Part shown: positions 1 through 64,000 of the stretch, piece by piece | How the letters are laid out: the number at the start of each line of letters is the position of its first letter | Position numbering within the stretch: the stretch's first letter is position 1 | Virus record (IMG/VR): IMGVR_UViG_3300049215_000529 | Location: 1 to 64,000 of that record | Strand: one strand, 5' to 3' | DNA length: 64,000 nt | Program-made: the position numbers and the translations under genes | The notes under the pieces: model-generated | What the model saw: only the letters and a program-made list of their open reading frames with translations | Databases searched by the model: none | What the model was told of the DNA's origin: nothing

Positions 1-383
1 ACAGTATTGATTCCATCTACATTTCCCATTAATTGGATATCTTCTTTTCTTAGAACTGCAAAGTTTGTGGAAGTGACTTGCAAGCCATCAACAATACCGG
101 CATTACGCAAAAATTGTTTCTGATCATCATTAAACTGCAACAAGTCAATATCGCTGCTTACAATTACAATATCTTGGGCAAGAATTTTATGTTGTAGCTC
201 TCCCTTCAACAAGGACGCTCTAATATCCTGTTCAGCAACTCCAGGAATTTGTAATAAATCTCTGGTTTGACCATAAGGGATTGGATAGTTGAAAATTTTA
301 ATGGTCTTAACTTGAGGAGATTGATTTAAAACTATAAATGTGCCGTTTAGTTTTAGATAGGGCGCAAATTCATCCATTCCCAT
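1..383 (-). CDS. Hypothetical protein, runs off the left edge (possibly virion-associated)
   Basis: Not in ORF track. ATG at 383 preceded by TAAGGAT; open frame MGMDEFAPYLKLNGTFIVLNQSPQVK... to the window edge. Confidence 0.7.
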   Translation of the reverse strand, partial: MGMDEFAPYLKLNGTFIVLNQSPQVKTIKIFNYPIPYGQTRDLLQIPGVAEQDIRASLLKGELQHKILAQDIVIVSSDIDLLQFNDDQKQFLRNAGIVDGLQVTSTNFAVLRKEDIQLMGNVDGINT

Positions 384-387
384 ATCC

Positions 388-1227
388 TTACTCCTTAATT
401 ATTTCTGGAACAGCACTTTTTTCAGTTGATGTCTTTATACTTTGAGACTCGGAAGAATCCACAATTTTATCTTTGATAGTAATAGTGACCGTCCTCTCGA
501 TTTCTGGACTATCTGGAGTTGCTTTCACATCAAATAGTTTAGTAGTTAAATTATCATCTGGCTGAGGTGGTTTGTAAGTTGTCATTACTTGTGCCATTGT
601 AGCTAACATTTTATCAACCATACCATCATAACTATACTTAGAAACATCTTGTGGAGTAATGATTGCGGAAGGTGATACCATTCCTTTTCTGACTAGCACT
701 TCATCTTTGCTCAAAATCACAGTACGCATTTCTTGTTCAGACATAGACATTAAATTATCTGGAGTTAGTCTGTATCTAACATACATAAGTTCTTCTAAAT
801 AACCCATGCTTGCCATAGATGGTTGAGAATCACTGAAGTCTCCATCTAACTCTTCTGTTCTCAAACCTCTGCTTACTGCAGATGCTAAAACACGAGTATA
901 GCTGTCTTGCCATTCTGGCTCTTTACCATATTCTAGCTTTAACTGATTTAACATTTTTGCTAGTTTCGAAAAAGCTGAAACTTTATTTGCCATTGCATCG
1001 GAAACAAACTTTTCACTTCTGTGATAATTTTGAAGTCCACGTCTAGGAATGTATTCAACTTCTTGATCAATACGTCTAGTATCAAAAGCTAATTTTTTGA
1101 AACCATCTTCAGAAGTTATGGCTGTTAGGATCAATTTTCTCAACTCAAACGTTTGTTTTCTAGACTGAACATTTTGCGTTCCTCTAGAAATCAAATCGTA
1201 TAGTTCTAAAATTGTGTCTAGTTTCAT
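388..1227 (-). CDS. Hypothetical protein
   Basis: 279-aa ORF, co-oriented; upstream TATAAT-N3-GCATA motif at 1261-1274. Confidence 0.6.
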   Translation of the reverse strand: MKLDTILELYDLISRGTQNVQSRKQTFELRKLILTAITSEDGFKKLAFDTRRIDQEVEYIPRRGLQNYHRSEKFVSDAMANKVSAFSKLAKMLNQLKLEYGKEPEWQDSYTRVLASAVSRGLRTEELDGDFSDSQPSMASMGYLEELMYVRYRLTPDNLMSMSEQEMRTVILSKDEVLVRKGMVSPSAIITPQDVSKYSYDGMVDKMLATMAQVMTTYKPPQPDDNLTTKLFDVKATPDSPEIERTVTITIKDKIVDSSESQSIKTSTEKSAVPEIIKE

Positions 1228-1299
1228 ATTAGTACACTTTCGCAGCTAGGTGTCATTATTTATGCGCCATTATACACTCATACCCTGTAATTACGCCCC

Positions 1300-1327
1300 T
1301 TGACTACAATTTTTTAGGATTTATGAT
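1300..1327 (+). promoter_or_regulatory. Sigma70-type promoter for the CCA-adding enzyme, probably leaderless mRNA
   Basis: TTGACT (1300-1305), 16 nt, TATGAT (1322-1327), then 6 nt to ATG 1334; no SD. Confidence 0.6.
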
Positions 1328-1333
1328 GGCGCC

Positions 1334-2569
1334 ATGTTAAATTCTAAACTTTTTCAAAATCTGATTCATCCTCAGGCTATTGAAGTATGTCGCATACTTA
1401 ACGAGGCGGGGCATCAAGCCTACCTAGTAGGTGGTTGTGTGCGCGATTTGTTCTTAGGTGTTCAACCAAAAGACTGGGATATTACAACAGATGCAAGCCC
1501 TCAAAAAGTACTGAGCCTATTTCCTAAAACATATCCTACTGGATTACAGCATGGTACTATCACAGTTGCCATGGGTGAAGGTGTTCAAAATCATTTCGAA
1601 GTGACCACATTTCGAATTGAAGGAGAATACAAAGACGGAAGACGTCCAGAAGAAGTGTTTTTCGTGATGAATGTCGAGCAAGATTTAGCAAGACGAGACT
1701 TAACCATCAATGCCATTGCTTATGATCCATTGTCACATGAAATTGTTGATCCTTATCAAGGCGTTGAAGATTTAAAACGAAAAATAATCAAAGCTGTTGG
1801 TAATCCTAAATCCAGATTTCAAGAAGATGGACTTAGAATCATGCGTGTAGCTAGATTTGCTGCACGTTTTGGTTACAGCGTAGATGGAGAAACGTTTAAA
1901 GGTATGGAAGAGAGCTTAGAAACTCTCGAAAAGGTCTCTAAAGAGAGAATTAGCGATGAATTGTGTAAGACTTTGATGACAGCTCAACCATCTTATGGTT
2001 TACAACTGCTTTTGAAGTCGGGTGCTTTAGATATTGCTTGTCCTTTGCTGGCAGGACGACAATTACCTCTGTTAGCTCATCAGGATCGTGTTAAAGGTGA
2101 GCTAGAAACTCGCCTTGCCTTCCTGTACAACAAGATTCCGGCACATGAAGTCAATGCAGAGCTGTTTAATCTAAAACTTTCTAATAAGGAAATCAAAAAG
2201 GTGGTCTTTTTATTGGAAATTTTGGAGCGGTTTGCTACTTTTCAAGCTAAAGACACGCCGTTAGCCTATAAGAGCTTTATGGCAGTCATCAAAAATCATG
2301 CTCCTGAGCCCTGGCAACAGGTACTAGAGCAATTTATAGAGTTGTCTGAAGTCCTTGGCACCCCATCTAGGGCGCTCCTCGCCAAGTACAAGACAGAAAT
2401 CGTGTATTCAAAGAAGGAAATGCAGATAAATGGAAATGATTTGATGGAAGCGGGTATTCCTGCCGGTCCTAAGTTGAAAATAGCTTTAGATGAATGCTAC
2501 AATGAAATTTTGCGTCATCCCGAACACAATACCAAGTCTTATTTGCTAGAAGTGACTAAGAAGCTTTAA
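1334..2569 (+). CDS. cca: CCA tRNA nucleotidyltransferase (class II)
   Basis: GGCVRD, DWD catalytic carboxylates, EVTTFR plus flexible loop EGEYKDGRRP, RRDLTINA, EDGLR templating motif, C-terminal INGNDLM..GIPAGP tail. Confidence 0.9.
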   Translation: MLNSKLFQNLIHPQAIEVCRILNEAGHQAYLVGGCVRDLFLGVQPKDWDITTDASPQKVLSLFPKTYPTGLQHGTITVAMGEGVQNHFEVTTFRIEGEYKDGRRPEEVFFVMNVEQDLARRDLTINAIAYDPLSHEIVDPYQGVEDLKRKIIKAVGNPKSRFQEDGLRIMRVARFAARFGYSVDGETFKGMEESLETLEKVSKERISDELCKTLMTAQPSYGLQLLLKSGALDIACPLLAGRQLPLLAHQDRVKGELETRLAFLYNKIPAHEVNAELFNLKLSNKEIKKVVFLLEILERFATFQAKDTPLAYKSFMAVIKNHAPEPWQQVLEQFIELSEVLGTPSRALLAKYKTEIVYSKKEMQINGNDLMEAGIPAGPKLKIALDECYNEILRHPEHNTKSYLLEVTKKL

Positions 2570-3132
2570 TTATCTTCTCTGTTCTTTTGAGCTTCATCAT
2601 CTAGTTTTTTGTACATCTTGTTATGAATTTTGCGCAAGAACTTTTTTTGGTGATCTGACATTTTGTCACGATCTTTTTCATTGCGAAACTTCTCATAAAT
2701 CTGATGTAGAAATTCTTTGTATGGCTTGAATTCAAGTGGTATCAATTGCAATTCGAAATTAGTGCCATCAAAATTTAAATCTACATGAACTATTCCATGA
2801 TAGTCTAATCCATGTTCTGGTGAACGACGTTTATTGTTGTCAATATCTTTGATTGACTTACCAAATAGCTTTTTCAAGATACCAACAATATCATTGGCAT
2901 TAAATCCTGGAGAATAGAAAATGCGACCTCTGATTAGGTCAGATAATTCTTCTGGGTTCCTAATATCATCCGTTTCCATTTTACGTTTGATACTAGTGTA
3001 TGGCTTTACATTGGTTTCCAATATAAAATCATCTGGCGGCAAATCGGCCAGTTGAGTAGTAACGTGCTCCATAACTTTTCTTAGCTTGGGCTGGAGCTTC
3101 ATATATTCTTTGCGAAGTTTCTTAGGATCCAT
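2566..3132 (-). CDS. RelA/SpoT-family small alarmone synthetase-like nucleotidyltransferase (degenerate motifs)
   Basis: VKPYTSIKRK, DLIRGR, DYHGIVH, FELQL, H-x-x-YE in SAS order. Confidence 0.7.
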   Translation of the reverse strand: MDPKKLRKEYMKLQPKLRKVMEHVTTQLADLPPDDFILETNVKPYTSIKRKMETDDIRNPEELSDLIRGRIFYSPGFNANDIVGILKKLFGKSIKDIDNNKRRSPEHGLDYHGIVHVDLNFDGTNFELQLIPLEFKPYKEFLHQIYEKFRNEKDRDKMSDHQKKFLRKIHNKMYKKLDDEAQKNREDN

Positions 3133-3149
3133 ATTAGTATGCTAGAAAA

Positions 3150-4031
3150 TTATTTGTTTTGCTCTCGAAGGTTTTCGTATCGATTGAGGAAATTAAGATA
3201 CAAATTATGTTTCCTTTGTAAATGGATAGTGGCATCTTTATAAAGCCAATCCAAAAAAATTTTGCATTGGTGATAGTTTTTAACTCTAATTTCGCACATA
3301 ATATCAATATCTTGTTTATGTGCTTTAACCAAATAGGATTTGAGCCCCAACTCTTCCTCAAAATAGTTTTTTAGAAAATCATTAACTTGACGGGTGCAAA
3401 TTAATCCTATATTAGGACTATCTCGATTGTTATTAGGTAGATAAATCCAACCATCTCCATCAATTAACCCTCGAATGAAGTGGCGATACATGGATTTGTC
3501 TAGCCATTCTGGGAAAACTATTTTGTACAACTTATTCTCAACAACGCCAAGTGTTGCGAGATGTTGGCTCATATGTTTGCTATAAAGGTTAAGCCACACA
3601 TAGTGGAATGTCTCGCCCTTATCATTCTTACGCACATTATACTTGAGTATCTCTTCACCATAGAAGATGTGCGACATTTTTTTCAGTATTTCTTCATCCC
3701 TCTTCGCTAAATGAATAGATATCCTATTGGTGCGAAATAAATTGTTACCATCCGCATAAATAAAACCTAGGATATACGCCTTCTCTTCAGTATCGATGAT
3801 ATCGAAGTAATGCTCGTTGAGATTGTATTTGCGAGTATAAGAAAATCCCCTCCTAGACTCAACGTGGTTATTCTTAAATAACCTGGTTAGTGCTTTACGG
3901 TGAATATCGAGTTGCTGTCCAATTTTTGTCATAGACACGCCTTCCTGATAGAGACGATTAATCTCGTCAATTTTGGCGTCAATGAGAACATTATTCTTGG
4001 TGTTTCGTTGTTTGATGGATGTTAGGCTCAT
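3150..4031 (-). CDS. Free-standing LAGLIDADG homing endonuclease with N-terminal HTH
   Basis: Two motifs, AYILGFIYADG and HFIRGLIDGDG; likely start ATG 4031 (track start 4073). Confidence 0.85.
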   Translation of the reverse strand: MSLTSIKQRNTKNNVLIDAKIDEINRLYQEGVSMTKIGQQLDIHRKALTRLFKNNHVESRRGFSYTRKYNLNEHYFDIIDTEEKAYILGFIYADGNNLFRTNRISIHLAKRDEEILKKMSHIFYGEEILKYNVRKNDKGETFHYVWLNLYSKHMSQHLATLGVVENKLYKIVFPEWLDKSMYRHFIRGLIDGDGWIYLPNNNRDSPNIGLICTRQVNDFLKNYFEEELGLKSYLVKAHKQDIDIMCEIRVKNYHQCKIFLDWLYKDATIHLQRKHNLYLNFLNRYENLREQNK

Positions 4032-4075
4032 AATTATAGTCCAGATTATGCATATACACCTGCTATATAACAACG

Positions 4076-4101
4076 AAAAAGCTACCTTTCGGTAGCTTTT
4101 T
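4076..4101 (-). terminator. Intrinsic terminator after the major capsid gene
   Basis: Minus strand AAAAAGCTACC-GAAA-GGTAGCTTTTT. Confidence 0.85.
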
Positions 4102-4145
4102 CAAATTTCAGTTAGTCATCGCTAACTAGTGAGGATCACTTAAGA

Positions 4146-5159
4146 TCATGCACCAATTACGACCGATTTTCTGCCCGCTGCACAACCACGAGGGTTCACA
4201 ATTGCTATACCAATTATTTCGCTTACTACCCAGCCCAACTTTAGTTGCTTTGGTTCGTCTGCTGGAAGAACTTCGATGTCCTGGCGGATTGGCATAACAC
4301 CAACGAACTCAGGATCTGCAGCACCATAGATGGTTCCAGGTGGAACGATCTTAGATACCATGATGTCAGTACCCCAGATGTGGGCGTAAAGACCAGTTTG
4401 TAGAACTTCACGCATGGTGACAGGATCGAAATCTCCGCCGCCTACGCCTTGTCCACCGCCTGAACCCCACTTAAGGATATCAGTGAACTCGTTGATGTTC
4501 ATGAAGTACTTGGTGGTTACCAAGTCCCAACGATCAATCTGTTGCTTGATTTCGACAAGATCTCTCTTTAGAAGACCTGCGTCTGCGATATCGGTTAGGA
4601 CGTTTTCGACAGAAGCTGCTGCATCAAGAGCTGCGAAGATGTTTGCATCTTCTTGAGCCATGATTTCTTGACGAGCCTTCTGAACGGAACGGTCGATAAC
4701 GTTGAATCTACGACGCTTGACTTCAGCGATACGGACGGTTGGGTTTGCGTAAATTTCGAATTCAGGAACGACTACACGGTCACCGAATACTCTGGATTCT
4801 GGACCAGCACCGTTGGAGGAGATGACAACTGCGGCAACATCGATATCTCTATCGTAAGTTGGCATAGCACCTTGTGGAAGAGGATCGACAACCAAGGCAC
4901 GACGTGCGATACCGTGGTAATCAAGGTTTCTACGGATTGGGTTTGCCATTGCCTGAGCAAGAGCAATCTTTCCGTCTTGGGTCATAATAGCGCGGGAGAT
5001 TAGCTCATCACGCTTTTCGTCGCTCAAGGATGGTTGACCAGCAAGACCCATGTTAGCTGGAGTGTTCTCTTCAAGAACTGCTGCGTACTTAACTAGAGTC
5101 TGTAGTGCATCCTTAAGGGATGAGGCATTCATTGCGCCTTGGTTGTTGAACATATTCAT
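4146..5159 (-). CDS. Major capsid protein (HK97 fold)
   Basis: 337 aa; HK97-like pattern (IARRALVVDPLPQG; FEIYANP; AQEDANIFAALDAA); strong codon bias, AGGAG SD, terminator behind it; downstream of protease and decoration genes. Confidence 0.85.
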   Translation of the reverse strand: MNMFNNQGAMNASSLKDALQTLVKYAAVLEENTPANMGLAGQPSLSDEKRDELISRAIMTQDGKIALAQAMANPIRRNLDYHGIARRALVVDPLPQGAMPTYDRDIDVAAVVISSNGAGPESRVFGDRVVVPEFEIYANPTVRIAEVKRRRFNVIDRSVQKARQEIMAQEDANIFAALDAAASVENVLTDIADAGLLKRDLVEIKQQIDRWDLVTTKYFMNINEFTDILKWGSGGGQGVGGGDFDPVTMREVLQTGLYAHIWGTDIMVSKIVPPGTIYGAADPEFVGVMPIRQDIEVLPADEPKQLKLGWVVSEIIGIAIVNPRGCAAGRKSVVIGA

Positions 5160-5299
5160 AAACGTTCTCCTAATAGAATTATTTGCCAGTTTTACCAGCT
5201 GAAAGTTACTTACGTAAAAGGTGAGCGGTTCCTTTTAAGGGGATTCGAGACATCACGTCTCACCCAGCCACCCGGCTAGGCTTAGTTTAATTCACTAGA

Positions 5300-6010
5300 T
5301 TATAGTGATGGAGGGCTGAACCAGAAGGTTGCGAATGCAAACTGACGAGGGCCAACTGAGCTAACGTTACCAGATGGGCTGTTTAGAGCTGCAACTAGTC
5401 TGTTAGGGGTGGTTACTAGAGAACCGTTGGACTCGAAGTCAACGAAACGTGCTACTGCTGGAGCGCCACCTACTGCTGCTGGAGAACCAACTGGGGTTAG
5501 AAGACCAGTAGAGGTGTAGGTTAGCTGAGTTCCAACGTCCAAAGTGGTGTTGGTTGGTTGCAAGCCGGTAGAAGTTGCGGTATCGCATGCATCAAGAGAT
5601 ACTGCGTACAAGCCTGGCTTGTCCCAGCAAGTTACCTTGCCAGAGCCGGTTGCGGTGTGAGGTCCTAGAAGAGCAGTGGAAGGAATGGAAGATGCTGGTC
5701 CGTATGAGGTTTGTCCAACAACACCACCTACGACAGAGCCGAATAGGGTTCCATATCCAGTGATACCTTCATCTGCAAGGAACAATGGGCGGGAAGTGCT
5801 CAAAAGGTTAGAGTGAGTTACTACTGGACGCTTTTGAACGCCTGATGGGTTAACATAACCGTCAAGAGAGTCAGCAGCTGACTTGTCACCTGGAACAGGG
5901 ACAGAAATCAAAGTAACGATTTCGCCACCCTTTAGGGTCAAGTAATCGCTATCATAACCATCAAATTGTCCAAGTGGTTGTGTACCTGGTTGTAGAAGTT
6001 TTAAAGACAT
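5300..6010 (-). CDS. Putative capsid decoration/cement protein
   Basis: Directly upstream of MCP; Gly/Thr/Pro-rich; GSGKVTCW motif shared with 13143-13832. Confidence 0.55.
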   Translation of the reverse strand: MSLKLLQPGTQPLGQFDGYDSDYLTLKGGEIVTLISVPVPGDKSAADSLDGYVNPSGVQKRPVVTHSNLLSTSRPLFLADEGITGYGTLFGSVVGGVVGQTSYGPASSIPSTALLGPHTATGSGKVTCWDKPGLYAVSLDACDTATSTGLQPTNTTLDVGTQLTYTSTGLLTPVGSPAAVGGAPAVARFVDFESNGSLVTTPNRLVAALNSPSGNVSSVGPRQFAFATFWFSPPSL

Positions 6011-6150
6011 TTTATTATCCTGTGAATCTTAAATGCCGTTTAGCGGCATAGTTACTTACACCTTAACTTACAAAATCTAGAGAACATATTTTCTTATTGA
6101 TAGAAAATTATGGTCTTATGAACAAAATACAAGCCTATGCCCATATTTGT

Positions 6151-7410
6151 TTATATTAGTCCGATTTCTCCTAGTTGTTTTTCTAGGTCTTCGGCTCCTT
6201 GATCAATCTGCTCTTTGGATGTAGGTGGTTTTCCAGTAGTTGAGGCTGTGCCGCCCTCTTCCTCTGAACCAAACATTTCCTGGCTCTTATAAGATGCCTC
6301 AGTAAGATCCTTGGTAAGAGAATCTTCATGTGATTTCGCCTCTTTGAGTGCTTTATTGATATTTTGCATATCACCCATAAAGGTCTTAAGGGCATGAGCA
6401 ACATCGTCAAAATCGTCTGCTACCAATCCCTTGCCACCATGAAGAAATGGATCGACAACCTTCATTGCCCAACCCTTTTCTACAATCTGTCTTTGCTTGT
6501 AGCTTGGGTTATCAAAATCTTGTTCAATCTTCTGGAAATATGGAAGAATTTTGTCGGTAGCGCTACGGAAAGATTTATATGCATTAACAATTGCGTTTGT
6601 TTCTGGCTTCTTGATAGCTTCTAGCAATTCACCAGCATCTTTTGGTTTTTCTAGCTGATCAATATATGGCTCAATTGACTTATACAAATTATAGTAACCG
6701 GCTAGTTTGTTCTTGAAATTTTGCATCTCTTGAATAAACTCTGGTCTATAATTGTAGCCCGCACCAACACTAGTCTGAATTGAATCGTTTGATTCAATCA
6801 AATCGTCAATTTCGGCAACTAATTTTTGATAGTCTTGCTCGAAACCATCACTAAAAAATGCCATATGATTCTTGAGATAAATTCCGCCAATAAGGGCGGC
6901 AGCTGCTGCAACACCAGCAATAACTAAAGGAGCAACAGCTGTCTTAGTAAGTGGCTGGCTAGCTTGTAGTAAGCACAAGTCAGCTAATGCCATTAACTTA
7001 TCTTGATTCTTGTTATCTAAATCGTTAGCGACTCTAACCAAAGACAGCACCAATTCCTGAGCGTATTTGCGCTGCGTAGATAAACCATCTGGAGTTTTCA
7101 TTACGATATGAATATTGATGTTCTGGCGCTCGTTTTCGTTCTCTACTAAACCATTAAGTTTGTCGTAGGAAGGTAAAATAACCACAGAGTTTGGATGAGC
7201 GTCTTCCATAATATTGTGCTCATATTCCATGTCTTTAGGAGTGTTTGGTTTTACGCCATACAGAGCTTCGATAGCAGAAATGTCTAATGAATCGGCTCGA
7301 TGAGTTTTCTCTAATTTCTTCTTAGAATCCTCAGAATCGTTCGAGATCATTCCCTTTTCTTGGGCTATTTTGACAAAACTGTCGAAGACGTCGCTTTTCA
7401 TATTATTCAT
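6151..7410 (-). CDS. Putative internal head protein with a hydrophobic segment
   Basis: KxA motifs; hydrophobic VAPLVIAGVAAAAALIGGIYL; N-terminal region similar to 11041-12195. Confidence 0.5.
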   Translation of the reverse strand: MNNMKSDVFDSFVKIAQEKGMISNDSEDSKKKLEKTHRADSLDISAIEALYGVKPNTPKDMEYEHNIMEDAHPNSVVILPSYDKLNGLVENENERQNINIHIVMKTPDGLSTQRKYAQELVLSLVRVANDLDNKNQDKLMALADLCLLQASQPLTKTAVAPLVIAGVAAAAALIGGIYLKNHMAFFSDGFEQDYQKLVAEIDDLIESNDSIQTSVGAGYNYRPEFIQEMQNFKNKLAGYYNLYKSIEPYIDQLEKPKDAGELLEAIKKPETNAIVNAYKSFRSATDKILPYFQKIEQDFDNPSYKQRQIVEKGWAMKVVDPFLHGGKGLVADDFDDVAHALKTFMGDMQNINKALKEAKSHEDSLTKDLTEASYKSQEMFGSEEEGGTASTTGKPPTSKEQIDQGAEDLEKQLGEIGLI

Positions 7411-7428
7411 ACCTTATAATGTATAGGT

Positions 7429-8541
7429 TTATGGAGCCTTTGCCGCCACATCATCGATAAAATGGTCTACTATTTTTTTCTTAGAAGTAAACATTCTAGG
7501 AATGAAAACTATAGGTCCACCAGCAGATGTATGGTTATACCAATCAATAGCATCCGTAATAGCTTGAAATCCTGCCGTACTTCTGATATTAGACTCTTGA
7601 CCATCTAATCCACCGTAAACTTCTTTTGCAAAGTTAACCAGCATATTCTCAACGCTTTCTTTATTATTTGGAATATTTTCTATCCAATTATTATCAGTAC
7701 CATTAAAATTCTCTTCATGATAAGATGGGTTGAGTGGGAACTTAGTTTGCTTGGCAGTTATGGTTGGTGCGGTTGTAGTTGGAGCAGAAGTTTGTGCAAC
7801 TGGTTTTCCTTTTTGCATAGTATTGTCTAATGCGTTTGGTCTGCCCAATAAATGATTAATCATGTCACCAGCTACCATGAACCCAGCAGATGCTAACAAT
7901 ACTTTGAAAATTAGCCCTAGAACTCTAGACAAAATACTGCTCGTCGCGCTCTTTTTAACTGAGTACCTGGAGAATATAGATCCCAGATTCATGCCTCGAC
8001 GTTGTTGACCACTTTTCAACAACTGATCGTACTCATTCAAAGCTAATTTTAAATGCTTCGCTTCTCTAATAAGAACATATGACTTTGATTCTAATTCCTT
8101 TTGAGCTTCGGCTGCCTCTTCCTCAGTAGCTGGCTTTGCATGTTCTTGTACCGAGCTGGAAACCATTTCATCTACTTGTGAAGAGGATAGTGGTTTCCCC
8201 AATCCGATAGCGCTCTTAACTTTTTCATAAATGGATTTTAAAATTCCGAAAACATCGATATGGAAAACGGCTGCTGCTAAGCTTAACAGCGCAGTAAACC
8301 ACCATGGCAACCCAATCATTCTAAGTGTTGTGAATATTAGACCAGGTGCCAATAGTTTTAACAAACTATTGGTCTTATCATTTGGATCGATTGAGTTATC
8401 AGCGTATTGCTTTACCTTACCAACAAGATCTGACATAACGCCGCCAGTTTGGGCACTTTTAGATAGACCATCACCATATGCTAGTGCCTCCACTATCATT
8501 ATGTCTACATACAAACTGATGCGGTCTTGTGCATGACTCAT
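7429..8541 (-). CDS. Putative internal virion protein with 2-3 hydrophobic segments
   Basis: LLAPGLIFTTLRMIGLPWWFTALLSLAAAVF and VLGLIFKVLLASAGFMVAG; SKSAQ motif. Confidence 0.5.
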   Translation of the reverse strand: MSHAQDRISLYVDIMIVEALAYGDGLSKSAQTGGVMSDLVGKVKQYADNSIDPNDKTNSLLKLLAPGLIFTTLRMIGLPWWFTALLSLAAAVFHIDVFGILKSIYEKVKSAIGLGKPLSSSQVDEMVSSSVQEHAKPATEEEAAEAQKELESKSYVLIREAKHLKLALNEYDQLLKSGQQRRGMNLGSIFSRYSVKKSATSSILSRVLGLIFKVLLASAGFMVAGDMINHLLGRPNALDNTMQKGKPVAQTSAPTTTAPTITAKQTKFPLNPSYHEENFNGTDNNWIENIPNNKESVENMLVNFAKEVYGGLDGQESNIRSTAGFQAITDAIDWYNHTSAGGPIVFIPRMFTSKKKIVDHFIDDVAAKAP

Positions 8542-10031
8542 TTTACGTTAACTGCCTGTCTAAGATTTTGCAAGTCGCCAGAGTTTCTTGTGTATATAGA
8601 ACGATCATTTGGTGTTCTTCCAATTTGACCTAATACATAAGCCTTTTGGTTATCATCTAACTGACCAACATAGGTTGCATAAAATGCCTCTACAACGCTA
8701 CGCGTGGTATCAAGAATATCATTTAGTTCATCCAATGCTGGCATGAATTGCTTACCAGGATCTTTAAGCATGCTGAAAAATTGACGAGGATACATACCAA
8801 GAGGAATTATTTTTTCGCCCTGACGCATATAGGTCGAACTAAATCTTCTCATAGAACCATCAGTTGATCCTATTTGTTGCATTGCGGTGCCATTGTTGCT
8901 CATAATTTGCTGTACTAATCCAAAGAAGCTATCAATTCTGTCGAAATTGATATCTCTAATGGAAAACGGCAAAGTACTAATGATGTTGTTCAGAATTTGT
9001 GGGGACACCTTTTGGGCACCGGCGCCTGCCTGTTGTGTTTGCTTGTCTTTCCCGGCTGGAGCTGTTGTGGTTGTTCCTGCTGCTAGTGAACAAGCTTTTC
9101 CATCAGGTCCCTGCAATGTTGGAGCCACTTCAGTAATTTTCTTAACGAAAGCAGTGTATTTTTTCTCCAACTCTGGGGTGGTAGCCTTGGTTCTTAGCAA
9201 CCATTGTGCCTTAGCATATAATGTTCTTGCAACTACACAGAAGTCGAATTGCGGATGATTGATTCCCAATGGTCCGCCCTCACGTCCAGGAATCTCAACG
9301 GAAATACCATTATTATTCACCCAAGCTTTGATTCCAGCAGCAGTAGAGACGTCTCCAAAAGTTAGAACCTTATCTCCATCTTTGTTGTAATACTTGTAAT
9401 CTAGAACTTGTGGAAAATTAGTCAAAACTTCATTAGCTGGCAACGTTTTTTCTGGTGGAGTGTACTTCTCACTTAAACCAGATTCTAATTGAGTGTTGGC
9501 TTGCTGAATAATTTTGCGCAACTGCACATCCATAACTGGATTTGGTCTAGCTGCCAACTGAGCCTGCAAAGACTGAATGTACTTATTAAGTAGGTCTTTG
9601 TTTACGTAAAATCCTCTGGTAACACGACTTCTATCCTCTACTTCCAACAAGCCAGCGTTTGGCTCTAGTTGATAAAGTTGATAGTCTTCGCTATTTGGAT
9701 CTTCAGCCAAGTCATAAGCAACTCTCTGACCATCTACGGTTATCTTGTTTTGCATCAAGAAATCTGTTAGCGCACCAAGTCCCTCTAGATTGACTACAGT
9801 CAACTGTGGATCGCCTTCATTGAATCCCTTTTCATGAGAAATTTCGGCTGGAGCATTTGGATCTTTGGTACCAGGAATTTGATCTGCCAAACTATCTAGT
9901 AGCGATCTCAAAGTAACAAGAGATTGGTTGTCAGGCGCAGCTTGACCCTTCTTTGAGAATTTGTTCTCAAAGTCCTCAGCATGTTTGACTAGTTGGTCGA
10001 TTAATTTTTGGTCATCATAAATGATAGACAT
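8538..10031 (-). CDS. Hypothetical protein (putative internal virion protein)
   Basis: 497-aa ORF, ATGA overlap with the next gene. Confidence 0.5.
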   Translation of the reverse strand: MSIIYDDQKLIDQLVKHAEDFENKFSKKGQAAPDNQSLVTLRSLLDSLADQIPGTKDPNAPAEISHEKGFNEGDPQLTVVNLEGLGALTDFLMQNKITVDGQRVAYDLAEDPNSEDYQLYQLEPNAGLLEVEDRSRVTRGFYVNKDLLNKYIQSLQAQLAARPNPVMDVQLRKIIQQANTQLESGLSEKYTPPEKTLPANEVLTNFPQVLDYKYYNKDGDKVLTFGDVSTAAGIKAWVNNNGISVEIPGREGGPLGINHPQFDFCVVARTLYAKAQWLLRTKATTPELEKKYTAFVKKITEVAPTLQGPDGKACSLAAGTTTTAPAGKDKQTQQAGAGAQKVSPQILNNIISTLPFSIRDINFDRIDSFFGLVQQIMSNNGTAMQQIGSTDGSMRRFSSTYMRQGEKIIPLGMYPRQFFSMLKDPGKQFMPALDELNDILDTTRSVVEAFYATYVGQLDDNQKAYVLGQIGRTPNDRSIYTRNSGDLQNLRQAVNVK

Positions 10032-10039
10032 CGTATTCC

Positions 10040-11038
10040 TTATTGGTTTGCTGCGGGATGAACTTGTTGTCTAAGCTGGGCGATAATCATTTGAAGAGGT
10101 AGCTCTGGCAAATTTTGTTGCTGCCATTTTTTCAAAGCATCCATACTAACAAGATCTTTGACGTTGATAACAGCTGCCTTATCTTTGGATCTTACCTGAA
10201 AACCGTTGGCAAAGGCTTGTGACAATCCAGCAAGCTGAGCTTCAGTCAACTTAGGGGCTTGCTTTTTGTAAGTAACAAATGGCTTATCAGATTCAATAAA
10301 AGCTCTGTAGGCAGGCTTTTCCAAAATGCCATCTTTGATTTCTTTGTACATTCTCTGAATTGCTCTTAAGTGCTTAGCGATGCGGGGAGCTAGTTCAGCT
10401 TTTTCTGCAGCATTAATGTCGTTAGCATCTTCTGGAACTTCATTCTTAAGACCTTCAAGATTGGACTCTGTATATGACTTCACTGGCAAGTTAAAATCTC
10501 TTGCTAGATTCAACATAGCAAATGCAAATGCATAAGCATTGTGAAGAGCTGCGTTCGTACGAGGACCCCACGATCCATCAGCGGTAAGTTCGCCGCCCTT
10601 AGGGTTACCAATTCTCTTCATAGTGTCCATAACTACACTTAGACGAGTTGGATCGGATGGCTTCTTTTGATTCAAATTTTGCTTAGTAGGATCTGGATTG
10701 AACTCAACTCCTGGTACATCAGAGTTTCTAAGATAGTTCTTGGTAATGAAATCTCCGAACGAATCTCTGCCAACAGCTTCCTGTTGTTGTCTTTTATCAC
10801 CAGTAAGACCTTCTAAATGAATTTGCTGAGTAACCGCTTGACCCAAATTAATGAGTTCCTGTTGCATGGCTTTAACAGTAGGATCACCAACGACACCACC
10901 ACCAGCATGACCAGCAGGTGCAGTAGTTCCTGGATGATAGGAAGTTGCGCTGTAACCAGTTGGTGGTGGAGGTGGAGGAGCAGCAATCTTCTGAATCTCC
11001 TGCACTATTTTTTTAAAGTCTTTTTTAGGCGAAGTCAT
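10040..11038 (-). CDS. Putative virion protein with peptidoglycan-binding-like motif
   Basis: DPTVKAMQQELINLG ... ADGSWGPRTNAAL resembles PG_binding_1 with an insertion; likely start 11038 (track 11062). Confidence 0.5.
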   Translation of the reverse strand: MTSPKKDFKKIVQEIQKIAAPPPPPPTGYSATSYHPGTTAPAGHAGGGVVGDPTVKAMQQELINLGQAVTQQIHLEGLTGDKRQQQEAVGRDSFGDFITKNYLRNSDVPGVEFNPDPTKQNLNQKKPSDPTRLSVVMDTMKRIGNPKGGELTADGSWGPRTNAALHNAYAFAFAMLNLARDFNLPVKSYTESNLEGLKNEVPEDANDINAAEKAELAPRIAKHLRAIQRMYKEIKDGILEKPAYRAFIESDKPFVTYKKQAPKLTEAQLAGLSQAFANGFQVRSKDKAAVINVKDLVSMDALKKWQQQNLPELPLQMIIAQLRQQVHPAANQ

Positions 11039-11040
11039 AT

Positions 11041-12195
11041 TTATGCCTTTGTCTGAACCCATTGATTGTAAAACTGCTCAACCTCTTGTTCATAAGTAGC
11101 CAACTCTTTTTCCAAGATAGTTGCCATCTGAGCTTCTTGAGTTTCTGGAACCTTACCCATTCTATTGGCAAGATCAGTTAAACTAGCTGACTCTTCTTTA
11201 ATCCAAGCCATTGCGGACGAATTACGAGCAACCGATCCTATCAATCCTGCTGACTGTAATTTTTGTCTTAGAGTTCCAATTCTCTTATAAAGACTTGATA
11301 GAGGAGAAGCTTCTGGAGTATACTCTTTCATTTGCTGAGTGACAGAAGGTTTATCCTGCTCAGTACCAGTGTCATTTTCCACCGGAGTACCAGCATCAAC
11401 ATCTCTGCGTTTAGCAATGGCTTGATCTGCCAAAGTGTTTGCTTGACGGAAAGCGCCCTGAACTCTACTCCAAGTATAATCAGAAAGTCCTCCCAATCCA
11501 TAAGTTCCACCACTTAAAATAGATGGATCCAATCTCTCATATAATATCTTTAGTTGCTTTTTAATTTCATTGATATTGTAAACGGTAGGATCTCCTGCAA
11601 GGCTTGAGATGCTGTTGACCCAATTGTTAATAGAAAAAGTAAGCTCAGGATTAGATGCCTTAGCAATTGCATTTACTTGATTCACAATACCATTAGCTAA
11701 GCGATTGACTTCGGCAAGTGATGCTGATTGTGCAAAAACATTCTTGACAGCCGAAAGCACTTCGGAAGCAGAAGATAGTTTACCAGTTGGATCCTTCTCT
11801 ACCATTGTGACATGCTTCAAGTGCTGATCTAAGATATCTTCAAAGACGGCTTCGCTACTATCAACGTCTTCTAGTTTGTGGCTTCCCTTGGGATGTGCGG
11901 CATGCACCAAGTCATCACCAGTTTCTTTATTTACTTCATAAAGAGTTTGTACCTGTTTGTATGCAAGTAGTTTTCCTTCTAGCTCAGTAGCATACTTATC
12001 AAAACCGGCGTGTCTCAAACCAGAACATAGCTTGAGTACATTTTCAGTTAAGCTCTCAGAAGGAGATAGATCCAATTCAGAGGCAGCTGCTACTTTAGTC
12101 ATAGGCTGGTCCTTGACCAATCCCTTGTCTCTAGCGAGCTTCTCTAAAGAACGCATAGTGACAGAATCTTCAAAATTGGTATGTTTAAAACTCAT
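11041..12195 (-). CDS. Putative internal head protein, paralogous N-terminus to 6151-7410
   Basis: EKLARDKG / AAHPKG / VEKDPTG match VKIAQEKG / DAHPNS / VMKTPDG. Confidence 0.5.
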   Translation of the reverse strand: MSFKHTNFEDSVTMRSLEKLARDKGLVKDQPMTKVAAASELDLSPSESLTENVLKLCSGLRHAGFDKYATELEGKLLAYKQVQTLYEVNKETGDDLVHAAHPKGSHKLEDVDSSEAVFEDILDQHLKHVTMVEKDPTGKLSSASEVLSAVKNVFAQSASLAEVNRLANGIVNQVNAIAKASNPELTFSINNWVNSISSLAGDPTVYNINEIKKQLKILYERLDPSILSGGTYGLGGLSDYTWSRVQGAFRQANTLADQAIAKRRDVDAGTPVENDTGTEQDKPSVTQQMKEYTPEASPLSSLYKRIGTLRQKLQSAGLIGSVARNSSAMAWIKEESASLTDLANRMGKVPETQEAQMATILEKELATYEQEVEQFYNQWVQTKA

Positions 12196-12299
12196 GGTTG
12201 CCTCAATGATCGCATTATTCTACATTATGCCAGAATATAGAAAGCTTCCGGTTGATTTATTAATCAACCCTCAACTAAATAAAAGAATATGCAGCTGTT

Positions 12300-13073
12300 T
12301 TACTCAGTTAGCGCATTCAATCGCCCATACCTCAACATACGCAAACCATGCTTGTTGCAATATCTGATGCCATCGATAATCTTATACTTTGCCTTACCAG
12401 ATACGTCGCAACCATCAACGGAGCACTTGCGAGAATAATCAATTCGTTTATCCCATGCTTCCTTGGCGCTTTCTGATTTCTTTTGTTTGGTATCTTCTGT
12501 GTCTTTGATGCCGATATGAGATTCGGACATTTTTTGTCTTAACTCTTCAGTATATTCGATAGGGTTCTCAAGACGTGCTTTACGATGCAATTCTTTTTCT
12601 TCTTCTGTTACGATGCGACCCTGGGCAGGATGACCCTTTTCAAAGATTTGTTGTTGAGTGGCTTCTGATTGTTTTTTACTAATTTCAGCCCTTTTCTCTA
12701 CAGAAAGTGAGGCGTGCCAATCTCGCATAGCTTTCAACCAGGCTTCCGATTTAGGTGCATTAAATCCTCCAAGAGCAACATTATAGCCCTTAGGAACTAA
12801 ACAATCATATTGAGAAACTAATACAGTTTCTGTATCATTAACATCTTCCCATGATGTACATGCTGCTATAATTTCAAAATCAAAAGTATCACTACCATAT
12901 TTTTTAATGGCACGCGAAATTACCATAGAAGGCTGATCTTGTGTAGCCATATATTTATGTCGATACCATCGTTTATCTGGCTCCACCGTTTGCCCGATAT
13001 AAATTTTTCCATTAATTTTATTAGTAATACGATAAAGATAGTGAATTGTAGTGTTTTGTTCGTTTGTCAGCAT
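12300..13073 (-). CDS. Free-standing GIY-YIG homing endonuclease with NUMOD3-like repeats
   Basis: YLYRITNKINGKIYIGQT, RWYRH, E, GYN motifs; TEELRQKMSESH / TEDTKQKKSES repeats; GGAG SD before ATG 13073. Confidence 0.85.
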   Translation of the reverse strand: MLTNEQNTTIHYLYRITNKINGKIYIGQTVEPDKRWYRHKYMATQDQPSMVISRAIKKYGSDTFDFEIIAACTSWEDVNDTETVLVSQYDCLVPKGYNVALGGFNAPKSEAWLKAMRDWHASLSVEKRAEISKKQSEATQQQIFEKGHPAQGRIVTEEEKELHRKARLENPIEYTEELRQKMSESHIGIKDTEDTKQKKSESAKEAWDKRIDYSRKCSVDGCDVSGKAKYKIIDGIRYCNKHGLRMLRYGRLNALTE

Positions 13074-13116
13074 ACTTGACTCCAAAACACTACATATCAG
13101 CTCGTTTCCTTTTGAC

Positions 13117-13174
13117 CAACCAGAGCACTTCAATCATCGGGTTCAGAACCACAAAACTTCCAACATTGGGTTCA
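13117..13174 (-). repeat. Imperfect 29-bp tandem duplication of the 3' end of gene 13143-13832
   Basis: TGAACCCAATGTTGGAAGTTTTGTGGTTC then TGAACCCGATGATTGAAGTGCTCTGGTTG (22/29 identical). Confidence 0.8.
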
Positions 13175-13832
13175 TTGGAGTTGGTGGTGCCGTCACCATA
13201 GCAACAGCTGGATGAATAGAACTTGGGCGTCTAGTAGTCAAAAATCCATTTTCGCTAACATACAAATTAGCACGAACTGGATATTGCTGATTAGTTTCAT
13301 ATTGATCAGTTTGGAAAAACATTCTATTAAACCAAACTGTCATTCTGCCAGAACCCTGGGTGCTATCATCACCCGGAATATTAGCCACTTGATAGGTATA
13401 GTTAACTATGGTTCTGATAGCATTTGGCTGACCAGTACCAGTTAAATCAAAATTCAATAGCGTACCCGCTAAGAAGGTGATAACACCATTGTTAGGGTTA
13501 AGCACTACATCAATAGTAGAATTAAAACTACTAGATACTATATTAGGCTTTCTTAATTCTGCTTTAATGTCAATAGGGGTCACTAACTGACCACCAGGTC
13601 CAGGAACACCAATAGCAGGAACAATAACAACTTCGTTCCAAGAAACGTTAGTAAAAGCCCTGGTTTTGATATCATCAATGATACCAAGGGGAGCGGTACC
13701 ATTGCTAACAGTTGCCATTACTTGATTACCAATAACAGTTAGTTCGGCAATCATTCCTGGTTGAAATTCGGTAGACGGGTCACAAATAAAACTGGCGGGG
13801 AGCGTATTGCCCACTTGTACTAAGCGCAACAT
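13143..13832 (-). CDS. Putative capsid decoration-like protein, paralog of 5300-6010
   Basis: MLRLVQVG vs MSLKLLQPG; TQGSGRMTVW vs ATGSGKVTCW; ATG at 13832 (track 13841). Confidence 0.5.
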   Translation of the reverse strand: MLRLVQVGNTLPASFICDPSTEFQPGMIAELTVIGNQVMATVSNGTAPLGIIDDIKTRAFTNVSWNEVVIVPAIGVPGPGGQLVTPIDIKAELRKPNIVSSSFNSTIDVVLNPNNGVITFLAGTLLNFDLTGTGQPNAIRTIVNYTYQVANIPGDDSTQGSGRMTVWFNRMFFQTDQYETNQQYPVRANLYVSENGFLTTRRPSSIHPAVAMVTAPPTPMNPMLEVLWF

Positions 13833-13963
13833 TATTGCCACCCTTGCTTGTTAGAATCTGTTTTCATGAATATCCTTAGCCACTATTACCGTCTCACTGA
13901 TATTATATATCTATTTATGGAGAAGATTGCGAAAACTATAGCTAAAGCACGCACAACTAATTA

Positions 13964-14515
13964 TTAATCTTTTTCATCCTCAAAATCAGATTGACCTAAT
14001 GGATGTTCAACAATCTCAATTGCTTCATCATCAATATCAACATCCAGCAAATCATCAGCTTTGCCATCATCTGCCATATTGAATGGAGTTCCATGTTCCA
14101 AAAGATTTTTAACCTGTTTTTCAGGCGTTAATCCATGGGTATGAGGATCATGAATCTTGGTAGGGTTCTTTGGATGTGGAGGCTTTCCCCTAGCATCGTC
14201 CTCGTCGCCGTCCAATAGGCTCTTAAACGAGATTTCCTCCTTAGGAAGCTCCTTGGACTCCTTTGGCTCTTCTAACAAACTTTTAAATTCAATTACGTCA
14301 CCTGGCTCAATACCATCACGAGCAATTTTAGCTAAAAGTTTAAGAATACGATCAGAATGGGCAGTTAATCCTGCTTCATCTAGGATATCCATAGCGGAAT
14401 GAAGATAATCTGCTGCCTTAACAAGATTTTCCATACCTTGTTTCTCTGCATGAGTTTTTAGTTCACGCTGCATTCCAGCAATTAATTCATCTTCAAATAC
14501 ACTTTTCTTAATCAT
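13964..14515 (-). CDS. Hypothetical head-module protein
   Basis: FEDE N-terminus and helical module shared with 14512-14757. Confidence 0.55.
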   Translation of the reverse strand: MIKKSVFEDELIAGMQRELKTHAEKQGMENLVKAADYLHSAMDILDEAGLTAHSDRILKLLAKIARDGIEPGDVIEFKSLLEEPKESKELPKEEISFKSLLDGDEDDARGKPPHPKNPTKIHDPHTHGLTPEKQVKNLLEHGTPFNMADDGKADDLLDVDIDDEAIEIVEHPLGQSDFEDEKD

Positions 14516-14757
14516 TTGGATCCTGAAACAGAAGAAGTCTTGCCGGATAGGTCTTTAGCCAATCCTTGCAAGACTTCGGTAATTTCTGCGGCTTCTGCTG
14601 GCATACCAGCTTGTTCAAAGATCTCAGCAGCAGCATTTAAACAATTAACTGCTTGTGCTAGCTTATTGAATCCATGCTTGTTTTCAACTTGTGCTTCTAC
14701 AAGTTTATTTTCCATAGAACGATAGATCTCGTCTTCAAAGCTAGCGGTTTTGAACAT
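14512..14757 (-). CDS. Small head-module protein, paralog of 13964-14515
   Basis: MFKTASFEDEIYRSM vs MIKKSVFEDELIAGM; AGGA SD. Confidence 0.6.
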   Translation of the reverse strand: MFKTASFEDEIYRSMENKLVEAQVENKHGFNKLAQAVNCLNAAAEIFEQAGMPAEAAEITEVLQGLAKDLSGKTSSVSGSK

Positions 14758-14773
14758 TGTATCCTACTTTGAA

Positions 14774-15595
14774 TTATTTCTTTGAAGAAGACTTAGCTTT
14801 GGCTTTTTCCTTAGCAGCTTTTTCTTTCTCTTTTTCCTTGGCTGCCTTTTCCTTAGCTTTTTCCTTAGCTGCCTTTTCTTTTTCCTTGGAAGCCTTGTCC
14901 TTAGCAGATTGAGAATCGCTCTTAGAGTCTTTCTTGCTCTTCTTAGTTTCTTTTTCCTTCTTCTTGGCTTCTACAACTAGAGAGGCAAGTTTTAGGCTGA
15001 AGCTAGAGGACTTTTCCATTCCAACTTTGTCAAGAGCGGCGGAGGCGGTAAGTAGGCTGTCGATAGCAAGATCAAATGCTGCATCAACTACTACTTCATC
15101 GTCTGCGGAGCTGCTGTCAGAGCTGTCGGAAGAGGAATCTTTCTTTGCCTTGCGGGCATCGTTGTCGTCTGCGCTGCTAGAGTCGCTGTCAGAGGAGGAC
15201 TTTGCCTTACGGGCATCGTTATCGTCGTCAGCAGAACTGCTGTCAGAAGAGGACTCTTCCTTCTTCTTGCGAGCATCGTTCATGTCAGAAGCTGAACTGC
15301 TGTCACCAGAAGAGGATTCTTCCTTCTTCTTACGTGCATCGTTAGCATCTGCTGAACCACTGTCACATTTGCAGAAGTTCTTTGGTTTGCCGCACTCGTC
15401 GCACTTCTTGCCACCACGAGCATCGTTGTCGTCATCTGCCATTGAAGAGTCGCAGGAACAGCTTTCTTTGCTGCACTTTGAGCACTTAGCAGAAGCAGTC
15501 TTGTATTGTTCGCCAAACAAAGACTTGTGAGCTTCACTCTTAAGAACTGCATCCATTGTTGCAGCTACGAAATCTGATACACTTTTGTTAGTCAT
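14774..15595 (-). CDS. Highly charged low-complexity protein (Ser/Asp/Lys repeats, Cys clusters, KEKAA tail)
   Basis: Five NDAR repeats, CSKC/CDEC clusters; AAGGA SD; strong codon bias. Confidence 0.65.
   Translation of the reverse strand: MTNKSVSDFVAATMDAVLKSEAHKSLFGEQYKTASAKCSKCSKESCSCDSSMADDDNDARGGKKCDECGKPKNFCKCDSGSADANDARKKKEESSSGDSSSASDMNDARKKKEESSSDSSSADDDNDARKAKSSSDSDSSSADDNDARKAKKDSSSDSSDSSSADDEVVVDAAFDLAIDSLLTASAALDKVGMEKSSSFSLKLASLVVEAKKKEKETKKSKKDSKSDSQSAKDKASKEKEKAAKEKAKEKAAKEKEKEKAAKEKAKAKSSSKK
15100..15450 (-). repeat. Degenerate coding tandem repeats (SSADDNDARKKK units)
   Basis: Recurrent gcatcgtt and ctgctgtcaga on the plus strand. Confidence 0.7.
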
Positions 15596-15619
15596 TATAG
15601 TATCCTTATTTTTAGTTGC

Positions 15620-18600
15620 TTAGAACAGTCTCTTAGAGGTCTTAGCAAATGCTGCGGACAATTGATTCCAATCATCAGACTCAGTTGGAGCAGCGCCATT
15701 AACTTCACCAGAACCTAGCATACCAACTAGTGGTAGGCGACCAGCTTCCTTGCGTAGCACTGGAGCATGCTTTGCAACTACTCTCTTCAAGGACTCGAAG
15801 CTATCATCATTAAACTTCATGATTTCATCGACCTGAGAAGAGACTGCGGCTCTATCACTGTGGCACAAACCACGTTCAACCATGTCATATGCTAGCTCGT
15901 AAGAACGTGCCAACTTGACTCTGTACTTGCCAAGCTCTGCTTCCAATTGAGCCTTGACGTGTTCCTTGACCAATTCGGTTGCGAATTCGCCACCACCATC
16001 AACTTCACCGAAGTACTTCTTGTAGTAAGCAACTGCATCCTTATCCAAACCTTCTGCTACTAGAGCATCTAGGTCCTTAGGATCTAGCTTGCCTTCAGAG
16101 ACAAGCTTGTAAATGGCTTCTGCTTCCTTACGTACCTTAGGTGGAGCTTTAGCGACGTCCATCATTTGCTTGTTGATTTCTGGAAGAGTTTCAACTTTTC
16201 CTAGGCTGTCAGATGGCTTGGTGTCAAGCTGGGTCTGACCATCAGCAAGGCGATCTGCTTCTTGCAACATATCGCTGAACTTAGCCTTGGACATATCTTG
16301 AATTTCGCCATCGTCTTCTTTGCCAAGAGCATCAGCTGCTAGCTTAGCACGAAGAGCGGCACGACCTTCTTTGCTATCGTAGGAGGCAGTAACAACTGCA
16401 GTTCCCTTTGGTAGCATGTCTAGAGCCTTTGGATCCTTAATGTCAACGTTTACTTCGTTAGCATCGTCGGTTGGCAATGCAGCATCCAAATCAAGAGCAG
16501 GGTCTGCATCAACAGAGTGCTCGTCGCTCATCAAATCCTTAACTGCATCCAAGTCAGCATTGGTCTCTTGGACTAGATTCATCAAGTCATCATCCGAATG
16601 ACTATCGTGTTCGGTTGTCATAGTTTCTCCCTCAGCTAGTGCTTCAAGTTCTGCTTCCATTTCGGCGCGCTTGACGATAGCCTGGGTACCACGAGCATAC
16701 TTGACGAAAGCAGTCATAAGCTGGAATCCGTCAGCAACAGCGGTCTTGGCTTCGTTCATTGCATCTTGTACGAGGGTGCCAACTAATTCCGTATTGGACG
16801 GGCTGACAGCGCCTTTATCGTAAAGACCTGCGATCATTTCAAGTTCAGATTGATGATCGTTAAGCTCTGCAACGGCTTCCTTCATAGCGTCTGTAAGGGC
16901 TCCGTTCAATTGCTTTCTTAGAGTGTTTAGAGTGGCAGTGCTAAAGCTATCAGAAGCTGTGGTTGCGCCCATTTCTGGAATTTCTCCACCTTCCATTGCG
17001 CCCATTTCTGCTTGCTCACCAGTCAAGGCTCTAACGCCTTCAACTAGGTCAGAAGATAGGTCTCTAACTTTTTCAGCTAGACTTAGTACGTTTTCCTTTG
17101 GATCACCAGACTTGCCAGTGTCTTCTGCTTGGGGCATAGGCTCACCAGATGGACCAGCCTCTGGTGCTGGAGCAGCAGGCTCAGCTTGTGCGGTCTTGTA
17201 TAGTTTGGCAACTTTCTCAGCGCCTTCCTTCTTGACCTTAGCAATCAAAGTGCTACCAAATTCCTTGGTTGCAATGTGGTCGTACATTAGTTCAGTACGT
17301 CCACCAGAAAGCTCGTCAACAGATGCGGTAAGAAGAAGCTTGTCGCCTAGGAATACTTCCCATGCGCTCTTAGCTAGGTTCTGAGTTCCGTCTTCGTTTG
17401 CTGCCTTGACGAATCTTGCTCTCAAGGATGCTCTTTGTAGCATTTCCTTACGCTTCTTTTCGTCAGGAGTTTCTGCGGAAGCTGGAGATGGATGCATTCC
17501 ATCAACTGGTCCGACGCCTGGGAATGGCTTTTGTCCGACCATTTGCTTGTCTTCGTAATCACGAAGTTGTTCGTTAAGCTTGTCTTTTGGATACTTAACT
17601 TGACCAGGAGTTGGGGTGTTAACATTACCCTTTTCCAAACCATTCTGGAAATAAGCTTGCTTGTTTTCTAAAGCACCCTTAGCTAAGTTAACAATTGCTT
17701 GACGGCGAATTGCTCTCTCTTCTGCTTCTGCGCGAGCAAGCATCTTTTTACGCTCTAACTCGTTTGCAGGGTCAGCAGACTCTGGGCTTGGATGCATTCC
17801 ATCAACAGGACCTACGCCTGGGAACGGAGATTGACCAACCATTTGCTTGTCTTCTTTTTCGCGAAGCTCTTCATTTAGTGGGTCCTTAGTATATTTTGGT
17901 TGACCTGGAGTAGGCTCGTTAACGCCGCCAGCACCCTGGTAGTAACCCTTTTTATTTAGATCTTGTGTTCCAGACATAGTTTCCTCTTGTGTTTGTTTTG
18001 TAGAAGTGTTTGCTAACTTATCCAAGGTTTGTTTCATTTGGCTCAATTTAGCTTCAATGGTCTTGGTGACCTCGCGAAGCTCGGCGATAGTATCTGCTCC
18101 AACATTGGCAGAGGCATATCTTGCAGTTGGAGGAGCCAATCCTGAATCGGCTGCAGGTCCAGTTAAACCAGGACCGGTCATTTGATCAGATGCCAGTTGA
18201 TTACCAGGTTCTTCCATATTTTCTTCATTTGAAATAGAAGATTGAAGTTTTTGGAAGTCCTCGATTGCCTTATCAACATCCTTTTTAAAGCTTTCAAGAT
18301 CTTTAGCAGTAACGCTTACATTGGTTACTTTTCCTGGATCTTTAGAAAACCCGTCGCCACCCTTATTTTCAAAAGAGAGATTGGCTACATAAGTATCTTC
18401 AGCCAATTTTTCTAGCTCTTTTTGCTTTGTTTCAACATAGCTATTAAGAGTGTTAGCGGCTGCAATGATGTGTTTGATGCTAGCTTTTGGATCGGCACCA
18501 TTAACAACAATGGATAGTTCAATTGGATTTAAGTCTACGTTAATTTCGCCGTAGCAGCTCTTGGTCTTCATATGGGTGCAGAAGTCTTGTTCGGCACGGG

Positions 18601-19198
18601 CAACACGTCCACAATCAGAGCAAATAGCGCGTCCGACAGCAGTACCCATAGAAACACAGTTAGAATATCCAGTGGCAACCTTACGAGCCAAATCTGGGTA
18701 ATTATGTTTATCTAATGCACATAGCGCGATAACCCTCTTGAGCCCGCGATCGTAGTAGGTATCAACAATAAAGCCTCTTACATGATCTACCGAGCTGGAT
18801 TTATGATCGATGCAAAGAGGCTTGCCTACCCACTTCTTATATGCTTTTACGAGTTCTTCCTCGGGGAATATGTCGCCATTAGAATTCTTATAAGGCTTAA
18901 TGCTTGGATCATTACTCATCCAGCGCCATGAGCCATCCTGCTTATTCCAGCCCACTTCAACGTGTTCGCCCTTGGCGTTTAGCTTAGGAGTGCCATCGTC
19001 ATTAAGCGCGGCAGCTTCAGCAGCATGCATCATAACAGCAGAAAAATAAAGGAAATCTTCAGCTTTAGGGGCAATCTTTTTTAGATTCGCAGCTACTTTT
19101 CTAAAGTTCTCTAGAATTTCTGGATTAACGGCAGGAATACAGGATGCTGTATTTTCAATCCTGTTAATCTCTATGAGTTCACCTTGTTTGATAAACAT
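15620..19198 (-). CDS. Prohead protease fused to a long scaffold-like polyprotein
   Basis: N-terminal NGDIF, CIDH (His), VSMGT (Ser), CSDC..FCTH, ELSIV..GADPKA as in HK97-type maturation proteases; ~900 aa acidic helical C-terminus; between portal and MCP. Confidence 0.8.
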   Translation of the reverse strand: MFIKQGELIEINRIENTASCIPAVNPEILENFRKVAANLKKIAPKAEDFLYFSAVMMHAAEAAALNDDGTPKLNAKGEHVEVGWNKQDGSWRWMSNDPSIKPYKNSNGDIFPEEELVKAYKKWVGKPLCIDHKSSSVDHVRGFIVDTYYDRGLKRVIALCALDKHNYPDLARKVATGYSNCVSMGTAVGRAICSDCGRVARAEQDFCTHMKTKSCYGEINVDLNPIELSIVVNGADPKASIKHIIAAANTLNSYVETKQKELEKLAEDTYVANLSFENKGGDGFSKDPGKVTNVSVTAKDLESFKKDVDKAIEDFQKLQSSISNEENMEEPGNQLASDQMTGPGLTGPAADSGLAPPTARYASANVGADTIAELREVTKTIEAKLSQMKQTLDKLANTSTKQTQEETMSGTQDLNKKGYYQGAGGVNEPTPGQPKYTKDPLNEELREKEDKQMVGQSPFPGVGPVDGMHPSPESADPANELERKKMLARAEAEERAIRRQAIVNLAKGALENKQAYFQNGLEKGNVNTPTPGQVKYPKDKLNEQLRDYEDKQMVGQKPFPGVGPVDGMHPSPASAETPDEKKRKEMLQRASLRARFVKAANEDGTQNLAKSAWEVFLGDKLLLTASVDELSGGRTELMYDHIATKEFGSTLIAKVKKEGAEKVAKLYKTAQAEPAAPAPEAGPSGEPMPQAEDTGKSGDPKENVLSLAEKVRDLSSDLVEGVRALTGEQAEMGAMEGGEIPEMGATTASDSFSTATLNTLRKQLNGALTDAMKEAVAELNDHQSELEMIAGLYDKGAVSPSNTELVGTLVQDAMNEAKTAVADGFQLMTAFVKYARGTQAIVKRAEMEAELEALAEGETMTTEHDSHSDDDLMNLVQETNADLDAVKDLMSDEHSVDADPALDLDAALPTDDANEVNVDIKDPKALDMLPKGTAVVTASYDSKEGRAALRAKLAADALGKEDDGEIQDMSKAKFSDMLQEADRLADGQTQLDTKPSDSLGKVETLPEINKQMMDVAKAPPKVRKEAEAIYKLVSEGKLDPKDLDALVAEGLDKDAVAYYKKYFGEVDGGGEFATELVKEHVKAQLEAELGKYRVKLARSYELAYDMVERGLCHSDRAAVSSQVDEIMKFNDDSFESLKRVVAKHAPVLRKEAGRLPLVGMLGSGEVNGAAPTESDDWNQLSAAFAKTSKRLF
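17429..17953 (-). repeat. Internal ~75-aa duplication in the protease/scaffold
   Basis: EDKQMVGQxPFPGVGPVDGMHPSP occurs twice (about 17729-17953 and 17429-17663). Confidence 0.85.
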
Positions 19199-19201
19199 GC
19201 A

Positions 19202-19363
19202 TTATCTCCCTGATTGCTTCGTTGTAGAAGTATCAGCATTATTCTCCGCAGATTGCTTAACGACTTGTTTAGACAAATCCTTAGCAGCTTTTTTCTGCGC
19301 GTCGGTCAATTCTTCTTCATCAAGAACTGACATTATTTTTCCGTCACCATGTTTTATAAACAT
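19202..19363 (-). CDS. Small 53-aa protein missing from the ORF track
   Basis: GGAG SD; MFIKHGDGKIMSVLDEEELTDAQKKAAKDLSKQVVKQSAENNADTSTTKQSGR; stop 3 nt before the protease ATG. Confidence 0.7.
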   Translation of the reverse strand: MFIKHGDGKIMSVLDEEELTDAQKKAAKDLSKQVVKQSAENNADTSTTKQSGR

Positions 19364-19486
19364 TTAGTCTCCAAGTGGGAGAATCACAATTAGATCTACA
19401 AATTATAATGTAATATTGCCACAATTTTGTGAATTCTGGCAGTAACTTCATTCATATACGCTATTATTCCATTATAATAGCCAAAA

Positions 19487-20137
19487 TTAGTTACCTAACG
19501 TGGTCCTCTCTTTTACCGTGTCATTTAGTTGATCTTGTCTTTTATTGAACAAATCTAGTATCAATGGTGTCTTTTGTTCAATTTTCATCTGCAATTCGTT
19601 ACTTACTGAGTCTACCCAACTTGTAGCCAAGATATTGTTTTGAATATGTTTCTTAATTCTTTCATCAATAATCTCTTCAATATCTTCACATTCTGCTTGA
19701 ATACCCTCAATATTAGTGACTACTTTACTTGCAAAGTCTTTTGATTCTAAATCAGCAAATAAATCAGCAAATTCATTTACTTTAATCTCTAAATCATCAA
19801 TAGATGTAATAAATGATTTCATTAATTTAACAGTCTGCGTATCAGAAGCAAAATTTTGCATAATGTTAACACACTTAAATGCTACCTTTTTGAAATCATT
19901 GAAATTATCAATAGATTTGTCTCTAAATCTTCTGATAGCAGCTCTTGCTTTCATAATTTCTTCAGATGGAACATCTGGATTATTTTTGAAAGGAGTCTTC
20001 ATAATATTCAAATGTTCTGATGCCATTGTCAATAGTTTAAGTGCATGATTAAAATAGATCAAAGCCTTATCTGCCTCTGCTTTTTCAGCATCAGAGACGT
20101 CATAAGTCATTTGAACGCTATATGCCCTTTTAATCAT
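19487..20137 (-). CDS. Hypothetical helical protein
   Basis: 216 aa, begins MIKRAY, TAATG coupling. Confidence 0.55.
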   Translation of the reverse strand: MIKRAYSVQMTYDVSDAEKAEADKALIYFNHALKLLTMASEHLNIMKTPFKNNPDVPSEEIMKARAAIRRFRDKSIDNFNDFKKVAFKCVNIMQNFASDTQTVKLMKSFITSIDDLEIKVNEFADLFADLESKDFASKVVTNIEGIQAECEDIEEIIDERIKKHIQNNILATSWVDSVSNELQMKIEQKTPLILDLFNKRQDQLNDTVKERTTLGN

Positions 20138-20907
20138 TAGTGACCTATTTCTGAAAAGAATCCACCATAGTTTTCTGTTGGACCAAAACCTCTTTGACCC
20201 GCATCATTATCAAATTCTCCCACCATTGGGACAACATCTGTTTTCTCTTGATCATACGGCGTTATTGGTCTATCAGGATCGTAATTCTGACGAGTCGGAG
20301 ACTGATCATTAATATATGTATACAACGCATCTGCCGGATTTTGCTTAGTATGATCTAAATACGGCGCAAAAGAATCTTGACGACTCTCATCTAGATAAGT
20401 ATCTCGATTATCTCCAATATACTCTCGCTCATTAGAAACTATATCAGCTGCATTTTCATCTTTGGATGATTTGCAAGCCTTGATTATTTCTTCATACAAT
20501 CTGACTATATGAGGATCTACTCCAACACCAAAACCTAAAGCCTTGGCTTCTTCGATAGCTCTTTGTGGACTTTCTCCCATATATTTACATTTGAAAAGAG
20601 CCGTAACTAGACCCGTTCTATCTTTACCAAAATGACAATGTAAATAAGTTGGACCACCATCTATTAGAAGCTTTTTTAAATTATATTCGAATAGCCTGCG
20701 AAGTGAAGATGGTTTTTCATCAAGATACAATTTAATATGCTCGATACCTAATAATTTGCAGGTACGATCAATTCTATCACCGGCAGCTTTATCTAAGCTA
20801 ACAATTTTATTGATACCTAGTTGTTCTTTTAACTGCACAACATCTTGTGGGGATGGGGCACTGCCACGGTACAAACCCTTAGTAATTTCTCTGAGCCTTT
20901 GAATCAT
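20137..20907 (-). CDS. Cys-dependent tyrosine/dual-specificity phosphatase-family protein
   Basis: LYRGSAP N-terminus and intact HCHFGKDRTG (CX5R) loop. Confidence 0.85.
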   Translation of the reverse strand: MIQRLREITKGLYRGSAPSPQDVVQLKEQLGINKIVSLDKAAGDRIDRTCKLLGIEHIKLYLDEKPSSLRRLFEYNLKKLLIDGGPTYLHCHFGKDRTGLVTALFKCKYMGESPQRAIEEAKALGFGVGVDPHIVRLYEEIIKACKSSKDENAADIVSNEREYIGDNRDTYLDESRQDSFAPYLDHTKQNPADALYTYINDQSPTRQNYDPDRPITPYDQEKTDVVPMVGEFDNDAGQRGFGPTENYGGFFSEIGH

Positions 20908-21671
20908 TACAAATTCCTTACCAAGCTCTTGAGAACCTCTCTAACATAAGTTGGCTCGTGATTGAATAAAACGTGTTTTACGAAGGTAATAGACTGTCCA
21001 ATAGCCGAAGTAGGTGGCATGGTCTTTGCTGCAATTTCATCAGCATTAAAAGAGTAAAACTTTTGTCTCAATTTATCAATTGTAGCAACTCTTTTTTCTG
21101 GTTCTATTCTGTTCAAAGTAAATTTAACAATATCAGAAAGATATTTACCAACTATAGCTGGATCACCTAATTCACTAATAGCTGCATTCTTAATCAACTT
21201 CTTATCTACCTTGATCTTGAATCTTTTATTAAATTGAACTAAAGCATTTTGAAGAGCTACCTTTTCTGGCTTTTGCAGCTCATCTTTAACTGCATTATCA
21301 AAATGTTGTTTGTATATTTTTAAGAAAGCTCTAATCTGTTGTGGCTCAGCTTTTTGTCTCATTTCACGCATGATAGCGGAATAAGCTAACTCAGGAGCAC
21401 CGGTCAAATCAATTACCTTGTCTTCCGCTTTATTTTTGTCATGATGCTTGAACCACTCAACTTGACGCAATCTTTTGACAGCTTCGCCCTTTGTATCGGA
21501 AGTGCCAAGATTTTTGCCCTTTTCAGACAATACACGATACTTACCGCCTGGAAGCTTCCTAATACGGGCAAGCTTGACCAAGCCTTGTAGACAGGTTTTT
21601 TGATAACTGTCAGCTAGTTGTAAGATGTGTTGGGTATCGTGCATGGTACATTTATCTATTTCTGCGAACAA
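20907..21671 (-). CDS. Hypothetical head-module protein
   Basis: Small basic domain GKYRVLSEKGKNLGTSDTKGEAVKRLRQVEWFK; start may be ATG 21644. Confidence 0.55.
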   Translation of the reverse strand: MFAEIDKCTMHDTQHILQLADSYQKTCLQGLVKLARIRKLPGGKYRVLSEKGKNLGTSDTKGEAVKRLRQVEWFKHHDKNKAEDKVIDLTGAPELAYSAIMREMRQKAEPQQIRAFLKIYKQHFDNAVKDELQKPEKVALQNALVQFNKRFKIKVDKKLIKNAAISELGDPAIVGKYLSDIVKFTLNRIEPEKRVATIDKLRQKFYSFNADEIAAKTMPPTSAIGQSITFVKHVLFNHEPTYVREVLKSLVRNL

Positions 21672-22050
21672 AATTTTCTAAGATATCGAAAGACTCTTTG
21701 CTTCTCAAGAACATATCTTCGATGACTCCATTGCCATCGATTTCGTTTAGTCCTCTAATAGCTCTTTCACTAATGAAAACCAGATTTCCAGTTTCCATTT
21801 TTTTGGTAACGGAATTAATGTAAACTGAGTTTAAAACTAAACATTCGCGGTAAGCAGTAACTACCTTTCCACAAAAAACAGCAGGGTAAGCTGTCGAAAT
21901 TTGTTCAGTGCTCACTTCTTCATAAGAATCACCGAGATAAATTTCAATGTATTTACCTTTAAAAAGCTCGGCAATAAATTCAGCAAACGTATTCTTTCTG
22001 TCTTTATTACTCTCGCGCACTACATATTCAACGTCTTGTTCTGTTACCAT
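21652..22050 (-). CDS. Hypothetical protein
   Basis: 132-aa co-oriented ORF with AAGGA SD. Confidence 0.55.
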   Translation of the reverse strand: MVTEQDVEYVVRESNKDRKNTFAEFIAELFKGKYIEIYLGDSYEEVSTEQISTAYPAVFCGKVVTAYRECLVLNSVYINSVTKKMETGNLVFISERAIRGLNEIDGNGVIEDMFLRSKESFDILENFVRRNR

Positions 22051-22059
22051 TGCTTTTCC

Positions 22060-23157
22060 TTAAATAAATTTGAGCAGGAACTTCCTGTATTGTGTGCTAG
22101 CGGATTTTAGGTCCATTTGCTGATAAGATGACTTTTTATTGGTAATACAGTCGGCTTTTACCACGATGCCGCCAGCTTTAGCAGTGGCTAGCTGAAATGT
22201 TTCTGAAATAGCAGCAGTTAATTGTTTAACTGTTGCCGTGCATTCCTCTGCTGGACCTGCAATAGAACATTCGACCTCTACTTCATTACCGTCTGTATGA
22301 GTAAATGCAGTGGCTAACAACTCTTCATCAAGTGCTGCGCATAAAATACGAGCAAACTCTACCGTATTAGTATAGTCATCTGAGGACAAACGAATCACCA
22401 TATGATTGGTTGGTAATAGCTTGTTGTATAATTTCTTGCTATGTCTTTCAGAAGCCGAGACTTGTTGCAAGTATTTGTTTAAAATGCTATCTAAACCCGC
22501 AGATGGTTGAGTAGTTTTGGCTGGTGTAACAGTAGGTTTTTCGCCACCAAGTTGACTGTACACATCATCGCCTTTCTCTTTTATGCGAGCAATATATTTT
22601 CTTAAAAGCTCATCATGTTCCGATGGCGCAGATGCGCCTCCAACTGCACTATTATAAGCCTCATTGAACTCATTAGATTTCATATATTGCGTATACAGAT
22701 TAGACATTCCAGATGCATAATTTTTTTCGACAGTAGGATCATAGTACTGATGTTTTGGATTTGCGATCAAAGAGTGCGCATATTCCTTAGGATTTCCTCC
22801 ACTGGCTGCTTGAAATGATTGGGGGTATCCTTTGTACAACAATTTTAGATAATCCAAAGTTCCCTCATCCAATGAATTATATGCTCTAAATTTGGATAGG
22901 AATGGCTTGCCTCCAGAACTATCCATATTCTCAAAATAATCGAAATTATCAACATTTGGGATGTGAATGATGTTTCCTATGTTGTAATTAAACATAGCTT
23001 TACGGTTGCCAGTTTCAATAGAATTTTGAGCAACGAACATAGCCAATTGCTCCTTGGTAGGAGCTTTTCCAAGTAAAGACTGCCATGCTCGTGCAAATGA
23101 ATGAACAAGCTCCGGAATCGATACTGAGGTTTTAGTTCGTTCTACTTTTTTAGACAC
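22060..23157 (-). CDS. Glucosaminidase/FlgJ (GH73)-like peptidoglycan hydrolase with C-terminal extension
   Basis: AQNSIETG, NYNIGNI, FRAYNSLDEG..DY, YY..Y motifs. Confidence 0.65.
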   Translation of the reverse strand: MSKKVERTKTSVSIPELVHSFARAWQSLLGKAPTKEQLAMFVAQNSIETGNRKAMFNYNIGNIIHIPNVDNFDYFENMDSSGGKPFLSKFRAYNSLDEGTLDYLKLLYKGYPQSFQAASGGNPKEYAHSLIANPKHQYYDPTVEKNYASGMSNLYTQYMKSNEFNEAYNSAVGGASAPSEHDELLRKYIARIKEKGDDVYSQLGGEKPTVTPAKTTQPSAGLDSILNKYLQQVSASERHSKKLYNKLLPTNHMVIRLSSDDYTNTVEFARILCAALDEELLATAFTHTDGNEVEVECSIAGPAEECTATVKQLTAAISETFQLATAKAGGIVVKADCITNKKSSYQQMDLKSASTQYRKFLLKFI

Positions 23158-23159
23158 GA

Positions 23160-24449
23160 TTAACCTCTAATAGATTTTGAGATTTTGAACAGACTAATAG
23201 AAAGTTCTGGATCAACGCCCTGAATTTTGGCAGCATACTTATTAATGTAAGATGCCAATATACGAGGGTCTTCGCCAGCCAAAGCCTCTAAAGAAGCTAG
23301 GAATTGTTTGTGACTATGTTTGCCCCACATTTGTTTGGCTAACATGTCACTTGGGAATTCTGATTCTGGAGCCATAGATGGTGGTCCAGCTGGAATTGTG
23401 TTAGGTGCTGTTGCTGGAATTCCAGTTGGGGCAGCTGGAGCGCCAGGGATAGATGGCATTTTTTCTGGTGCCAAAGCGGTTGGAGAATGTGGAGCAACAG
23501 TCTCAGATGGACCCGCTGCTGGAGTTCCTGCAGGCAAAGATGGAACTGGCGTTGCAGGAGGGACAGTCATATCAGGTGGCGGAGATGGCGTAGTAACGCT
23601 AACTGGTGGCAATTCACTCTTAGTAGCCACTGGAATTTCTTCCTTACCCATCTGCTTTGCATCGGGTACATTCTCAATAGGACCTAATACTTCTGGTCTC
23701 TTCAAAAATCCTTCGATATTAGAGATGTAGTAGTCCTTAAAACTCTTATCATAAACTTGATAGCTCTTAGTAACTTTGTCAGCAGCCTTCATGTAGTTAT
23801 CTACATTACGAGTAGCACGGGCGCTTGCCATTTCTTTTAACGCTCCCAATAATTGACCTAAGATAGCCTCTGATCTTGTTAGTAAGCTTGCAGTATCTTT
23901 CTTTAGTTTATTGACTTGCTTAGGATATCTCTTCTCCCAAGCGGCAAGGGCTCTGCCTCTCTTGGTACCGATATTGTAAAAGAAGTCCATAATACTTGCT
24001 TCTTTAACTATAGTTTGACGATTAGCAGTTGCAAATCTGGTCTTCAAATCAGCTAATTGCTGTTTGTGTTCTTCGCTCAAATCTTTGAATAAAAATTCAT
24101 GATGTACTTTGTCTACATCGAATTCCAAAGCCTTCAAAGCCTGGGCTACATCAAATAATTTTTTATGAAATCTGCCAAGCTCAGCTACGGCAGTCATATA
24201 TTCACGTCTATTAAGATTGGATCTTGCAGACTTCAATAAGTCTTTTAGACTAACTGGATCGGGACCAGGATCTGCGCCTTCAATTTCTTTACCGGAGACT
24301 AAAGCCCTGATAGAATTGTCTTTTTCGCGCAAACTTTCCATCACCTGCTTAAATTCAGGGTTGAAAAACTTTTCGGCAGCAATACCGCTGACGTTGGTCA
24401 TTTCCCTTAATTTATTGAGAATGCTTCTTTTTTGAGCAGTTTTCTGCAT
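23160..24449 (-). CDS. Hypothetical head-module protein with Pro-rich linker
   Basis: Begins MQKTAQ; Pro/Ala-rich segment. Confidence 0.55.
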   Translation of the reverse strand: MQKTAQKRSILNKLREMTNVSGIAAEKFFNPEFKQVMESLREKDNSIRALVSGKEIEGADPGPDPVSLKDLLKSARSNLNRREYMTAVAELGRFHKKLFDVAQALKALEFDVDKVHHEFLFKDLSEEHKQQLADLKTRFATANRQTIVKEASIMDFFYNIGTKRGRALAAWEKRYPKQVNKLKKDTASLLTRSEAILGQLLGALKEMASARATRNVDNYMKAADKVTKSYQVYDKSFKDYYISNIEGFLKRPEVLGPIENVPDAKQMGKEEIPVATKSELPPVSVTTPSPPPDMTVPPATPVPSLPAGTPAAGPSETVAPHSPTALAPEKMPSIPGAPAAPTGIPATAPNTIPAGPPSMAPESEFPSDMLAKQMWGKHSHKQFLASLEALAGEDPRILASYINKYAAKIQGVDPELSISLFKISKSIRG

Positions 24450-24515
24450 GGTATACCCTTCACTATGTGGAATCAGTAAATAAATACAGGATTATACATA
24501 AGTGGCAGCCTCAAA

Positions 24516-26375
24516 TTAGGCTGGAGGTGGGACTGCTGGTGGAGGTCCGCCTGGAGGAGGTGCTGCCTCTCCGCCGCCTGGAGGAGGTGCTGGGGGAGGA
24601 GGTGCTCCGCCACCACCGCCTGGAGGTCCGCCTAAATCTAATCCTGGTAAGCCTGTTGGAGGAGGTGGTGGGGCTCCGCCGCCACCTGGAACTTCTCCTG
24701 GTACGCCACCTTCACCTGGTGGAGCTTGTCCTGGAATGCCGCCTTCTGGTTCTGGAATTTCATCTTCCTCATCCAAAGCTCTTAGAGAGGTCAAATCCAT
24801 AGCATCCAAAGCCACTTTTTCCTTGTTAGTGATAGCTTGTTGAATAGCTTCCTTGCGCATCTTCCTTACTTCATCTTCGAATTCTAGACCCATAGAGCGA
24901 TACAAGGTATGCAAAGATGCTCTCTTGGACTTTTCATCTCCTTGAGTTAGAGTAACCAAAGTGTTGATGTAGTCTCCTGCATCGAACAAGGACATATGAT
25001 TCCAGTCAATATCTGGAACGATTAATTGCTTTTCGCCACCAGAGTAGTCGTAGAATCCTTGAATCTTAGAGATTGGCGCAAAGACTTTTCTCTTTAGCCA
25101 TTGAGACATCATGTTACGGAATTGCATGTAACGTTGTCTCAAAACGTCTAGAGCAACACCGCCGTTTGCATAGGTAGTATCAGCTCCACCATCCATCAAT
25201 ACTGGTGGAACTTGTAAACCAACATAGATTTCCTTGATGATTTGAGTGATATCACCAGAAATATCGTAAATACCTTGACCGTAACCAACTCTTTCTACAG
25301 CTACACCCTCATGGGTGAAAATTTTGAAGTCCTTGTCATATTGAGCTTCTTCGAAAACATTTCTCCAAGCTTCAATGTCAGCAAAGGTTGGCTTATAGTT
25401 TTCTGATCCAATCTTAACCAAAGTCAATGGATTAATCATGTTGTCAGCTTGAGCATACTTGGATTCTCTAAGCTTGTCGAATAACATCAATTGGCGGAAA
25501 ATACAGACTGGAAGACCAGTTCCTCTGATTTCATATGGGCTAATTCTACGTGCCAAATGACTGACATGGAAATTATCTAGTGGAATGTTTTCGCCACGCT
25601 TAACCGAATCAATGATATGATTGTTAAGTTGTTTGCGTTGTTCAATATCAGTTGTGCGATTGGAGAAAATGATCTTCTTCAAATTTTCGTCGGGACGCAA
25701 CATGATGATTGGCTCATTGGCTACCACTGTGCGTTTTACAATCATATAGTCTGGGTTTTGAATAAGAACACGGCTCCACTTGCCACGGCTTTCATCTAGC
25801 TCAGCATAAACAAATGCTTCACCTAACAACCAATATTCCTGCGCAATTTGAACGCAAATGTTCATCAAGTCAATCTCTTCAATCATGTCATTGAAGAATT
25901 TCTCAATTTCTTTGTTAGGGCACTTTATGTTAAGCTTGCTGATTGGGTATGTGCTGTGAAGATTGATAGCGTTATGAACGAATGGATTCAAAGCATAAAA
26001 GCTACGGCACCAGGCGTTGATAGTAGCTCTATCACGAGGAAGATTGAGGTTGCTGTTAAGCCATAGTGGAGAATATACTTCTGGTGTTTGTTTGATAGAA
26101 TCGCCATGAATGCCACGGAACATGCCGCCGACACTGCTGACAGCTTGACCGTACTTTTTCATACCAACAGAAGCAGCAACTACTGAATTAGCAGTCTGAC
26201 CAAATTCTTTAACATTAGGTCCAGAACCATCTCTAAATAGACCTTGCTCTACTTCTTCAGATAATCCGTCTCTTCTAAATTGTGATACGCCTTGAGCCAT
26301 AAGGGCACTTACTTGCGGAACAGTCGATCTGTTTTCTAAATACTGTTCTGACTTGGACTTTTTTAAACCAGACAT
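24516..26375 (-). CDS. Portal protein with poly-Pro/Gly C-terminal tail
   Basis: Follows terminase; NPFVHNAINLH, YWLLGEAFVY, HLARRISPYEIRGT, GLQVPPVLM portal-like motifs. Confidence 0.8.
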   Translation of the reverse strand: MSGLKKSKSEQYLENRSTVPQVSALMAQGVSQFRRDGLSEEVEQGLFRDGSGPNVKEFGQTANSVVAASVGMKKYGQAVSSVGGMFRGIHGDSIKQTPEVYSPLWLNSNLNLPRDRATINAWCRSFYALNPFVHNAINLHSTYPISKLNIKCPNKEIEKFFNDMIEEIDLMNICVQIAQEYWLLGEAFVYAELDESRGKWSRVLIQNPDYMIVKRTVVANEPIIMLRPDENLKKIIFSNRTTDIEQRKQLNNHIIDSVKRGENIPLDNFHVSHLARRISPYEIRGTGLPVCIFRQLMLFDKLRESKYAQADNMINPLTLVKIGSENYKPTFADIEAWRNVFEEAQYDKDFKIFTHEGVAVERVGYGQGIYDISGDITQIIKEIYVGLQVPPVLMDGGADTTYANGGVALDVLRQRYMQFRNMMSQWLKRKVFAPISKIQGFYDYSGGEKQLIVPDIDWNHMSLFDAGDYINTLVTLTQGDEKSKRASLHTLYRSMGLEFEDEVRKMRKEAIQQAITNKEKVALDAMDLTSLRALDEEDEIPEPEGGIPGQAPPGEGGVPGEVPGGGGAPPPPPTGLPGLDLGGPPGGGGGAPPPPAPPPGGGEAAPPPGGPPPAVPPPA

Positions 26376-26433
26376 GGAACCTCATTTTCCACTATACCCT
26401 ATACTATACTCAACTAATAATATATCGAGTTAT

Positions 26434-28296
26434 TTAAAACTTACGAGGCATATACCCGCTAGCTACAAGTGGTTTTTTGATTTGTTGATAGTTTTGTTGC
26501 TGAAGAATTGGATTATTATTGCTAAATCCGTTTGTTATTAGGAATTTATAAGCAATGTATGCATTCAATAATGCCATAAAACCATCGTTTGGAGTACTTC
26601 CTTTAACATAATGAACACTTGGATCTCCGCCCCTTGAAATTGCTGGTTTAATCTCCATACTAGTACAATGCTCAATTAACCAAGCTACTTTTTCATAATC
26701 TCCAAATGGAAATCTAATCATTCCCTTTTTCATTTGTTCATATAATTCACCAATATAATAATCTCTTTCAAAAACTATTTCTTTTGGAAATGCCTCTTCA
26801 GTATACTTAACGTGACCATTAACTCTATTATGAGCGCGAGAAACTAGATAGCGGTCGCCATAGGTATTATGTAAAATTGCAGAAAAGTCATTAGAGTAAC
26901 CAATATCTCCTACTGCCAACTGAATGCTGTACTGCCTCATAATCTGATCGATGATTCCCTTTTTACTTTCCAAATCATTACGCCTAAACTTAGTTGCAAA
27001 CTCAATAGATAGTAGTCCAGGACCAGATACCTGCAAAACTACGGCAGTACTGTAAGATTGTCCTACAGCTTTAACTTTATCTGGATTAGCTAGTTGTTCC
27101 AAGTCGGAACGTGCGCCATAGTCTATTCCAACGACGATGATATTATCTTGAGACTTCTCAATGCGGGCGGAAAATTTTCTACCAACATCAGCACATTTAT
27201 CTCTAATTTCTTCTGGAGTAATAGGGCTAGAATCTCCCTGAAAGAACTCACCCAACACTTCGTTTTGAAATACGCGTTCAGTATTGATTGGATGAACGCC
27301 AGGCATTTCATTCAAGATATCTTCTTTACTGAACATAGGCATGTAAAGCTGGTTTATATGAAACCCAATCATTAAACAATCTTCATCGTCAGAATTCTTA
27401 AGAGCAACCCACTTACCGCGCTCGGCAGCTTCGCGCTTATCTTGTTCATGTCCACAGTGAGTGCATTTGACGACGAAGCCATGCAACCAAATTTTCTGCC
27501 AATCATCAGAGCCAGGAGTATAAAGTGGGAAATGCTCTTTACATTGCTCACAGCCTAAGTAATAATACTGTTGGGAAGATGTTTGCCACATCTTGTAGAA
27601 ATCGGAACCCTTACGACGTGGCGTTCCAAAATACACCTGCACACCCTTAGATGGCTTACCATACTTAGCAGTGGTAAGAACTTTGAGGGAGTTACCGATT
27701 GCCATTCCAGTAGTCTTCTGAACTTCGTCAAAGAAAATAACGTCAGCAGTACGACCCATGATGCGGTCGCCGTCAAGTCCAACCGATTCTACCCACAAAT
27801 GGTTGCCGCCAACAAATTGCTTGAAGTGCAAAGAGTCGCTAGTAGCCGTAGATTGATCTAGTAGAACCTGCATACAAGACTTGGCTTTACCAGTCTTCTT
27901 CTCTTGACCAACAGCAGGAACAGCAGTAACGATGATTTGATTAAGTTTAGTTTTAGAGTAAGCGGCAGCCAATTCTAATTGAGGAAAGGCATGGATAACT
28001 CTAATTGGAGGTTTCTCGCCAATACCAAAAATTCCTGAGCCCATGAAATACATTTCAAGGGCGCTTGCCATAGTAGTAGCTCCGACCTGACGACCTTTAA
28101 CCATGATAACTGGCTTGGCGTTAGGCTCTAAAGCTTTAATTCCAATGTAACGATAAATGTCGGCAAAAGGTCGATAGCCATTGCCCTCTAATCTAAATGG
28201 TTTACCATCTAATGTTAAATTGAGCTGGCAAAATGTTACTGGGTCAAGACTGAGAAGTTGTTTCTTAAGTTTTTCAAAAAGCTCTTTATCGTCCAT
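26434..28296 (-). CDS. Terminase large subunit (lambda GpA-like)
   Basis: KGRQVGATT Walker A, IFFDEVQ Walker B, GTP coupling motif, CxxC Zn ribbon, VGIDYG nuclease. Confidence 0.9.
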   Translation of the reverse strand: MDDKELFEKLKKQLLSLDPVTFCQLNLTLDGKPFRLEGNGYRPFADIYRYIGIKALEPNAKPVIMVKGRQVGATTMASALEMYFMGSGIFGIGEKPPIRVIHAFPQLELAAAYSKTKLNQIIVTAVPAVGQEKKTGKAKSCMQVLLDQSTATSDSLHFKQFVGGNHLWVESVGLDGDRIMGRTADVIFFDEVQKTTGMAIGNSLKVLTTAKYGKPSKGVQVYFGTPRRKGSDFYKMWQTSSQQYYYLGCEQCKEHFPLYTPGSDDWQKIWLHGFVVKCTHCGHEQDKREAAERGKWVALKNSDDEDCLMIGFHINQLYMPMFSKEDILNEMPGVHPINTERVFQNEVLGEFFQGDSSPITPEEIRDKCADVGRKFSARIEKSQDNIIVVGIDYGARSDLEQLANPDKVKAVGQSYSTAVVLQVSGPGLLSIEFATKFRRNDLESKKGIIDQIMRQYSIQLAVGDIGYSNDFSAILHNTYGDRYLVSRAHNRVNGHVKYTEEAFPKEIVFERDYYIGELYEQMKKGMIRFPFGDYEKVAWLIEHCTSMEIKPAISRGGDPSVHYVKGSTPNDGFMALLNAYIAYKFLITNGFSNNNPILQQQNYQQIKKPLVASGYMPRKF

Positions 28297-28324
28297 GGCA
28301 ATATTTCAGAATATTGCCATGGAC
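28291..28324. repeat. Perfect 15-bp inverted repeat containing both divergent start codons
   Basis: GTCCATGGCAATATT-TCAG-AATATTGCCATGGAC. Confidence 0.95.
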
Positions 28325-28852
28325 AAGAAAAAACGTGGACCTTACACCTATGAAGGAAAAGACTGTATACATTGTCTTAGACCTTTAACAAAAGATAACA
28401 CCAGACCAAGTGATATACAACAGGCTAATTATTTATGTATTAGCTGCACTAAAGCTAAAGGTAAACGCAGATATTTTGAAAGAAAAGAGTTAATTAGAGA
28501 GCAGCAAAGAGAATACGATCTTGAAAATAAAAGAAAGGTCATAGAAGCTTATGGTAGCATGTGCACTTGTTGTGGCGAAACTATTTTAGAATTTTTAACA
28601 ATTGATCACACTCATAATGATGGGGCGGAAGATAGAAAAAAGAATGGAAAGAAAACGGGCGGCAAACTTTATCGTTGGCTAATTCAAAATAATTTTCCTA
28701 AAGATAAATACCAATTGCTTTGTTTTAATTGCAATTGTGCAAAAGGTTTCTTTGGATATTGTCCACATAAGAAGCCAGAAGTTATTATTAGAGTAACTAG
28801 GAAGAAGATTAATCCTTCACTGGGGTCAGAGCGTGAAACGCATCAGTATTAG
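28319..28852 (+). CDS. HNH-family endonuclease inserted on the opposite strand
   Basis: CTCCGE, LTIDHTHNDG, LLCFNCN; N-terminal CxxC pairs; likely start ATG 28319 (track 28181). Confidence 0.8.
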   Translation: MDKKKRGPYTYEGKDCIHCLRPLTKDNTRPSDIQQANYLCISCTKAKGKRRYFERKELIREQQREYDLENKRKVIEAYGSMCTCCGETILEFLTIDHTHNDGAEDRKKNGKKTGGKLYRWLIQNNFPKDKYQLLCFNCNCAKGFFGYCPHKKPEVIIRVTRKKINPSLGSERETHQY

Positions 28853-29462
28853 ATGGGTCAATCTCTGTATCAGATCCAGTATCACGAGAGCCTAAGTTAC
28901 TGTAGCTTTCATAACTTGCTGGGTTGTTCTTCTTAGCCTCTAAATTCATCTTACTAACCAATCTAATTAAATTATCGTCGTCCCAATCCTTGGCATCAGA
29001 GACGTCAGATTTGTGAATGGATCTGATTTTCTCAATGATTGCTGGAACTGGTAAATTGCCCTTGCTGTCTCTAATATAGTTCTCTAAAGTTTTGTGAATC
29101 TGTGGCATCTTCTTGAGAACGATTGGAATCATGTCAACTTTCTTTTCCATAGCATCATTTTGATCCGATGCTACTTTAGTTTTGACAGATACATTCTCAT
29201 CAGCAGATTGCTTGATTTTGTCTAGATAAGCAGACAATCCACTTCTTTCCTTCATATCTTCTACTGCTGCCTCTACAGAAGGATACTTTGATTTTCCATT
29301 CATGATGGAATTAATTTGATCAAACAAAGAGTTCTCAATAGTGCGAGGTTGTACAGCACCCTTCTCCAACTTTCTTTGAAATTGGCGAAGCCAGTGATCC
29401 TCATCAATGCTGGAATCAGCCTCTCTCGAAACTACTGGTTGGTGTCTGGTATACTTGGACAT
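28809..29462 (-). CDS. Hypothetical head-module protein
   Basis: Likely start 29462 coupled to the upstream stop (track 29480); TKVASD motif. Confidence 0.55.
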   Translation of the reverse strand: MSKYTRHQPVVSREADSSIDEDHWLRQFQRKLEKGAVQPRTIENSLFDQINSIMNGKSKYPSVEAAVEDMKERSGLSAYLDKIKQSADENVSVKTKVASDQNDAMEKKVDMIPIVLKKMPQIHKTLENYIRDSKGNLPVPAIIEKIRSIHKSDVSDAKDWDDDNLIRLVSKMNLEAKKNNPASYESYSNLGSRDTGSDTEIDPSNTDAFHALTPVKD

Positions 29463-30406
29463 TATTTCTTCTCGCCCCAAATGTTTGCGCCGTTGTTGTA
29501 ATTAGCTGCCCAATCCATATTGTCGCTATCCTCAACATGCAAATCTTGATCTGGCATGAAGCCTCTGTCTTGACGAACGGCATAACCCATGTCCATCAAA
29601 AGTTGCATTACTTCAGCTTGTTCGCGCTTGTTTAGATTATAGTACTTGACTTGTCTGTCAAACAAATCCTCAATGTCATGACCTGCAGAAACCATTCCGT
29701 TAATACAGACTCGGGCAATTCTTGAAGTCAATAGTGGTGCCACGATGTAGATGCCCTGAACTCCGGTTACCTTTTGTGCTTCTTTAACAATGCCATCAGG
29801 CTCGAACTCGGACTTCTTCTTGCGGCTGGTCTTCTTGTGTTTCTTTACTTTGTCAAGACGATCGTGTAGTCTCTCAATACCATTATCAATGGTGGCTCTG
29901 ACTTTTTCAATTTGGTCTGCATCTAATTCGCCATCCAAATCCAATCTCATTGCCTTGGAAATTTCGTTATCTAGTCTGTCTAGATAAGCGACTGCTCTCT
30001 CAAGTCCTGCGGTATCATAACCGGAATGCTTTGGAACATCATCACAACGTTCTTTAACCCAAGCAATAAAACCTTTGGCGCCTCTAGATTCCCAATCCCA
30101 CTTAGGATCCTTTTTGGATTTCTTAGCATCATTGTCATCGATATTGTCTTTATCGTCTTCGTGAACTTCAATGTGTGGCTCTGGCTCAGGGTCATGGGTG
30201 CCTGGAGGAGCGCCGGGAAGATCTTCAATTACAATAGAAATTTCGCCCGGTTCGCCTACTTCAAGTGGAGACATGGTAGCCTCAGCTGGATGATCTGGAT
30301 GTACCTCGGAAACTTCCAATGGTACCAGTTCCATAGGACTTCCGCCCATTGGCATTCCACCTGATGGGTCAACAACTAGTAATTGTGCTTCTGACTGTAG
30401 TGACAT
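29462..30406 (-). CDS. Hypothetical head-module protein
   Basis: 314 aa, GAGG SD, acidic N-terminus, VKEAQ motif. Confidence 0.55.
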   Translation of the reverse strand: MSLQSEAQLLVVDPSGGMPMGGSPMELVPLEVSEVHPDHPAEATMSPLEVGEPGEISIVIEDLPGAPPGTHDPEPEPHIEVHEDDKDNIDDNDAKKSKKDPKWDWESRGAKGFIAWVKERCDDVPKHSGYDTAGLERAVAYLDRLDNEISKAMRLDLDGELDADQIEKVRATIDNGIERLHDRLDKVKKHKKTSRKKKSEFEPDGIVKEAQKVTGVQGIYIVAPLLTSRIARVCINGMVSAGHDIEDLFDRQVKYYNLNKREQAEVMQLLMDMGYAVRQDRGFMPDQDLHVEDSDNMDWAANYNNGANIWGEKK

Positions 30407-30470
30407 TTAGATACCTCTAGAACGGGTTTTCATATATCTGTATGCCTTTATATGTAATAATAGCCGTAGG

Positions 30471-31577
30471 TTAAATATTCCATTTATCTTCATACATAGT
30501 GATTCCGACATCTGTTGTGCCGTAATCTGGGTTAATATTCGTTGGATTTCCTAAATCTTCATCTGGCAAGTCTACTCCATCTGGCAATCCAAACAAGCCA
30601 GAGGTAGGGGCTGGATTCAAATACTTATCTATTAAATTCTTAACTTTTTCAGAATCCATCTTAGGCTCATCGCCAGTATAATCGCGCCCGAAATCTAGCT
30701 CAGCCGGGGTTTTATCCTCGGAGTCATTTTGAGGCAGGTACTTGTCTAGCAAGCCGCCTATCTGGGCAGAGTAAGGATAGCTCTCGGAATCTCCTAAATT
30801 AACTGATTCAGGAGAAATTGAGGTATCTGGTTCGCCAGTAGGACCTAACTGAATAGGGCTGTTGTAGGACTCGGAATCTCCCAAGATAGGACCTGACCCA
30901 ATATTTTCATCAATTGGATAATCTATAGAATGCACATCATGTTTCTTCTTAGGAGCCTTAGGCACTCCTTGATATGGGCTATTCTTCCAGTCATAGATTG
31001 AAGTTCCATGCTCTTTGGGAGGCAGCATATGATCTTCATTATCGTCAGCAAAGAAAGCGCCTGGGCTCTTATGTGGAGCATCTGTAATAGTCTTTATCTT
31101 CTTACCTTCACTCATCGCAGTATAGGCACCATCACCATAATCAAAGTTTGGACCATCATTGTCATCGCCCTTAAACTTGTCATTTAACTTATGAACCAGA
31201 CTCATGCCTGGCATACGGGCTTGTTTAATAATTTTTTCAAAAATGGAAGCCCTAGCTTGACGTTCAGGATTTTTCTTTACACGATTACCATTATCCATTT
31301 GCCAAGAATCATCGGCAACATAACGTGGTTTTAGACGTTCACGACGGGCATCCAAAAACTCTTTAACACTTTTGTAATTTTGCAGACCATGCCAGCCAGT
31401 TCCTGGACCGACGTGCTCCATTCCCGGAATTGTATACAAATCGTAGTTGCGATAAAATGGTTCCTCGAAACGAGGTTGCACCACGATTGCAGGATCTGAT
31501 TTGTATTTCTTTTTTCCAGGTGTTGGTTCATTAGGTCCGCCGTCGCCTTGAAAATATGCTTTTTTATTTGGGCACAT
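30471..31577 (-). CDS. Acidic, largely disordered head-module protein
   Basis: N-terminal KKAYFQGDGGPNEPTPG matches the protease repeat. Confidence 0.55.
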   Translation of the reverse strand: MCPNKKAYFQGDGGPNEPTPGKKKYKSDPAIVVQPRFEEPFYRNYDLYTIPGMEHVGPGTGWHGLQNYKSVKEFLDARRERLKPRYVADDSWQMDNGNRVKKNPERQARASIFEKIIKQARMPGMSLVHKLNDKFKGDDNDGPNFDYGDGAYTAMSEGKKIKTITDAPHKSPGAFFADDNEDHMLPPKEHGTSIYDWKNSPYQGVPKAPKKKHDVHSIDYPIDENIGSGPILGDSESYNSPIQLGPTGEPDTSISPESVNLGDSESYPYSAQIGGLLDKYLPQNDSEDKTPAELDFGRDYTGDEPKMDSEKVKNLIDKYLNPAPTSGLFGLPDGVDLPDEDLGNPTNINPDYGTTDVGITMYEDKWNI

Positions 31578-32337
31578 TGGTTTTCCCTTTAACTGCTTTC
31601 ATATAGTAAGGATATACGGCTTCGGTAATAGGAATATGATTCCATAGACCTAATTTAGTAATTAAATAGCTAGATTTATCGGCATCACGCTTGAAGGCTT
31701 CATTTAGCTTTTCTACCATGGACTTCTCAGTGGAAATTTTAACCGATTCTGGATTCTTTTGTACAAATTCAACAATAGCATCATCTAAATCAAAATCCAA
31801 CTTAGCAGCTAAATAAATGGCTCGAATCACTCTATTTCTATTGGAAGTGAGTGTGGTTTTTGGATCTAAACAAGTTCTGATTTTTCTTTCTTTGATGTCT
31901 TTAAACCCTCTATTGGTTGGATCTACAATATTTTTTAGGTCCATTGATAGTAGTAAAGCGTTACATGTGAAGTCACGACTAAACATCTCTTTTTGCATAT
32001 CGGTAGCATTGGGAATGCCACGAGCAGCTAAAATTTGTTCGATGCCTGGGACATTAAAATTAGATGAGAAGTCCATTTTCAGAGTACCCACAAAGATAGT
32101 GCTATGACCATCTTCCATAGTTTTTCTGGTGATGTTGTACTTCTTTTTTAGTTCAATAGCAAATTCTTGAGACAAATAGTCTACAGTCTTATCGCCTGTA
32201 GTAATATCCAAATCTGAAATATTCTCTAAGTGCCCCATATACTTATCGCGGGGCGTACCACCACAAATATAGGGTTTAGCTGACCCTATTTTCTTTTGTA
32301 CTTCCTGCATCGTGTGGAGTAGTTCTCGGAGTTTCAT
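31564..32337 (-). CDS. Short class II nucleotidyltransferase (CCA/poly(A) polymerase head domain) with altered templating motif
   Basis: CGGTPRD, DLD, SRDFTCNA, IVDPT..GFKDI, SNRNRVIRA in place of EDxxRxxRA. Confidence 0.8.
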   Translation of the reverse strand: MKLRELLHTMQEVQKKIGSAKPYICGGTPRDKYMGHLENISDLDITTGDKTVDYLSQEFAIELKKKYNITRKTMEDGHSTIFVGTLKMDFSSNFNVPGIEQILAARGIPNATDMQKEMFSRDFTCNALLLSMDLKNIVDPTNRGFKDIKERKIRTCLDPKTTLTSNRNRVIRAIYLAAKLDFDLDDAIVEFVQKNPESVKISTEKSMVEKLNEAFKRDADKSSYLITKLGLWNHIPITEAVYPYYMKAVKGKTNVPK

Positions 32338-32350
32338 TCATTTGTTTCAA

Positions 32351-34300
32351 TTATACGGTTGGGGCGACAGGCGGACGAGGTGCAGCTGCTGGAGGGGCGC
32401 CTAAATCTTCTGCGATTTCTACTTCTGGAGTTTCCTTGGCAGGACCAGCTAATTCGGCGGCTTCTTGTTCTTTTCTCATCTTCTTACGAGCCTTTTCTTT
32501 ATCTTCATCTTGTTGCAATTTTCCCTTAAGTGCAGCCACCTCTGGTTTTTCAGTAGTCTCTCCGCCCTTCAAATCAATTTCATTACCAGCCATACCACCA
32601 CGTAGCTTGGATAAAATGTCTTCCAAACGAGTAGAGATATAGTTATTTGATTCAAGAGCTTTGTTGGTTGCTTCGGATAGAGAAGGGAAATAGGAGGCAA
32701 GTCCAAGACTGCCTAACATCATATCTACAATTCCAAGTTGTCTTGGAACTTCTCTGGTCTTGTAAATTTTGGCTAAGTCTTCTAGTTTGGCAACTACGTC
32801 AGCAACAGTGATGTTTGCAAATACTGCATCAACTTTGTTATCAAAGTCGCTAGCAGCGGGCACTGCAGCTTCTCCTGGTGGAGCAGCAATATCATCTTCA
32901 GTTACTTCCAAGGGCTCTTCGGTTGCGGGAGCATCTGGTGCAACAGGTGCTTTTGGAGTTGGGATCGGAGCGGGATCCAATGGTGCTGGTGCTGGAGCTG
33001 TAGTCATTGGCTCATCAATTGGTCCTGGTGGAGCTGCTTGTGCCTCTGTAACCAATAGCATATCATCGTCAGCTACATTGATGTTGTCGTCAACTTCTAA
33101 TCCATCATCTTCTGCTACACCCTCATCAGTAGTGAACTTGGATGTTTCCATGCCTTCCAAAAACTCACTAATGCCTTTCGATTTTTGTGGCTCTACTGGC
33201 AAAGAGTTTGGGGCTTGAGTTGTGGTTGCAGCTTGTCCTCCGCCACCTTGTGGATTGCCTGGAAAATTTTCGTTAGGACCAGTTTCTGGAACGCTATCAG
33301 AAGGCGCGTTTTGAGGCATACCTGGACCCATAGATGGCAATCCTCCTGGAGCGCCTGGATGACCAGCACCTGTTGGATCGTCTGGTGGCGTAGCTGGAGG
33401 AATTACATTTCCAGCGCCTGCTTCACCTTGCTCTTTTACCTCTTCTCCAGATTGTGCTGGGCTTTGAGCCAAAGAATGTAGTACAGATGCTGCCTTAGTA
33501 AAACCTTGCCTTTGAAGTACGTTAGCTTGACGCACAATCATATCTTCATACAATCTAGTTGAAGAGCTAATCTTGTTAACCATCTGAATCCTCTTCTTTA
33601 ATTCGTAGATGGATTCCAGTAGTGATTCGAATTCTTTTCCAGAGAAGATTTGACCATCAGGCGATCTTAGCAATTTTTCTGCTGAGTCCAAGCGTCCAAT
33701 GATTTTATTTCTTTGCTTCTCGATAATTTGTTTACGCTCAGTCTTTTCGGTAACAGAGTCTCTGGCGAAATCAATGTCACGTCCAGTAACTTGTGGTTCT
33801 GGCTCTTTGACTGGATCTGGTTTCACATGTAAAAAATAACCGGGAGCACCGTTTTCATACCATAGTTGTGCAAATTTGTATTTCAAGTGATCTCCTGATT
33901 CATGATATTTTAGCCAGTTCAAGAAGTCATAAGTCTCCATGATATTCCAACCTGAAGTAGCTTTACGAATAGCATCTACACGACCACTGCCACTTTTCTC
34001 CGTTTGATAAATAGAACGAACTGCTGCCAACCACTTTTGGGTATTGTGCTGCCCAGGGATGTGCATGTATTGGTCGAAATTTGGATATGCGTCCTTTTTG
34101 CTAAAATCTAGGTGAGGTATGGACTCTGGATCAAATTTAGAGTAGTCGATGCCCACCTCATCAAAATACTTCATCAACTTTTCAAGCTTAGTCTTCATTT
34201 CTGGATTCAACACCAATTCTTCATCAGATGGACGAGTAGCCATTTCCAATTGTTCCTTGGATGGCATATCGATAATTGGTGAGTGGTGTTTGTTGGTCAT
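32351..34300 (-). CDS. Large head-module protein with Pro/acidic linkers
   Basis: 649 aa; KDAY, KFAQ motifs; helical module. Confidence 0.55.
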   Translation of the reverse strand: MTNKHHSPIIDMPSKEQLEMATRPSDEELVLNPEMKTKLEKLMKYFDEVGIDYSKFDPESIPHLDFSKKDAYPNFDQYMHIPGQHNTQKWLAAVRSIYQTEKSGSGRVDAIRKATSGWNIMETYDFLNWLKYHESGDHLKYKFAQLWYENGAPGYFLHVKPDPVKEPEPQVTGRDIDFARDSVTEKTERKQIIEKQRNKIIGRLDSAEKLLRSPDGQIFSGKEFESLLESIYELKKRIQMVNKISSSTRLYEDMIVRQANVLQRQGFTKAASVLHSLAQSPAQSGEEVKEQGEAGAGNVIPPATPPDDPTGAGHPGAPGGLPSMGPGMPQNAPSDSVPETGPNENFPGNPQGGGGQAATTTQAPNSLPVEPQKSKGISEFLEGMETSKFTTDEGVAEDDGLEVDDNINVADDDMLLVTEAQAAPPGPIDEPMTTAPAPAPLDPAPIPTPKAPVAPDAPATEEPLEVTEDDIAAPPGEAAVPAASDFDNKVDAVFANITVADVVAKLEDLAKIYKTREVPRQLGIVDMMLGSLGLASYFPSLSEATNKALESNNYISTRLEDILSKLRGGMAGNEIDLKGGETTEKPEVAALKGKLQQDEDKEKARKKMRKEQEAAELAGPAKETPEVEIAEDLGAPPAAAPRPPVAPTV

Positions 34301-35055
34301 GACTCGTTAATCTTCTTATTGATGGTCTCGTTAAGCAATTTAGCTTCAGCAAGTTTCATCTCAGTTGATGGCGGAGCTTCTGGAGTTGGCATCTTTAGCT
34401 TAGCCATTTTCTCATTGAATACTTCCATGAAATATAGGGAAGTTTCCAAATCCATTTGAGATAAAACCTCTTTGATTACATCATGAAATACCGAAATATG
34501 CTGGTCTACGACCTGCAAAGTCACGTTGTGCTGGATGATTTGATCAGGGCGAACTTCCTTCCACTTATGGTATTTATCTAATAAATTACCCAAGGTATCA
34601 GCATATTCTGTGATCAAGCGGTCTATTCTAGTATTAACATCCCTAGGATTTTCCTGAATATAATCAAAAATTTGAGACAAACGAGTCTCTATATTAATAG
34701 CTAAATTAGCTAAAATTCTATCAACATCTAGCTCTCCATTGGCAAGCTTGAGCATAGCATCTTTATATGCTGGATTGCCCTTGACTGCTAAATCTAGCTG
34801 ATCAGAGGTGTTGGTTGCCAGAGCCGTTTTAGTTTTAGCTAAATCTTCTTGAATATCATTATAGAAATCTAAATATGTATTTTGAAATGACTTTAGAAGT
34901 TTCTCAGTTAAGACAAACTTCGATTCACTTACATTGGTATATTTAGCTTTTAACCATTCATGTATCTCGGCAGGCGATTGACCAGTCACCAACTTAGCAA
35001 TAATTTCATCCTTATCTGGATGCTCCAGAATTTTTTTGTAAGCTGGTTTGTTCAT
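34297..35055 (-). CDS. Possible terminase small subunit (HTH plus coiled coil)
   Basis: HPDKDEIIAKLVTGQSPAEIHEWL HTH-like start; upstream of terL. Confidence 0.4.
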   Translation of the reverse strand: MNKPAYKKILEHPDKDEIIAKLVTGQSPAEIHEWLKAKYTNVSESKFVLTEKLLKSFQNTYLDFYNDIQEDLAKTKTALATNTSDQLDLAVKGNPAYKDAMLKLANGELDVDRILANLAINIETRLSQIFDYIQENPRDVNTRIDRLITEYADTLGNLLDKYHKWKEVRPDQIIQHNVTLQVVDQHISVFHDVIKEVLSQMDLETSLYFMEVFNEKMAKLKMPTPEAPPSTEMKLAEAKLLNETINKKINES

Positions 35056-35064
35056 TAAAATCCT

Positions 35065-35784
35065 TCATGGCTTGTTGTAACCAAGTCTGCCTTCACGGGT
35101 ATCGAAGATAGCGTGATATGGAACGTTAAGAGAGTTCTGAGTTTGTTGAGCAACGTCACCACCTGGAACCTTGGCACCATTGTTCAATTCGAAACCGGTC
35201 TCAAAGTTATAGGTTTTCTTATCCATCTCGCATTGCCACATGTGTTCACCCACACGAGCAATTTGAACGCCTGGATGATCTGGACAATATCTGGAGCTAA
35301 GTGGAGCTTCCAAAATATTGTATCTCTTGGTCATCTCACTTTTATCAATTGCCTTTTCTGACTTGTTAATCAAGTTAGCTTCAGCCAAATCTTCACGAGG
35401 TTGCTCGTACTTTTTCTTTAGTTCGACTAATCTTTGCTCTTGTAGATCTTTTCTCTCAGCATAAGCATTTGGCGGAGCTGCAATAGATAGTAGTAGTTCG
35501 TCAAGTACAGAAGCTTGCTTCTTTAGACCTGGATCACCGGAAGCGTCGAAAGCATTGGCAAGATTAGCAATTTCCTGGATGTTTTCAGGAGTTAAATTGG
35601 ATTCTGGAGGTGGTTCCATTTCGGATACTTGTTCAGCGGCACTCTTTAAAAGAGCGGCAGCAAGAACACAATTCTCGGCAACAACTTTCATGCTGTCGTC
35701 GTGATATTCGGCTAATAGCAAAGCCTCATTGTCTGGACTTTCCAGCCAAGATGCGATAGCTTGTAACATTTCTGCGATTCTCAT
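35065..35784 (-). CDS. Hypothetical head-module protein
   Basis: Helical module LANAFDASG; C-terminal CPDH..C. Confidence 0.55.
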   Translation of the reverse strand: MRIAEMLQAIASWLESPDNEALLLAEYHDDSMKVVAENCVLAAALLKSAAEQVSEMEPPPESNLTPENIQEIANLANAFDASGDPGLKKQASVLDELLLSIAAPPNAYAERKDLQEQRLVELKKKYEQPREDLAEANLINKSEKAIDKSEMTKRYNILEAPLSSRYCPDHPGVQIARVGEHMWQCEMDKKTYNFETGFELNNGAKVPGGDVAQQTQNSLNVPYHAIFDTREGRLGYNKP

Positions 35785-35796
35785 AAGTGCCTCTGT

Positions 35797-36687
35797 TTAT
35801 TCTACGTCCTCAAAAAGAGGGGCATTGGAAGACTTTCTTTGTTCGTGATTCTTAATGATCTCAGCGATTTGCATCTTGACATCTGCAGAATCCTTTGGAT
35901 AATGTCCTCTATTCAATGCATTAATAACCGTTGTCATATCTTGTTTTAATTGAGGGTCATCACGGAAAACAGTGCCCCAATCCTCTTGAGAGGAGATGCC
36001 ATATTCACTGCCATGCTGCCTAATAAAGTCAATGATATCATATTCAGACAGTGGTGCCCTTTGAGGAGCAAATCTTCCAGGCATTGGCTGGTCAATATCA
36101 ACCTCTGTTTGTGGTTGATAACCTTGGAATTTTTCTGGAGCAACTCTTTCTAGTTCATGGATATCATCCATCATCCCAATAGCCACACTCATAATTCTAG
36201 CCAAACCAGTTTTAGCTTTGCCAAACTGTTCATTTCTAAGCTTCATATCATGCTTCTTAGAAATAGGTACCATTTGAAAAATTAATTCAGAAACATGTGG
36301 AAATTGAACTGCAGATGGTTCTCCATCTTCAGACGGCGCACCATCAGAACTAAATTTCATATCTTTATTAGAATTGATTAATTGAATTAAGTCGGTTAAT
36401 ACTTCTCTAATTTCTGGCAAACTAATATTTAGATAATTAACTTTCAAATAATCAATAATTGACAATAATTGTTTACAGAATTGATATCCAGCTACTGCTT
36501 TACGTTCATTTGGTGTTTGTGGTTTTGCCGCACCAGATTCAGCGCATGCCTTAAGAATTCCGAAATTCTTGTTTGGATAAGTCCACAACACAATGATTTT
36601 ACGGCGCAAGTCGTTCTCTAAATCAGCTGGGGAGGCAGCGATCTTGTATTTCCAAGCGTAGAGTTTAGCGAGCCTTGCCAATCTCAT
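35797..36687 (-). CDS. Hypothetical protein
   Basis: 296 aa, YKIAAS motif near the N-terminus. Confidence 0.55.
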   Translation of the reverse strand: MRLARLAKLYAWKYKIAASPADLENDLRRKIIVLWTYPNKNFGILKACAESGAAKPQTPNERKAVAGYQFCKQLLSIIDYLKVNYLNISLPEIREVLTDLIQLINSNKDMKFSSDGAPSEDGEPSAVQFPHVSELIFQMVPISKKHDMKLRNEQFGKAKTGLARIMSVAIGMMDDIHELERVAPEKFQGYQPQTEVDIDQPMPGRFAPQRAPLSEYDIIDFIRQHGSEYGISSQEDWGTVFRDDPQLKQDMTTVINALNRGHYPKDSADVKMQIAEIIKNHEQRKSSNAPLFEDVE

Positions 36688-36690
36688 AGA

Positions 36691-38298
36691 TCACCCGAAG
36701 ATCTTAGAGTTATTGAAAACCGCGCCCTCATAGGTTTCTTCCATTCCTCTTCTGTAAAGAGGACGGCAGTTACCATCTTTGTCTTGATATACTTTGTGAA
36801 CTGGCAAGCCGGTATGGCTGCAAATTGGGTGCTCGCTGCTTGCGTTTCTAACCATCTTAGAACATTGAGATGGAGCAGTTGCTTCCTTCTTATTAGCTAG
36901 ACATTGCATGAATAGCTGGAATCCAGTGGCATAAGCCTTCTCATCTCCAGCGCTTGATAGCACATTCAAAGCATCTTCTGCACTAGCATGGTTGCCTTCG
37001 GCAAGTGCTTTTCTGATGTTTGCTAACAAATCACTTGGCTTCAATTCGAATTGTGGAGATGCAGCTGCTGCAGCTTTGAAATCGCTGGCATTGCTGACAT
37101 ACAACTCGTTAATACCTTCTTGGTTGAATGAGGATACGGTGCCGTTGCACAACATAACGCTAGGCTTAGTAATCTTACCATCAGCTAGCTTGACTGGAAC
37201 AACGAAACCAACTCTGCCAGCGTCTAAGGCGACGTTGTAGAAAATAGTATGGTCATCACTCTTAGCAACATTAACTTGAGGGTTCTTGTGACCATAACCA
37301 GTTAGCTCTCTAACAATGTGGTCTCTGGCAACTTTAACCTTGTCAGCACCAAATTGGAACGCTGCTTGTCCATATGCGGAAGTAAATTGCTTTTCAAAAG
37401 AAACGAATTCATCGTATTTTGGAAGTTCAACATCCTTCTTAGATGCCTCGGCAATTTTCTGTCCAACAATCTGATTCTGGAAGAATTCAGCTTTACCTTG
37501 TCTGGTAGCATTTAGCTTAGTCAAAGCAATTTCTGCATCACTAACTTCGCGATTCTCAGAAGCTGCGGTGGTTAGTACGCTCAAAATGCTGGTGCCACTG
37601 ATTGACAACTTGTTACCAGCAAAAGTAGTTAGATAAGCCTTTAGTGCGGTATAGTTCAACTCTTGTGGACCAGTATTTCCCATGAAAACTTCGGCTTCAA
37701 CTACCTTGTTATTTTGGACTTCTACTGGAACATAAAAGCTAGTGACTCCCTTTGGAGTTTCGTAATCAGCCTTAATTACAATGAACTTGTCGTTACCATC
37801 ACTTACTGCAATGGCACTTGGCTTCAAATTCCAAGCATCCAAAGTGGAAGCAACAGATGCCATAGCCTTATCAGCTAGTGGTTGAGAGTACATCTTGACT
37901 GGTAGGTGCTTGTCGAATACACTTTGCAGTGCGTTGGCTAGTACAGTGTCACCAACTTCGTATGGATTCACTTGAACTGCTTCGTCTCTCTGATAAGTAG
38001 TAGCTCCTTTTAGCTCTTCTACTTGACCCATTTCATTTTGGAACAACTCAGCAAACTTAGTATTACGAGTATACAGTTTGTTGTAAAGCGTTCTCAATTC
38101 CGCTTTGCGGATGAACATGGTGTTATTGGATGCCATTTTGTGAACCACTCTGGACATTGCGCCGATAGTGTGGTCACTTGGGTAAGCATCTACTGCCTTG
38201 GCTAACTTAGCGGCAAGAATTGGGGTAGCTATTCTCTCGTTATCTTCTACGGACTTTGCTAGAGAACCTACTAGTTGTTGAATTTTGTCGAGGCTCAT
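36691..38298 (-). CDS. Hypothetical (probably structural) protein
   Basis: 535 aa; two similar FYVPV/FVVPV segments; C-terminal Cys/His cluster. Confidence 0.55.
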   Translation of the reverse strand: MSLDKIQQLVGSLAKSVEDNERIATPILAAKLAKAVDAYPSDHTIGAMSRVVHKMASNNTMFIRKAELRTLYNKLYTRNTKFAELFQNEMGQVEELKGATTYQRDEAVQVNPYEVGDTVLANALQSVFDKHLPVKMYSQPLADKAMASVASTLDAWNLKPSAIAVSDGNDKFIVIKADYETPKGVTSFYVPVEVQNNKVVEAEVFMGNTGPQELNYTALKAYLTTFAGNKLSISGTSILSVLTTAASENREVSDAEIALTKLNATRQGKAEFFQNQIVGQKIAEASKKDVELPKYDEFVSFEKQFTSAYGQAAFQFGADKVKVARDHIVRELTGYGHKNPQVNVAKSDDHTIFYNVALDAGRVGFVVPVKLADGKITKPSVMLCNGTVSSFNQEGINELYVSNASDFKAAAAASPQFELKPSDLLANIRKALAEGNHASAEDALNVLSSAGDEKAYATGFQLFMQCLANKKEATAPSQCSKMVRNASSEHPICSHTGLPVHKVYQDKDGNCRPLYRRGMEETYEGAVFNNSKIFG

Positions 38299-38319
38299 TT
38301 ACACACCTATTCTATAATG

Positions 38320-38775
38320 TTAAACCAACTCAGGGTATTTATTTAATACCTCTTTTTTAGCTGATTCGGAAAGCTCATTTAATAAAGCCTTGACCAATTT
38401 CTTGTTAGCAGCTAATTTAGAAGGTAAGTATCCTGGAACCGCATGCAACTCTGCGCGTGGGATTCCTAGTTTTTCAGCAGCCAATCTGACAATTGGATCG
38501 CCTTTGTAAGAGACTTGCAAGTCGCTTGCAGTCTTACTAACGGTTACTTCCCAAGCAGTCTTTTCTTCTTCTTCAGGTTGGTATAGGGCAACGATGTATT
38601 CACCATCTTCTGCGCTTTGGACTTGCCATAAATCAGCACCCTTATCCCCGTCCTTAAATCTAACTACATCCCAAGCCACAGACTCAAGCTGGTCCTTAAC
38701 CTCGCTGAGTTTAAAGGCTTTCTTGTAGATTTTGTGTGCTAAACCAGAGTAATCTATCGAATTTTTTGACATCAC
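38320..38775 (-). CDS. Hypothetical protein, first gene of the head module
   Basis: GGGAG SD; follows terminator. Confidence 0.6.
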   Translation of the reverse strand: MMSKNSIDYSGLAHKIYKKAFKLSEVKDQLESVAWDVVRFKDGDKGADLWQVQSAEDGEYIVALYQPEEEEKTAWEVTVSKTASDLQVSYKGDPIVRLAAEKLGIPRAELHAVPGYLPSKLAANKKLVKALLNELSESAKKEVLNKYPELV

Positions 38776-38836
38776 GTCTCCCGTTGAACAGAATATGCCT
38801 TACCATACATAGAGAATTATTGGTAGTATTATGGAC

Positions 38837-38872
38837 AAAAGAAAATGCCCAGCTTACGAATAAACTGGGCAC
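38837..38872 (-). terminator. Intrinsic terminator separating replication and head modules
   Basis: Minus strand TGCCCAGTTTA-TTCG-TAAGCTGGGCA then TTTTCTTTT. Confidence 0.85.
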
Positions 38873-38896
38873 TTTACACATTCTATGCTGGTAATT

Positions 38897-39337
38897 TTAC
38901 CATTTCTCTTCTCTAGTCTCAGCCATTTTGGCGAGAATTTCCTTGATTTTCTCATCATTTTCGATGATCTTGCGAATTTTCTTACGGGCTCCGCCGTAAA
39001 TCTTCTTACCGTTTTTATAGTCCACGTTACCATTCAAAGACTTGGTAATGGAACTTTGATTAACATTTAACATCTTAGCTATTTCCATTTGGGTATAGCC
39101 ATCCGCATAAAGACGGATTACTTCTCTTTGTCTTGGGGTAAGTAGTGTATCTACCACTCTCCAAAACTCTTTCTTTAGTTGTTCTTCCAGTTCAATGAGG
39201 TTTTCGTTATACTCAAACGGATTTAACCTATTGTAGATACTATCTTCGTTACAAAACGCTTCCATCATGTCATTTGAGCAAACTGTTTCTAACAACACCC
39301 ACTGGTAACGATCTGAACGATTTTGTCTTTTGGTCAT
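38897..39337 (-). CDS. Sigma70 region-4 / LuxR-type HTH protein
   Basis: LTPRQREVIRLYADGYTQMEIAKMLNVNQSSI. Confidence 0.75.
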   Translation of the reverse strand: MTKRQNRSDRYQWVLLETVCSNDMMEAFCNEDSIYNRLNPFEYNENLIELEEQLKKEFWRVVDTLLTPRQREVIRLYADGYTQMEIAKMLNVNQSSITKSLNGNVDYKNGKKIYGGARKKIRKIIENDEKIKEILAKMAETREEKW

Positions 39338-39408
39338 ATTGAACCCCTATAAAGTAGAGACTGAATCAGAATATATCAATGATAAGGGTTTGGAATTAAA
39401 GTAAATTC

Positions 39409-40185
39409 TTAGTCCTTTACAACGAAAGACATATCTTCATAACTACCAATCTTACCCTTGGTAATGTATTCATCAATGTCATTATAGCTTTCAGGTATGT
39501 AAAAATTACGAATATTGACAAATTTGCCAAAGTTTTCTATTATCTTTTTCCTCCCCTTTTCACCAGAAACATCGTTATCCAATAATAAAAATATGTTATT
39601 GGTGTATCTGCTGATGACAGAAAATTGATAGGCAGTCATATTAGAAGTTCCTAATGCGACCACATTTCTAAATCCCTTTTCAACAGCTTTAATGACGTCG
39701 AATTGACCTTCTACGACATAGACGCAGTTTTGGTCTAAAATATGTTGTTTATTTTCATAAAGACCAAATAATAAATTACCTTTCTTAAATTCAGTAGATT
39801 CAGCTGTATTCTTATATTTGGATATTTTACCAACTTTTCTTTCTTCATCCGTCAGTAAATTTCTGCCTACCATAGCAACAATCTTGCCATAGATGTTACG
39901 GAAGGGCATTACTAAATGATGGTCTTCAAAATAGCAAAAGCTTATTGTTCTTGGACAAAGGGAATCCTCAATGGTCTTATGATATAAGAGACCATTTTTT
40001 TGCAGCTCTTCCTCACCAACCAGGGAGGTCAGGGCTTGCAAATTATGAATTCCAGGAAAGTAACCAAACTGAAACAGTTCTTGACTTTCTTTATTAATAC
40101 GAGAATCTAAATAGGATAGGCTCTCTTGTGCTTCTGGAAAATTGTTGAGTAGGAATCTGCACGACTCCACAATTTTATCTAGCAT
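39409..40185 (-). CDS. dnaG: DnaG-type primase catalytic core (TOPRIM) lacking a Zn finger
   Basis: KYKNT, FKKGNLLFGL, VVEGQFD, VALGT, LDND..G, DIDE. Confidence 0.85.
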   Translation of the reverse strand: MLDKIVESCRFLLNNFPEAQESLSYLDSRINKESQELFQFGYFPGIHNLQALTSLVGEEELQKNGLLYHKTIEDSLCPRTISFCYFEDHHLVMPFRNIYGKIVAMVGRNLLTDEERKVGKISKYKNTAESTEFKKGNLLFGLYENKQHILDQNCVYVVEGQFDVIKAVEKGFRNVVALGTSNMTAYQFSVISRYTNNIFLLLDNDVSGEKGRKKIIENFGKFVNIRNFYIPESYNDIDEYITKGKIGSYEDMSFVVKD

Positions 40186-40192
40186 ATGCCTC

Positions 40193-40531
40193 TTACACGT
40201 CTTTATTTACTGTTCTTAATTTATCTCTCAACATGATCTTGAAGGGCTCGCTCAAATGAGAGTGTGGCTTGTTGCACCCTGGACACACTATATCGTCACC
40301 AGATATCACTGGCTGATCTTCTTTTTCGCACTTTTGACATTTGATTGCAAACGGCTTGGGAGATTTTTGTCGAAATTGTTTTAAGCTCTTCATCTGTATT
40401 TTGACGAAATGCGTAATGTTAGGCAGCTCTCCATCGCACAAAGAACAATATACTTTATCAGTCTTTGGATCTAGATAGGGCTCCATAATTTTACCACAAC
40501 CTTTAGTTGCACATGGCATAGAAAATGGCAT
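40193..40531 (-). CDS. Double zinc-ribbon protein
   Basis: CATKGC, CSLC, CQKC, CPGC. Confidence 0.6.
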   Translation of the reverse strand: MPFSMPCATKGCGKIMEPYLDPKTDKVYCSLCDGELPNITHFVKIQMKSLKQFRQKSPKPFAIKCQKCEKEDQPVISGDDIVCPGCNKPHSHLSEPFKIMLRDKLRTVNKDV

Positions 40532-41457
40532 TATATTTCCTTTGAAAGTCCATTAATCAAATTATCTATATTATCTGGATATTTTATATCCAAAATAACT
40601 CTTTGATCTCCCTGTCGATTAACTCCAAGCTTAGGAAGAACAACCTCTTCTTTATGTCTAGATAACGGCTTAATATCGATAGTCGTTTCTCCATCAATCG
40701 TTTTAACACTCTTTTGGCAACCTTTCAAAGCCTCTAGCAAAGAAAGCTGTAATTGACACACTACACTGGTACCATCCAGTGACAAACCAGATTCTGGAAT
40801 AACTTGAACATTTAGATGAGCATCAGTGTACTGTTCTATAGGTCCAAAATTACCAACATAATTTCCCATTCCAGCTAATCTCAAAGTATCTCCATTATTT
40901 CTTCCACCTTGAATATTCACTGTAATAGATGTTTCTGCTTGCACAAAACCTTCTCCATTGCAAGCAGAACAAGACTCAACATCAGCTCTGCCAAAACATT
41001 TATCACATGTCTGAACCATAACCATGTTGCCCTGCCTCATTACTACTTGACCTCGCCCGCCACACTTGGCACAACCATTATTTATAGTTGATTCTCCTTG
41101 ACCACCGCAAGGCTTGCATTTGACATTTCTATTAAATGTTATTTCTTTATTACAGCCTTCTATTGACTCTTTGAAAGAAATAGTGGTTGAAATATTAATG
41201 TGATCAGCATAAATAACATTCTGTCTGCCAAATGGATTATAAGTATTGGTTTGACGAAATTGTTGTCGGTCTGTACTCTTACCAGTAGAGACCACTTGGT
41301 AGGCTTCATTAATTTTCTTGAATTTATCCTCAGCTCCCGGCTCTTTGTTAATGTCGGGATGAAACTTCTTGGTGAGGTCACGATACTTTTTCTTAGCTTC
41401 CTCTGGTGTAGAGGTTTGCGGAATTTCTAAGATTGAGTATGCGTCCTTCAAATTCAT
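40531..41457 (-). CDS. dnaJ: DnaJ-family co-chaperone
   Basis: J domain with HPD, four CxxCxGxG-type repeats, C-terminal domain; G/F region very short. Confidence 0.9.
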   Translation of the reverse strand: MNLKDAYSILEIPQTSTPEEAKKKYRDLTKKFHPDINKEPGAEDKFKKINEAYQVVSTGKSTDRQQFRQTNTYNPFGRQNVIYADHINISTTISFKESIEGCNKEITFNRNVKCKPCGGQGESTINNGCAKCGGRGQVVMRQGNMVMVQTCDKCFGRADVESCSACNGEGFVQAETSITVNIQGGRNNGDTLRLAGMGNYVGNFGPIEQYTDAHLNVQVIPESGLSLDGTSVVCQLQLSLLEALKGCQKSVKTIDGETTIDIKPLSRHKEEVVLPKLGVNRQGDQRVILDIKYPDNIDNLINGLSKEI

Positions 41458-42011
41458 TTTTTCTTAACCTTGCGCTTCACTCTGCCAGTCAACACAAAAG
41501 CATAATACAAAGCTACAGCGATACCATCAGCCATGTCAAAGCTTTCAACCCTGACCTTACCCTTTTTATTATACTCATATGGGAAACTAATCTCTAAATG
41601 CTTTGCTACCAATTCTGGCATATCTTCTTTTTTAGGTAAATCTTTATCAGTTTTTAATCCGTGTCTAATAGACATTACACTAAATAGTTCTGGAGACTTT
41701 TTCAAATAATCATAAGCACATAAACCAATCATTCTATTAAATGTTGTTAACATAATGATGGTTTTAGCAGTACTATGACCTTTCATAAATTGAATGATAT
41801 CTTCAATTCCAATATAATCTGGTTTAACTTGATCAATAATATCTTGAATTTTATTTCGAGTATCTACAATACGTTCAATAATACTTCCCTTTTTAAGGGG
41901 CTTTACATAACCAGCGGTAACATACTCTATCTTATTATTTGATTCATCAAATTCTAATAAGCACCAACCAATGGTAGTACTCGATACATCGAAACCTAAT
42001 ACCTTTTTCAT
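41454..42011 (-). CDS. RuvC-like Holliday junction resolvase
   Basis: VLGFDVSS, IGIED, DMADGIAVA; likely start 42011 (track 42032). Confidence 0.75.
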   Translation of the reverse strand: MKKVLGFDVSSTTIGWCLLEFDESNNKIEYVTAGYVKPLKKGSIIERIVDTRNKIQDIIDQVKPDYIGIEDIIQFMKGHSTAKTIIMLTTFNRMIGLCAYDYLKKSPELFSVMSIRHGLKTDKDLPKKEDMPELVAKHLEISFPYEYNKKGKVRVESFDMADGIAVALYYAFVLTGRVKRKVKKK

Positions 42012-42033
42012 ATTAGGTAATATATCGAACAAA

Positions 42034-42070
42034 ATAGAAAGGGATTCGAGAGTTAACCCGAATCCCTTTT
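42034..42070 (-). terminator. Intrinsic terminator after the SSB gene
   Basis: AAAGGGATTCG (42038-42048) / CGAATCCCTTT (42059-42069) inverted repeat, T-rich tail on the minus strand. Confidence 0.8.
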
Positions 42071-42084
42071 GAATTATGGGCTAA

Positions 42085-42792
42085 TTATGACTGACCATCA
42101 TAAGATGGGAAAGTCTCAGCCAACTCTTCGTCGTCAGTCATGCTGACGGCTGGGGCAGCCTTAGGAGCTGCTGCTGTAGCAGTTTTACCTGCAACAGGAG
42201 CGTCACTAGCTACGCCATTGATTCTGTCCAATCTCTTTTGGACAGTTTCTGCGGTTGGAGGAGTAACTCTGCGCTTTAGATCGTCTAGATCAGCCTTGTC
42301 CTTTAGGACTTGATCGGCAGCAGATAGTGGCTCCTTGGAGATTGGTTGTACAGAGTAGTAACCAGTTGCTCCACCGTTCTTATCGACAACAATATCGACG
42401 TCATACTTGGTTGGATCTCCCCAACGTTGGGTGTTTCTTGCAAGCTTTCTAATCTGAGAGAAAACTGCGAAAGAGATGTCTAGAATCTTATAGGTTCCAG
42501 TCTTGCGGCTGATTACGCCAAGTAGCCAACGTGGCTTAGCTTTGTCGCCAGCATCACAGCAAGGGCAGCTACCATGGATTGCGGAACAAGAAACTTTCTG
42601 TCCGAAGTCCTTTGGATTGCTTGCATCCTTCTTTACCTTGTGAACCAAATACTGGAAAGGTTGAGTAATGAGTCTCATCTCATTAGAACCCTCTTCCAAT
42701 CTAAGGAATAGGTCTTTGCTGTTAGTGTTTTTCTTACCTTCACCGCCTGGGAAAACGTCATCGTTCCAGGATACTTCACCGAATGTAGTCAT
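42085..42792 (-). CDS. Single-stranded DNA-binding protein (T4 gp32-like)
   Basis: FLRLEEG..RL, H..C..CPCC Zn site, GDPTKYDV, acidic C-terminal tail; near recA. Confidence 0.7.
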   Translation of the reverse strand: MTTFGEVSWNDDVFPGGEGKKNTNSKDLFLRLEEGSNEMRLITQPFQYLVHKVKKDASNPKDFGQKVSCSAIHGSCPCCDAGDKAKPRWLLGVISRKTGTYKILDISFAVFSQIRKLARNTQRWGDPTKYDVDIVVDKNGGATGYYSVQPISKEPLSAADQVLKDKADLDDLKRRVTPPTAETVQKRLDRINGVASDAPVAGKTATAAAPKAAPAVSMTDDEELAETFPSYDGQS

Positions 42793-42875
42793 GTTGATCT
42801 CCTAATGTTTTTCTTCTTTTTGTACGAAATGTACTTTTTCTTGTTAACGAATCGACTGTTTTTTATCTTAGCACA

Positions 42876-43190
42876 TTAGCGTGCGAATCTAACGAAACGA
42901 GTGCGAGTATGATCAGATGTACGACCGAATCTTACGCCAATACCTCTGTTGCGAAGTCTGTTGACCACGCTATTAATTACCACTCTGAGAGCGCCGGGAG
43001 AACCTGGTAGAAGAGTTCGCTGTCTCTTGCTCAAAACTCTGTTGAGAGCAGTTGTCAACTCAGTCATCGTTCCAGTCCAAGTGCTAACATTGTGTCTTTC
43101 CATTATTGAAGAAATACCGCGACAAACAATGTCATTAACGCTGTTTGTTACAGAACTTCTACGTCCATTTGTCTTACTTATAGATGCCAT
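42876..43190 (-). CDS. Small basic protein, possibly nucleic-acid binding
   Basis: Arg-rich 104 aa; WTGTMTEL..L winged-helix-like pattern. Confidence 0.5.
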   Translation of the reverse strand: MASISKTNGRRSSVTNSVNDIVCRGISSIMERHNVSTWTGTMTELTTALNRVLSKRQRTLLPGSPGALRVVINSVVNRLRNRGIGVRFGRTSDHTRTRFVRFAR

Positions 43191-43198
43191 TTACTTAC

Positions 43199-43546
43199 TC
43201 ACTTTCCTACCAAGGTAGATGGTTTGTTTGCATTAAAAACTAAGCTTCTAATGCTGAAAACTTTTTGTGCCGGGAACATCATATCCAGCAATTCTTCTTT
43301 TGGAGTGCTAGACAAAATTTCAATGAAGGAACCCGCAATTTCATCTTCTGATAAATCGGAATAAGTACCCTTAACTAAAACAAACCCGTTTTGCATATCT
43401 GGTTTGTCTATAGTAATGAAGCGCCTGTGCTTAGTACCTTTTCCGGAGCTAGAGTCCTCTAATGTCACCAAATAGGAGGGTTTCCTAGAAATGGTGCCCA
43501 TGTTAGGGGCTGACGTTACGCTAATTGCAAAATCTTTTTCAGCCAT
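43199..43546 (-). CDS. Hypothetical protein
   Basis: TAATG coupling to recA. Confidence 0.55.
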   Translation of the reverse strand: MAEKDFAISVTSAPNMGTISRKPSYLVTLEDSSSGKGTKHRRFITIDKPDMQNGFVLVKGTYSDLSEDEIAGSFIEILSSTPKEELLDMMFPAQKVFSIRSLVFNANKPSTLVGK

Positions 43547-44745
43547 TACTTACTGCCTTTCTTACTCTTCTTCTTTTCAGAATCATCATCCGAGACTGAA
43601 ACCGTTTTACCGGACAATTGGGCTTCAAAAGCAGCTCTTTTATCAGCTTGCTCTTTCCTCTTTTGTTCCATTTTGGTCTCACGAGCCTCATTGACTTTTA
43701 GCAGCAACTCAGATGCTAAAGCCGCATCATCTCTGATAGCTTCACAGAACTTAGGAAATCCAACCCATTTACGGTCACCGTACTCGTGGGAAACAGTAGT
43801 TGGTTTAGTTACCACATTGTAATCCAACGCGAGCTGCGCGATTTCTTCGTGTCTGTCTATAACACCGATTCCGAAGTTTACTTTGAATTCGCATTTTCTT
43901 GGCCAAGGTCCAAACTTTGATTTTTCAATCGTAGCTCTAAGTGGGTGTCCAACCTTATTTTCCTTCTCGTCAAGAATCATAGCATCCTTGCGTTGAACGG
44001 CTTCAAAATAAACGTTAGCGCTAAGCGTGTGCGCATAAGTATTTCCACCGGAATAAGTATGGTCGGCACCATATGGATCCATATTATCTTTCTTATGGTT
44101 GATAATAATGAACGGAATATTTGCCTTGCTAACTTCTAGAGTAAGCTTTTTGAAGGTAGTAGTTAAGAATCTTGCTAATAGAGCCATGTTCATCTTACCA
44201 ACTACTGAAGTATCTTCTCCAGGTGGCACAATAGATCCCAATGAATCTAGTACAATCATATTGATATTGAATTCGCCATTTGCAATCTTATCAAGCAATC
44301 CTTCTTTGGACTTGCCTTTAAGCACGTGAGTCTTTGCGTCTTCCTTTGGAACTCCAAGCAACATTTCAAAGCACTTGCGTCCATTAGCTGCTGCATCGCC
44401 GAAAACGTGAATGACACGGGAAGTATCTACTCCCAAAACTTCTGCCCAGTTGGGATCGAAAGTTTGCTCTGCATCGATAAACATCTGTTGTGCAGTAGGA
44501 TCTTGACGTTGGGCTTCTAGCATGGCTATCATAGCCATGAGAGTCTTGCCGCTTCCGGTAGGACCATAATACTGCATCAATCTTCCCTTAGGAAGACCGC
44601 CCGAAGAGAGTGCATCATCTAATGCCACTGAACCAGTGGAAATACAAGGAACCTTTTCGCCCACGGTTTCATGAGCCATTTTGAAATCTAATTGCTCTTC
44701 CGAGTCTGCATAACTTTTAAAAAACGCTTCAAATTTATTCGACAT
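43546..44745 (-). CDS. recA: RecA/UvsX recombinase
   Basis: ISTGS..LD.AL..GGLPKGR, GPTGSGKT, FIDAEQ, IVLDSL, KSKFG. Confidence 0.92.
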   Translation of the reverse strand: MSNKFEAFFKSYADSEEQLDFKMAHETVGEKVPCISTGSVALDDALSSGGLPKGRLMQYYGPTGSGKTLMAMIAMLEAQRQDPTAQQMFIDAEQTFDPNWAEVLGVDTSRVIHVFGDAAANGRKCFEMLLGVPKEDAKTHVLKGKSKEGLLDKIANGEFNINMIVLDSLGSIVPPGEDTSVVGKMNMALLARFLTTTFKKLTLEVSKANIPFIIINHKKDNMDPYGADHTYSGGNTYAHTLSANVYFEAVQRKDAMILDEKENKVGHPLRATIEKSKFGPWPRKCEFKVNFGIGVIDRHEEIAQLALDYNVVTKPTTVSHEYGDRKWVGFPKFCEAIRDDAALASELLLKVNEARETKMEQKRKEQADKRAAFEAQLSGKTVSVSDDDSEKKKSKKGSK

Positions 44746-44757
44746 TTTATCTCCCTA

Positions 44758-45270
44758 TCATTCATAGCCTTCGGGGACAGGTTCACTTGGAGTGACAGGA
44801 CTATATCCGAGGATTGTCCTGCGTAACCCTTGTGCAATATCTTTGAAATGATGGTGAGCCTTCACTAAAATTTCATATTTGCGATCAAGGAGAAGTTTGC
44901 TGCCTTTGGCTGCTGCTAATTTTATTTGTGCTTTTTCGACTTCGGGCGATTGTTCTGATGCCCATTTTTTCATATCGGTGGTGGTACGAGCGCCATCAGG
45001 TGCTTGATACTCCAACGCTACTTTATTCTTTATACTATTTACTTTAGCTTCTAGATATCCTATTGTCTTTACCATTTTACCTAGATAGATAGACATAACG
45101 TCCGCGCCTCGTAATGCCTGCTGTTGCAGAAGCTCTACGTGAGCTAAGTCAATTGCGTCTACATCTCTAAGATGCTCTAATACCTTTTCGATTTCAGTTA
45201 GGTCAAAATCAGAGAAATTTTCCTCTAAATCAGTGCCTAAAAGATCACCCAGTCTTACTTGTTGGGTCAT
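44758..45270 (-). CDS. Possible UvsY-like recombination mediator
   Basis: Helical coiled coil directly upstream of recA; likely start 45270 with AAGGAAG SD (track 45375). Confidence 0.45.
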   Translation of the reverse strand: MTQQVRLGDLLGTDLEENFSDFDLTEIEKVLEHLRDVDAIDLAHVELLQQQALRGADVMSIYLGKMVKTIGYLEAKVNSIKNKVALEYQAPDGARTTTDMKKWASEQSPEVEKAQIKLAAAKGSKLLLDRKYEILVKAHHHFKDIAQGLRRTILGYSPVTPSEPVPEGYE

Positions 45271-45319
45271 GTTGTCTTCCTTCTGTAATATATAATGTAA
45301 TGAACTATTTCTCGACAAA

Positions 45320-45565
45320 TTAATATTTGTCTGACCTTTTATGATCGAAAAATAAGTTATAATTTTTACCGTCATTCATTTCGTTAGCTGGAGTGAAATG
45401 TAGCTCAAAAGTGCCGTGAAAGTTATCTATCCAAACTTTCCCACGGAATGGGTCATAATCATAAGCTTTTTCCAAATTGACCATGGCATCATCTAAAGTT
45501 TTAGACACTTTATCGATAATGAACCTTTTTATGCTTTGCTTTTCAGCTTCGCTATAATGGCTCAT
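45320..45565 (-). CDS. Hypothetical protein
   Basis: 81 aa, ATGA overlap. Confidence 0.45.
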   Translation of the reverse strand: MSHYSEAEKQSIKRFIIDKVSKTLDDAMVNLEKAYDYDPFRGKVWIDNFHGTFELHFTPANEMNDGKNYNLFFDHKRSDKY

Positions 45566-45858
45566 TTGTCCTTTAATTTTTCTTTAACTTCGGCTGCTAG
45601 CTCATCTAACTGTTTATGCATTAAACGAAGGTGTTGGTGCTGCATTAGACTCATCAAGAATAAGAATACTTCAAAGCTCGTTCGGAATTTTGATGGTGGT
45701 TTCAAGAAAATGATTATACCATTATTATCCGTTTCAAATAAATCTCTAAATAGATCTTCACCCTTATTGGTGGCAGTAGTATAAGACTTGACGATTTTCT
45801 GGTACAAAGACCACTCATCTTCAGTCATATCCACTTTTTTATTATCAACTACTTTCAT
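45562..45858 (-). CDS. Hypothetical protein
   Basis: 98 aa, AAGGT SD. Confidence 0.55.
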   Translation of the reverse strand: MKVVDNKKVDMTEDEWSLYQKIVKSYTTATNKGEDLFRDLFETDNNGIIIFLKPPSKFRTSFEVFLFLMSLMQHQHLRLMHKQLDELAAEVKEKLKDK

Positions 45859-45876
45859 AACTTACCTTTGTTGATA

Positions 45877-46707
45877 TCAACCACTTCTGGAGAAGCCGCC
45901 TTTACCACGATTTACGCCTGATTCAAAATTCTCTTTGGAGCTTCTAACTCTTTCTTGCATTTGCTGTAACTTGAGCAAATCGGCGGCGCTGCTAGCACTA
46001 TTGCCTTTGCCCTTGTTAGCCATAGCTAGAACTACAGATGGAATCTCATCGTCATCTGTAGTCGGAAGCGAGGAGGCAATCTCGTTGCCAGAAAGCAAAG
46101 ATTCAAATTCGGCTACTGCCTCTGGATCTGCGTTCTCCATCATCTCTGGTGAAATCATGTCGGCTGCGCCATCTTGATTTATAGCAGTGGTTCCTGCTTT
46201 CTTGATTTGTTGAACAACTTTCTTAAAATGCTGAGTCTTTTCCGCTGGGGATTGAAAGCTGGCATTTGCAACTGGGGCGCCTTGGGCGGGAGCTGGGCTT
46301 TTGATAACTTCGGCTCTTTTAAAGAACTCGTTAGTTTTTTCCTCAGATTGAATCTTTTCAACTAAGACATCCTCTTCGCCAGTTTCGGTCTTAACCTTTA
46401 CAATAGATTGCTTGCGAGCCAAGAAATCTTGCTCATCTTGAGCCTTTTTCAATTCCTTAACCAAATCTTTTGGCATGTACATGCCGATATTTGGCGAATC
46501 AGTTTTGATGTAATTATGATTAGATAGCATCCAATCATTTAATTGATCTTGATATGATGCCAAGGAATCCATGGTCTCACGTAAAGAAACAAATAGATTC
46601 TTTAAATGCTCTTCCATAATGTGTTTGCCACAGAATGGACAAACGTTAATTTCAACGGCATGTTTCCATTGTGGATTTATTTCTATTTCACAAGATGTAC
46701 ACTTCAT
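45877..46707 (-). CDS. Protein with N-terminal zinc ribbon
   Basis: CTSC..CPFC. Confidence 0.55.
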   Translation of the reverse strand: MKCTSCEIEINPQWKHAVEINVCPFCGKHIMEEHLKNLFVSLRETMDSLASYQDQLNDWMLSNHNYIKTDSPNIGMYMPKDLVKELKKAQDEQDFLARKQSIVKVKTETGEEDVLVEKIQSEEKTNEFFKRAEVIKSPAPAQGAPVANASFQSPAEKTQHFKKVVQQIKKAGTTAINQDGAADMISPEMMENADPEAVAEFESLLSGNEIASSLPTTDDDEIPSVVLAMANKGKGNSASSAADLLKLQQMQERVRSSKENFESGVNRGKGGFSRSG

Positions 46708-47118
46708 TTACTTAACCCTTCTAAAAACTGGAGGTTTGCGAACACTCGCACTTTTAACCATTTTTCTATTGTTCCAGTAGGCATCAGAATCAGCAGTATG
46801 TTCAATTCCAAATATTTTGGATAGCTCTTGCCCAAACTGATCGATTGGTTCCGATGACTTAGATTTTATATCATCAACTATTTTTCTCAAACGGTATACA
46901 CTCAAGGGGAGCGCATTTTTATCAGCAATGTAATCGATCGTAATAATACCCAGCGCTGATTGCATTTTTTTATCCTGCTGAGCATATTCTAACAATTTTT
47001 TCATTCTTAGTTCGGACGCTTTTGGCGCCTCTTCTGGAACATATGGATCCTTAGCATTGGCAGCCAAATCCTTAATGGAACCTCTATCAGAATATTGTTT
47101 GACCGCTCTAATTGACAT
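46708..47118 (-). CDS. Hypothetical protein
   Basis: GAGG SD; preceded by AATAAT-N3-GCATA motif. Confidence 0.55.
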   Translation of the reverse strand: MSIRAVKQYSDRGSIKDLAANAKDPYVPEEAPKASELRMKKLLEYAQQDKKMQSALGIITIDYIADKNALPLSVYRLRKIVDDIKSKSSEPIDQFGQELSKIFGIEHTADSDAYWNNRKMVKSASVRKPPVFRRVK

Positions 47119-47141
47119 GAGACCTCATAGTATATGCAAAA

Positions 47142-47765
47142 TTATTTGCCGTCTACTCTCCTAAAAACAACCTTCTTAAAAGTCTTGACAGTCTTAGGCT
47201 TGCCTTTGATTGCTTTGTTGCCACCAGCGACTGCTGTTGGTTGGCGGCTACGAGTAACTTGTATTGGAGAGGCGGTTATATCTTCAGCATATTCTTTAAT
47301 TTTTAGAACCGCATCTTCAAAACCCTTGACATTGTATCTGTCTGCAAAATCTGCCAACTCTTGAAGTGGATCTGGATCTTCCCTCTTAGATGGGGCAACG
47401 GCTGCTTGTATAGCAGGTTTATCTGACAAATTGGTTAAATCAGTCAAATCGCGAAACTTGTCCATGGTCAGATTGAGATCCTTCAACTCGGCATTAACTT
47501 TTTTAAGTTTCCCAGCGCGAAAACGAGAAAGATCAAAATCAGTATCGAAATCGTGCGGATCAGGAATTCTATCCATAGCATCAATTAAAGCTTTTCTTTC
47601 ACGATCACCTGGTTTAGTAGACGGGTCAATTCCTTGAACTTCCAGCAAGCGCGACATTAACCTGTTCAAAGGACTTACTGCTTTGTCAACCAATGCAACT
47701 CCCAAACCCACATAACGGGTCAAAAGGACAGGATTCTTTTTGATAAATGTGACGAATGAATTCAT
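47142..47765 (-). CDS. Hypothetical protein
   Basis: 207 aa, ATGA overlap. Confidence 0.5.
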   Translation of the reverse strand: MNSFVTFIKKNPVLLTRYVGLGVALVDKAVSPLNRLMSRLLEVQGIDPSTKPGDRERKALIDAMDRIPDPHDFDTDFDLSRFRAGKLKKVNAELKDLNLTMDKFRDLTDLTNLSDKPAIQAAVAPSKREDPDPLQELADFADRYNVKGFEDAVLKIKEYAEDITASPIQVTRSRQPTAVAGGNKAIKGKPKTVKTFKKVVFRRVDGK

Positions 47766-48658
47766 TGTGTTCCTAATTTTTTATGAGACTTTCTGCCTCT
47801 TCTTGGCTTTTCAAAAGTTTTAACAGCTTCCAATTCTTTTTGCGTAGGCTTAAAGGCACCAGTAGCAACAGGTACGGAAGAGTTAAACATGACAGAAGAA
47901 TTAAACATAACAGATTGAGGTTGTACATACAAACTTGGATCTGCTGAGTTTATAGATAAGTTGTTGCCGAGGGCGGCGTTAGTAGAGCCGGTATAGTTGA
48001 GTTGTGGAGTTAAGTCAACACTTCTTGTAACGACGCCATCGGCAACTTGGTCATAAAGTCTTACATGGCTCTCTAGACCAGATTGAAACACTGTATTTGT
48101 CTGTGGTTGCAATGCAACTGACAGGTCTTTCATTAAATCTTGTACTTCGGGAACTTCACCAATTTCAATTGACTCTGCTCCAATCTTTTGTATTTCTTCC
48201 ACTAGTTCTTTTTGGGTAAGATCGTCTGCCTTAGCTACTAGAGCATCTATTGCTTCTTCTGGAGCAACAAACATATTTGGCTTTGGCTTTTCACCATTTG
48301 GCTTTATGAATTGCTTGAAGTGGTTTTGAACATCTTCAGTTTTTGGTTTATTTCTAGAGTAAATTGGCTCTTCTGAAACGCTGTTAAGTTTAAGGGAAAA
48401 ATTTGATAAAATCCAAGAAGCAAAATCTTCAATAGAAGCATCAGTTCCACTCAATTCAACAGTTTTTTTGACAACAAGAGAAATTGCACTATTATTCATC
48501 ATTTGTTTTTCCTCGCGCTCCGCTTCGCGCTCACCTTCAACAATGATGGTACCAGACTCAGTTTGGTAAGCTTTGACTGGTAAAGTGCCAGCCTTAAACC
48601 ATCGATAGGCGGTTAAGTATTTAACACCAGTTTTTTCAGCCCATTCTTTCAATTTCAT
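47762..48658 (-). CDS. Protein with IS607 TnpA-like (MerR-type) N-terminal HTH and unrelated C-terminus
   Basis: MKLKEWAEKTGVKYLTAYRWFKAGTLPVKAYQTESGTIIV; no YARVS recombinase motif. Confidence 0.65.
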   Translation of the reverse strand: MKLKEWAEKTGVKYLTAYRWFKAGTLPVKAYQTESGTIIVEGEREAEREEKQMMNNSAISLVVKKTVELSGTDASIEDFASWILSNFSLKLNSVSEEPIYSRNKPKTEDVQNHFKQFIKPNGEKPKPNMFVAPEEAIDALVAKADDLTQKELVEEIQKIGAESIEIGEVPEVQDLMKDLSVALQPQTNTVFQSGLESHVRLYDQVADGVVTRSVDLTPQLNYTGSTNAALGNNLSINSADPSLYVQPQSVMFNSSVMFNSSVPVATGAFKPTQKELEAVKTFEKPRRGRKSHKKLGTQ

Positions 48659-49104
48659 AGTACTAACTTTCTATTTTTAAGGGCATTGGCTTTTGCAGAA
48701 ATTGGTCTCAAATTATCTAATGACCAACAAAGACGAAAAGCCTCATCTTCAACAGAAGTAAATAAAAAAGCCCCTTGCGGAATTATATGATCTATTTGCC
48801 AAAACCAAGTAGAAGCATCATTGTCATTCCAATCACTTATTTTATACTTTCCTTGATTTTTCCAATGCATCCAAAATTCAAATTGACTTTCCAAATGATT
48901 TTTTAATGTTCGAGCATCAAAAGGCAAATACTTCCAAATATATGATATTGTATCATATTTAACAGAAAAACGAATTAAATTATGAATTTTACTTTTAAAT
49001 CGTCTTATTTCCCTTGTACACTCCCTACATATATCGCTGTCACCACGAAAAGCGCTGGGGACATTTAGAAAGCCGCAAGTTATGCATCGTTTTGTTTCTT
49101 TCAT
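48655..49104 (-). CDS. HNH endonuclease
   Basis: HLESQF, WQIDHIIP, CWSLDNLRPISAKAN. Confidence 0.8.
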   Translation of the reverse strand: MKETKRCITCGFLNVPSAFRGDSDICRECTREIRRFKSKIHNLIRFSVKYDTISYIWKYLPFDARTLKNHLESQFEFWMHWKNQGKYKISDWNDNDASTWFWQIDHIIPQGAFLFTSVEDEAFRLCWSLDNLRPISAKANALKNRKLVL

Positions 49105-49166
49105 ATCAAAATATGAAAGTATTGATAGATCAAATCTACTTTTATTTCAAAAAGTTAATTATAATA

Positions 49167-52100
49167 TCAGTCGTCAGGGTTTTCTTCCTCTAAATCAATC
49201 AGTCCCTCATCATATAAAGAGTCTTCAATGCGTTCCAATAAGTCTTTGGGATCCTTAGACTTTTTGCTCTTTTCTTGCGTGATTTTAGCTTTAGCTTCTT
49301 TCAAATTTATCTTTTTAGCTTTCAAGTCAGCCGGAAGCGCTGGAATGCAAGCTACATCAAACAAATCGTCTAAAATCACGCCCATATCATCTTCATAATT
49401 ATTGGTGTTTCCAGCGAAGCTCAAAGCTACACCAACATCGAATTCGGCTTTACTATTGACTTCTTTGATACGATCTTGGACTGTCTTCCAGCGATCTGGA
49501 AAGATAGTACATCCGCATTGGTCACCATTGGCGTCTTCTATAACCGCTTTGATCATAGATTGACCATAATATTTACTGGTCTCTTTCTTTACCTTGAATT
49601 CAAAATAACTTCTAATAATTGCTTTGATTGGAGCTAACTTAGTCTTATCTTTAGACTTCTTGATATCATAAACTGTCTTATGTGTATCTTTGAAAAATTT
49701 ACCATATGCATCAGCTGGTTTACAAACAAATGATTCAGCAAGATAAAATTGTTCAAGTGCATATAGTTCAGAGATTTTCCAATCTGGCTCACTTGGCCAA
49801 GGATAAACAAACTCTTCAAGATTTGGATTATGCTTCTTCAACCATACTTGTAATTTCTTCCTATAATCGGAGCAGTACAAGAACAGAAGCTTTCTTGGAA
49901 TCTTAAAAGAATCCATAGCTCCTGCAGCTGCCAATGCTTGAATGCTGTTCGCACGCACTTTCTTAGAATCTACACGCGCCATGAAATCGAAGAAGCTCTT
50001 GAAGGGGCGCTTCTGGATAATGTCTTTGATAGCGTCTTCTCCTACGAACTTTAGGGCGTCCAAACCGGTCAACAGCTTATTGCCGTCCGAAATAGTATAA
50101 GTTAATTGTGAGGTATTGATATCCGGTGGCAATAACTTGACGCGATGACCTCGAAGCTCCTTCTTGATCTTCTCAATGTTGCTCTTGGAGTCGGGAGCAT
50201 TAGATCTGACTTCTGCCATTAAGTTTGCCAATAAAAACTCTATTGGGAAGTTGGCTTTCAAGAAAGCGGTCTTGTATCCAGTCATAGAATACAACACAGC
50301 ATGAGAGACGTTGAATCCGTAGCCTTGAAACTTGTCAACTACTTCATCCCAAATACGCTGAGCGATAGCTTCTTGTACACCATTCTTAACGGCATCTGCA
50401 ATGAATTCCGATCTCCATTGCTGTGCTTTTTTTGGATTCTTGCCCTTTTCCTTAGTCAGTTTGCGCAAGCGATCTGCAGAGTGAAGGCTCCATCCTGCGA
50501 CGTCCTGAGCCAAATACATCAAGCACTCTTCATATAAACCGAAGCCATAAGTGCTATTGAAAGCTCTGCCTAGCTTTGGATGTAGCAGAGTCATCTTCTT
50601 CTCTCCATCCCTGGTTTTGATGAAGTCGTTGCGCATGTCGCGGGCGGATGGTCTCGCCAAAGCGTTGATGTTTGCCAGGTCATTGATGTTGGCTGGTTTG
50701 ATGCGACGGCACAAATCAATGGTACCTCCACTGGTACCTAGCTGGAAAACACAGAAAGTATCACCGCTCGTAATTAGATCATAAGATGGCTTATCATAAA
50801 CATCATAATCGATGATGAAGGGAGGTGGCACCTTTCCGCGTTCGCGGATGATTTTGTAAGTCTCACCAATAATGTCTAGAGTAGCTAATCCTAAGGTATC
50901 CATCTTGACCAAACCATTTTCTTCCGCTTTTTCTTTATCGTACTCGATAGCTAGGGCGCCGTCCTTATCTTTTCGTAACGGAACCAAACCAGTCAGGGGA
51001 CGGGCAGAAATGATAATACCACCAGCGTGAGTGGACCAAGCTCGATACTTGCCACAAATATCCTTGTACTTTATGAACTCTGGATATCTTTTGCAGTACT
51101 CTGAAAATAGTGGAACCTTAGTAAAAGCGTCATCGATGGAATGGATATCTGATGGAATACAATCTGCTACTTCATTGCCAATTTCAATGGCTCGTTCACG
51201 GGACCCACCAAGTTCGCAGGCTCTAGAAATATCTCGGACATAAACTTTTGGTGTGATAGTGTTTACGTTAGATACGTGAGCTACATGATCTTCACCATAT
51301 TTTTTACGTAAGTACTCCTGCACGCGCACGCGTCCAGACGGAGCAAAGTCAGTATCAATATCTGGGAAACTGGACTTTTCCTTGTTGTGAAAACGAGCAA
51401 AAATCAAATCATACTTAATAGGGTCTGCTTGGTGAATTCCTAGAAGGAATGCAATTAGCGAACCTCCTACAGAGCCTCGACCATCGCCCACAGCAATATC
51501 ATTTTTGCGAGCCCAGTCAATGTAGTCAGCCACAATCAACATGTAGCTTGAGAAGCCATGAAATTCGATAACGTCCAACTCTTCTTCTAATCGAAGATTA
51601 TATTGAATACGCTTCTCATCATTCAAGTCTTTGATACGAGACTCAAAAAACTTTTGACAATGAAATCTTAGAAACTGTTTATCTTCCTCTAGTTTCTTTA
51701 CAGCATCATCCTGATGAATCGCCCACTTTAGAAATTCTGCATAGTCTGGCTCGTCCTTTACCGGGAAAATTGGCAGCTCTTTGCCGCTTGGATTGGAGAA
51801 CTTTGGATCAATCCAATCTGGTTTCTCACACATGTCCGCAAAGTACAAAGTGTTAGCGCACAGCTCTTCTGCATAAGCCTCGCCATAGTTTCTAGTAAAG
51901 AATGCTTTTACCTCGTCGCCCGTCTTCAAATAAAATTCAGGAACTGGATAACGCAAACGATAGTTGGAGAACACTGGCTGATGTGAACCAATTGCCAAAA
52001 ATACGTTATGAACGTCTGAATCTTCTTTCTTCGCATAGTGAGCATTGCATGCTGGCACTACTTTGACACCATGAATCTTTCCAAGATCAATTAAACGCCT

Positions 52101-52685
52101 GTTCAAAAACTGCTGATCAATTTCATCATTGAAAATATTGGAACCACGCTTCATATTGTTTGGCTGAATCTCTAGCCCCAAATTATCTCCAAACAATGAT
52201 TTGAGTTTCAGTATAGTTTTTTCTGCCTCATCGAACTTTTTATTCATTAGCAATTGGCTAACAATACCATTGCCGCATGCAGTTAAGCAAATGAGACCTT
52301 CAGAGTATTGTTCTAATAATTTCCAGTCTATGATTGGATAGACTCGCTTACCTAAAAACGAACCCTGGTCAAATCCCTTTTTGTTTAGCGTGAGCAGATT
52401 ACGGTAGCCTGTAGCATTTTTAGCAAGCAACACTACATGTCTAAACTTTTCTTCTACGTGGGTAGCGTCATCCACGAAGTAGCATTCACAACCCATAATC
52501 AATTTGACACCAGTATCTTTTGCGGCTTTCATGGCATCCCATGCGCCAGCAAGTGTTCCGTGGTCTGTTATGGCTAATGCTGTCTGCCCAAGTTCTTTGG
52601 CTCGTTGAAACAGAGCCTTAGGCGATACTAAAGAATCGAGAATAGAAAAATCGGTTTGATTATGTAATGAAACAAAATCCATCAT
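49167..52685 (-). CDS. dnaE: DNA polymerase III alpha subunit
   Basis: PHP domain (LHNQTDFSILD, ITDHG), GRGSVGGS, PDIDTDF, KMDTLGL, YGFNVSH; uninterrupted. Confidence 0.95.
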   Translation of the reverse strand: MMDFVSLHNQTDFSILDSLVSPKALFQRAKELGQTALAITDHGTLAGAWDAMKAAKDTGVKLIMGCECYFVDDATHVEEKFRHVVLLAKNATGYRNLLTLNKKGFDQGSFLGKRVYPIIDWKLLEQYSEGLICLTACGNGIVSQLLMNKKFDEAEKTILKLKSLFGDNLGLEIQPNNMKRGSNIFNDEIDQQFLNRRLIDLGKIHGVKVVPACNAHYAKKEDSDVHNVFLAIGSHQPVFSNYRLRYPVPEFYLKTGDEVKAFFTRNYGEAYAEELCANTLYFADMCEKPDWIDPKFSNPSGKELPIFPVKDEPDYAEFLKWAIHQDDAVKKLEEDKQFLRFHCQKFFESRIKDLNDEKRIQYNLRLEEELDVIEFHGFSSYMLIVADYIDWARKNDIAVGDGRGSVGGSLIAFLLGIHQADPIKYDLIFARFHNKEKSSFPDIDTDFAPSGRVRVQEYLRKKYGEDHVAHVSNVNTITPKVYVRDISRACELGGSRERAIEIGNEVADCIPSDIHSIDDAFTKVPLFSEYCKRYPEFIKYKDICGKYRAWSTHAGGIIISARPLTGLVPLRKDKDGALAIEYDKEKAEENGLVKMDTLGLATLDIIGETYKIIRERGKVPPPFIIDYDVYDKPSYDLITSGDTFCVFQLGTSGGTIDLCRRIKPANINDLANINALARPSARDMRNDFIKTRDGEKKMTLLHPKLGRAFNSTYGFGLYEECLMYLAQDVAGWSLHSADRLRKLTKEKGKNPKKAQQWRSEFIADAVKNGVQEAIAQRIWDEVVDKFQGYGFNVSHAVLYSMTGYKTAFLKANFPIEFLLANLMAEVRSNAPDSKSNIEKIKKELRGHRVKLLPPDINTSQLTYTISDGNKLLTGLDALKFVGEDAIKDIIQKRPFKSFFDFMARVDSKKVRANSIQALAAAGAMDSFKIPRKLLFLYCSDYRKKLQVWLKKHNPNLEEFVYPWPSEPDWKISELYALEQFYLAESFVCKPADAYGKFFKDTHKTVYDIKKSKDKTKLAPIKAIIRSYFEFKVKKETSKYYGQSMIKAVIEDANGDQCGCTIFPDRWKTVQDRIKEVNSKAEFDVGVALSFAGNTNNYEDDMGVILDDLFDVACIPALPADLKAKKINLKEAKAKITQEKSKKSKDPKDLLERIEDSLYDEGLIDLEEENPDD

Positions 52686-52790
52686 GATACACTTCCTTGG
52701 GTTTGTATTATGACATGAACATATCTAACTCACTCACGAGCGTTTCTGATCTAATAAAGTAGATCAAGTATGTCTTGCCAGGGAATACGG

Positions 52791-53447
52791 TTAATTGATA
52801 ATCGATTGAGGAAAAACTGAAGAGCCATCTTCTAAATAAATAGACTCAATCATTTTGAATTGATTTTTCCAGAATTTCTTATTTTTGCTCTTTTTTATCA
52901 GTAAATCTTTAACTTCGGCGGTGCTGAGTTGTTTCTTACGGAACAAAGCATGTGCTATTATTGTAACAGCATCCCAATGTTCTTGTAATTGGGTGCCCAC
53001 TTCCCTAATCATTTTCTTTTTGAACTCATATCTTTTTCTTCCAGGAGGGGCAACTTGATACTTTCTCATTATGTTAGAAGCCTCAATAGTGTCATCTGAG
53101 GAGCCATCTTTTAAGAATAGTGGAAATTTATTAGAACCCGAAGCTAATGCAAATTGGCGCTTTTCCGCAACCAACCCAGCATAGGACAGACCTATTTCTG
53201 CATGAACTCGATTAGAAAGTAGCTCATCGCACTCAATACTATCTAATTTGGGAGAATCATAGTATGTAAAGCCGCAAATTCTTTTGAGTTTTTTGTCTTC
53301 GTAGACAATAATAGACTCAATATTCATATAATTAAGCAATCCATACACAGTATGCCCAGCCTCATGGTATGAGGTCGAGATAAATTCGTAAGTTTTTGTT
53401 ACTTTCTTACGGAAATAGTCAATCGACCCGACACCCTTATTGGACAT
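52791..53447 (-). CDS. Stand-alone M41 (FtsH protease domain)-like zinc peptidase
   Basis: SYHEAGH (HExxH), AGLVAE, GSSDD; no AAA domain. Confidence 0.7.
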   Translation of the reverse strand: MSNKGVGSIDYFRKKVTKTYEFISTSYHEAGHTVYGLLNYMNIESIIVYEDKKLKRICGFTYYDSPKLDSIECDELLSNRVHAEIGLSYAGLVAEKRQFALASGSNKFPLFLKDGSSDDTIEASNIMRKYQVAPPGRKRYEFKKKMIREVGTQLQEHWDAVTIIAHALFRKKQLSTAEVKDLLIKKSKNKKFWKNQFKMIESIYLEDGSSVFPQSIIN

Positions 53448-53451
53448 GTTC

Positions 53452-53763
53452 TCACCCTAATTGCTGTAGTAACACCTCAAAATCATTGATCTTTTGCTGA
53501 CAATCAGCGACTTTGCACTTAACTTGTAGGCGGTCGGACCCAATTGGACCCGTTACTATCAAGTCCGGATTATCCACATATAGAATTCCGGCTTTAGTAA
53601 AGTGGGGAGCCTCTTTAAAACCAAGGGCAACTAGCGATGCTAGGTGCCCTGTAGTTAAAGGTTGGTCCGTTTTGAAGATCAATGAAGTTCTTCCACAACA
53701 GGCTTGAATGGTAAATCGTTCAACTTTCATCATCTTACTATAACAGTAGATGATGAAATACAA
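53452..53763 (-). CDS. Hypothetical protein
   Basis: Co-oriented ORF; start may be ATG 53733. Confidence 0.5.
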   Translation of the reverse strand: MYFIIYCYSKMMKVERFTIQACCGRTSLIFKTDQPLTTGHLASLVALGFKEAPHFTKAGILYVDNPDLIVTGPIGSDRLQVKCKVADCQQKINDFEVLLQQLG

Positions 53764-54081
53764 TTAATCTTTATTGTCTAATTCAACGCCTTTACCTTCT
53801 AACAAAAATAAGGCATACTTAATCTTTGCCATCTGGTATTTTAGGGCATCTTTATGTGCAGCAGAATACTCTTTAACTAATTCCTTGGCGCTATTGAGTT
53901 TAGTGTCGGCAGCCATTTCAGCTTCTACAGTATAAATGTTACCTTCACATTCTACGATGATCTTTTTCAAATCTTCTTCGCTTGCAGCATCTGCAGTGTC
54001 CTTGAACTCTGGGCTCTTGTTAATTATCTTGAGCCATTTCTCTGGAAATGCGGACGGTGCTTGATCTTTGGTCTTACTCAT
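53764..54081 (-). CDS. Hypothetical coiled-coil protein
   Basis: 105 aa, GAGGA SD. Confidence 0.55.
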   Translation of the reverse strand: MSKTKDQAPSAFPEKWLKIINKSPEFKDTADAASEEDLKKIIVECEGNIYTVEAEMAADTKLNSAKELVKEYSAAHKDALKYQMAKIKYALFLLEGKGVELDNKD

Positions 54082-54091
54082 ATTAATCCTC

Positions 54092-55339
54092 TTACTCGAT
54101 TACTTTTGCTTTTTTAACTACAAAATCTAGTGTGTTTTCATCTCTGATACGAGAGAATAAAATTTGTAGATATCCTGTTCTATTCATCTCTTTGATAATA
54201 TCATCAATTGGTTTCTGAACTTGGGTATGAGCCAGGTTCTGTTTAATAACTTCAAATACTTCTTGATCAGACAGCTGAGCTTCTGGCTCTACTTCTCTGA
54301 TCTTGTCTAAGATAAGCGATAGTTTAACATTCTTTTCAGCCAGCTCCATATACTTTTCTTTATCTGAATCTGGTAAGGTTGCCCAATCTAATTTGGATTG
54401 GTGTGCCAAATATTGTGCTTCTGACAAAGACATCCAGTTAGGAACTGAGAACTTATTGTCATCTACCATTTTGACAGCAACCGCTTCAGTTAGCATCATT
54501 TTGCTTTCATTCTCAAGTCTGGCTCCTGCCGTTGAAAATACAAAATCACGCAGTTCTGGATAGTCTTTCTTACCTAACTTTTTAGCAAGCTCATCATCTA
54601 GGGCACAAGGCGTAGTCTTGGATCCCATAACCAGAGTAGCCTTCATATGAACTGTCTTACCAGACAAAGATGGTAATCCATTTTCTGGAACTACCATATC
54701 AAACTCTCTAACTTCTCCAAGAGTCATGCCCAACAAGTTACTATCAAACTGTGGCACAGAACTACGACCCATGGTAATCATTTCTCCAGTAGCTGATAGA
54801 TTTGGTTCAACGGTGCCATCCACGGAACCTTCGTAGTCCACAATAACGTTGTCGCCCATTTGAACGAAATCAGTTTCCGAATATGGAACCACATCACCAA
54901 AACGTACACGTAGCTCTTGGAGCATTTGCTCTCCAACCTCTACTGCCGTGTGCGATGCATGAGGCTTTGGCACTTCCATTTCCTTGAAAGGAGCCAACTC
55001 AAAATCTGGTTTGGTGTACAGTTCAAAATCACAAGTGAACTTGCCATCGGCTAACAACAAAGTATTGAACTTTGGTGCACCATGGGGACGAATCTTCTTT
55101 TCGAACAGAGTATTGTGATAAGCATCTTCTGCTAGAGCGCGCTTCAGGGACTCCTCGATTTGTTGGCGGTAATGCACCTTAATCACATCGATAGTTGCCT
55201 TGCCCTCTCTAAAGCCTGGTACCGGAGCTTTCTTGAAAGCATTTAAAATCTCTCCTCTTTTATTGAGGATTTCAAAAGCTCCCGCTTCATATTTAACGGA
55301 CAGCTTACATGGTTCTAATTCAGTTACTTCAATTTGCAT
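54092..55339 (-). CDS. tig: Trigger factor
   Basis: VPGFREGKA ribosome-binding loop, FKBP-type domain (GDNVIVDYEG), C-terminal domain. Confidence 0.88.
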   Translation of the reverse strand: MQIEVTELEPCKLSVKYEAGAFEILNKRGEILNAFKKAPVPGFREGKATIDVIKVHYRQQIEESLKRALAEDAYHNTLFEKKIRPHGAPKFNTLLLADGKFTCDFELYTKPDFELAPFKEMEVPKPHASHTAVEVGEQMLQELRVRFGDVVPYSETDFVQMGDNVIVDYEGSVDGTVEPNLSATGEMITMGRSSVPQFDSNLLGMTLGEVREFDMVVPENGLPSLSGKTVHMKATLVMGSKTTPCALDDELAKKLGKKDYPELRDFVFSTAGARLENESKMMLTEAVAVKMVDDNKFSVPNWMSLSEAQYLAHQSKLDWATLPDSDKEKYMELAEKNVKLSLILDKIREVEPEAQLSDQEVFEVIKQNLAHTQVQKPIDDIIKEMNRTGYLQILFSRIRDENTLDFVVKKAKVIE

Positions 55340-55348
55340 TTGTTCCTC

Positions 55349-56137
55349 TTACCAGCTCACTTCACCATAAACATTTTGGTTGAATGCTTTAGTTTTGCCT
55401 TCTGGGCAGTTTTGTAGAAAATCACAGAAATTACATAACACAGTTGGATTGGGAGTAAATTCCTTTTCCGTAAGCATTTGACGAGCATACTCAACATACT
55501 GATCTTTAATAGTCAAAATCTCAGGGACTGAGAACTCAGTAGTAATATACTCGAAATCATGTCTCAATAAAATATAGGATGCTCTAACTTTAGTTATGCT
55601 TGGATTCTCTGAAATTATAACGTAAGCATACGTCAATAATTGAAAGAAATCATCCTTCAGATATTTTTTATTTTTGACTGTTTTATAGTCACAAACATGC
55701 ACAACATTATCGTCATCGATTTGAATCCTGTCAATCATCCCGTTTAATATAATATTTTCACCAACTGGTAATTCAAAATTTTTCTCACAGGCAATCACAT
55801 TGGCTGATAAATTATTTTTCTTGTCATGGGTAACAATGCGAAGATATTTATCTATAATTGCCCAGCAATCTTTTTTCATTTCAGGAGTCATCTTATCGCC
55901 AAACTCCTTAATAGCAAGCTTATAAGAATTACCCATTTCTACATTGAATGCAAGCTGAGAGTCTCGTGCAATATACGCATTGTGAAACTCTTCTAATACT
56001 TTGTGGCAAAACTTACCAAAGGTGTGGAAATCCCAATCCTTGCGTGGGAGCTTTTCCACGTAGCAGAATTTGAATTTAGCTTTGCAATCCTTAAAAGTTT
56101 TGGTTTTGCTGACCGACAGGCGCAAATCTTCTGACAT
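55349..56137 (-). CDS. PD-(D/E)XK nuclease (RecB/AddB/Cas4-like) with Cys cluster
   Basis: LSVS..KTF..C, GMIDRI, DYKT, QLLTY, CNFCDFLQNC. Confidence 0.8.
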   Translation of the reverse strand: MSEDLRLSVSKTKTFKDCKAKFKFCYVEKLPRKDWDFHTFGKFCHKVLEEFHNAYIARDSQLAFNVEMGNSYKLAIKEFGDKMTPEMKKDCWAIIDKYLRIVTHDKKNNLSANVIACEKNFELPVGENIILNGMIDRIQIDDDNVVHVCDYKTVKNKKYLKDDFFQLLTYAYVIISENPSITKVRASYILLRHDFEYITTEFSVPEILTIKDQYVEYARQMLTEKEFTPNPTVLCNFCDFLQNCPEGKTKAFNQNVYGEVSW

Positions 56138-56226
56138 TAATTTTTCTTTCGATTAATATGTGCAAATCTATATATCGTCAGAAATGCTGTCGTATTTAAT
56201 TTTTATGAAGAAATAGTTAATTCTAA

Positions 56227-57219
56227 TTAGAACAGAACTCTTCTAGTAAATTCTAACCACTCAAATACAAATCTTCCACCTGAGCCACCACCTGCTTGAG
56301 CCATGCTGGACATATTTCCATCGAATGGTCCATTAGGATTAAATGGAGTTGTGCTAATGATCCACTTATTAGTCCAAGAGTCAAAATAATAATACGTCAT
56401 CATATTAGTTCTTGGATTATAATGTGAACGCAAAAAAGTTCCACTAACAGGTGGAGCATCTAATCCAGTATTAAAATAAGCATTTCCATCTCTAGCTTTT
56501 TCGTTGTCTTCTAGAGTGAAATGCATTCTGTTGATGGCTGGCGGATCGTTTGGATTCTCTTGGGTGGTGTCTTGGAAAATAACGAAAGCTCTGGGATCAA
56601 ACATATTAGAAAACTGTTGAGACTCTTCAGGCGGAGCAATCACAGGCTGAATCTTAACATTGGCAGGAAGATTGCCAACACCAGGTCCAGTTTCACCCTC
56701 GGCATTGGTAGTGGAGTATTTAATATTGTAATTTACTAAATCATAAGGTTGATTGGTGAACCCTGTTTCATTACCAGCACCATCAAAACCGCTAGCAATT
56801 TGAGGTTGGGCAGGGTTATCTACTGTAACACCTGCATCACCAGGGTTTCCATAAATACCCTCTGGTTGGATGCCATTGTCACCAAAAGGATATAATTCTT
56901 GTAAATTGGTGCCTGGTGGCACATCCGTAGGTGCATGTGGCAGGCGTGCATTGCTATCTACTACGTCCGTCTGATAAGTTTCAGAGACAATGGGGGAGGA
57001 ATCCGTTCCATTGGTGGCAAGAATGTTTAAAATTACGGTGAGCTTGTTGGTGGGCAAAAATACAGGTCCCGTGTACATGGTAGAGAACAAGTTGGGGACG
57101 CTGCCATCCAACGTATAGAAAATGGTGGCAGGGACATTTGTGGTAATTGTAACAGACTTCGGAATGCCCGACATAATCTGTTCAATTGATTCTGTAACGG
57201 AAACGCTAATTACAACCAT
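56227..57219 (-). CDS. Putative virion protein with Fn3/chitobiase-like Ig domain
   Basis: ATIFYTLDGSVP...YTGPV motif; Gly/Pro/Asn/Thr-rich. Confidence 0.55.
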   Translation of the reverse strand: MVVISVSVTESIEQIMSGIPKSVTITTNVPATIFYTLDGSVPNLFSTMYTGPVFLPTNKLTVILNILATNGTDSSPIVSETYQTDVVDSNARLPHAPTDVPPGTNLQELYPFGDNGIQPEGIYGNPGDAGVTVDNPAQPQIASGFDGAGNETGFTNQPYDLVNYNIKYSTTNAEGETGPGVGNLPANVKIQPVIAPPEESQQFSNMFDPRAFVIFQDTTQENPNDPPAINRMHFTLEDNEKARDGNAYFNTGLDAPPVSGTFLRSHYNPRTNMMTYYYFDSWTNKWIISTTPFNPNGPFDGNMSSMAQAGGGSGGRFVFEWLEFTRRVLF

Positions 57220-57220
57220 A

Positions 57221-57544
57221 TTATACCAAATTTAGAAACTTTGCGTTGGAAACAGTCATATTCTTTCTGAGCATCACTCGATAAATCTTATGAGCTGCTC
57301 GGCGGAAAAGCTTTGCCATTTGCAAATAGTCTGCTTCGCCCTCTCGTCTATACAGGATCAAAAAACAATCATGATAGTCTAAAAATTCCAACTCAGGAAG
57401 AGACCCTCGGGCTACTCCCTTTTCCATCAAAACTATCTTATTTAAGGCTAAAAGTAGTAAAAAACGATAGAACTTTTGTTCCCCGCCCGCCAAATATTTT
57501 GGTACATACTCTTGCTTCAAACTCTCCATGCTCATGATAAGCAT
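57221..57544 (-). CDS. Hypothetical protein
   Basis: Co-oriented ORF; true start may be a downstream ATG. Confidence 0.5.
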   Translation of the reverse strand: MLIMSMESLKQEYVPKYLAGGEQKFYRFLLLLALNKIVLMEKGVARGSLPELEFLDYHDCFLILYRREGEADYLQMAKLFRRAAHKIYRVMLRKNMTVSNAKFLNLV

Positions 57545-57558
57545 ATGCCATAATATAC

Positions 57559-58140
57559 TTAGGACACGAGCTTTGTTACAATTTTAGTTACTTCCAATTT
57601 CAAGTCATCTAACGTACCATTATTAGACAATACATAATCAAATTCTTGGTCATGAATAGAGTCTTGATTAGTTTCACTAGAATGATTGATTTTCAAGTGG
57701 GCATCTCTCAAAAGTCTAATTTGAAAGAACCCCATTTTCTTTAAATGATCAAATTCATTACGGAAGCGCACATCAGTTACAATTACTATGTCTATGTTGT
57801 TTTTCTTAGATTTCTCGAAGGTATAGTCAAAAGCATCCAACCAAGTTGTCTCTCGATAGGCTCGACCCACACCAGTTCCCAGATCAATCAGTAGCTGTCG
57901 GATGGTCAACGGATTGCCATCCTTGAAAGCATTAGGGATAGCTTGGGCTCGATATTTTGATGAGCCATAAAGCCATTTCCTTTTGATTTCAGGAAACATG
58001 AGCTTAGCTATTTCTTTTATGGGGTCGGCAAAAGCAATTAATTTGTAACTATCTAATTTCAATCTAGGCTCGTCTACTATTAATTTACTAACGGTGTTTT
58101 TCCCAGTATTTGCCTTGCCACAAATCGCTATCTTATACAT
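57559..58140 (-). CDS. Deoxynucleoside monophosphate kinase
   Basis: GKANTGKNT P-loop, FADPIK, RQLL..LG, TDVRFRNE, HSSE. Confidence 0.85.
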   Translation of the reverse strand: MYKIAICGKANTGKNTVSKLIVDEPRLKLDSYKLIAFADPIKEIAKLMFPEIKRKWLYGSSKYRAQAIPNAFKDGNPLTIRQLLIDLGTGVGRAYRETTWLDAFDYTFEKSKKNNIDIVIVTDVRFRNEFDHLKKMGFFQIRLLRDAHLKINHSSETNQDSIHDQEFDYVLSNNGTLDDLKLEVTKIVTKLVS

Positions 58141-58149
58141 TTACTCTCC

Positions 58150-60372
58150 TCACCAAGAGGAGACTACTCTCGCCTTGGATACCATGTTAGTGTCTTGCTC
58201 AACCAATATAGCGTGCGAGAATTTATCTTTTAAACGATCATTGTGGGTGATGACTAGAATGTTGTAATCTTTTTGGAAAAACTTAATGATATCAGCAAAA
58301 GCATCTATGCTAGCTTTATCTAAAGATTGATCTATTTCATCCAATAAAAGCAATTGAACATTTACATCTAGCATTTTCTGTAGCAAGAAAGATAGTCCAA
58401 GCTTGAGAGCGAAAGAAACGGCAAGTTTCATAGCTCCTGACAATTGCTCATAGTACCTCTCTCTACCATTGACGGTATAATTAATGTCTAGAGTATCTGC
58501 TTGGTCGCCAGTTTTTTCTACGGTCTTTTCCACCGAGAAAGATAATTGAAGCCCTGGCTTTAACTGAGATAATAGGTTATTAGCTTCTACCTGCAAGTCA
58601 TCCAGAACATTTTGGATGATGAGATTAGGGATACCAGTTGTAGAGAAGGCTTGTACAACTGACGGGTACACTACGAACTTTTCTTCCAAATCTACCAAAG
58701 ATTTAGTTAACTCATTCTTCTTTGCCTTGTTCTTAGTTTTCTGATCGATATTATTTTGAATAACCGCTTTGTTATTATTAAAGTGGTTGATTTCCTTATT
58801 AAGAGTAGTGACAGTTGTCATTACGGCAGCAATTTTTTGCTTTTCAACCTGAATCTGTTCCTTGAGCAACTTTGCCTCATCTAAAGAAGAGTCCTTCAAT
58901 AAATTAGAAACCTCTTCCAGTTCCTTAATCTTATCTGTTAATTCAGCAGTGAATTTAGCATGCAACTCTTTGTACTCGTCATGAAGCGCGCCCTTGTCTT
59001 GCAACTCTTTGGTCTTAGCAGTAATTTGCGTGTTAACATCTTCCAATTGCTTTTTGGATAGCTTGAGACTGTTAATGGTTTGTAAATGAGTAGTAATTTC
59101 TGCATTGAGGGCTGCAATATTTTTCTTGGCTTCTTGAATATTTGCTTGACAAACTTTCATCTCATTAGCAATGCGCGTTTTCTCTTCTTTGCGATGTTTA
59201 TCTGTCATTGGTTGACGACAACGATCACAATAACTCTCATCGGGGAAAGGTACCTTGAGCTTTTCAGTGTCTGCCAAATTAGTCCTAATATTGACATTGT
59301 GCTGGGTGACAATCTCTTTTTTCTTTTCAACTTCTTCGTTCAAAATATCGATTTGAGAATAGTCTATCGTAGCCAGTTTAACTTGATTGTCTTTGAGAGA
59401 CTTGATTTCTCCAACTAACTCATTAGCCGACTTGATAACGTTGGACTTTTTTGACTGATACTCTTTGACGGATGTTTCTAGTTTGGAGCGGTCAGCAGTC
59501 AACTGGCGCTCGTTTGCCAATAAAGAAGCAAATTTACTCTCTATATTTGCATGGGCGGTTGTTAGTTCATTCACCTTCTGGGTGTAGCCTTCTATTTCAG
59601 ATTGACAGTCTGCAAGGACTGCACCCTTTTCATTCAAGCTCTGCTCTACTGATACCAGCTGCTTTGCCAGTTCGAGCAACTCTTTGTCTGGATCTCCCAA
59701 AGTTTCAAGCAGAGTTTTATGTCTTTCGATTTCTTTAGAAATGACATTAGCCTTATCTTTAGCCATTTGACATAGCTTAGTGTAAATGATAAGGTTGAGG
59801 GGTTCTTTTAAAATGCCCTTTCGCTTCTCAGCAGTAACTGTGGATAGACCAGACAGATCATTTTGTACGAAATGATATGTGCTACGAAATGACTTATAAT
59901 TAATCTTGACTAACTTAGCCAAATCTTTTTCGGTATCACCTGAGCGACTGCCAGATAGGTTCTTCCAGAATTTTTCTGTTACCTTCTTGTCAATCCAAGG
60001 TTCCTCGGTTGCAGAGTAATATACTTCTTCCTCTGTGCCTGGCGTACCATTTCTCTCCAATAATACTAAATTGGTACTGCCCTTCTTGGTTCTGGTTCGC
60101 GCGATACGATACTCTTGATCTCCAATCAGGAAGTCAAACACAATTTTACAAGAGGCAGAATCGTCTCTAATAATTTTTTCTAAGTTGATGTCTGCATGAT
60201 TGAATAGTACATATTCAATAGCTTTAAAGATTGTAGTCTTACCTACACCGTTTGCGATTAGTTCATTGTTCTCAGCTTTGCCCACAAGAAGGGCGGCGCT
60301 AAATTGTGTAAAATCGATAAACGCCTTATCATAGCACATGAAGTTGTCAATGTACAGTCTAACTGGCTTCAT
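58150..60372 (-). CDS. sbcC: SbcC/Rad50-like ATPase
   Basis: NGVGKTT, coiled coil with CDRC hook, LSGA signature, LLLDE, ITH. Confidence 0.88.
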   Translation of the reverse strand: MKPVRLYIDNFMCYDKAFIDFTQFSAALLVGKAENNELIANGVGKTTIFKAIEYVLFNHADINLEKIIRDDSASCKIVFDFLIGDQEYRIARTRTKKGSTNLVLLERNGTPGTEEEVYYSATEEPWIDKKVTEKFWKNLSGSRSGDTEKDLAKLVKINYKSFRSTYHFVQNDLSGLSTVTAEKRKGILKEPLNLIIYTKLCQMAKDKANVISKEIERHKTLLETLGDPDKELLELAKQLVSVEQSLNEKGAVLADCQSEIEGYTQKVNELTTAHANIESKFASLLANERQLTADRSKLETSVKEYQSKKSNVIKSANELVGEIKSLKDNQVKLATIDYSQIDILNEEVEKKKEIVTQHNVNIRTNLADTEKLKVPFPDESYCDRCRQPMTDKHRKEEKTRIANEMKVCQANIQEAKKNIAALNAEITTHLQTINSLKLSKKQLEDVNTQITAKTKELQDKGALHDEYKELHAKFTAELTDKIKELEEVSNLLKDSSLDEAKLLKEQIQVEKQKIAAVMTTVTTLNKEINHFNNNKAVIQNNIDQKTKNKAKKNELTKSLVDLEEKFVVYPSVVQAFSTTGIPNLIIQNVLDDLQVEANNLLSQLKPGLQLSFSVEKTVEKTGDQADTLDINYTVNGRERYYEQLSGAMKLAVSFALKLGLSFLLQKMLDVNVQLLLLDEIDQSLDKASIDAFADIIKFFQKDYNILVITHNDRLKDKFSHAILVEQDTNMVSKARVVSSW

Positions 60373-61562
60373 TCTTTAGCCTCCGCCTTATAAGTCGCGT
60401 AGATATCCATGGCTACCTCAATAAAAGACGAGCGCAAATTCACATCCACATACGTGTCTGAGTATGTTTTAATAGCGGAAGTTACATCCATTTTTGTATC
60501 AATTGTATTGTTGGCATCCTTCTTAACCAATCCAACTTTTTTAGATTCTGTTATGCTAGTAACATTGTAGGCGCCTTGAGAAGATAAAAACTTCTCCAAC
60601 GACGATTTGCTAACTGATTTTAGTTCAGGGGCAGCGAGCGATACCTCAACTTTGACAATGGACTTGTCCCAAGAATCAACCTTCTTTAGTTCTTCTAGAA
60701 CATATTCAGTAGGATCTTCGGTATCCTTTGGAACGGTGATGCTAACTTTTTTGAGAGGTCTAGTTGGTAGTTCACTAGTAACCCACTCTCCAGTTACACA
60801 ATTCATTATCACAATGAACTTTTTGTGATCTGTTTCAGAAAAATTGGAAATATCCATACTGCCAATATGGGCAATGTATGGATTCTTTTTCTTCATTATC
60901 TGCGGCTTATGAACGTGCCCCATCCAAACATAATCGTATCCTTGGAACATATCCAACGGACAAAACAACTCGTTTGCTAAGTCATCGATTTCATCGCCTA
61001 CCGGGATTGATCCTTCGATGGCAAGGTGTCCGATTAACACCTTCTTATACGTCACTGGTAATCCAGCCAATTCATACACCAAGCTGTCACGGATAAGTGA
61101 AATGGCTTCAGCAGCAGAGCTGGTTCCAAACGATTTTCTATCACGGAATGGAACCAAAGTAAAAGCGACAGAATCTATCAAGATACTGTCGATGTCTTTG
61201 TAAACACTTACGTTGCTCAACTCTACTTCACTGATGATATCAAGCGGAGAGGTCATTACATTTCCGGCACGAACCACATCGTGGTTTCCCATAATCACAA
61301 CCACATTGACACCATACGCCTCGCACTTTTTCAGCCAGGAAATGAACAGTGTAATAAGTGCGGGATGAGGCTTTGGATCTTCAAAAACATCACCGGTAAT
61401 AATAATGTAATCGGCATGACATTCTATCGCCTGATCAAGCGTCCAGTCCAATAAATTAAGTTGGTCTACGATGCGACTATTTAGATTGGAACCAATACCA
61501 GCTTTACCGATATTTAGTCCTTTACCTAAATGTACATCACCCAGAATTATAGTGTGCGACAT
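60369..61562 (-). CDS. sbcD: SbcD/Mre11-like nuclease
   Basis: GDVHLG, TGDVFE, GNHD, GHVH. Confidence 0.88.
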   Translation of the reverse strand: MSHTIILGDVHLGKGLNIGKAGIGSNLNSRIVDQLNLLDWTLDQAIECHADYIIITGDVFEDPKPHPALITLFISWLKKCEAYGVNVVVIMGNHDVVRAGNVMTSPLDIISEVELSNVSVYKDIDSILIDSVAFTLVPFRDRKSFGTSSAAEAISLIRDSLVYELAGLPVTYKKVLIGHLAIEGSIPVGDEIDDLANELFCPLDMFQGYDYVWMGHVHKPQIMKKKNPYIAHIGSMDISNFSETDHKKFIVIMNCVTGEWVTSELPTRPLKKVSITVPKDTEDPTEYVLEELKKVDSWDKSIVKVEVSLAAPELKSVSKSSLEKFLSSQGAYNVTSITESKKVGLVKKDANNTIDTKMDVTSAIKTYSDTYVDVNLRSSFIEVAMDIYATYKAEAKE

Positions 61563-62179
61563 GGTTTGTAAGAATTAATCTCTTCTTTCAGTTCTTCAAC
61601 GATGCGACGGAGCGCCTCGTTATTTAGAGTCTTGTGTTTGAGATTCAAGTCATCATATACCGAGCAGATATGATCAATAAATGACTGCGATTCTTCATCA
61701 ATATGATCGAGTCGAAATTCTCTGACACAGGCAGAAAAATCCAACATAACTTCCAATTTTTCAGAGAAATCCTCTCTGCTAATGAATCCTTCATCACTGA
61801 CATCTCCATTAAACAGATCTATTATTTTGAAGGCAGCTTTTGCTTTAGAAATACCTTCCATGGCAGCTACTAGCTCGCAACAGCCTACACCTGTCTTGCA
61901 ACCAAAACACCAGAAGGTATTGGTTTGAGGATAGTAATGGAAAGAGGCAGAATTTTCACGTCCTCCTGAATGAGATGGAATGGGACAAATAATTTTGCGA
62001 TTGATTTCGTCTACACGCAATCTATAATACTTAAATAAACGGGTAATAGGAACCGAGTTAGCGCGACGGATTAAATCTTGGTAGAAGGCTTTTCCTGAAG
62101 AAGGCATTGCAAAATCTCCAGCTTCCCCTGGTGTCTCGCCCGAGCTAAAGGATCCGGTTGTATTTGGTAATGGGCACAT
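61547..62179 (-). CDS. Stand-alone CHC2 zinc-finger protein (primase Zn-binding domain)
   Basis: CPIPSH...ENSASF...FWCFGC. Confidence 0.8.
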   Translation of the reverse strand: MCPLPNTTGSFSSGETPGEAGDFAMPSSGKAFYQDLIRRANSVPITRLFKYYRLRVDEINRKIICPIPSHSGGRENSASFHYYPQTNTFWCFGCKTGVGCCELVAAMEGISKAKAAFKIIDLFNGDVSDEGFISREDFSEKLEVMLDFSACVREFRLDHIDEESQSFIDHICSVYDDLNLKHKTLNNEALRRIVEELKEEINSYKPCRTL

Positions 62180-62257
62180 AATTGTGAATATTTACTAAAA
62201 TTATCTTTCTCTTCGGAAATTAATGACAATAGTAGTTCTTTGGTTATCATAGCCAAG

Positions 62258-62770
62258 TTATTCACTCTTTTTATTGGCGTCAAGTGCCTTAGAAATTTCT
62301 TTTGAAATCGTTTCGGATAATGTGGCTGGATTTGTTCTTTTTTCCAATTGCAATACTGCATATTCTAACTTATTAATTTTGTCTCGCTGTTTAAAAACAG
62401 TTCTCATCAATAAAGTAATCCAGCCCAATGATCCCATGCCTTCCTGCTCTGCTGGATCATTATTGATATCAATTGCAAGCTGGACCATCTTGGTCATGAT
62501 TTCTTTTTCCATTTCATTTTGGAAAATATTCTTATTTTCTGGCAGAGTTTTATCTGCTAAGCATTTGTTAAACTGTGTTGCCAAGTCTGCGGCGCGGACT
62601 CTGTATCCAGATTTACGCTCTTCACTGTTTTTAACTTTACGATCCAAATCCTCTTGAGTAGGCTTCTTTGGCATAGAATCGAAGATAGACTTCTGGCTGC
62701 TAACATTTTTTAGACCAAGCTTCTGCGATTGTACAGAAGGCTGCTCAGTATCTTCTTCGTCAAATGGCAT
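62258..62770 (-). CDS. Hypothetical protein
   Basis: 170 aa, GAGG SD. Confidence 0.55.
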   Translation of the reverse strand: MPFDEEDTEQPSVQSQKLGLKNVSSQKSIFDSMPKKPTQEDLDRKVKNSEERKSGYRVRAADLATQFNKCLADKTLPENKNIFQNEMEKEIMTKMVQLAIDINNDPAEQEGMGSLGWITLLMRTVFKQRDKINKLEYAVLQLEKRTNPATLSETISKEISKALDANKKSE

Positions 62771-62780
62771 GTGACCTCAA

Positions 62781-63125
62781 TTATTTCTTAGTGAGCGGAG
62801 TAACAGCGCGCGAGACAATTAGAAATCTATCTGCTAGCTCCACCACATAAGCTTTACCAACAGCAACTTCCAATGAGGGAAGAACTGCAGTAGAAGTAGC
62901 AGTTAAATACAACTTGCTAGGCTCAATGTTTACTGGAGTAGCATGCATATGGACTTTCTGATCTGGAAGGGCAAACATTTCGATGCTCTTATCCTTAATC
63001 TCATTCCAAATAGTACCTGCTTCAGTTCCAGCTAAAGATGTTGCAACTTGCTCCGCTTTAGTTTGATGTGCGGCTTGTGCTTGTTGCGCTAAGGTTGGTT
63101 CTTTTCCAGTCTTCTTCTTACTCAT
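62781..63125 (-). CDS. Hypothetical protein
   Basis: GGAG SD before ATG 63125 (track 63149). Confidence 0.55.
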   Translation of the reverse strand: MSKKKTGKEPTLAQQAQAAHQTKAEQVATSLAGTEAGTIWNEIKDKSIEMFALPDQKVHMHATPVNIEPSKLYLTATSTAVLPSLEVAVGKAYVVELADRFLIVSRAVTPLTKK

Positions 63126-63156
63126 GATATTCTCCAAATTTATGGGCATTCAGTTA

Positions 63157-63456
63157 TTATATATCAGCAAATGCGCTCCTCAATGCGCTCGTCATAACCA
63201 AACCATTAATCCTTTTAACTTCTGCTCCATCTACTAAAATCAAAACACTAGGAATTGATTCTATATTGAAGCGACGACATAATCCTTTAAAATGGTCTAC
63301 ATCTATGGCAAAGAATCCAATGTCTTTATGTTTTTCTTCTATCTTTTCAATTATATTAAGCATTTTCTTATGAAAAGGCATCCAGGATGCATAAAAATAG
63401 ATGGATTGCACTTTTTTATTAAAAGTTAAATCGACTTCTTGAGTTAAAAACAACAT
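63157..63456 (-). CDS. Thioredoxin-fold protein lacking the CxxC motif
   Basis: YFYASWMPFHK in place of FxAxWCxPCK; IDVD, FNIESIPSV, EVKRING. Confidence 0.75.
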   Translation of the reverse strand: MLFLTQEVDLTFNKKVQSIYFYASWMPFHKKMLNIIEKIEEKHKDIGFFAIDVDHFKGLCRRFNIESIPSVLILVDGAEVKRINGLVMTSALRSAFADI

Positions 63457-63689
63457 CAGTTATCGGTGCTTTTCTTGTTAAGATTTTTGATAATTTCATC
63501 AATATTACCGGAAACTTGTGCCTTTTCTAAAATAACTCTAGAAAGCTGATCATTCAATTTCTTTATTTCTTGATTAAGGGCGTCTTGTGTAACTACACCG
63601 GCAGCAATTAATACATTTTCAAGCGCTTTAAGTCTAATCAAAGCCTCAGCAACCAACATTTCACTTGGTAATTCTTTTTCTTTTTCCAT
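63456..63689 (-). CDS. Hypothetical protein
   Basis: Likely start 63689 (TAATG coupling; track 63710). Confidence 0.5.
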   Translation of the reverse strand: MEKEKELPSEMLVAEALIRLKALENVLIAAGVVTQDALNQEIKKLNDQLSRVILEKAQVSGNIDEIIKNLNKKSTDN

Positions 63690-64000
63690 TATAATACCTT
63701 CCCGCAACACTTTTTATATTTCTTCCCAGAGCCACAAATGCATGGCTGATTAGGTCCCACCTTGGTTTTATTGATAACGGGCGCGATTTTAGGAATGGCA
63801 CGATCCATAAACAAAGTGGAACTAAGATGATCAATTTCGTGCTGGCATACCACTGCCAATAAGCCAGTTGCTACGAAACTGTACGGCTCTACTAAATTGT
63901 TAGTAACATGTACTTCTTGAAAACGGGTGGTGTCTTCTGTGCGACCAGGAAAAGATAAACATCCCTCCTGTCTAAACATCAGGGGATCATATCCATTTTG
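63689..64000 (-). CDS. def: Peptide deformylase with C-terminal SEC-C motif (5' end outside window)
   Basis: EGCLS and QHEIDHL motifs; [20 protein letters not shown]; frame open to the window edge. Confidence 0.85.

What the first reader, a model, noticed from the sequence alone, without database searches (positions are those of the whole stretch)
4146..38775. Candidate capsid cargo-processing system: a shared K-x-A motif across about 20 head-module proteins
Seen: K-x-A (sometimes K-x-G), often followed by Q/S/Y/A/R, recurs near N-termini or at domain/linker borders. Examples: MQKTAQ (24449), MFKTAS (14757), MIKRAY (20137), NKKAYFQ (31577), YKTAS (15595), SKSAQ (8541), VKIAQ/RKYAQ/TKTAV (7410), VKEAQ (30406), YKFAQ/KKDAY (34300), YKIAA (36687), EKTAW (38775), KKYGQ (portal), VKYAA (MCP), and many sites in the protease/scaffold (NKQAYFQ, YKTAQ, VKRAE, RKEAG). 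Known: T4 gp21 and phiKZ gp175 cleave many internal head proteins at a short consensus ending in Glu. Inference: the 15620-19198 protease cleaves after K-x-A and matures a large packaged proteome, a different specificity from those enzymes. The motif is short and K and A are common, so enrichment needs testing.
Basis: partly seen in the sequence, partly recalled or inferred. Interest (0 to 1): 0.8.

Follow-up and report, generated by a model that had tools for sequence, protein, structure and literature searches.

The report
Conserved Lys-x-Ala sites in phage head proteins
A giant soil phage and its relatives, including phage G, keep a short hydrophobic-x-Lys-x-Ala/Gly motif in the head proteins encoded between the portal and capsid genes; it is most likely the cutting site of their capsid-maturation protease, with a specificity unlike that of T4 or phiKZ, but no cleavage has been shown.

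Summary
The quoted K-x-A strings are all present, but their count excess in this window is modest: 106 observed against 83 expected (z about 2.7). It is confined to the portal-to-capsid block (4146-26375). The TerL-to-38775 stretch shows no significant excess.

Stronger evidence comes from relatives. K and A/G two residues apart are jointly conserved far more than eight control spacings (0.58 vs 0.27-0.42, p about 2e-9). They often stand alone in proteins only 25-45% identical. The conserved sites define [LIFM]-x-K-x-[AG]. This motif is about twice as frequent as expected in the block (54 vs 25) and at expectation elsewhere in the 204-kb genome.

K-x-A is also enriched in the head blocks of two distant relatives, phage G (55 vs 30) and Tunturi_5 (45 vs 24).

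Gene 15620-19198 encodes a gp21/assemblin-fold serine protease (His132, Ser183) fused to about 930 scaffold-like residues. It carries the motif at its N-terminus, at the end of the protease domain, and 40 residues from its C-terminus.

The best reading is a protease-scaffold polyprotein that cuts itself, the capsid and portal proteins and about ten unknown head proteins at this motif. Cleavage, the exact bond and packaging are inferred, not shown.

The parts
15620..19198 (-). 1192-aa protease-scaffold polyprotein: protease domain (residues about 36-250) followed by about 930 residues of linkers, two internal repeats and helical scaffold-like sequence
   Evidence: PHROG 18299 head maturation protease, E 1e-15. 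36% identity to phage G gp19. NCBIfam NF045541, E 3.6e-6. 1769 relatives, most of the best 150 being 1000-1600 aa.
18401..19198 (-). Protease domain with its flanking helices (residues 1-266). His132 = 18803-18805; Ser183 = 18650-18652. Zinc-ribbon-like insert at C193/C196/C207/H209.
   Evidence: AF2 model, pLDDT 85. VIA Z 10.1 to T4 gp21 5jbl and Z 6.7-7.7 to herpesvirus proteases. Invariant residues across 19-30% identical relatives.
19181..19195 (-). FIKQG: motif at the extreme N-terminus of the protease
   Evidence: K4 is invariant in phage G, Tunturi_5 and Rctr197k. The motif is present in 98% of 133 representatives, against 3% expected.
19091..19105 (-). FRKVA: motif before the protease core. 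A second copy, LKKIA, is at 19070-19084.
   Evidence: K34 and A36 are invariant, including in phage G gp19 (LVKTA).
18401..18415 (-). LEKLA: motif at the end of the protease domain (candidate release site)
   Evidence: By the looser [KR]/[AGS] criterion, 0.95 conserved in close relatives. K-x-A stands at the same place in phage G (LLKIA), Tunturi_5 (KKVA) and Rctr197k (ILKAA). K-x-[AGS] is there in 106 of 132 representatives.
15743..15757 (-). LRKEA: motif 40 residues from the C-terminus (candidate maturation-type site)
   Evidence: Joint conservation 0.93. The last K-x-[AG] lies 36-42 residues from the end in most of 133 representatives; the strict motif is present in 59% against 7% expected.
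16121..17959 (-). Internal conserved motifs of the scaffold part: LNKKG 17945-17959, ENKQA 17654-17668, LYKTA 17189-17203, FVKYA 16694-16708, IVKRA 16664-16678, RAKLA 16337-16351, VRKEA 16121-16135
   Evidence: Joint conservation 0.86-1.00 in close relatives and 0.43-0.77 in 117 more divergent representatives. LYKTA precedes an indel-rich Pro/Ala linker. LNKKG and ENKQA head the two internal repeats.
4146..5159 (-). Major capsid protein. About 44 N-terminal residues are absent from phage G gp27. Candidate site LVKYA at 5082-5096.
   Evidence: PHROG 2522, E 1e-76. The alignment to phage G starts at residue 44-45. The motif is invariant in 56 relatives. Tunturi_5 MCP has LLKSA and QKLA in its N-terminus.
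6151..7410 (-). Unknown head-block protein. Sites: FVKIA 7363-7377, QRKYA 7060-7074, LTKTA 6937-6951.
   Evidence: Sites are 0.96-0.98 conserved in a protein 44% conserved overall. The N-terminal 22 residues are conserved, then sequence becomes variable.
7429..8541 (-). Unknown head-block protein. Site LSKSA 8452-8466.
   Evidence: K is invariant in 45/45 sequences and the next-but-one residue is A in 43 and G in 2. Only P5, P3 and P1 are conserved, and gaps follow.
8538..10031 (-). Unknown head-block protein. Site FSKKG 9945-9959.
   Evidence: K-x-[GA]-Q is kept before a Pro/Ala linker in a protein only 25% conserved, whereas VKHA nine residues earlier is not conserved.
10040..11062 (-). Unknown head-block protein. 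Site IQKIA 10982-10996, followed by a proline run.
   Evidence: Joint conservation 0.86-0.88 in a protein 29% conserved, with a strong indel zone downstream.
11041..12195 (-). Unknown head-block protein. Sites: LEKLA 12133-12147, MTKVA 12088-12102, FDKYA 11989-12003.
   Evidence: Conservation 0.87-1.00 in a protein 33% conserved.
13964..14757 (-). Two paralogous small proteins (13964-14515 and 14512-14757) that share an M-x-K-x-x-x-FEDE N-terminus. Site FNKLA 14656-14670.
   Evidence: Paralogy and N-terminal conservation. FNKLA is 0.95 conserved by the looser [KR]/[AGS] criterion. The VKAA site of 13964-14515 is poorly conserved.
14774..15595 (-). Unknown head-block protein. Site QYKTA 15494-15508.
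   Evidence: Joint conservation 0.91 with an indel zone downstream. This site lacks a hydrophobic P5.
20907..21671 (-). Unknown head-block protein. Sites: LVKLA 21567-21581 (0.74) and LIKNA 21183-21197 (1.00).
23160..24449 (-). Unknown head-block protein next to the portal gene. Sites: IVKEA 23997-24011 and INKYA 23232-23246. The N-terminus is MQKTAQ.
   Evidence: Joint conservation 0.85-0.95 in a protein 41% conserved.
24516..26375 (-). Portal protein. Candidate site MKKYG 26148-26162 (K74).
   Evidence: Portal PHROGs and 33% identity to phage G gp14. The site is 0.91-0.95 conserved while its flanks are 48% conserved.
30471..31577 (-). Protein outside the enriched block whose N-terminus (PNKKA 31557-31571, then YFQG..NEPTPG..KY) copies the scaffold's internal repeat
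   Evidence: BLASTP E 6e-8 to scaffold residues 415-440. There are too few relatives to test conservation.

Best explanation
Gene 15620-19198 encodes a serine protease of the T4 gp21 / HK97 / herpes assemblin fold. It is fused to a long scaffold-like tail.

Proposed mechanism:
- Inside the procapsid the protease recognises an extended peptide, [L/I/F/M]-x-K-x-[A/G]. The three fixed residues alternate, so in a strand they would face one side.
- It cuts at or next to this motif, most probably after the Ala/Gly.
- It frees itself from the scaffold at LEKLA266 and trims its own N-terminus.
- It cuts the scaffold into pieces. One cut lies 40 residues from the C-terminus, which recalls the herpesvirus maturation site.
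- It removes 16-36-residue N-terminal peptides from the capsid protein and from about ten unknown proteins encoded between portal and capsid genes, and about 76 residues from the portal. Those conserved N-terminal peptides probably serve as capsid-targeting tags.

Shown here: the fold, the invariant His and Ser, the motif, its spacing-specific conservation, its restriction to the head block, and its presence in distant relatives.

Inferred: that the motif is cleaved, by this enzyme, at which bond, and that the substrates end up inside the head.
For: - The motif is under spacing-specific selection: joint conservation 0.58 vs 0.27-0.42, p 2e-9.
- At sites such as 7429 K28, 10040 K25, 11041 K34 and 6151 K156, only P5, P3 and P1 are fixed, and indels or Pro/Ala linkers follow.
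- Logo of 31 conserved sites: P5 is L/F/I/M in 64%, P3 is K in 96% (R in 2%), P1 is A in 81% and G in 17%. Non-conserved K.[AG] sites lack the P5 preference.
- Genome-wide, the motif occurs 54 times vs 24.7 expected in 4146-26375, 13 vs 13.4 in 26434-38775, and 166 vs 163 in the remaining genome.
- 13 of 21 block proteins have the motif in their first 45 residues, against 45 of 254 others (Fisher p 3e-5).
- A priori test in other genomes: K.A is 55 vs 30 in phage G gp4-27 and at expectation in gp28-138; it is 45 vs 24 in the Tunturi_5 head block.
- In 117 representative protease-scaffolds the K.A ratio is 1.56, while A.K, KA and K..A are 0.9-1.0.
- Link to the protease: the motif sits at the protease's own N-terminus, at the end of the protease domain and near the C-terminus, at matching places in 19-36% identical relatives.
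- Fold: Z 10.1 to T4 gp21.
- T4-type and phiKZ-type motifs are not conserved.
- Precedent: enzymes of this fold read P3 and P1 (A-X-E in SPN3US, PMC5694885 and PMC10052503). Herpes assemblins are protease-scaffold fusions that cut after Ala at release and maturation sites (YLQA-T and VQA-S, PMC4498786).
Against: - There are no proteomic or N-terminal data for this phage or any relative that I could read. The phage G virion mass-spectrometry paper was not held.
- The raw K.A excess in this window is small (z about 2.2, and about 1 without the protease-scaffold gene), and [LI].E is as count-enriched.
- The hydrophobic P5 was added after looking at this block, so the z of about 6 is inflated.
- Relatives share ancestry, so the p-values overstate independence.
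- Several conserved K-x-[AG] sites lie in folded cores (MCP K64, K230, K307; portal K306, K321) and are probably structural.
- Phage G's capsid protein has no N-terminal extension, so capsid-protein cleavage is not universal in the clade.
- Tunturi_5 shows no hydrophobic P5 preference.
- HK97's capsid protein reads TFNK-SLGS at the junction I know as its maturation cut (sequence; the cut position is from my own knowledge). That fits hydrophobic-x-K with Lys as P1, so the bond may be after Lys.
Confidence: 0.6

Rival explanations
1. The motif and the enzyme are as in the best explanation, but the bond cut is after the Lys. The register would be hydrophobic(P3)-x-K(P1), then x-[A/G](P2'), which matches T4 ([L/I]-x-E, cut after E) and HK97 (F-N-K, then S).
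For: - [LIFMVY].K is itself enriched in the block (206 vs 160, z 4.4).
- HK97 gp5 reads TFNK-SLGS at what I know as its maturation junction (sequence; the junction is my own knowledge).
- In phage G the shared N-terminal signature is R-L-x-K-K, with the small residue less constant.
- Lys is almost never replaced by Arg, which is the kind of strictness expected of a primary specificity pocket.
Against: - The Ala/Gly is as invariant as the Lys (98% A or G). The phage enzymes of this fold described in the papers read here show fixed residues on the non-prime side only (A-X-E, PMC10052503).
- Excess of hydrophobic-x-K without a following A/G is weak (152 vs 134, z 1.9).
- Herpes assemblins take Ala at P1 (PMC4498786).
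Confidence: 0.25
2. The motif is a docking or targeting element that is not cut. For example, a short strand or helix by which head proteins bind the scaffold, portal or protease during assembly.
For: - The N-terminal segments carrying the motif are conserved over 15-35 residues in several families: FxxFVKIAQEKGLIS, and FEDSxTMRSLEKVAxEKGLVK. This is more than a bare cleavage site needs.
- T4 capsid-targeting sequences are such N-terminal tags (PMC5694885).
Against: - Many sites are isolated three-residue islands next to indel-rich linkers.
- They occur at domain borders of the protease's own polyprotein, in the same places as the self-cleavage sites of herpes and phiKZ-type enzymes (PMC4498786, PMC5694885).
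- Targeting and cleavage are not exclusive: T4 tags end in the cleavage motif.
Confidence: 0.15
3. The motif is cut, but by another protease: a host enzyme or a second phage protease, not the 15620-19198 product.
For: Phage G encodes ClpP/ClpX and other proteases (PMC12484599). I did not search this genome for a second protease.
Against: - The motif travels with this protease family across 19-36% identical relatives and marks that protein's own domain borders.
- Enrichment is limited to genes around the protease, in hosts as different as Bacillota (phage G) and Acidobacteriota (Tunturi_5).
Confidence: 0.05
4. There is no function. The pattern is a by-product of Lys/Ala-rich helices, paralogy and shared ancestry.
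For: - The raw count excess is small, and [LI].E shows a similar excess.
- Some cited sites are not conserved.
- 14774-15595 contains KEKAAKEKA repeats.
Against: - Only the i,i+2 spacing is specially conserved, and the reversed and shifted patterns are not enriched.
- Conserved sites have a P5 preference that non-conserved sites lack.
- The excess is replicated in two distant genomes and absent from their other genes.
Confidence: 0.05

Closest known systems
T4 gp21 and the phiKZ gp175 / SPN3US gp245 prohead proteases (MEROPS S77, S80)
   Same: - Same fold (Z 10.1 to 5jbl) and a His/Ser active site.
- The gene lies among head genes.
- A short motif read at alternate positions.
- Many substrates with N-terminal propeptides, self-cleavage, and paralogous internal head proteins (PMC5694885, PMC10052503).
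   Different: - Those enzymes cut after Glu ([L/I]-x-E, [S/A/G]-x-E, A-x-E). Here those motifs are not conserved, and the conserved one is hydrophobic-x-K-x-A/G.
- This protease is fused to about 930 scaffold-like residues and carries a zinc-ribbon-like insert.
- It has no Pfam match.
Herpesvirus assemblin-scaffold polyprotein (UL26 / UL80a, MEROPS S21)
   Same: - An N-terminal protease of the same fold fused to a C-terminal scaffold.
- A candidate site at the protease-scaffold junction and another about 40 residues from the C-terminus.
- A small residue (Ala) at the likely P1 (PMC4498786).
   Different: - Fold similarity to the herpes enzymes is weaker (Z 6.7-7.7).
- Herpes motifs have hydrophobic P3/P4 and Ser/Thr at P1', with no fixed Lys at P3.
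- The herpes triad is Ser-His-His; the third catalytic residue here is unassigned.
- Many more candidate substrates here.
- A nested in-frame scaffold gene was not looked for.
HK97 gp4 and the protease-scaffold fusions of other phages (lambda C/Nu3, P2 gpO; my own knowledge for the last two)
   Same: - The Ser motif and the final E-x-S-x-V..A..A strand align with HK97 gp4 in the expected places, though not significantly.
- NCBIfam 'prohead protease/major capsid protein fusion' matches at E 3.6e-6.
- Fusion of protease and assembly functions in one gene.
   Different: - The HK97 capsid protein carries its own delta domain. It reads K-S at the junction I know as its maturation cut (sequence; the cut position is from my own knowledge).
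- No known multi-protein cargo.
- Profile similarity here is below significance.
T4 capsid targeting sequences (CTS)
   Same: Short conserved N-terminal peptides on internal head proteins that end in the protease motif (PMC5694885). Compare the conserved 16-36-residue N-termini here.
   Different: Targeting has not been tested here, and the sequences are unrelated.

Membership tests
Assemblin-fold prohead serine proteases (T4 gp21 / HK97 gp4 / phiKZ gp175 / herpes assemblin) | Characteristic beta-barrel fold | tested here: met
   AF2 model with pLDDT 85. Top Foldseek hits are T4 gp21, EBV, PRV, HCMV and HSV proteases. VIA Z is 10.1 to 5jbl over 132 residues, rmsd 2.8.
Assemblin-fold prohead serine proteases | Invariant catalytic His and Ser | tested here: met
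   H132 and S183 (VSMG) are invariant in 59 sequences and in phage G, Tunturi_5 and Rctr197k. Their geometry in the model and the third triad residue were not examined.
Assemblin-fold prohead serine proteases | Match to a curated family profile (Pfam S77 / S78 / S80) | tested here: not met
   No Pfam protease family matched even at E 10. Only PHROG 18299 (E 1e-15) and NCBIfam NF045541 (E 3.6e-6, far below its cut-off) matched. hhalign to HK97 gp4 was not significant.
Assemblin-fold prohead serine proteases | Gene located between the portal and major capsid genes | tested here: met
   Portal at 24516-26375, protease at 15620-19198, MCP at 4146-5159.
Assemblin-fold prohead serine proteases | Proteolytic activity on head proteins | not testable with these tools
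   This needs expression or virion proteomics.
Glu-specific giant-phage / T4 cleavage system ([L/I/S/A/G]-x-E) | Conserved x-x-E motifs at propeptide borders | tested here: not met
   [LI].E and [SAG].E joint conservation is 0.39 and 0.36, against 0.58 for K.[AG]. There is no conserved [LI].E in the protease-scaffold or in most divergent head proteins.
Herpesvirus-type protease-scaffold polyprotein with release and maturation sites | Protease fused to a C-terminal scaffold | tested here: inconclusive
   The fusion is clear and typical of the family: most relatives are 1000-1600 aa. The tail's scaffold role is inferred from its position, repeats and low complexity only.
Herpesvirus-type protease-scaffold polyprotein with release and maturation sites | Self-cleavage sites at the junction and near the C-terminus | tested here: inconclusive
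   The motif is present at both places and conserved there. Cleavage has not been shown.
Herpesvirus-type protease-scaffold polyprotein with release and maturation sites | Nested in-frame gene for the scaffold alone | not tested
   Internal starts were not examined.
Capsid-targeting N-terminal tags (T4 CTS type) | Conserved N-terminal peptide ending in the protease motif, on proteins found inside the head | tested here: inconclusive
   Conserved N-terminal peptides ending in the motif were seen in the MCP and in the 6151, 7429, 8538, 10040, 11041, 14512 and 14774 proteins. Location in the head is unknown.

The most novel reading that the evidence does not exclude
A very large, unannotated clade of jumbo and mega phages uses a herpesvirus-like protease-scaffold polyprotein. 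The clade includes phage G, Tunturi_5 and hundreds of soil contigs of 190-480 kb; the protease domain has more than 1700 relatives. The polyprotein would cut after Ala/Gly in hydrophobic-x-K-x-A/G. It would release itself at a junction site, drop a 40-residue C-terminal tail, and strip short N-terminal targeting tags from a dozen head proteins. Those proteins may include enzymes delivered to the host. That would be the closest phage counterpart of assemblin's architecture and Ala specificity. It would also give a ready-made tag-and-cut rule for loading proteins into giant capsids.
Probability: 0.35. Interest if true: 0.7.

Novelty: new variant of a known kind. Interest (0 to 1): 0.55.

Why it matters
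Head maturation by a gp21/assemblin-type protease is well known. However, the papers I read describe the cleavage rule only for Glu-specific phage enzymes and for herpesviruses.

A predicted Lys-x-Ala/Gly rule for the phage G-like lineage would have four uses:
- It would let anyone predict mature termini and propeptides in hundreds of uncultured giant phages.
- It would point to which unknown genes encode internal or ejected head proteins.
- It would strengthen the evolutionary link between phage and herpesvirus protease-scaffold fusions.
- It would give a simple, directly testable hypothesis in a cultivable relative: phage G virion peptide mapping.

It also corrects annotation. For example, Myrna gp97, annotated 'tape measure', contains this protease domain.

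Tried and rejected
- The first AF2 run, with 18 close sequences, gave an unusable model (pLDDT 44, collected). It was solved with a 59-sequence alignment.
I dropped that row and did not resend it.
- Sequence search of the PDB with the protease domain found nothing.
- Pfam found no protease family, and Pfam and PHROGs found nothing for the candidate substrates.
- hhalign against HK97 gp4 alone was not significant.
- The search for homologous proteins returned only fragments of the same clade, with no names.
- Literature searches for a K-x-A prohead-protease motif or for phage G processing found nothing. The phage G capsid and mass-spectrometry paper (PMC7316594) is not held.
- Relatives of the 28809-38775 genes are too few and too similar to test conservation.
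- Pseudomonas phage Lu11, a more distant capsid-protein relative, shows no K.A excess, so the rule does not extend to the whole capsid-protein family. Myrna shows a weak excess (z 3.1).
- I considered and rejected treating M-x-K-x-A at extreme N-termini as strong evidence.

Full report
CONTEXT

The window is the first 64 kb of a single 204,190-bp contig. Nearly all genes are on the minus strand.
- terminase large subunit, 26434-28296;
- portal, 24516-26375;
- a 1192-aa gene at 15620-19198 whose N-terminal part is a head-maturation protease;
- a GIY-YIG homing endonuclease, 12300-13133;
- major capsid protein (MCP), 4146-5159.

The nearest cultured relative is Bacillus phage G: MCP 54% identical, protease domain 36%, portal 33%. 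About 15 further genes between portal and MCP have no Pfam or PHROG assignment. There are two exceptions. One is a phosphatase-like gene at 20137-20907. The other is a glucosaminidase-like lead for 22060-23157.

All quoted strings exist. The count excess is modest.
That is only 14th of 400 a-x-b patterns.
- K.A[QSYAR] reaches z 5, but it was chosen after seeing the data.
- Using an ORF set for the whole genome, K.A is 72 vs 57 in 4146-26375, 34 vs 27 in 26434-38775 and 275 vs 273 elsewhere.
- K.A has the highest ratio among twelve related control patterns. The T4-type [LI].E is equally count-enriched (89 vs 67). Counts alone therefore settle nothing.

CONSERVATION

I fetched 160 related IMG/VR loci centred on the MCP and the protease and aligned each head-block protein with its relatives. 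MCP is 91-100% identical across contigs of 190-480 kb, while its neighbours fall to 25-45%.

Within those divergent proteins a subset of K-x-[A/G] pairs is almost invariant.
- The joint conservation of K(+2)[AG] averages 0.58, against 0.27-0.42 for eight other K/[AG] spacings in the same alignments. 27 of 93 pairs are at least 90% conserved, against 3-13 in the controls.
- Mann-Whitney p is 2e-9. It is 4e-7 after removing MCP, portal, the highly conserved 13143-13841 protein and the protease-scaffold gene.
- Column-by-column views show only three fixed positions at several sites (7429 K28, 10040 K25, 11041 K34, 6151 K156, 8538 K27): a hydrophobic residue, Lys two residues later, and Ala/Gly two residues after that. 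The residues between and beyond vary, and gaps or Pro/Ala linkers follow.
- A logo of 31 conserved sites gives P5 L/F/I/M 64%, P4 often V, P3 K 96% (R 2%), P1 A 81% / G 17%, P1' Q/E/S/A. Non-conserved K.[AG] sites lack the P5 preference.

Some sites fail this test. VKHA in 8538-10031 is not conserved.

WHERE THE REFINED MOTIF IS

[LIFMVY].K.[AG] occurs 54 times against 24.7 expected in 4146-26375 (z about 6). It occurs 13 times vs 13.4 in 26434-38775, and 166 vs 163 in the other 243 ORFs of the genome. The z of 6 is inflated, because P5 was read from this same block. The flat result elsewhere is the informative part.

Thirteen of 21 block proteins carry the motif within the first 45 residues, against 45 of 254 others (Fisher p 3e-5). 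Candidate N-terminal cuts would remove:
- 26 residues from MCP;
- 16 from 6151-7410;
- 30 from 7429-8541;
- 29 from 8538-10031;
- 27 from 10040-11062;
- 21 or 36 from 11041-12195;
- 34 from 14774-15595 and from 14512-14757;
- 76 from the portal.

The one exception is the protein at 30471-31577, whose N-terminus copies an internal repeat of the scaffold.

INDEPENDENT GENOMES

- Phage G head block gp4-gp27: 55 vs 30 expected (z 4.8-5.4). Its next 97 ORFs (gp28-gp138): 57 vs 62.
- Tunturiibacter phage Tunturi_5 head block: 45 vs 24 (z about 5).
- In 117 representative protease-scaffold proteins from a 1.8-billion-protein library, K.A is 1.56 times expectation and the refined motif 2.23 times. A.K, KA, K..A, E.A and K.S are 0.9-1.0.
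- Myrna shows a weak excess and Lu11 none.

THE ENZYME

- Residues 1-266 gave a confident AF2 model once a 59-sequence alignment was used (pLDDT 85).
- The best structural match is T4 gp21 (Z 10.1, 132 residues, rmsd 2.8). Pseudorabies, HCMV, EBV and HSV-1 proteases follow (Z 6.7-7.7).
So are a C-x2-C...C-x-H insert and the terminal E-x-S-x-V..A..A strand.
- No Pfam protease family matches. PHROG 18299 and NCBIfam NF045541 do match.
- The remaining 930 or so residues contain two 75-residue repeats, Pro/Ala linkers and helical segments. Most relatives are also 1000-1600 aa.

LINK BETWEEN MOTIF AND ENZYME

The polyprotein carries the motif at several places:
- at residues 2-6 (present in 98% of 133 representatives, against 3% by chance);
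- at 32-36 and 39-43 (K34 and A36 are invariant, including in phage G's LVKTA);
- just after the protease domain (LEKLA266). Phage G has LLKIA, Tunturi_5 has KKVA and Rctr197k has ILKAA at the same place, and K-x-[AGS] is there in 106 of 132 representatives;
- at the head of both repeats, and before the Pro/Ala linker at 668;
- 40 residues from the C-terminus. The last K-x-[AG] lies 36-42 residues from the end in most representatives, and the strict motif is present in 59% against 7% by chance.

This layout parallels the release and maturation sites of herpesvirus UL26, which cuts after Ala (PMC4498786). It also parallels the C-terminal self-cleavage of the phiKZ and SPN3US enzymes (PMC5694885).

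By contrast, conserved [LI].E or [SAG].E sites are rare. None lies in the polyprotein.

INTERPRETATION

The most economical reading is that hydrophobic-x-K-x-A/G is the recognition and cleavage motif of this protease. On that reading the portal-to-MCP block encodes its substrates: scaffold, MCP, portal and about ten unknown proteins with conserved N-terminal tags. This would be a T4/phiKZ-like maturation system with a different specificity and a herpes-like fused architecture.

What is not settled:
- whether cleavage happens at all;
- whether the bond is after Ala/Gly (herpes-like; all fixed residues on the non-prime side, as in the Glu-specific phage enzymes) or after Lys (the T4 and HK97 register, hydrophobic-x-P1; HK97 gp5 reads TFNK-SLGS);
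- whether the substrates are packaged cargo.

I found no paper describing this motif, and I could not read the phage G virion proteomics paper.

VERDICT

The cleavage specificity is plausible and distinct from the Glu-specific enzymes, but no experiment supports it. I rate this a new variant of a known kind of system, of moderate interest, and directly testable in phage G.

Noticed in passing
window 12300-13133 (-): A GIY-YIG homing endonuclease gene (PHROG 314, E 2e-38) sits inside the head-gene block, between two candidate substrate genes.
   Followed up: no
relatives of window 18401-19198 (for example P0014, P0028, P0202, P0203): Many homologous protease-scaffold genes carry an insertion of about 370 residues after about residue 103 of the protease domain. 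Fragments from the same family search carry Hint / homing-endonuclease / intein Pfam hits. These are inteins in the protease gene; the window's copy has none.
   Followed up: partly
window 18572-18622 (-), residues C193, C196, C207, H209: There is a C-x2-C...C-x-H zinc-ribbon-like insert in the protease domain. It is conserved in phage G gp19, Tunturi_5 gp331 and Rctr197k_047, with weak Pfam zinc-ribbon hits. I know of no such insert in T4 gp21 or HK97 gp4 (my own knowledge).
   Followed up: partly
window 20137-20907 (-) and 22060-23157 (-): Two enzyme-like genes lie between portal and protease: a dual-specificity/tyrosine-phosphatase-like gene (PF13350, E 2e-6) and a glucosaminidase-like gene (ESM Atlas feature score 0.91; a lead only). 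They may be head-delivered enzymes. The phosphatase has no conserved motif.
   Followed up: partly
window 16010-17959 (-) and 31500-31577 (-): The scaffold part has two tandem repeats of about 75 residues (residues 415-490 and 512-590: NK[KQ][AG]Y[FY]Q..NEPTPG..KY..PFPGVGPVDGMHPSP). The start of this repeat reappears at the N-terminus of the 30471-31577 protein (E 6e-8).
   Followed up: partly
L166:7683-11318 (Mycobacterium phage Myrna gp97): Myrna gp97 is annotated 'tape measure', but residues 55-214 match this protease domain (32% identity, E 3e-17) and the protein is 1211 aa long. It is probably a protease-scaffold fusion that was mis-annotated.
   Followed up: partly
L001 (phage G gp5, gp9, gp10, gp13, gp17, gp20, gp38): Several phage G proteins (six in the head block gp4-gp27, plus gp38 outside it) begin with a shared M-x-R-L-x-K-K-like N-terminus, often followed by Ala or Ser. 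This may be phage G's version of the tag and site.
   Followed up: no
window 4146-5159 versus its neighbours: The MCP is 91-100% identical across contigs of 190-480 kb, while adjacent head genes drop to 25-45%. The 4001-6000 interval containing the MCP gene is also more G+C-rich (0.47) than its neighbours (0.37-0.41).
   Followed up: no
window 4146-26375: [LI].E is count-enriched in the head block (89 vs 67, z 3.1) but not conserved. It is probably a helix periodicity effect, and it is a caution for motif counting.
   Followed up: yes
window 28297-28808 and 19199-19486: There are two non-coding-looking gaps on the gene strand, upstream of TerL and of the protease gene. The second holds only a 43-codon ORF. 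No tRNA or Rfam family was found anywhere in the window.
   Followed up: partly

What the first reader, a model, noticed from the sequence alone, without database searches (positions are those of the whole stretch)
6151..35784. Recurrent A-x-x-L-D-x-x-G helical module in seven head-module proteins: possible capsid-targeting tag
Seen: LHSAMDILDEAGLTAHSDRILKLL (13964), LNAAAEIFEQAGMPAEAAEITEVL (14512), LLTASAALDKVGMEKSS (14774), VLKLCSGLRHAGFDKYATELEGKL (11041), LVRVANDLDNKNQDKLMALADLCL (6151), IANLANAFDASGDPGLKKQASVLDELL (35065), IVRQANVLQRQGFTKAASVLHSLAQ (32351). The module is often bracketed by K-x-A sites, and the 81-aa 14512-14757 protein is little more than this module. Inference: a portable docking hairpin that loads cargo into the prohead, functionally like the T4 capsid targeting sequence.
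Basis: partly seen in the sequence, partly recalled or inferred. Interest (0 to 1): 0.7.

Follow-up and report, generated by a model that had tools for sequence, protein, structure and literature searches.

The report
Three-gene head family with TPR-like hairpin
Only two, probably three, neighbouring genes of this giant phage truly share the helical module, not seven; it is a TPR-like hairpin at the very start of small head-region proteins, and its proposed capsid-targeting role is untested.

Summary
All seven quoted strings are present in the stated ORFs. As a seven-member motif they are not above chance. The pattern occurs 8 times in 293 genome ORFs against 9.2 expected.

What is real is a tandem gene family directly downstream of the prohead protease-scaffold gene.
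- The 183-aa (13964-14515) and 81-aa (14512-14757) proteins are certain paralogues over residues 1-68 (family HMM E 6.5e-19).
- The 273-aa protein (14774-15595) probably carries the same domain, split by a ~145-aa acidic insert (HHalign P 1.6e-5; best control family 0.0017).
- The N-terminus of 11041-12195 is borderline (P 0.0016).
- 6151, 32351 and 35065 are unsupported.

The domain is an N-terminal helix plus one TPR-like helix-Gly-helix hairpin (AlphaFold2; TPR-repeat profile P 5e-8). It starts at or within a few residues of residue 1 in the listed hits of 728 metagenomic clusters. It occurs once or twice per related genome, always in tandem.

A capsid-docking or propeptide role is plausible. 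It fits the gene position, the variable tails and a shared acidic D-D-x-N-D-A-K/R motif, but it is untested; co-folding gave no answer. The phage is an uncultured relative of Bacillus phage G.

The parts
14312..14515 (-). N-terminal module (aa 1-68) of the 183-aa protein encoded by 13964-14515.
   Evidence: The family has 178 homologues with aa 1-67 conserved. AlphaFold2 gives helix 4-47, a turn at Gly49 and helix 51-67, with pLDDT about 80-88. A TPR-repeat profile aligns to aa 28-61 at P 5.4e-8.
13964..14311 (-). Remainder of the 183-aa protein: a disordered linker, the DEDDAR motif (aa 104-109, 14189-14206), a conserved block (family consensus ...TKGLTPEKMVxNLKxHGTVFNMADD) and an acidic tail ending in FEDE.
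   Evidence: Alignments A1 and A2. Of 248 family proteins, 177 carry the NLKxHGTxFN-like block and 182 end in a FEDE-like motif. AlphaFold2 shows only one short helix here, 131-141.
14548..14757 (-). N-terminal module (aa 1-70) of the 81-aa protein encoded by 14512-14757, which is almost the whole protein.
   Evidence: blastp to the 183-aa protein gives 33% identity over 69 aa, E 1.5e-7. The family HMM gives E 6.5e-19. Orthologues of 71-187 aa occupy the same syntenic position in related loci.
15524..15595 (-). Probable first part (aa 1-24) of a split module in the 273-aa protein encoded by 14774-15595.
Evidence: Aa 1-24 joined to aa 169-211 aligns colinearly to the whole module: score 28.9, P 1.6e-5, probability 79%. 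AlphaFold2 gives helices 6-18 and 21-34.
15092..15523 (-). Roughly 145-aa low-complexity Cys/Ser/Asp-rich insert with five D-x-N-D-A-R motifs (aa 55-148), interrupting the module in the 273-aa protein.
   Evidence: Motif scan. AlphaFold2 predicts aa 35-165 as disordered.
14963..15091 (-). Probable second part (aa 169-211) of the split module, the helix-Gly192-helix hairpin.
   Evidence: HHalign. The segment is 86% conserved among orthologues against 53% for the whole protein. AlphaFold2 gives helices 166-190 and 197-218 at low pLDDT.
11950..12189 (-). N-terminus (aa 3-82) of the 384-aa protein encoded by 11041-12195: a possible, unproven divergent copy of the module.
   Evidence: Deep profile-profile alignment is colinear, module 2-65 to aa 3-82, at P 0.0016 and probability 16%. 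Control windows reach P 0.004-0.007. As a single sequence the protein ranks 86 of 293. Its language-model neighbours overlap those of the 183-aa protein, which is a lead only.
6970..7041 (-). It is not a member of the module family.
   Evidence: It has no Gly at the turn position. HHalign gives P 0.3 and aligns elsewhere in the protein. It ranks 58 of 293. The protein has a predicted transmembrane segment at aa 154-180.
33464..33538 (-). Membership is not supported.
   Evidence: HHalign P is 0.004-0.08, within the range of the controls. The region is paralogous to 23160-24449, whose aligned stretch lacks the A-x-x-L part of the motif.
35491..35571 (-). Membership is not supported.
   Evidence: HHalign P is 0.02-0.06, within the range of the controls. 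The segment is internal, not N-terminal.
15620..19198 (-). The 1192-aa prohead protease-scaffold fusion, directly upstream of the three-gene family. The protease domain is about aa 105-213, and a conserved DDxN[DE][AV] motif lies at aa 911-917 (16448-16468), before the conserved C-terminal helical domain.
   Evidence: phrog_18299, head maturation protease, E 1.1e-15. Phage G gp19 matches at E 1.1e-29 and gp21 at E 0.005. Motif data come; D and N of the motif are invariant in 15 homologues.
4146..5159 (-). Major capsid protein (337 aa).
   Evidence: 54% identical to Bacillus phage G gp27 (phmmer E 6.9e-99; blastp 3e-112). The search found 1754 homologues; the 120 listed are 86-98% identical, nearly all carry PF25209, and one is named 'Major capsid protein' by its source.
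13143..13841 (-). Highly conserved 232-aa protein directly downstream of the family. It is possibly a cement or decoration protein.
   Evidence: phmmer gives E about 1e-140 in relatives. The ESM Atlas neighbours include cement and decoration clusters at scores of 0.78-0.84, which is a lead only.
30122..30139 (-). DDNDAK motif (aa 90-95) in the protein encoded by 29462-30406, at the boundary between an acidic Pro-rich N-terminal region and the rest of the protein.

Best explanation
The 'seven-protein module' is not one element.

The real feature is a tandem family of adjacent genes placed directly after the prohead protease-scaffold gene: 13964-14515, 14512-14757 and probably 14774-15595. They share a domain of about 68 residues that starts at residue 1. 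The domain is an amphipathic helix followed by a single TPR-like helix-Gly-helix hairpin. In the 273-aa protein the domain appears to be split by a ~145-aa acidic insert.

The other segments lie in unrelated proteins (11041 is borderline; 6151, 32351 and 35065 are unsupported). They are conserved helix-turn-helix stretches that look alike because this signature is generic for helical hairpins.

Proposed working, which is inferred and not shown: the N-terminal TPR-like domain is a protein-protein docking element. Through it these small, otherwise disordered and highly charged proteins join the scaffold core during prohead assembly. The acidic motif D-D-x-N-D-A-K/R is a candidate maturation-protease site that would detach the domain from the tail. 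The motif lies after the module in the 183-aa family, five times in the 273-aa protein, in 29462-30406, and at the hinge before the scaffold's C-terminal domain.
For: Shown:
- Paralogy of the 183-aa and 81-aa proteins.
- A large family with the module at, or within a few residues of, the N-terminus in all 148 non-TPR proteins among the 150 listed. In total 728 clusters score E<=1e-3, with protein lengths of 74-390 aa.
- Only 1-2 copies per related locus or genome, at one syntenic site and in tandem where there are two.
- A predicted hairpin with Gly49 at the turn.
- TPR_12-type repeat proteins hit by the module profile, and the reciprocal profile match at P 5.4e-8.
- The split-module alignment of 14774: P 1.6e-5 against 0.0017 or worse in the 22 other families scanned the same way, with a compatible secondary structure.
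- No chance excess of the seven-member motif, and failure of leave-one-out. ORFs outside the head region score equally.

Gene context: portal, protease-scaffold and MCP were identified.

Motif D.[DN]DA[KR]: 7 occurrences against 0.29 expected, all in head-region proteins. It is also present in the scaffold-protease of the distant clade, and its D and N are invariant at the scaffold hinge. Tails after the module are variable.
Against: - No evidence that any of these proteins is in proheads or virions.
- Co-folding with the MCP and with each other gave no answer: score 0.06, mark 0.32.
- The phage is uncultured, and the closest cultured relative, phage G, has no detectable homologue.
- The split-module reading of 14774 came from a splice chosen after inspection, although it stands out in a uniform scan. 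The AlphaFold2 model of 14774 has low confidence.
- The D-D-x-N-D-A-K/R motif matches a strict regex in only 64 of 248 family members. It sits in low-complexity acidic/basic sequence, where repeats can spread without any function.
- HHalign P-values in this helical protein set look somewhat anti-conservative: 5% of control windows fall below 0.01.
Confidence: 0.55

Rival explanations
1. One reading: one portable docking hairpin is shared by seven head-module proteins and acts like the T4 capsid targeting sequence to load different cargo into the prohead.
For: - All seven segments are locally well conserved among orthologues.
- Four of the seven proteins begin with M-x(3-8)-F-[ED]-[DES]; genome-wide there are 6 such ORFs against 1.8 expected, post hoc p about 0.02.
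- K-x-A is weakly enriched near the segments.
Against: - The motif count is at chance.
- Leave-one-out fails.
- P-values for the extra proteins, 0.004-0.3, equal those of unpicked proteins (29462, 23160, 10040) and of ORFs outside the head region.
- In 6151, 32351 and 35065 the segment is internal, not N-terminal.
- The module profile finds only 1-2 tandem copies in the near-complete and complete relatives searched.
- The segments were chosen by eye for likeness, so their high ranks are not independent evidence.
Confidence: 0.06
2. The three-gene family encodes auxiliary scaffolding or assembly proteins. Their hairpin binds the coat protein or dimerises, as in the P22 scaffold C-terminal helix-turn-helix or phi29 gp7 (comparison from general knowledge). 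They leave the prohead intact rather than being cargo with a cleaved propeptide.
For: - The genes lie between the protease-scaffold gene and the cement/MCP genes.
- The proteins are small and helical, with disordered charged tails.
- Nine listed family members consist of the module alone, so they carry no cargo.
Against: - Foldseek found no PDB match at all, including scaffold proteins.
- The hairpin is N-terminal, not C-terminal as in P22.
- A dedicated scaffold domain already exists in the 1192-aa fusion.
- Co-folding with the MCP gave no answer.
Confidence: 0.22
3. The family is not a virion or assembly component. It would be, for example, a late regulator, a DNA or protein mimic using the acidic FEDE-ended tail, or an anti-defence protein, with the TPR-like domain serving as a general interaction or oligomerisation domain. 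Its place in the head region would be incidental.
For: - TPR-like hairpins are general interaction modules.
- Non-structural genes are interspersed in the region: a Tyr-phosphatase-like gene, homing endonucleases and nucleotidyltransferases.
- There is no particle evidence.
Against: - The position next to the protease-scaffold gene is strictly conserved across both clades.
- The acidic motif is shared with the scaffold-protease.
Confidence: 0.15

Closest known systems
T4 capsid targeting sequence (CTS) of internal proteins IPI-III
   Same: Both are N-terminal elements of head-region proteins. A candidate protease motif lies downstream of the module. C-terminal parts vary among relatives. In T4 the CTS targets proteins to the scaffold core and is removed by gp21 (PMC9026906).
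   Different: The T4 CTS is 10 residues and unstructured; this module is about 68 residues and predicted to fold. There is no sequence likeness. The candidate site D-D-x-N-D-A-K/R is unlike T4's L/I-x-E. Here the element is shared only by tandem paralogues. Packaging has not been tested.
TPR_12 / TPR_10-type tetratricopeptide repeats
   Same: The helix A-Gly turn-helix B signature is shared. The module profile hits two TPR repeat proteins 8-9 times each. The reciprocal profile match is P 5.4e-8 over 34 columns.
   Different: There is a single unit, not an array. An extra N-terminal helix is present. No Pfam TPR model reaches its cut-off: ComR_TPR E 0.13 and SNAP E 0.011.
N-terminal propeptides of giant-phage head and ejection proteins (SPN3US, phiKZ)
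   Same: SPN3US head proteins have long N-terminal propeptides of 20-254 aa that are removed by the prohead protease, at several motif copies within one propeptide. Paralogous head proteins occur there too (PMC10052503).
   Different: The phage lineage and protease family context are unrelated. The SPN3US motif is of the A-X-E type. For this phage there are no proteomic data.
Scaffolding-protein helical hairpins (P22 gp8 C-terminal helix-turn-helix, phi29 gp7); comparison from general knowledge
   Same: These are small helical hairpins encoded between the protease and coat genes.
   Different: This hairpin is N-terminal. No fold or sequence match was found. A separate scaffold domain is present in the 1192-aa fusion.
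Bacillus phage G (Donellivirus) head module
   Same: The portal is 33% identical, the MCP 54% identical, and the protease is homologous. The order portal ... protease ... scaffold ... MCP is the same.
   Different: Phage G has separate protease and scaffold genes and no detectable homologue of the module family.

Membership tests
One homologous module family comprising all seven proteins | Significant sequence or profile similarity of each segment to the others | tested here: not met
   Met for 13964 and 14512. Probable for 14774 only when read as a split domain. Borderline for 11041. 6151, 32351 and 35065 are at control level.
One homologous module family comprising all seven proteins | Motif occurs more often than chance and preferentially in head proteins | tested here: not met
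   8 observed against 9.2 expected. ORFs outside the head region score equally.
T4-type capsid targeting sequence | Located at the extreme N-terminus of the cargo protein | tested here: met
   Met for the true family: the module starts at or within a few residues of residue 1 in all 148 non-TPR hits listed. Not met for 6151, 32351 and 35065, where the segment is internal.
T4-type capsid targeting sequence | Followed by a prohead-protease cleavage site and removed on maturation | tested here: inconclusive
   A candidate D-D-x-N-D-A-K/R motif follows the module in the 183-aa family and recurs in the scaffold and in 29462. There are no cleavage data, and a strict regex matches only 64 of 248 family members.
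T4-type capsid targeting sequence | Same tag on several unrelated cargo proteins of one phage | tested here: not met
   Only 1-2 tandem copies per genome, including the 95%- and 100%-complete relatives. Tails do vary between orthologues.
T4-type capsid targeting sequence | Necessary and sufficient for packaging of a fused reporter | not testable with these tools
   This needs an experiment. Co-folding gave no answer.
TPR-like helical hairpin | Helix-turn-helix of about 34-42 residues with small or hydrophobic signature positions and Gly at the turn | tested here: met
   AlphaFold2 hairpin with Gly49 at the turn. Profile match to TPR_12-type repeats at P 5.4e-8.
TPR-like helical hairpin | Reaches a curated Pfam TPR/SNAP threshold, and occurs in tandem arrays of three or more units | tested here: not met
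   Best scores are SNAP 15.7 bits (cut-off 25) and ComR_TPR 12.3 bits (cut-off 26.5). There is one unit only.
Phage scaffolding protein | Encoded between the protease/portal and the coat gene, and largely helical | tested here: met
   Gene order. AlphaFold2 secondary structure.
Phage scaffolding protein | Binds the major capsid protein | tested here: inconclusive
   Complex prediction of MCP + 183-aa + 81-aa gave score 0.06 and the verdict 'no answer'.

The most novel reading that the evidence does not exclude
The N-terminal helix plus TPR-like hairpin is a genuine folded capsid-targeting propeptide of phage-G-like megaphages. It docks small charged proteins, possibly including the 384-aa protein and others that begin with K-x-x-x-F-E-D, onto the protease-scaffold core. 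It is then cut off at D-D-x-N-D-A-K/R, a previously undescribed cleavage specificity for this protease lineage. That would give a way to load foreign cargo into very large capsids.
Probability: 0.2. Interest if true: 0.6.

Novelty: new member of a known kind. Interest (0 to 1): 0.3.

Why it matters
Megaphages related to phage G are abundant in metagenomes but almost entirely uncultured, and their head assembly is unknown. This work corrects an over-extended motif call. It also defines a widespread unannotated family (728 clusters) with a clear domain boundary, and it locates the MCP, the protease-scaffold gene and a candidate processing motif. Together these make the assembly of these capsids testable, for example by procapsid reconstitution. 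If the domain is a targeting propeptide it would be a folded counterpart of the T4 CTS. If not, the finding is an ordinary tandem paralogue family.

Tried and rejected
- Literal regex and K-x-A counts: no genome-wide excess.
- Seven-segment HMM with leave-one-out: fails.
- PHROGs and Pfam on the seven proteins: no meaningful family.
- Megablast and tblastn of the family against cultured phages: nothing.
- Foldseek of the 183-aa model against the PDB: 0 matches.
- Pfam HK97 and lambda-E capsid models on the genome: no hit. The MCP was found instead through phage G gp27.
- Adding the spliced 14774 sequences to the profile did not raise the 11041 score.
The scaffold C-terminal domain was therefore not co-folded.
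- That co-folding job gave no answer.
- The ESM Atlas gave only unnamed viral clusters.
- I considered and rejected 11041-12195 and 13143-13841 as the MCP.

Full report
**Context.** The window is the first 64 kb of a 204,190-bp linear IMG/VR virus record that CheckV rates 47% complete. Almost all genes are on the minus strand. Nothing close exists among cultured phages. The nearest cultured relative is Bacillus phage G:
- portal 33% identical;
- phage G MCP gp27 54% identical to window 4146-5159;
- phage G protease gp19 homologous to the N-terminus of the 1192-aa product of 15620-19198, and gp21 weakly similar to its C-terminal part.

The region therefore reads: terminase 26434-28296, portal 24516-26375, protease-scaffold fusion 15620-19198, and MCP 4146-5159. 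Many unannotated genes lie in between. The MCP is 86-98% identical in the 120 listed of 1754 metagenomic homologues, from contigs of up to about 480 kb. This is a widespread clade of uncultured megaphages.

**Checking the observation.** All seven strings are present. The coordinates given in the finding are ORF ends, not segment positions. As a motif the set is not above chance:
- The pattern A..[LIF][DEQR]..G occurs 8 times in 293 ORFs against 9.2 +/- 3.1 in shuffles. It catches only three of the seven segments, and also terminase and unrelated ORFs.
In leave-one-out it recovers only the 81-aa/183-aa pair. The other held-out proteins rank 3 to 86 of 287, match elsewhere in the protein, or do not match.
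- K-x-A is not enriched genome-wide. Near the segments it is weakly enriched, 10 against 4.8 +/- 2.0, a post hoc comparison.

**What is real.**
- The 183-aa (13964-14515) and 81-aa (14512-14757) proteins are paralogues over their first ~68 residues (blastp E 1.5e-7; family HMM E 6.5e-19; HHalign probability 100%).
- The 183-aa protein has 178 detected homologues.
- An exhaustive profile search with the module found 728 clusters at E<=1e-3. In every ordinary hit listed, the module starts at or within a few residues of residue 1, in proteins of 74-390 aa.
- In 23 related loci the module occurs in one or two genes, always at the same place. That place is just after the protease-scaffold gene and the acidic 273-aa gene, and just before a very conserved 232-aa gene that may encode a cement protein.
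- Six-frame searches of five large relatives, including a 95%- and a 100%-complete genome, found 1-2 copies, in tandem where there are two.
- After the module the proteins differ. Most carry a conserved block (family consensus TKGLTPEKMVxNLKxHGTVFN) and an acidic tail ending in FEDE. Nine listed members are the module alone. Others have unrelated tails.

**Structure of the module.**
- AlphaFold2 with 120 sequences gives helix 4-47, a turn at the nearly invariant Gly49, and helix 51-67 (pLDDT about 80-88). The rest is disordered apart from one short helix.
- Foldseek found no PDB match.
- Two outliers of the exhaustive search are TPR_12-type repeat proteins. Each matches the module core 8-9 times.
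- A profile of their 42-aa repeats aligns to module residues 28-61 at P 5.4e-8.
This signature is generic in helical hairpins, which explains why look-alikes can be found by eye in other helical proteins.

**The other five proteins.**
The P-values are 0.02-0.09, like those of unpicked neighbours such as 10040, 29462, 23160 and a GIY-YIG endonuclease.
- With the deeper module profile, control windows reach P 0.004-0.007.
Those rank 4, 7, 12, 58 and 86.

Two cases deserve more.
1. *14774-15595, the gene adjacent to the pair.* Its N-terminus (MTNKSVSDFVAATMDAVLK...) resembles the start of the module, and its aa 169-211 resemble the hairpin.
   - Joining aa 1-24 to aa 169-211 gives a full-length colinear alignment (score 28.9, P 1.6e-5, probability 79%).
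- The same scan, N-terminal 24 residues plus every 43-aa window, over 22 other families gave at best 19.8 (11041).
   - AlphaFold2 gives matching helices and a disordered 35-165, at low confidence.
   - I read this as a third tandem paralogue whose module is split by a ~145-aa acidic insert, with probability about 0.75.
2. *11041-12195.* Its N-terminus aligns colinearly, aa 3-82 to module 2-65, at P 0.0016. I give membership a probability of about 0.25.

6151, 32351 and 35065 are internal segments with no support. The 32351 segment lies in a region paralogous to 23160-24449, which lacks the A-x-x-L part of the motif. All seven segments are better conserved than their proteins as a whole. They are real structural elements of their own proteins, just not one family.

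**A second motif.**
- D-x-[DN]-D-A-[KR] occurs 7 times in the genome against 0.29 expected: once in the 183-aa protein after the module, five times in the insert of the 273-aa protein, and once in 29462-30406.
- In relatives it recurs in these families and also in the scaffold-protease of the distant clade, near aa 855.
- In this phage's scaffold, the aligned position (aa 911-917, DDANEVN) keeps the invariant D and N, just before the conserved C-terminal domain.
- This is the pattern expected of a maturation-protease site, by analogy with T4 and SPN3US. That is inference only.

**Mechanism.**
- Shown: a tandem paralogue family with an N-terminal TPR-like domain, at a fixed place in the head gene block, with charged disordered tails.
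- Inferred: the domain docks these proteins to the scaffold core, and the acidic motif is where the protease releases them.
- Co-folding of the MCP, the 183-aa protein and the 81-aa protein gave score 0.06, 'no answer', which counts neither way.
- The rivals cannot be excluded: an auxiliary scaffold that is not cargo, or a non-virion interaction protein.

**Verdict.** The hairpin and its N-terminal placement hold for two to three adjacent paralogues. The idea of a tag shared by seven proteins does not hold, and the capsid-targeting function is untested. The family is unannotated and widespread. As a kind of thing it is ordinary: a helical interaction domain on small head-region proteins.

Noticed in passing
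window 15152-15433, 14189-14206, 30122-30139, 16448-16468 (all minus strand); also L011 and L015-L023 at about aa 855 of the scaffold-protease: The acidic motif D-D-x-N-D-A-K/R (often followed by KK) occurs 7 times against 0.29 expected. All copies are in head-region proteins, and the D and N are invariant at the hinge before the scaffold's C-terminal domain. It is a candidate prohead-protease site or another short linear motif.
   Followed up: partly
window 12300-13133 (-) and 3150-4073 (-): Free-standing homing endonuclease genes lie in the head block. A GIY-YIG gene (Pfam E 4e-10) sits between the 232-aa gene and 11041-12195, which are adjacent in relatives. A LAGLIDADG-like gene (E 4.9e-7) lies right after the MCP gene.
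   Followed up: partly
window 15620-19198 (aa ~415-440 and ~515-540) and 30471-31577 (aa 4-29): A ~26-aa motif (GYYQGxGGxNEPTPGxxKYxxDP...) occurs at aa 415-440 of the protease-scaffold protein and, at 69% identity, at the N-terminus of another protein. A second copy near aa 515-540 was seen by eye only. Its function is unknown.
   Followed up: no
window 6151-7410, 7429-8541, 10040-11062, 22060-23157, 20137-20907 (all -): Between the scaffold and MCP genes lie proteins with predicted transmembrane segments (6151: aa 154-180; 7429: two). There is also a peptidoglycan-binding-like sequence (10040, by eye), a weak glucosaminidase match (22060, E 0.03) and a Tyr-phosphatase-like protein (20137, E 2e-6). 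These may be ejection or envelope-penetration proteins.
   Followed up: no
window 4146-5159 (-): The MCP is extremely conserved (86-98% identity in the 120 listed of 1754 metagenomic homologues) while neighbouring head genes diverge to 30-60%. It has a 44-residue N-terminal extension relative to phage G gp27.
   Followed up: partly
Genome-wide 6 ORFs do, against 1.8 +/- 1.4 expected (post hoc p about 0.02). The start is conserved in the 6151 family in both clades, and in the 11041 family only in the close clade. It may be a short N-terminal signal, or it may be coincidence.
   Followed up: partly
window 1334-2569 (+) and 31564-32337 (-): Two paralogous poly(A) polymerase / CCA-adding-type nucleotidyltransferase genes (Pfam PolyA_pol, E 1.8e-37 and 1e-13). 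One of them sits inside the structural region.
   Followed up: no
window 32351-34300 and 23160-24449 (-); portal 24516-26375 C-terminus: The 649-aa and 429-aa proteins are paralogous over about 200 aa and both carry long Pro/Ala/Gly-rich stretches. The portal ends in a Gly/Pro-rich tail.
   Followed up: no

What the first reader, a model, noticed from the sequence alone, without database searches (positions are those of the whole stretch)
6151..12195. Five-gene block resembling an ejected membrane-entry apparatus, with a hydrophobic peptide directly after a K-x-A site
Seen: in 6151-7410, TKTA is followed at once by VAPLVIAGVAAAAALIGGIYL. 7429-8541 has 2-3 hydrophobic helices, 10040-11038 has a split PG-binding-like motif, and 6151 and 11041 share an N-terminal region. 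None has an obvious signal peptide. Inference: maturation cleavage would expose an N-terminal membrane-inserting peptide, like fusion-peptide priming, and the block may build a trans-envelope conduit or early infection compartment.
Basis: inference. Interest (0 to 1): 0.6.

Follow-up and report, generated by a model that had tools for sequence, protein, structure and literature searches.

The report
Megaphage head proteins with cleavage-primed membrane helices
Five neighbouring genes in the head-assembly operon of an uncultured ~430-kb phage (a distant relative of Bacillus phage G) most likely encode proteins packed inside the capsid, and trimming by the phage's own maturation protease would leave one of them starting with a membrane-inserting helix, an arrangement already proposed for one protein of Salmonella phage SPN3US.

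Summary
The sequence observations hold. All five ORFs exist on the minus strand. In gE (6151-7410), TKTA is followed at once by a 22-24-residue hydrophobic helix. gD (7429-8541) has three hydrophobic helices. gA and gE share a homologous N-terminal domain. None has a signal peptide. The "PG-binding" motif in gB is only sub-threshold.

The window is the start of a 204-kb contig of a megaphage whose closest cultured relative is Bacillus phage G. The block lies between a protease-scaffold fusion and the decoration and major-capsid genes. It is syntenic in more than 40 related contigs but diverges fast (28-46% identity, against 91-100% for the capsid protein).

"K-x-A" belongs to a wider motif, Φ-x-K-x-A-[QSAG]. 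The motif sits 15-35 residues from the N-terminus of gA, gB, gD, the capsid protein, the protease and others (7 of 13 head-module genes against 9 of 262 elsewhere). It is about five-fold over-represented in the scaffold domain. It recurs in the phage G protease and the Tunturi_5 capsid protein. It is most likely the maturation-protease site.

In 119 of 120 gE homologues, K-x-A/G directly precedes the hydrophobic helix. No fold or family match was found. Virion presence, cleavage and ejection remain untested. The closest precedent is SPN3US gp47.

The parts
11041..12195 (-). gA, 384 aa. The conserved N-terminal domain (aa 1-150) is paralogous to the gE N-domain; the C-terminal half is variable and helical. 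No hydrophobic helix.
12088..12102 (-). gA candidate protease site M32-T-K34-V-A36 (family consensus L-x-K-[TK]-A-[SA]; K 100%, A 95%).
10040..11038 (-). gB, 332 aa, a confident all-helical model (pLDDT 86) with no known fold. The N-terminal helix ends in I-Q-K-I-A-A (10982-10990). The conserved D-G-x-W-G-x-R-T patch (10544-10579) resembles PG-binding domains only below threshold.
8538..10031 (-). gC, 497 aa, the fastest-evolving member (median 28% identity). No hydrophobic helix. It carries a looser N-terminal F-S-K-K-G-Q-A variant of the motif (9942-9959).
7429..8541 (-). gD, 370 aa. Features in order: the N-terminal site L-S-K28-S-A30-Q (8452-8460; K 100%, A 95%); a hydrophobic hairpin at aa 60-101 (8239-8364); an internal V-K-K-S-A site at aa 195-199 (7945-7959), where the family consensus is L-T-K-x-A about 30 aa upstream of the third helix; a third hydrophobic helix at aa 207-228 (7858-7923); and a conserved C-terminal domain at aa 280-370.
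6151..7410 (-). gE, 419 aa. It has a conserved N-domain (aa 1-152, 6955-7410) and a C-terminal helical bundle (aa 188-380, pLDDT about 90). The family has 567 clusters at 50% identity in metagenomes and no named relative.
6937..6948 (-). gE T155-K156-T157-A158: a candidate internal maturation-cleavage site, in predicted coil at the end of the N-domain.
6865..6936 (-). gE hydrophobic helix aa 159-182 (VAPLVIAGVAAAAALIGGIYLKNH). Across homologues it is 25% Ala and 13% Gly. Net flank charge is +1.6 on the N side and -0.5 on the C side.
15620..19198 (-). Context: a 1192-aa protease-scaffold fusion. Residues 34-247 are 36% identical to the phage G gp19 head maturation protease. The acidic helical C-terminal part carries 15 Φ-x-K-x-A motifs. 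The N-terminal F-R-K-V-A-A lies at 19088-19105.
4146..5159 (-). Context: the major capsid protein (54% identical to phage G gp27). It has a 44-residue N-terminal extension containing L-V-K24-Y-A26-A (5079-5096), which is invariant in 60 homologues.
5300..6010 (-). Context: a 236-aa Gly/Thr/Ser/Pro-rich protein directly upstream of the capsid gene, in the position of the phage G decoration protein gp26. No detectable homology to gp26. No K-x-A motif.

Best explanation
gA-gE are internal head proteins of a phage-G-like megaphage. They are co-transcribed with the protease-scaffold, decoration and capsid genes.

Most of them start with a short amphipathic helix ending in Φ-x-K-x-A-[Q/S/A/G]. The capsid protein, the protease itself and the scaffold domain carry the same signal. 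I take this to be the recognition site of the head maturation protease, and possibly also a capsid-targeting leader (inferred).

In gE the site lies after a 152-residue conserved N-domain. Cleavage there would release that domain as a long propeptide. It would leave a mature fragment of about 260 residues whose first residues are an Ala/Gly-rich membrane-type helix followed by a helical bundle. gD would lose about 30 N-terminal residues and keep three hydrophobic helices.

The processed proteins stay in the DNA-filled head. They have few further sites, unlike the scaffold. They leave with the DNA at infection, and gD and gE insert into the host cytoplasmic membrane to help genome entry or early takeover. 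gA, gB and gC are soluble partners, and gB possibly contacts the cell wall.

Shown: the gene order, synteny, motif distribution and conservation, hydrophobic helices and predicted secondary structure. Inferred: cleavage, packaging, ejection and membrane insertion.
For: Head-operon position. The order is terminase, portal, protease-scaffold, the block, a decoration-position gene, then capsid, with the only strong terminator after the capsid gene.

The same gene order holds in more than 40 related contigs.

Fast divergence of the block against a nearly invariant capsid protein, as expected of host-interacting or internal proteins.

The Φ-x-K-x-A-[QSAG] motif occurs at residues 8-45 in 7 of 13 head-module genes against 9 of 262 others, Fisher p 7.5e-7. 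K and A are conserved at 84-100% inside otherwise variable linkers.

The scaffold domain has 15 motifs against 3.2 +/- 1.75 in 2000 shuffles, with none of the shuffles reaching 15.

The same motif sits at the equivalent N-terminal place of the phage G protease gp19 (LVKTAA) and portal, and in the capsid protein of Tunturiibacter phage Tunturi_5 (LLKSAA).

gE: K-x-A/G directly precedes the hydrophobic helix in 119 of 120 homologues. The site is in predicted coil between helices. Distant family members keep only the N-domain plus 'LADxC..KKxA', followed by different C-terminal parts that again contain a Gly/Ala-rich hydrophobic stretch. This is modular, as expected of a propeptide plus cargo.

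The mature parts of gA-gE carry 0-2 further motifs, unlike the scaffold.

Precedent: in SPN3US gp47 a 111-residue propeptide is removed by the prohead protease and the mature fragment starts with a predicted TM domain. That protein is an essential candidate ejection protein in a highly diverged gene slot (PMC5694885).
Against: There is no experimental datum for this clade; no member is cultured.

The motif was defined after looking at these proteins, so the Fisher p-value is optimistic. K-x-A is low in information and also lies within conserved helices (gE K14, gA K19) that need not be cut.

No homology or fold match to any known ejection, core or inner-body protein was found.

The block is absent from the head regions of phage G and Tunturi_5, so no virion proteome can be borrowed.

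A strongly hydrophobic internal helix could send gE to the membrane of the producing cell rather than into proheads.

The gE N-domain is poorly modelled (pLDDT 40-50), so shielding of the helix is not shown.

A gD-gE complex prediction gave no verdict.
Confidence: 0.45

Rival explanations
1. gA-gE are assembly-only core or scaffold accessory proteins. They enter the prohead through the shared N-terminal leader, help build the very large shell, and are then cut and expelled before or during DNA packaging. The hydrophobic helices serve self-association inside the core rather than membrane insertion.
For: The genes lie directly after the protease-scaffold gene. The proteins are acidic, helical and fast-evolving like scaffolds. 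They share the processing motif with the scaffold.
Against: The scaffold domain is dense in motifs (15 in 1192 aa), whereas the long C-terminal parts of gA-gE have 0-2. Large fragments would therefore survive, which is unlike a scaffold cleared as small peptides. The hydrophobic helices are conserved with charged flanks and KD values of 1.9-2.3, in the membrane-spanning range.
Confidence: 0.2
2. gD and gE are inserted into the cytoplasmic membrane of the producing cell. There they tether or nucleate prohead assembly, as T4 proheads start on the membrane with gp20 and gp40 (my own knowledge). Cleavage at K-x-A next to the helix would release the prohead-bound N-domain from its anchor.
For: The internal hydrophobic helix has a positive N-flank and a negative C-flank (+1.6 / -0.5), which fits an N-in membrane anchor. 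The cut site lies exactly at the domain-anchor junction. The N-domain is the most conserved part and is duplicated in gA.
Against: A protease acting inside a closed prohead would have to reach a site at the membrane surface. The 240-residue acidic C-domain would have to cross the membrane without a signal peptide. Distant relatives have 20-40 residues between the site and the hydrophobic stretch.
Confidence: 0.12
3. The block is a lysis or membrane-modifying cassette (holin-, spanin- or cell-wall-binding-like), or a superinfection-exclusion cassette. Phage G carries an endolysin and two small TM proteins in the same slot.
For: In phage G, endolysin gp22/23 and the N-terminally hydrophobic gp24 and gp25 lie between the protease region and the decoration and capsid genes. 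gB has a sub-threshold PG-binding-like patch. gD has three hydrophobic helices.
Against: There is no muralytic domain and no holin- or spanin-like size or architecture. The proteins are 330-500 aa, acidic and helical. They share the N-terminal leader and motif with capsid, protease and scaffold proteins.
Confidence: 0.05
4. Φ-x-K-x-A is not a cleavage site. It is the end of a shared amphipathic targeting or interaction helix, for example one that binds scaffold or shell. The proteins are then not processed there, and the gE helix never becomes N-terminal.
For: The motif lies within predicted or conserved helices in several cases (gE K14, gA K19, gB, capsid protein). Cleavage has not been observed. 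Known prohead proteases of T4, phiKZ and SPN3US cut after Glu (PMC5694885).
Against: The five-fold enrichment all along the scaffold domain fits a degradation signal better than an N-terminal binding helix. In gE the motif sits in predicted coil at a domain boundary. The protease carries the motif at its own N- and C-terminal regions in phage G, the usual places of auto-processing.
Confidence: 0.15

Closest known systems
SPN3US gp47 (and phiKZ gp86 / 201phi2-1 gp148): prohead-protease-processed candidate ejection proteins of giant myophages (PMC5694885)
   Same: Both are encoded among head genes. A long N-terminal propeptide (111 aa in gp47, about 158 aa proposed here) would be removed at the phage's protease motif. 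The mature fragment begins with a predicted TM helix. Both sit in a rapidly diverging gene slot. The propeptide is proposed to target the protein into the prohead.
   Different: No sequence similarity was detected. The motif differs: A-x-E for SPN3US and S/A/G-x-E for phiKZ, against Φ-x-K-x-A here. For gp47 the cleavage and virion presence were measured; here they are inferred. Here the N-domain is duplicated in a second, TM-less protein (gA).
T4 internal proteins (IPI-III, Alt) with a capsid-targeting sequence removed by gp21 (my own knowledge; discussed in PMC5694885 and PMC9026906)
   Same: A short N-terminal leader shared by several packaged proteins ends in the protease motif. The same protease also trims the capsid protein and degrades the scaffold.
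   Different: The T4 leader is about 10 residues and ends in L/I-x-E. T4 IPs are small basic soluble proteins without membrane helices. No homology.
T7 gp14/gp15/gp16 and P22 gp7/gp16/gp20 ejection proteins, which form a trans-envelope channel (my own knowledge)
   Same: Several adjacent genes encode head-internal proteins, some with hydrophobic segments, thought to enter the host envelope.
   Different: No PHROG, Pfam, PDB-sequence or fold match. No lytic transglycosylase domain. Those systems belong to short-tailed phages and are not primed by a head protease. This phage is a relative of the contractile-tailed phage G.
Class I viral fusion proteins (influenza HA2, HIV gp41): cleavage-primed N-terminal fusion peptide
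   Same: A proposed proteolytic cut lies directly before an Ala/Gly-rich hydrophobic peptide that is followed by long helices.
   Different: This is analogy only. The best structural rows include gp41 HR1-HR2 mimics at Z about 10 (rmsd 4.1 A, 169 aligned). That is below the level of about 13 that the tool itself gives as meaningful for helical bundles. There is no envelope to fuse and no homology.
Herpesvirus UL26 / phage P2 gpO-type protease-scaffold fusions (my own knowledge)
   Same: The neighbouring 1192-aa protein joins a head-maturation protease domain to a long acidic helical scaffold-like part rich in the candidate cleavage motif. Herpes assemblin also cuts after Ala in a hydrophobic-x-Ala context.
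   Different: This concerns the context gene, not the block. Homology is to the phage G gp19 protease (36% identity), and no relation to assemblin was tested.

Membership tests
Protease-processed internal head / ejection proteins of giant phages (functional class: T4 IPs, phiKZ inner-body proteins, SPN3US gp47/gp53/gp54) | Encoded in or next to the head-morphogenesis module | tested here: met
   The block lies between the protease-scaffold gene and the decoration-position and capsid genes. The order is the same in more than 40 contigs.
Protease-processed internal head / ejection proteins of giant phages | N-terminal propeptide ending in the same cleavage motif as the capsid protein, the scaffold and the protease itself | tested here: met
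   Φ-x-K-x-A-[QSAG] occurs at residues 8-45 in gA, gB, gD, gE, capsid, protease and g14512 (7 of 13 against 9 of 262, p 7.5e-7). It is conserved in the families and enriched 15 against 3.2 in the scaffold. Sequence pattern only.
Protease-processed internal head / ejection proteins of giant phages | Cleavage actually occurs at that motif | not testable with these tools
   Needs mass spectrometry or in-vitro protease assays.
Protease-processed internal head / ejection proteins of giant phages | Present in purified virions and released into the host on infection | not testable with these tools
   No cultured member of the clade. The block is absent from phage G and Tunturi_5.
Protease-processed internal head / ejection proteins of giant phages | Sequence membership in a described family (e.g. 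the phiKZ inner-body Pfam family, or PHROG internal-virion families) | tested here: not met
   No Pfam or PHROG hit for gB-gE. gA has only a weak phrog_1283 hit, E 3.5e-4. tblastn of gE against 50,697 phage records found nothing.
T7 gp14-gp16-type ejectosome | Homology or shared fold with gp14, gp15 or gp16 | tested here: not met
   No family, PDB-sequence or fold match for gE, gB, gD or gA.
T7 gp14-gp16-type ejectosome | Cell-wall-degrading domain in one component | tested here: not met
   No lysozyme or transglycosylase domain in any of the five proteins.
PG_binding_1 / PG_binding_3 peptidoglycan-binding domains (gB) | Pfam score at or above the gathering threshold | tested here: not met
   13.0 bits against 23 (PF01471, residues 53-68) and 13.0 against 24.6 (PF09374, residues 146-166). 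4 of 33 homologues show a sub-threshold PF09374 hit.
PG_binding_1 / PG_binding_3 peptidoglycan-binding domains (gB) | Three-helix PG-binding fold | tested here: inconclusive
   Whole-model searches list only generic helical bundles with Z of 7.6 or less. The small sub-domain was not folded or searched alone.
Class I fusion-protein-like priming (analogy) | Cleavage site immediately N-terminal to a hydrophobic Gly/Ala-rich peptide | tested here: met
   K-x-[AG] lies -2 to +3 residues before the hydrophobic window in 119 of 120 homologues. The segment is 25% Ala and 13% Gly. The cleavage itself is untested.
Class I fusion-protein-like priming (analogy) | Downstream heptad-repeat helices forming a trimeric hairpin | tested here: inconclusive
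   The C-domain is a confident helical bundle. Its similarity to gp41 mimics, Z about 10, is within the background for helical bundles. The oligomeric state was not tested.
Holin / spanin lysis cassette | Small membrane proteins next to an endolysin | tested here: not met
   The proteins are 332-497 aa and there is no endolysin in 4-20 kb of the window.

The most novel reading that the evidence does not exclude
A whole lineage of soil and freshwater megaphages (phage G, Tunturi_5 and this clade) uses a previously undescribed maturation code, Φ-x-K-x-A, with the cut placed after Ala by inference. In this clade that code primes a packaged protein by unmasking a fusion-peptide-like N-terminus. 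gD and gE, with gA-gC, then form a dedicated membrane-entry device that carries a genome of about 430 kb across the host envelope. The 150-residue N-domain acts as an intramolecular chaperone and capsid-targeting module, re-used on different membrane-active cargos.
Probability: 0.2. Interest if true: 0.7.

Novelty: new variant of a known kind. Interest (0 to 1): 0.48.

Why it matters
How huge phages move half a megabase of DNA across the cell envelope, and what their many extra head proteins do, is largely unknown. Nearly all of these phages are uncultured.

If the reading is right, this locus supplies three things. First, a simple sequence signature (an N-terminal helix plus Φ-x-K-x-A) that flags packaged and processed proteins in hundreds of metagenomic megaphage genomes. 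Second, a candidate specificity for the phage-G-type head protease. Third, a concrete pair of membrane-active candidates (gD and gE) to test for genome entry.

If the reading is wrong, the block is still a conserved, family-less module of the head operon, and the motif enrichment still needs an explanation.

Tried and rejected
Searches that found nothing:
- Megablast of the block and tblastn of gE against 50,697 phage records.
- PHROG and Pfam scans of all five proteins. The only result was a weak gA hit to phrog_1283 (baseplate hub / tail length, E 3.5e-4), which I discount because the block lies in the head operon and the hit covers a low-complexity helical part.
- Profile searches of the gA, gB, gD and gE alignments against PDB sequences. 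These returned only designed helical bundles or noise.
- Foldseek PDB, VIA-align wide, BFVD and ESM-Atlas searches with the gB and gE models. There was no significant match. The single strong BFVD row is an uncharacterised protein of an uncultured phage. Rows for alpha-pore-forming toxins (XaxA, AhlB, ClyA; Z about 7) and gp41 mimics (Z about 10) are within the helical-bundle background.
- ESM Atlas look-alike searches for gD and gC.
- Family HMMs of the block against all ORFs of the phage G and Tunturi_5 head regions. No homologues were found, so no virion proteome could be transferred.

Other steps that led nowhere:
- The phage G capsid paper with the virion mass spectrometry (PMC7316594) is not held.
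- Complex prediction of gD with gE residues 159-419 gave no verdict (score 0.00). This is not evidence either way.
- The promoter scan within the block was at background level.

Readings considered and rejected:
- A tape-measure or tail role. The tail genes are elsewhere, and the window beyond 28 kb holds replication genes.
- A lysis cassette (see rivals).

Full report
WHAT THE WINDOW IS

The window is the first 64 kb of a 204,190-bp IMG/VR viral contig that CheckV rates 47% complete, which implies a genome of roughly 430 kb. Nearly all genes are on the minus strand.

The major capsid protein (4146-5159) is 54% identical to gp27 of Bacillus phage G. It is about 33% identical to the capsid protein of Tunturiibacter phage Tunturi_5.

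PHROG scans give the following order in the direction of transcription:
- large terminase, 26434-28296;
- portal, 24516-26375;
- several unknowns, including a tyrosine-phosphatase-like protein;
- a 1192-aa protein with a head-maturation-protease domain, 15620-19198;
- four smaller genes;
- a GIY-YIG homing endonuclease, 12300-13133;
- the five-gene block;
- a 236-aa protein, 5300-6010;
- the capsid gene.

Residues 34-247 of the 1192-aa protein are 36% identical (E 2e-33) to the phage G head maturation protease gp19. The remaining 930 or so residues are acidic and Ala-rich. I read this protein as a protease-scaffold fusion. The only strong terminator-like hairpin in 4-15.8 kb follows the capsid gene, at 4103-4074. 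DNA beyond 28 kb encodes replication and recombination functions. The block is therefore part of the head operon, not of a tail module.

THE OBSERVATION

All five ORFs exist as described.
- gE (6151-7410): T155-K-T-A158 is followed at once by VAPLVIAGVAAAAALIGGIYL. The Kyte-Doolittle 19-residue mean is 2.29.
- gD (7429-8541): hydrophobic stretches at 60-101 (two helices) and 207-225.
- None of the five has a hydrophobic N-terminus.
- gA and gE: pairwise BLASTP is only marginal. Profiles built from 20 and 39 homologues align over about 104 columns with 82% probability and E 1.1e-5. The shared N-terminal domain is real. gA carries an insert of about 45 residues after the first helix.
- gB 'split PG-binding-like motif': this corresponds to two sub-threshold Pfam fragments, PG_binding_1 at residues 53-68 and PG_binding_3 at 146-166, each 13 bits against cut-offs of 23 and 24.6. 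It is unproven. The D-G-x-W-G-x-R-T patch is nevertheless the best-conserved part of the gB family.

CONSERVATION

A scan of IMG/VR with the capsid protein returned 320 related stretches. In the 40 or so loci with enough upstream DNA, the order g13143 - (homing endonuclease present or absent) - gA - gB - gC - gD - gE - g5300 - capsid is invariant.

The capsid protein is 91-100% identical across these loci. The block proteins are far more divergent, with median identities of 45% (gA), 35% (gB), 28% (gC), 40% (gD) and 46% (gE).

gE has more than 462 relatives in the word-indexed search. An exhaustive profile search of 1.84 billion representatives found 567 clusters at 50% identity. None carries a name or a Pfam family of note.

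The block has no detectable homologue in the head regions of phage G or Tunturi_5. In those phages the corresponding slot holds other genes, including an endolysin and two small hydrophobic proteins in phage G.

THE K-x-A SITE IS PART OF A WIDER SIGNAL

In the family alignments, a conserved Φ-x-K-x-A (Φ = hydrophobic), usually followed by Q, S, A or G, lies in otherwise variable sequence 15-35 residues from the N-terminus of the proteins below.

| Protein | Site | Conservation |
|---|---|---|
| gA | K34 | K 100%, A 95% |
| gB | K17 of the 332-aa form | not itemised |
| gD | K28 | K 100%, A 95% |
| g14774 | K32 | not itemised |
| g13964 | K33 | not itemised |
| capsid protein | L-V-K24-Y-A-A | invariant |
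| gC | K-x-G-Q / K-x-A-Q | looser variant |

The protease-scaffold protein has F-R-K34-V-A-A.

Genome-wide, the strict pattern starting at residues 8-45 occurs in 7 of the 13 genes between 4146 and 19198, against 9 of the other 262 ORFs (Fisher p 7.5e-7). I defined the pattern after seeing these proteins, so this p-value is optimistic.

Two tests are more independent.
- The scaffold part of the 1192-aa protein carries 15 Φ-x-K-x-A motifs. Shuffles of its own sequence give 3.2 +/- 1.75, and none of 2000 reached 15. The genome-wide density is 0.0024 per residue (binomial p 3.8e-7).
- The same motif sits at the aligned N-terminal position of the phage G protease (L-V-K-T-A-A) and twice near its C-terminus, at the N-terminus of the phage G portal (M-A-K-Q-A-A), and in the N-terminal arm of the Tunturi_5 capsid protein (L-L-K-S-A-A).

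The signal is shared by capsid, protease, scaffold and neighbouring proteins, and is dense in the scaffold. That distribution is what a head-maturation-protease site looks like in T4, phiKZ and SPN3US, although those enzymes cut after Glu (PMC5694885). I therefore take Φ-x-K-x-A to be the likely cleavage signal of the phage-G-type protease. The exact scissile bond is not known. 'After Ala' is an inference.

gE AND gD IN DETAIL

In gE the motif lies at the end of the conserved 152-residue N-domain ('LADxCLxQ...K-K-x-A') rather than near the N-terminus. AlphaFold2 predicts this stretch as coil (152-160) between helices 137-151 and 161-182.

In 119 of 120 database homologues, a K-x-[A/G] ends within -2 to +3 residues of the most hydrophobic 19-residue window. 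The median KD of that window is 1.93. Its composition is 25% Ala and 13% Gly. Mean net charge of the flanks is +1.6 on the N side and -0.5 on the C side.

More distant family members share only the N-domain and the K-K-x-A. They then continue with unrelated C-terminal parts that again contain a Gly/Ala-rich hydrophobic stretch 20-40 residues further on. The N-domain plus site thus behaves as a module placed in front of different membrane-type cargos.

The gE C-domain (188-380) is a confident helical bundle with pLDDT about 90. The N-domain is poorly modelled.

gD has the N-terminal site, a hydrophobic hairpin, and a further internal motif in the family ('L-T-K-x-A' about 30 residues before the third helix). 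In the window copy the internal motif is V-K-K-S-A at 195-199. gD then has the third helix and a conserved C-terminal domain.

Apart from these sites, the long C-terminal parts of gA-gE carry 0-2 motifs. They would therefore survive processing as large fragments, unlike the scaffold.

WHAT IT IS NOT DEMONSTRABLY

None of the five proteins has a Pfam, PHROG, PDB-sequence or structural relative that would name it. The gB model is confident (pLDDT 86) but matches only generic helical bundles (Z of 7.6 or less). The gE bundle matches designed bundles and gp41 mimics at Z about 10, which the tool itself rates as background for helical proteins. There is no link to T7 gp14-16. A gD-gE complex prediction gave no verdict.

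MOST LIKELY MECHANISM

The proteins are made late together with the shell components. They enter the prohead through their N-terminal leader, or in gE and gA through the N-domain. There they are trimmed by the protease at Φ-x-K-x-A.

gE loses its N-domain and becomes a protein of about 260 residues that begins with a membrane-type helix. gD keeps three such helices.

The mature proteins stay in the filled head and leave through the tail with the DNA. gD and gE insert into the host membrane. gA, gB and gC are soluble companions.

Shown here: gene order, conservation, motif statistics, hydrophobicity and predicted secondary structure. Inferred: every biochemical step.

I put about 0.7 on 'head-internal proteins that carry the protease signal' and about 0.45 on the full chain, including ejection and membrane insertion.

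Rivals:
- assembly-only core proteins, 0.2;
- membrane tethers for prohead assembly that are released by the cut, 0.12;
- a targeting helix without cleavage, 0.15, which partly overlaps the others;
- a lysis or exclusion cassette, 0.05.

COMPARISON WITH WHAT IS KNOWN, AND NOVELTY

The closest described case is SPN3US gp47. It is an essential low-copy head protein whose 111-residue propeptide is removed by the prohead protease. [quoted passage not shown] Its gene sits in a highly diverged slot (PMC5694885). T4 internal proteins with their capsid-targeting sequence show the same logic on a smaller scale.

What appears new:
- the protein families themselves;
- the Lys/Ala-type motif of this protease lineage (I could not read the phage G capsid paper to check whether it has been reported there);
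- the placement of the hydrophobic helix exactly at the predicted neo-N-terminus;
- the re-use of the N-domain;
- the fixed five-gene module in a widespread uncultured megaphage clade.

I rate it a new variant of a known kind, of moderate interest. It would be clearly higher if the cleavage and membrane activity were confirmed.

Noticed in passing
window 15620-19198 (-): A 1192-aa protease-scaffold fusion. In phage G (gp19, 300 aa) and Tunturi_5 (gp331, 287 aa) the protease is a separate gene. The scaffold-like part contains a duplicated segment of about 73 residues (aa 426-498 and 526-598, 'PTPGQ.KY.KD.LNE.LR..EDKQMVGQ.PFPGVGPVDGMHPSP') and 15 Φ-x-K-x-A motifs.
   Followed up: partly
window 12300-13133 (-); also 3150-4073 (-): A GIY-YIG homing endonuclease sits between g13143 and gA. 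In related contigs it is present, truncated or absent at exactly this junction. A second endonuclease gene (phrog_4645) downstream of the capsid gene is likewise variable.
   Followed up: partly
window 20137-20907 (-): A tyrosine/dual-specificity-phosphatase-like protein (Pfam Y_phosphatase3, 28.4 bits against a cut-off of 22.2) lies inside the head module. It has L-D-K-A-A-G at residue 38 and could be a packaged enzyme.
   Followed up: no
window 13964-14515 and 14512-14757 (-): Two adjacent small acidic proteins are paralogues (BLASTP E 2e-10). They share with gA and gE an N-terminal 'x-F-E-D-E/S' start and the K-x-A motif near residue 30. They are further candidates for processed head-internal proteins.
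   Followed up: partly
window 4146-5159 (-), residues 1-44: The capsid protein has a 44-residue N-terminal extension that is conserved across the clade. The annotated phage G gp27 lacks it (the HMM match starts at profile position 44). It holds the invariant L-V-K-Y-A-A.
   Followed up: partly
window 13143-13841 and 5300-6010 (-): Two Gly/Thr/Ser/Pro-rich proteins of about 235 aa flank the block. They are weakly similar to each other (E 0.018) and well conserved (86% and 62% median identity). One or both may be decoration or auxiliary shell proteins. No detectable similarity to phage G gp26.
   Followed up: partly
window 1334-2569 (+) and 31564-32337 (-): A tRNA nucleotidyltransferase (CCA-adding-enzyme-like, phrog_2244, E 8e-70) lies on the opposite strand. 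A second, shorter protein matches part of the same family.
   Followed up: no
genome positions 35065-35784, 83342-83689, 92588-93121, 135457-135894, 136911-137318, 165018-165470, 181858-182289 and 190729-191067 (only the first lies within the window): Eight more ORFs outside the head module carry the strict motif within residues 8-45. The phosphatase-like gene at 20137-20907, listed above, is the ninth. They may include further packaged proteins, or they may be chance hits.
   Followed up: no
relatives P0221-P0268 of gE: Distant gE-family members replace the C-terminal bundle with other sequences. These feature glycine-zipper-like stretches such as GGxxGGxxGGxxG after the conserved N-domain and K-K-x-A.
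   Followed up: partly
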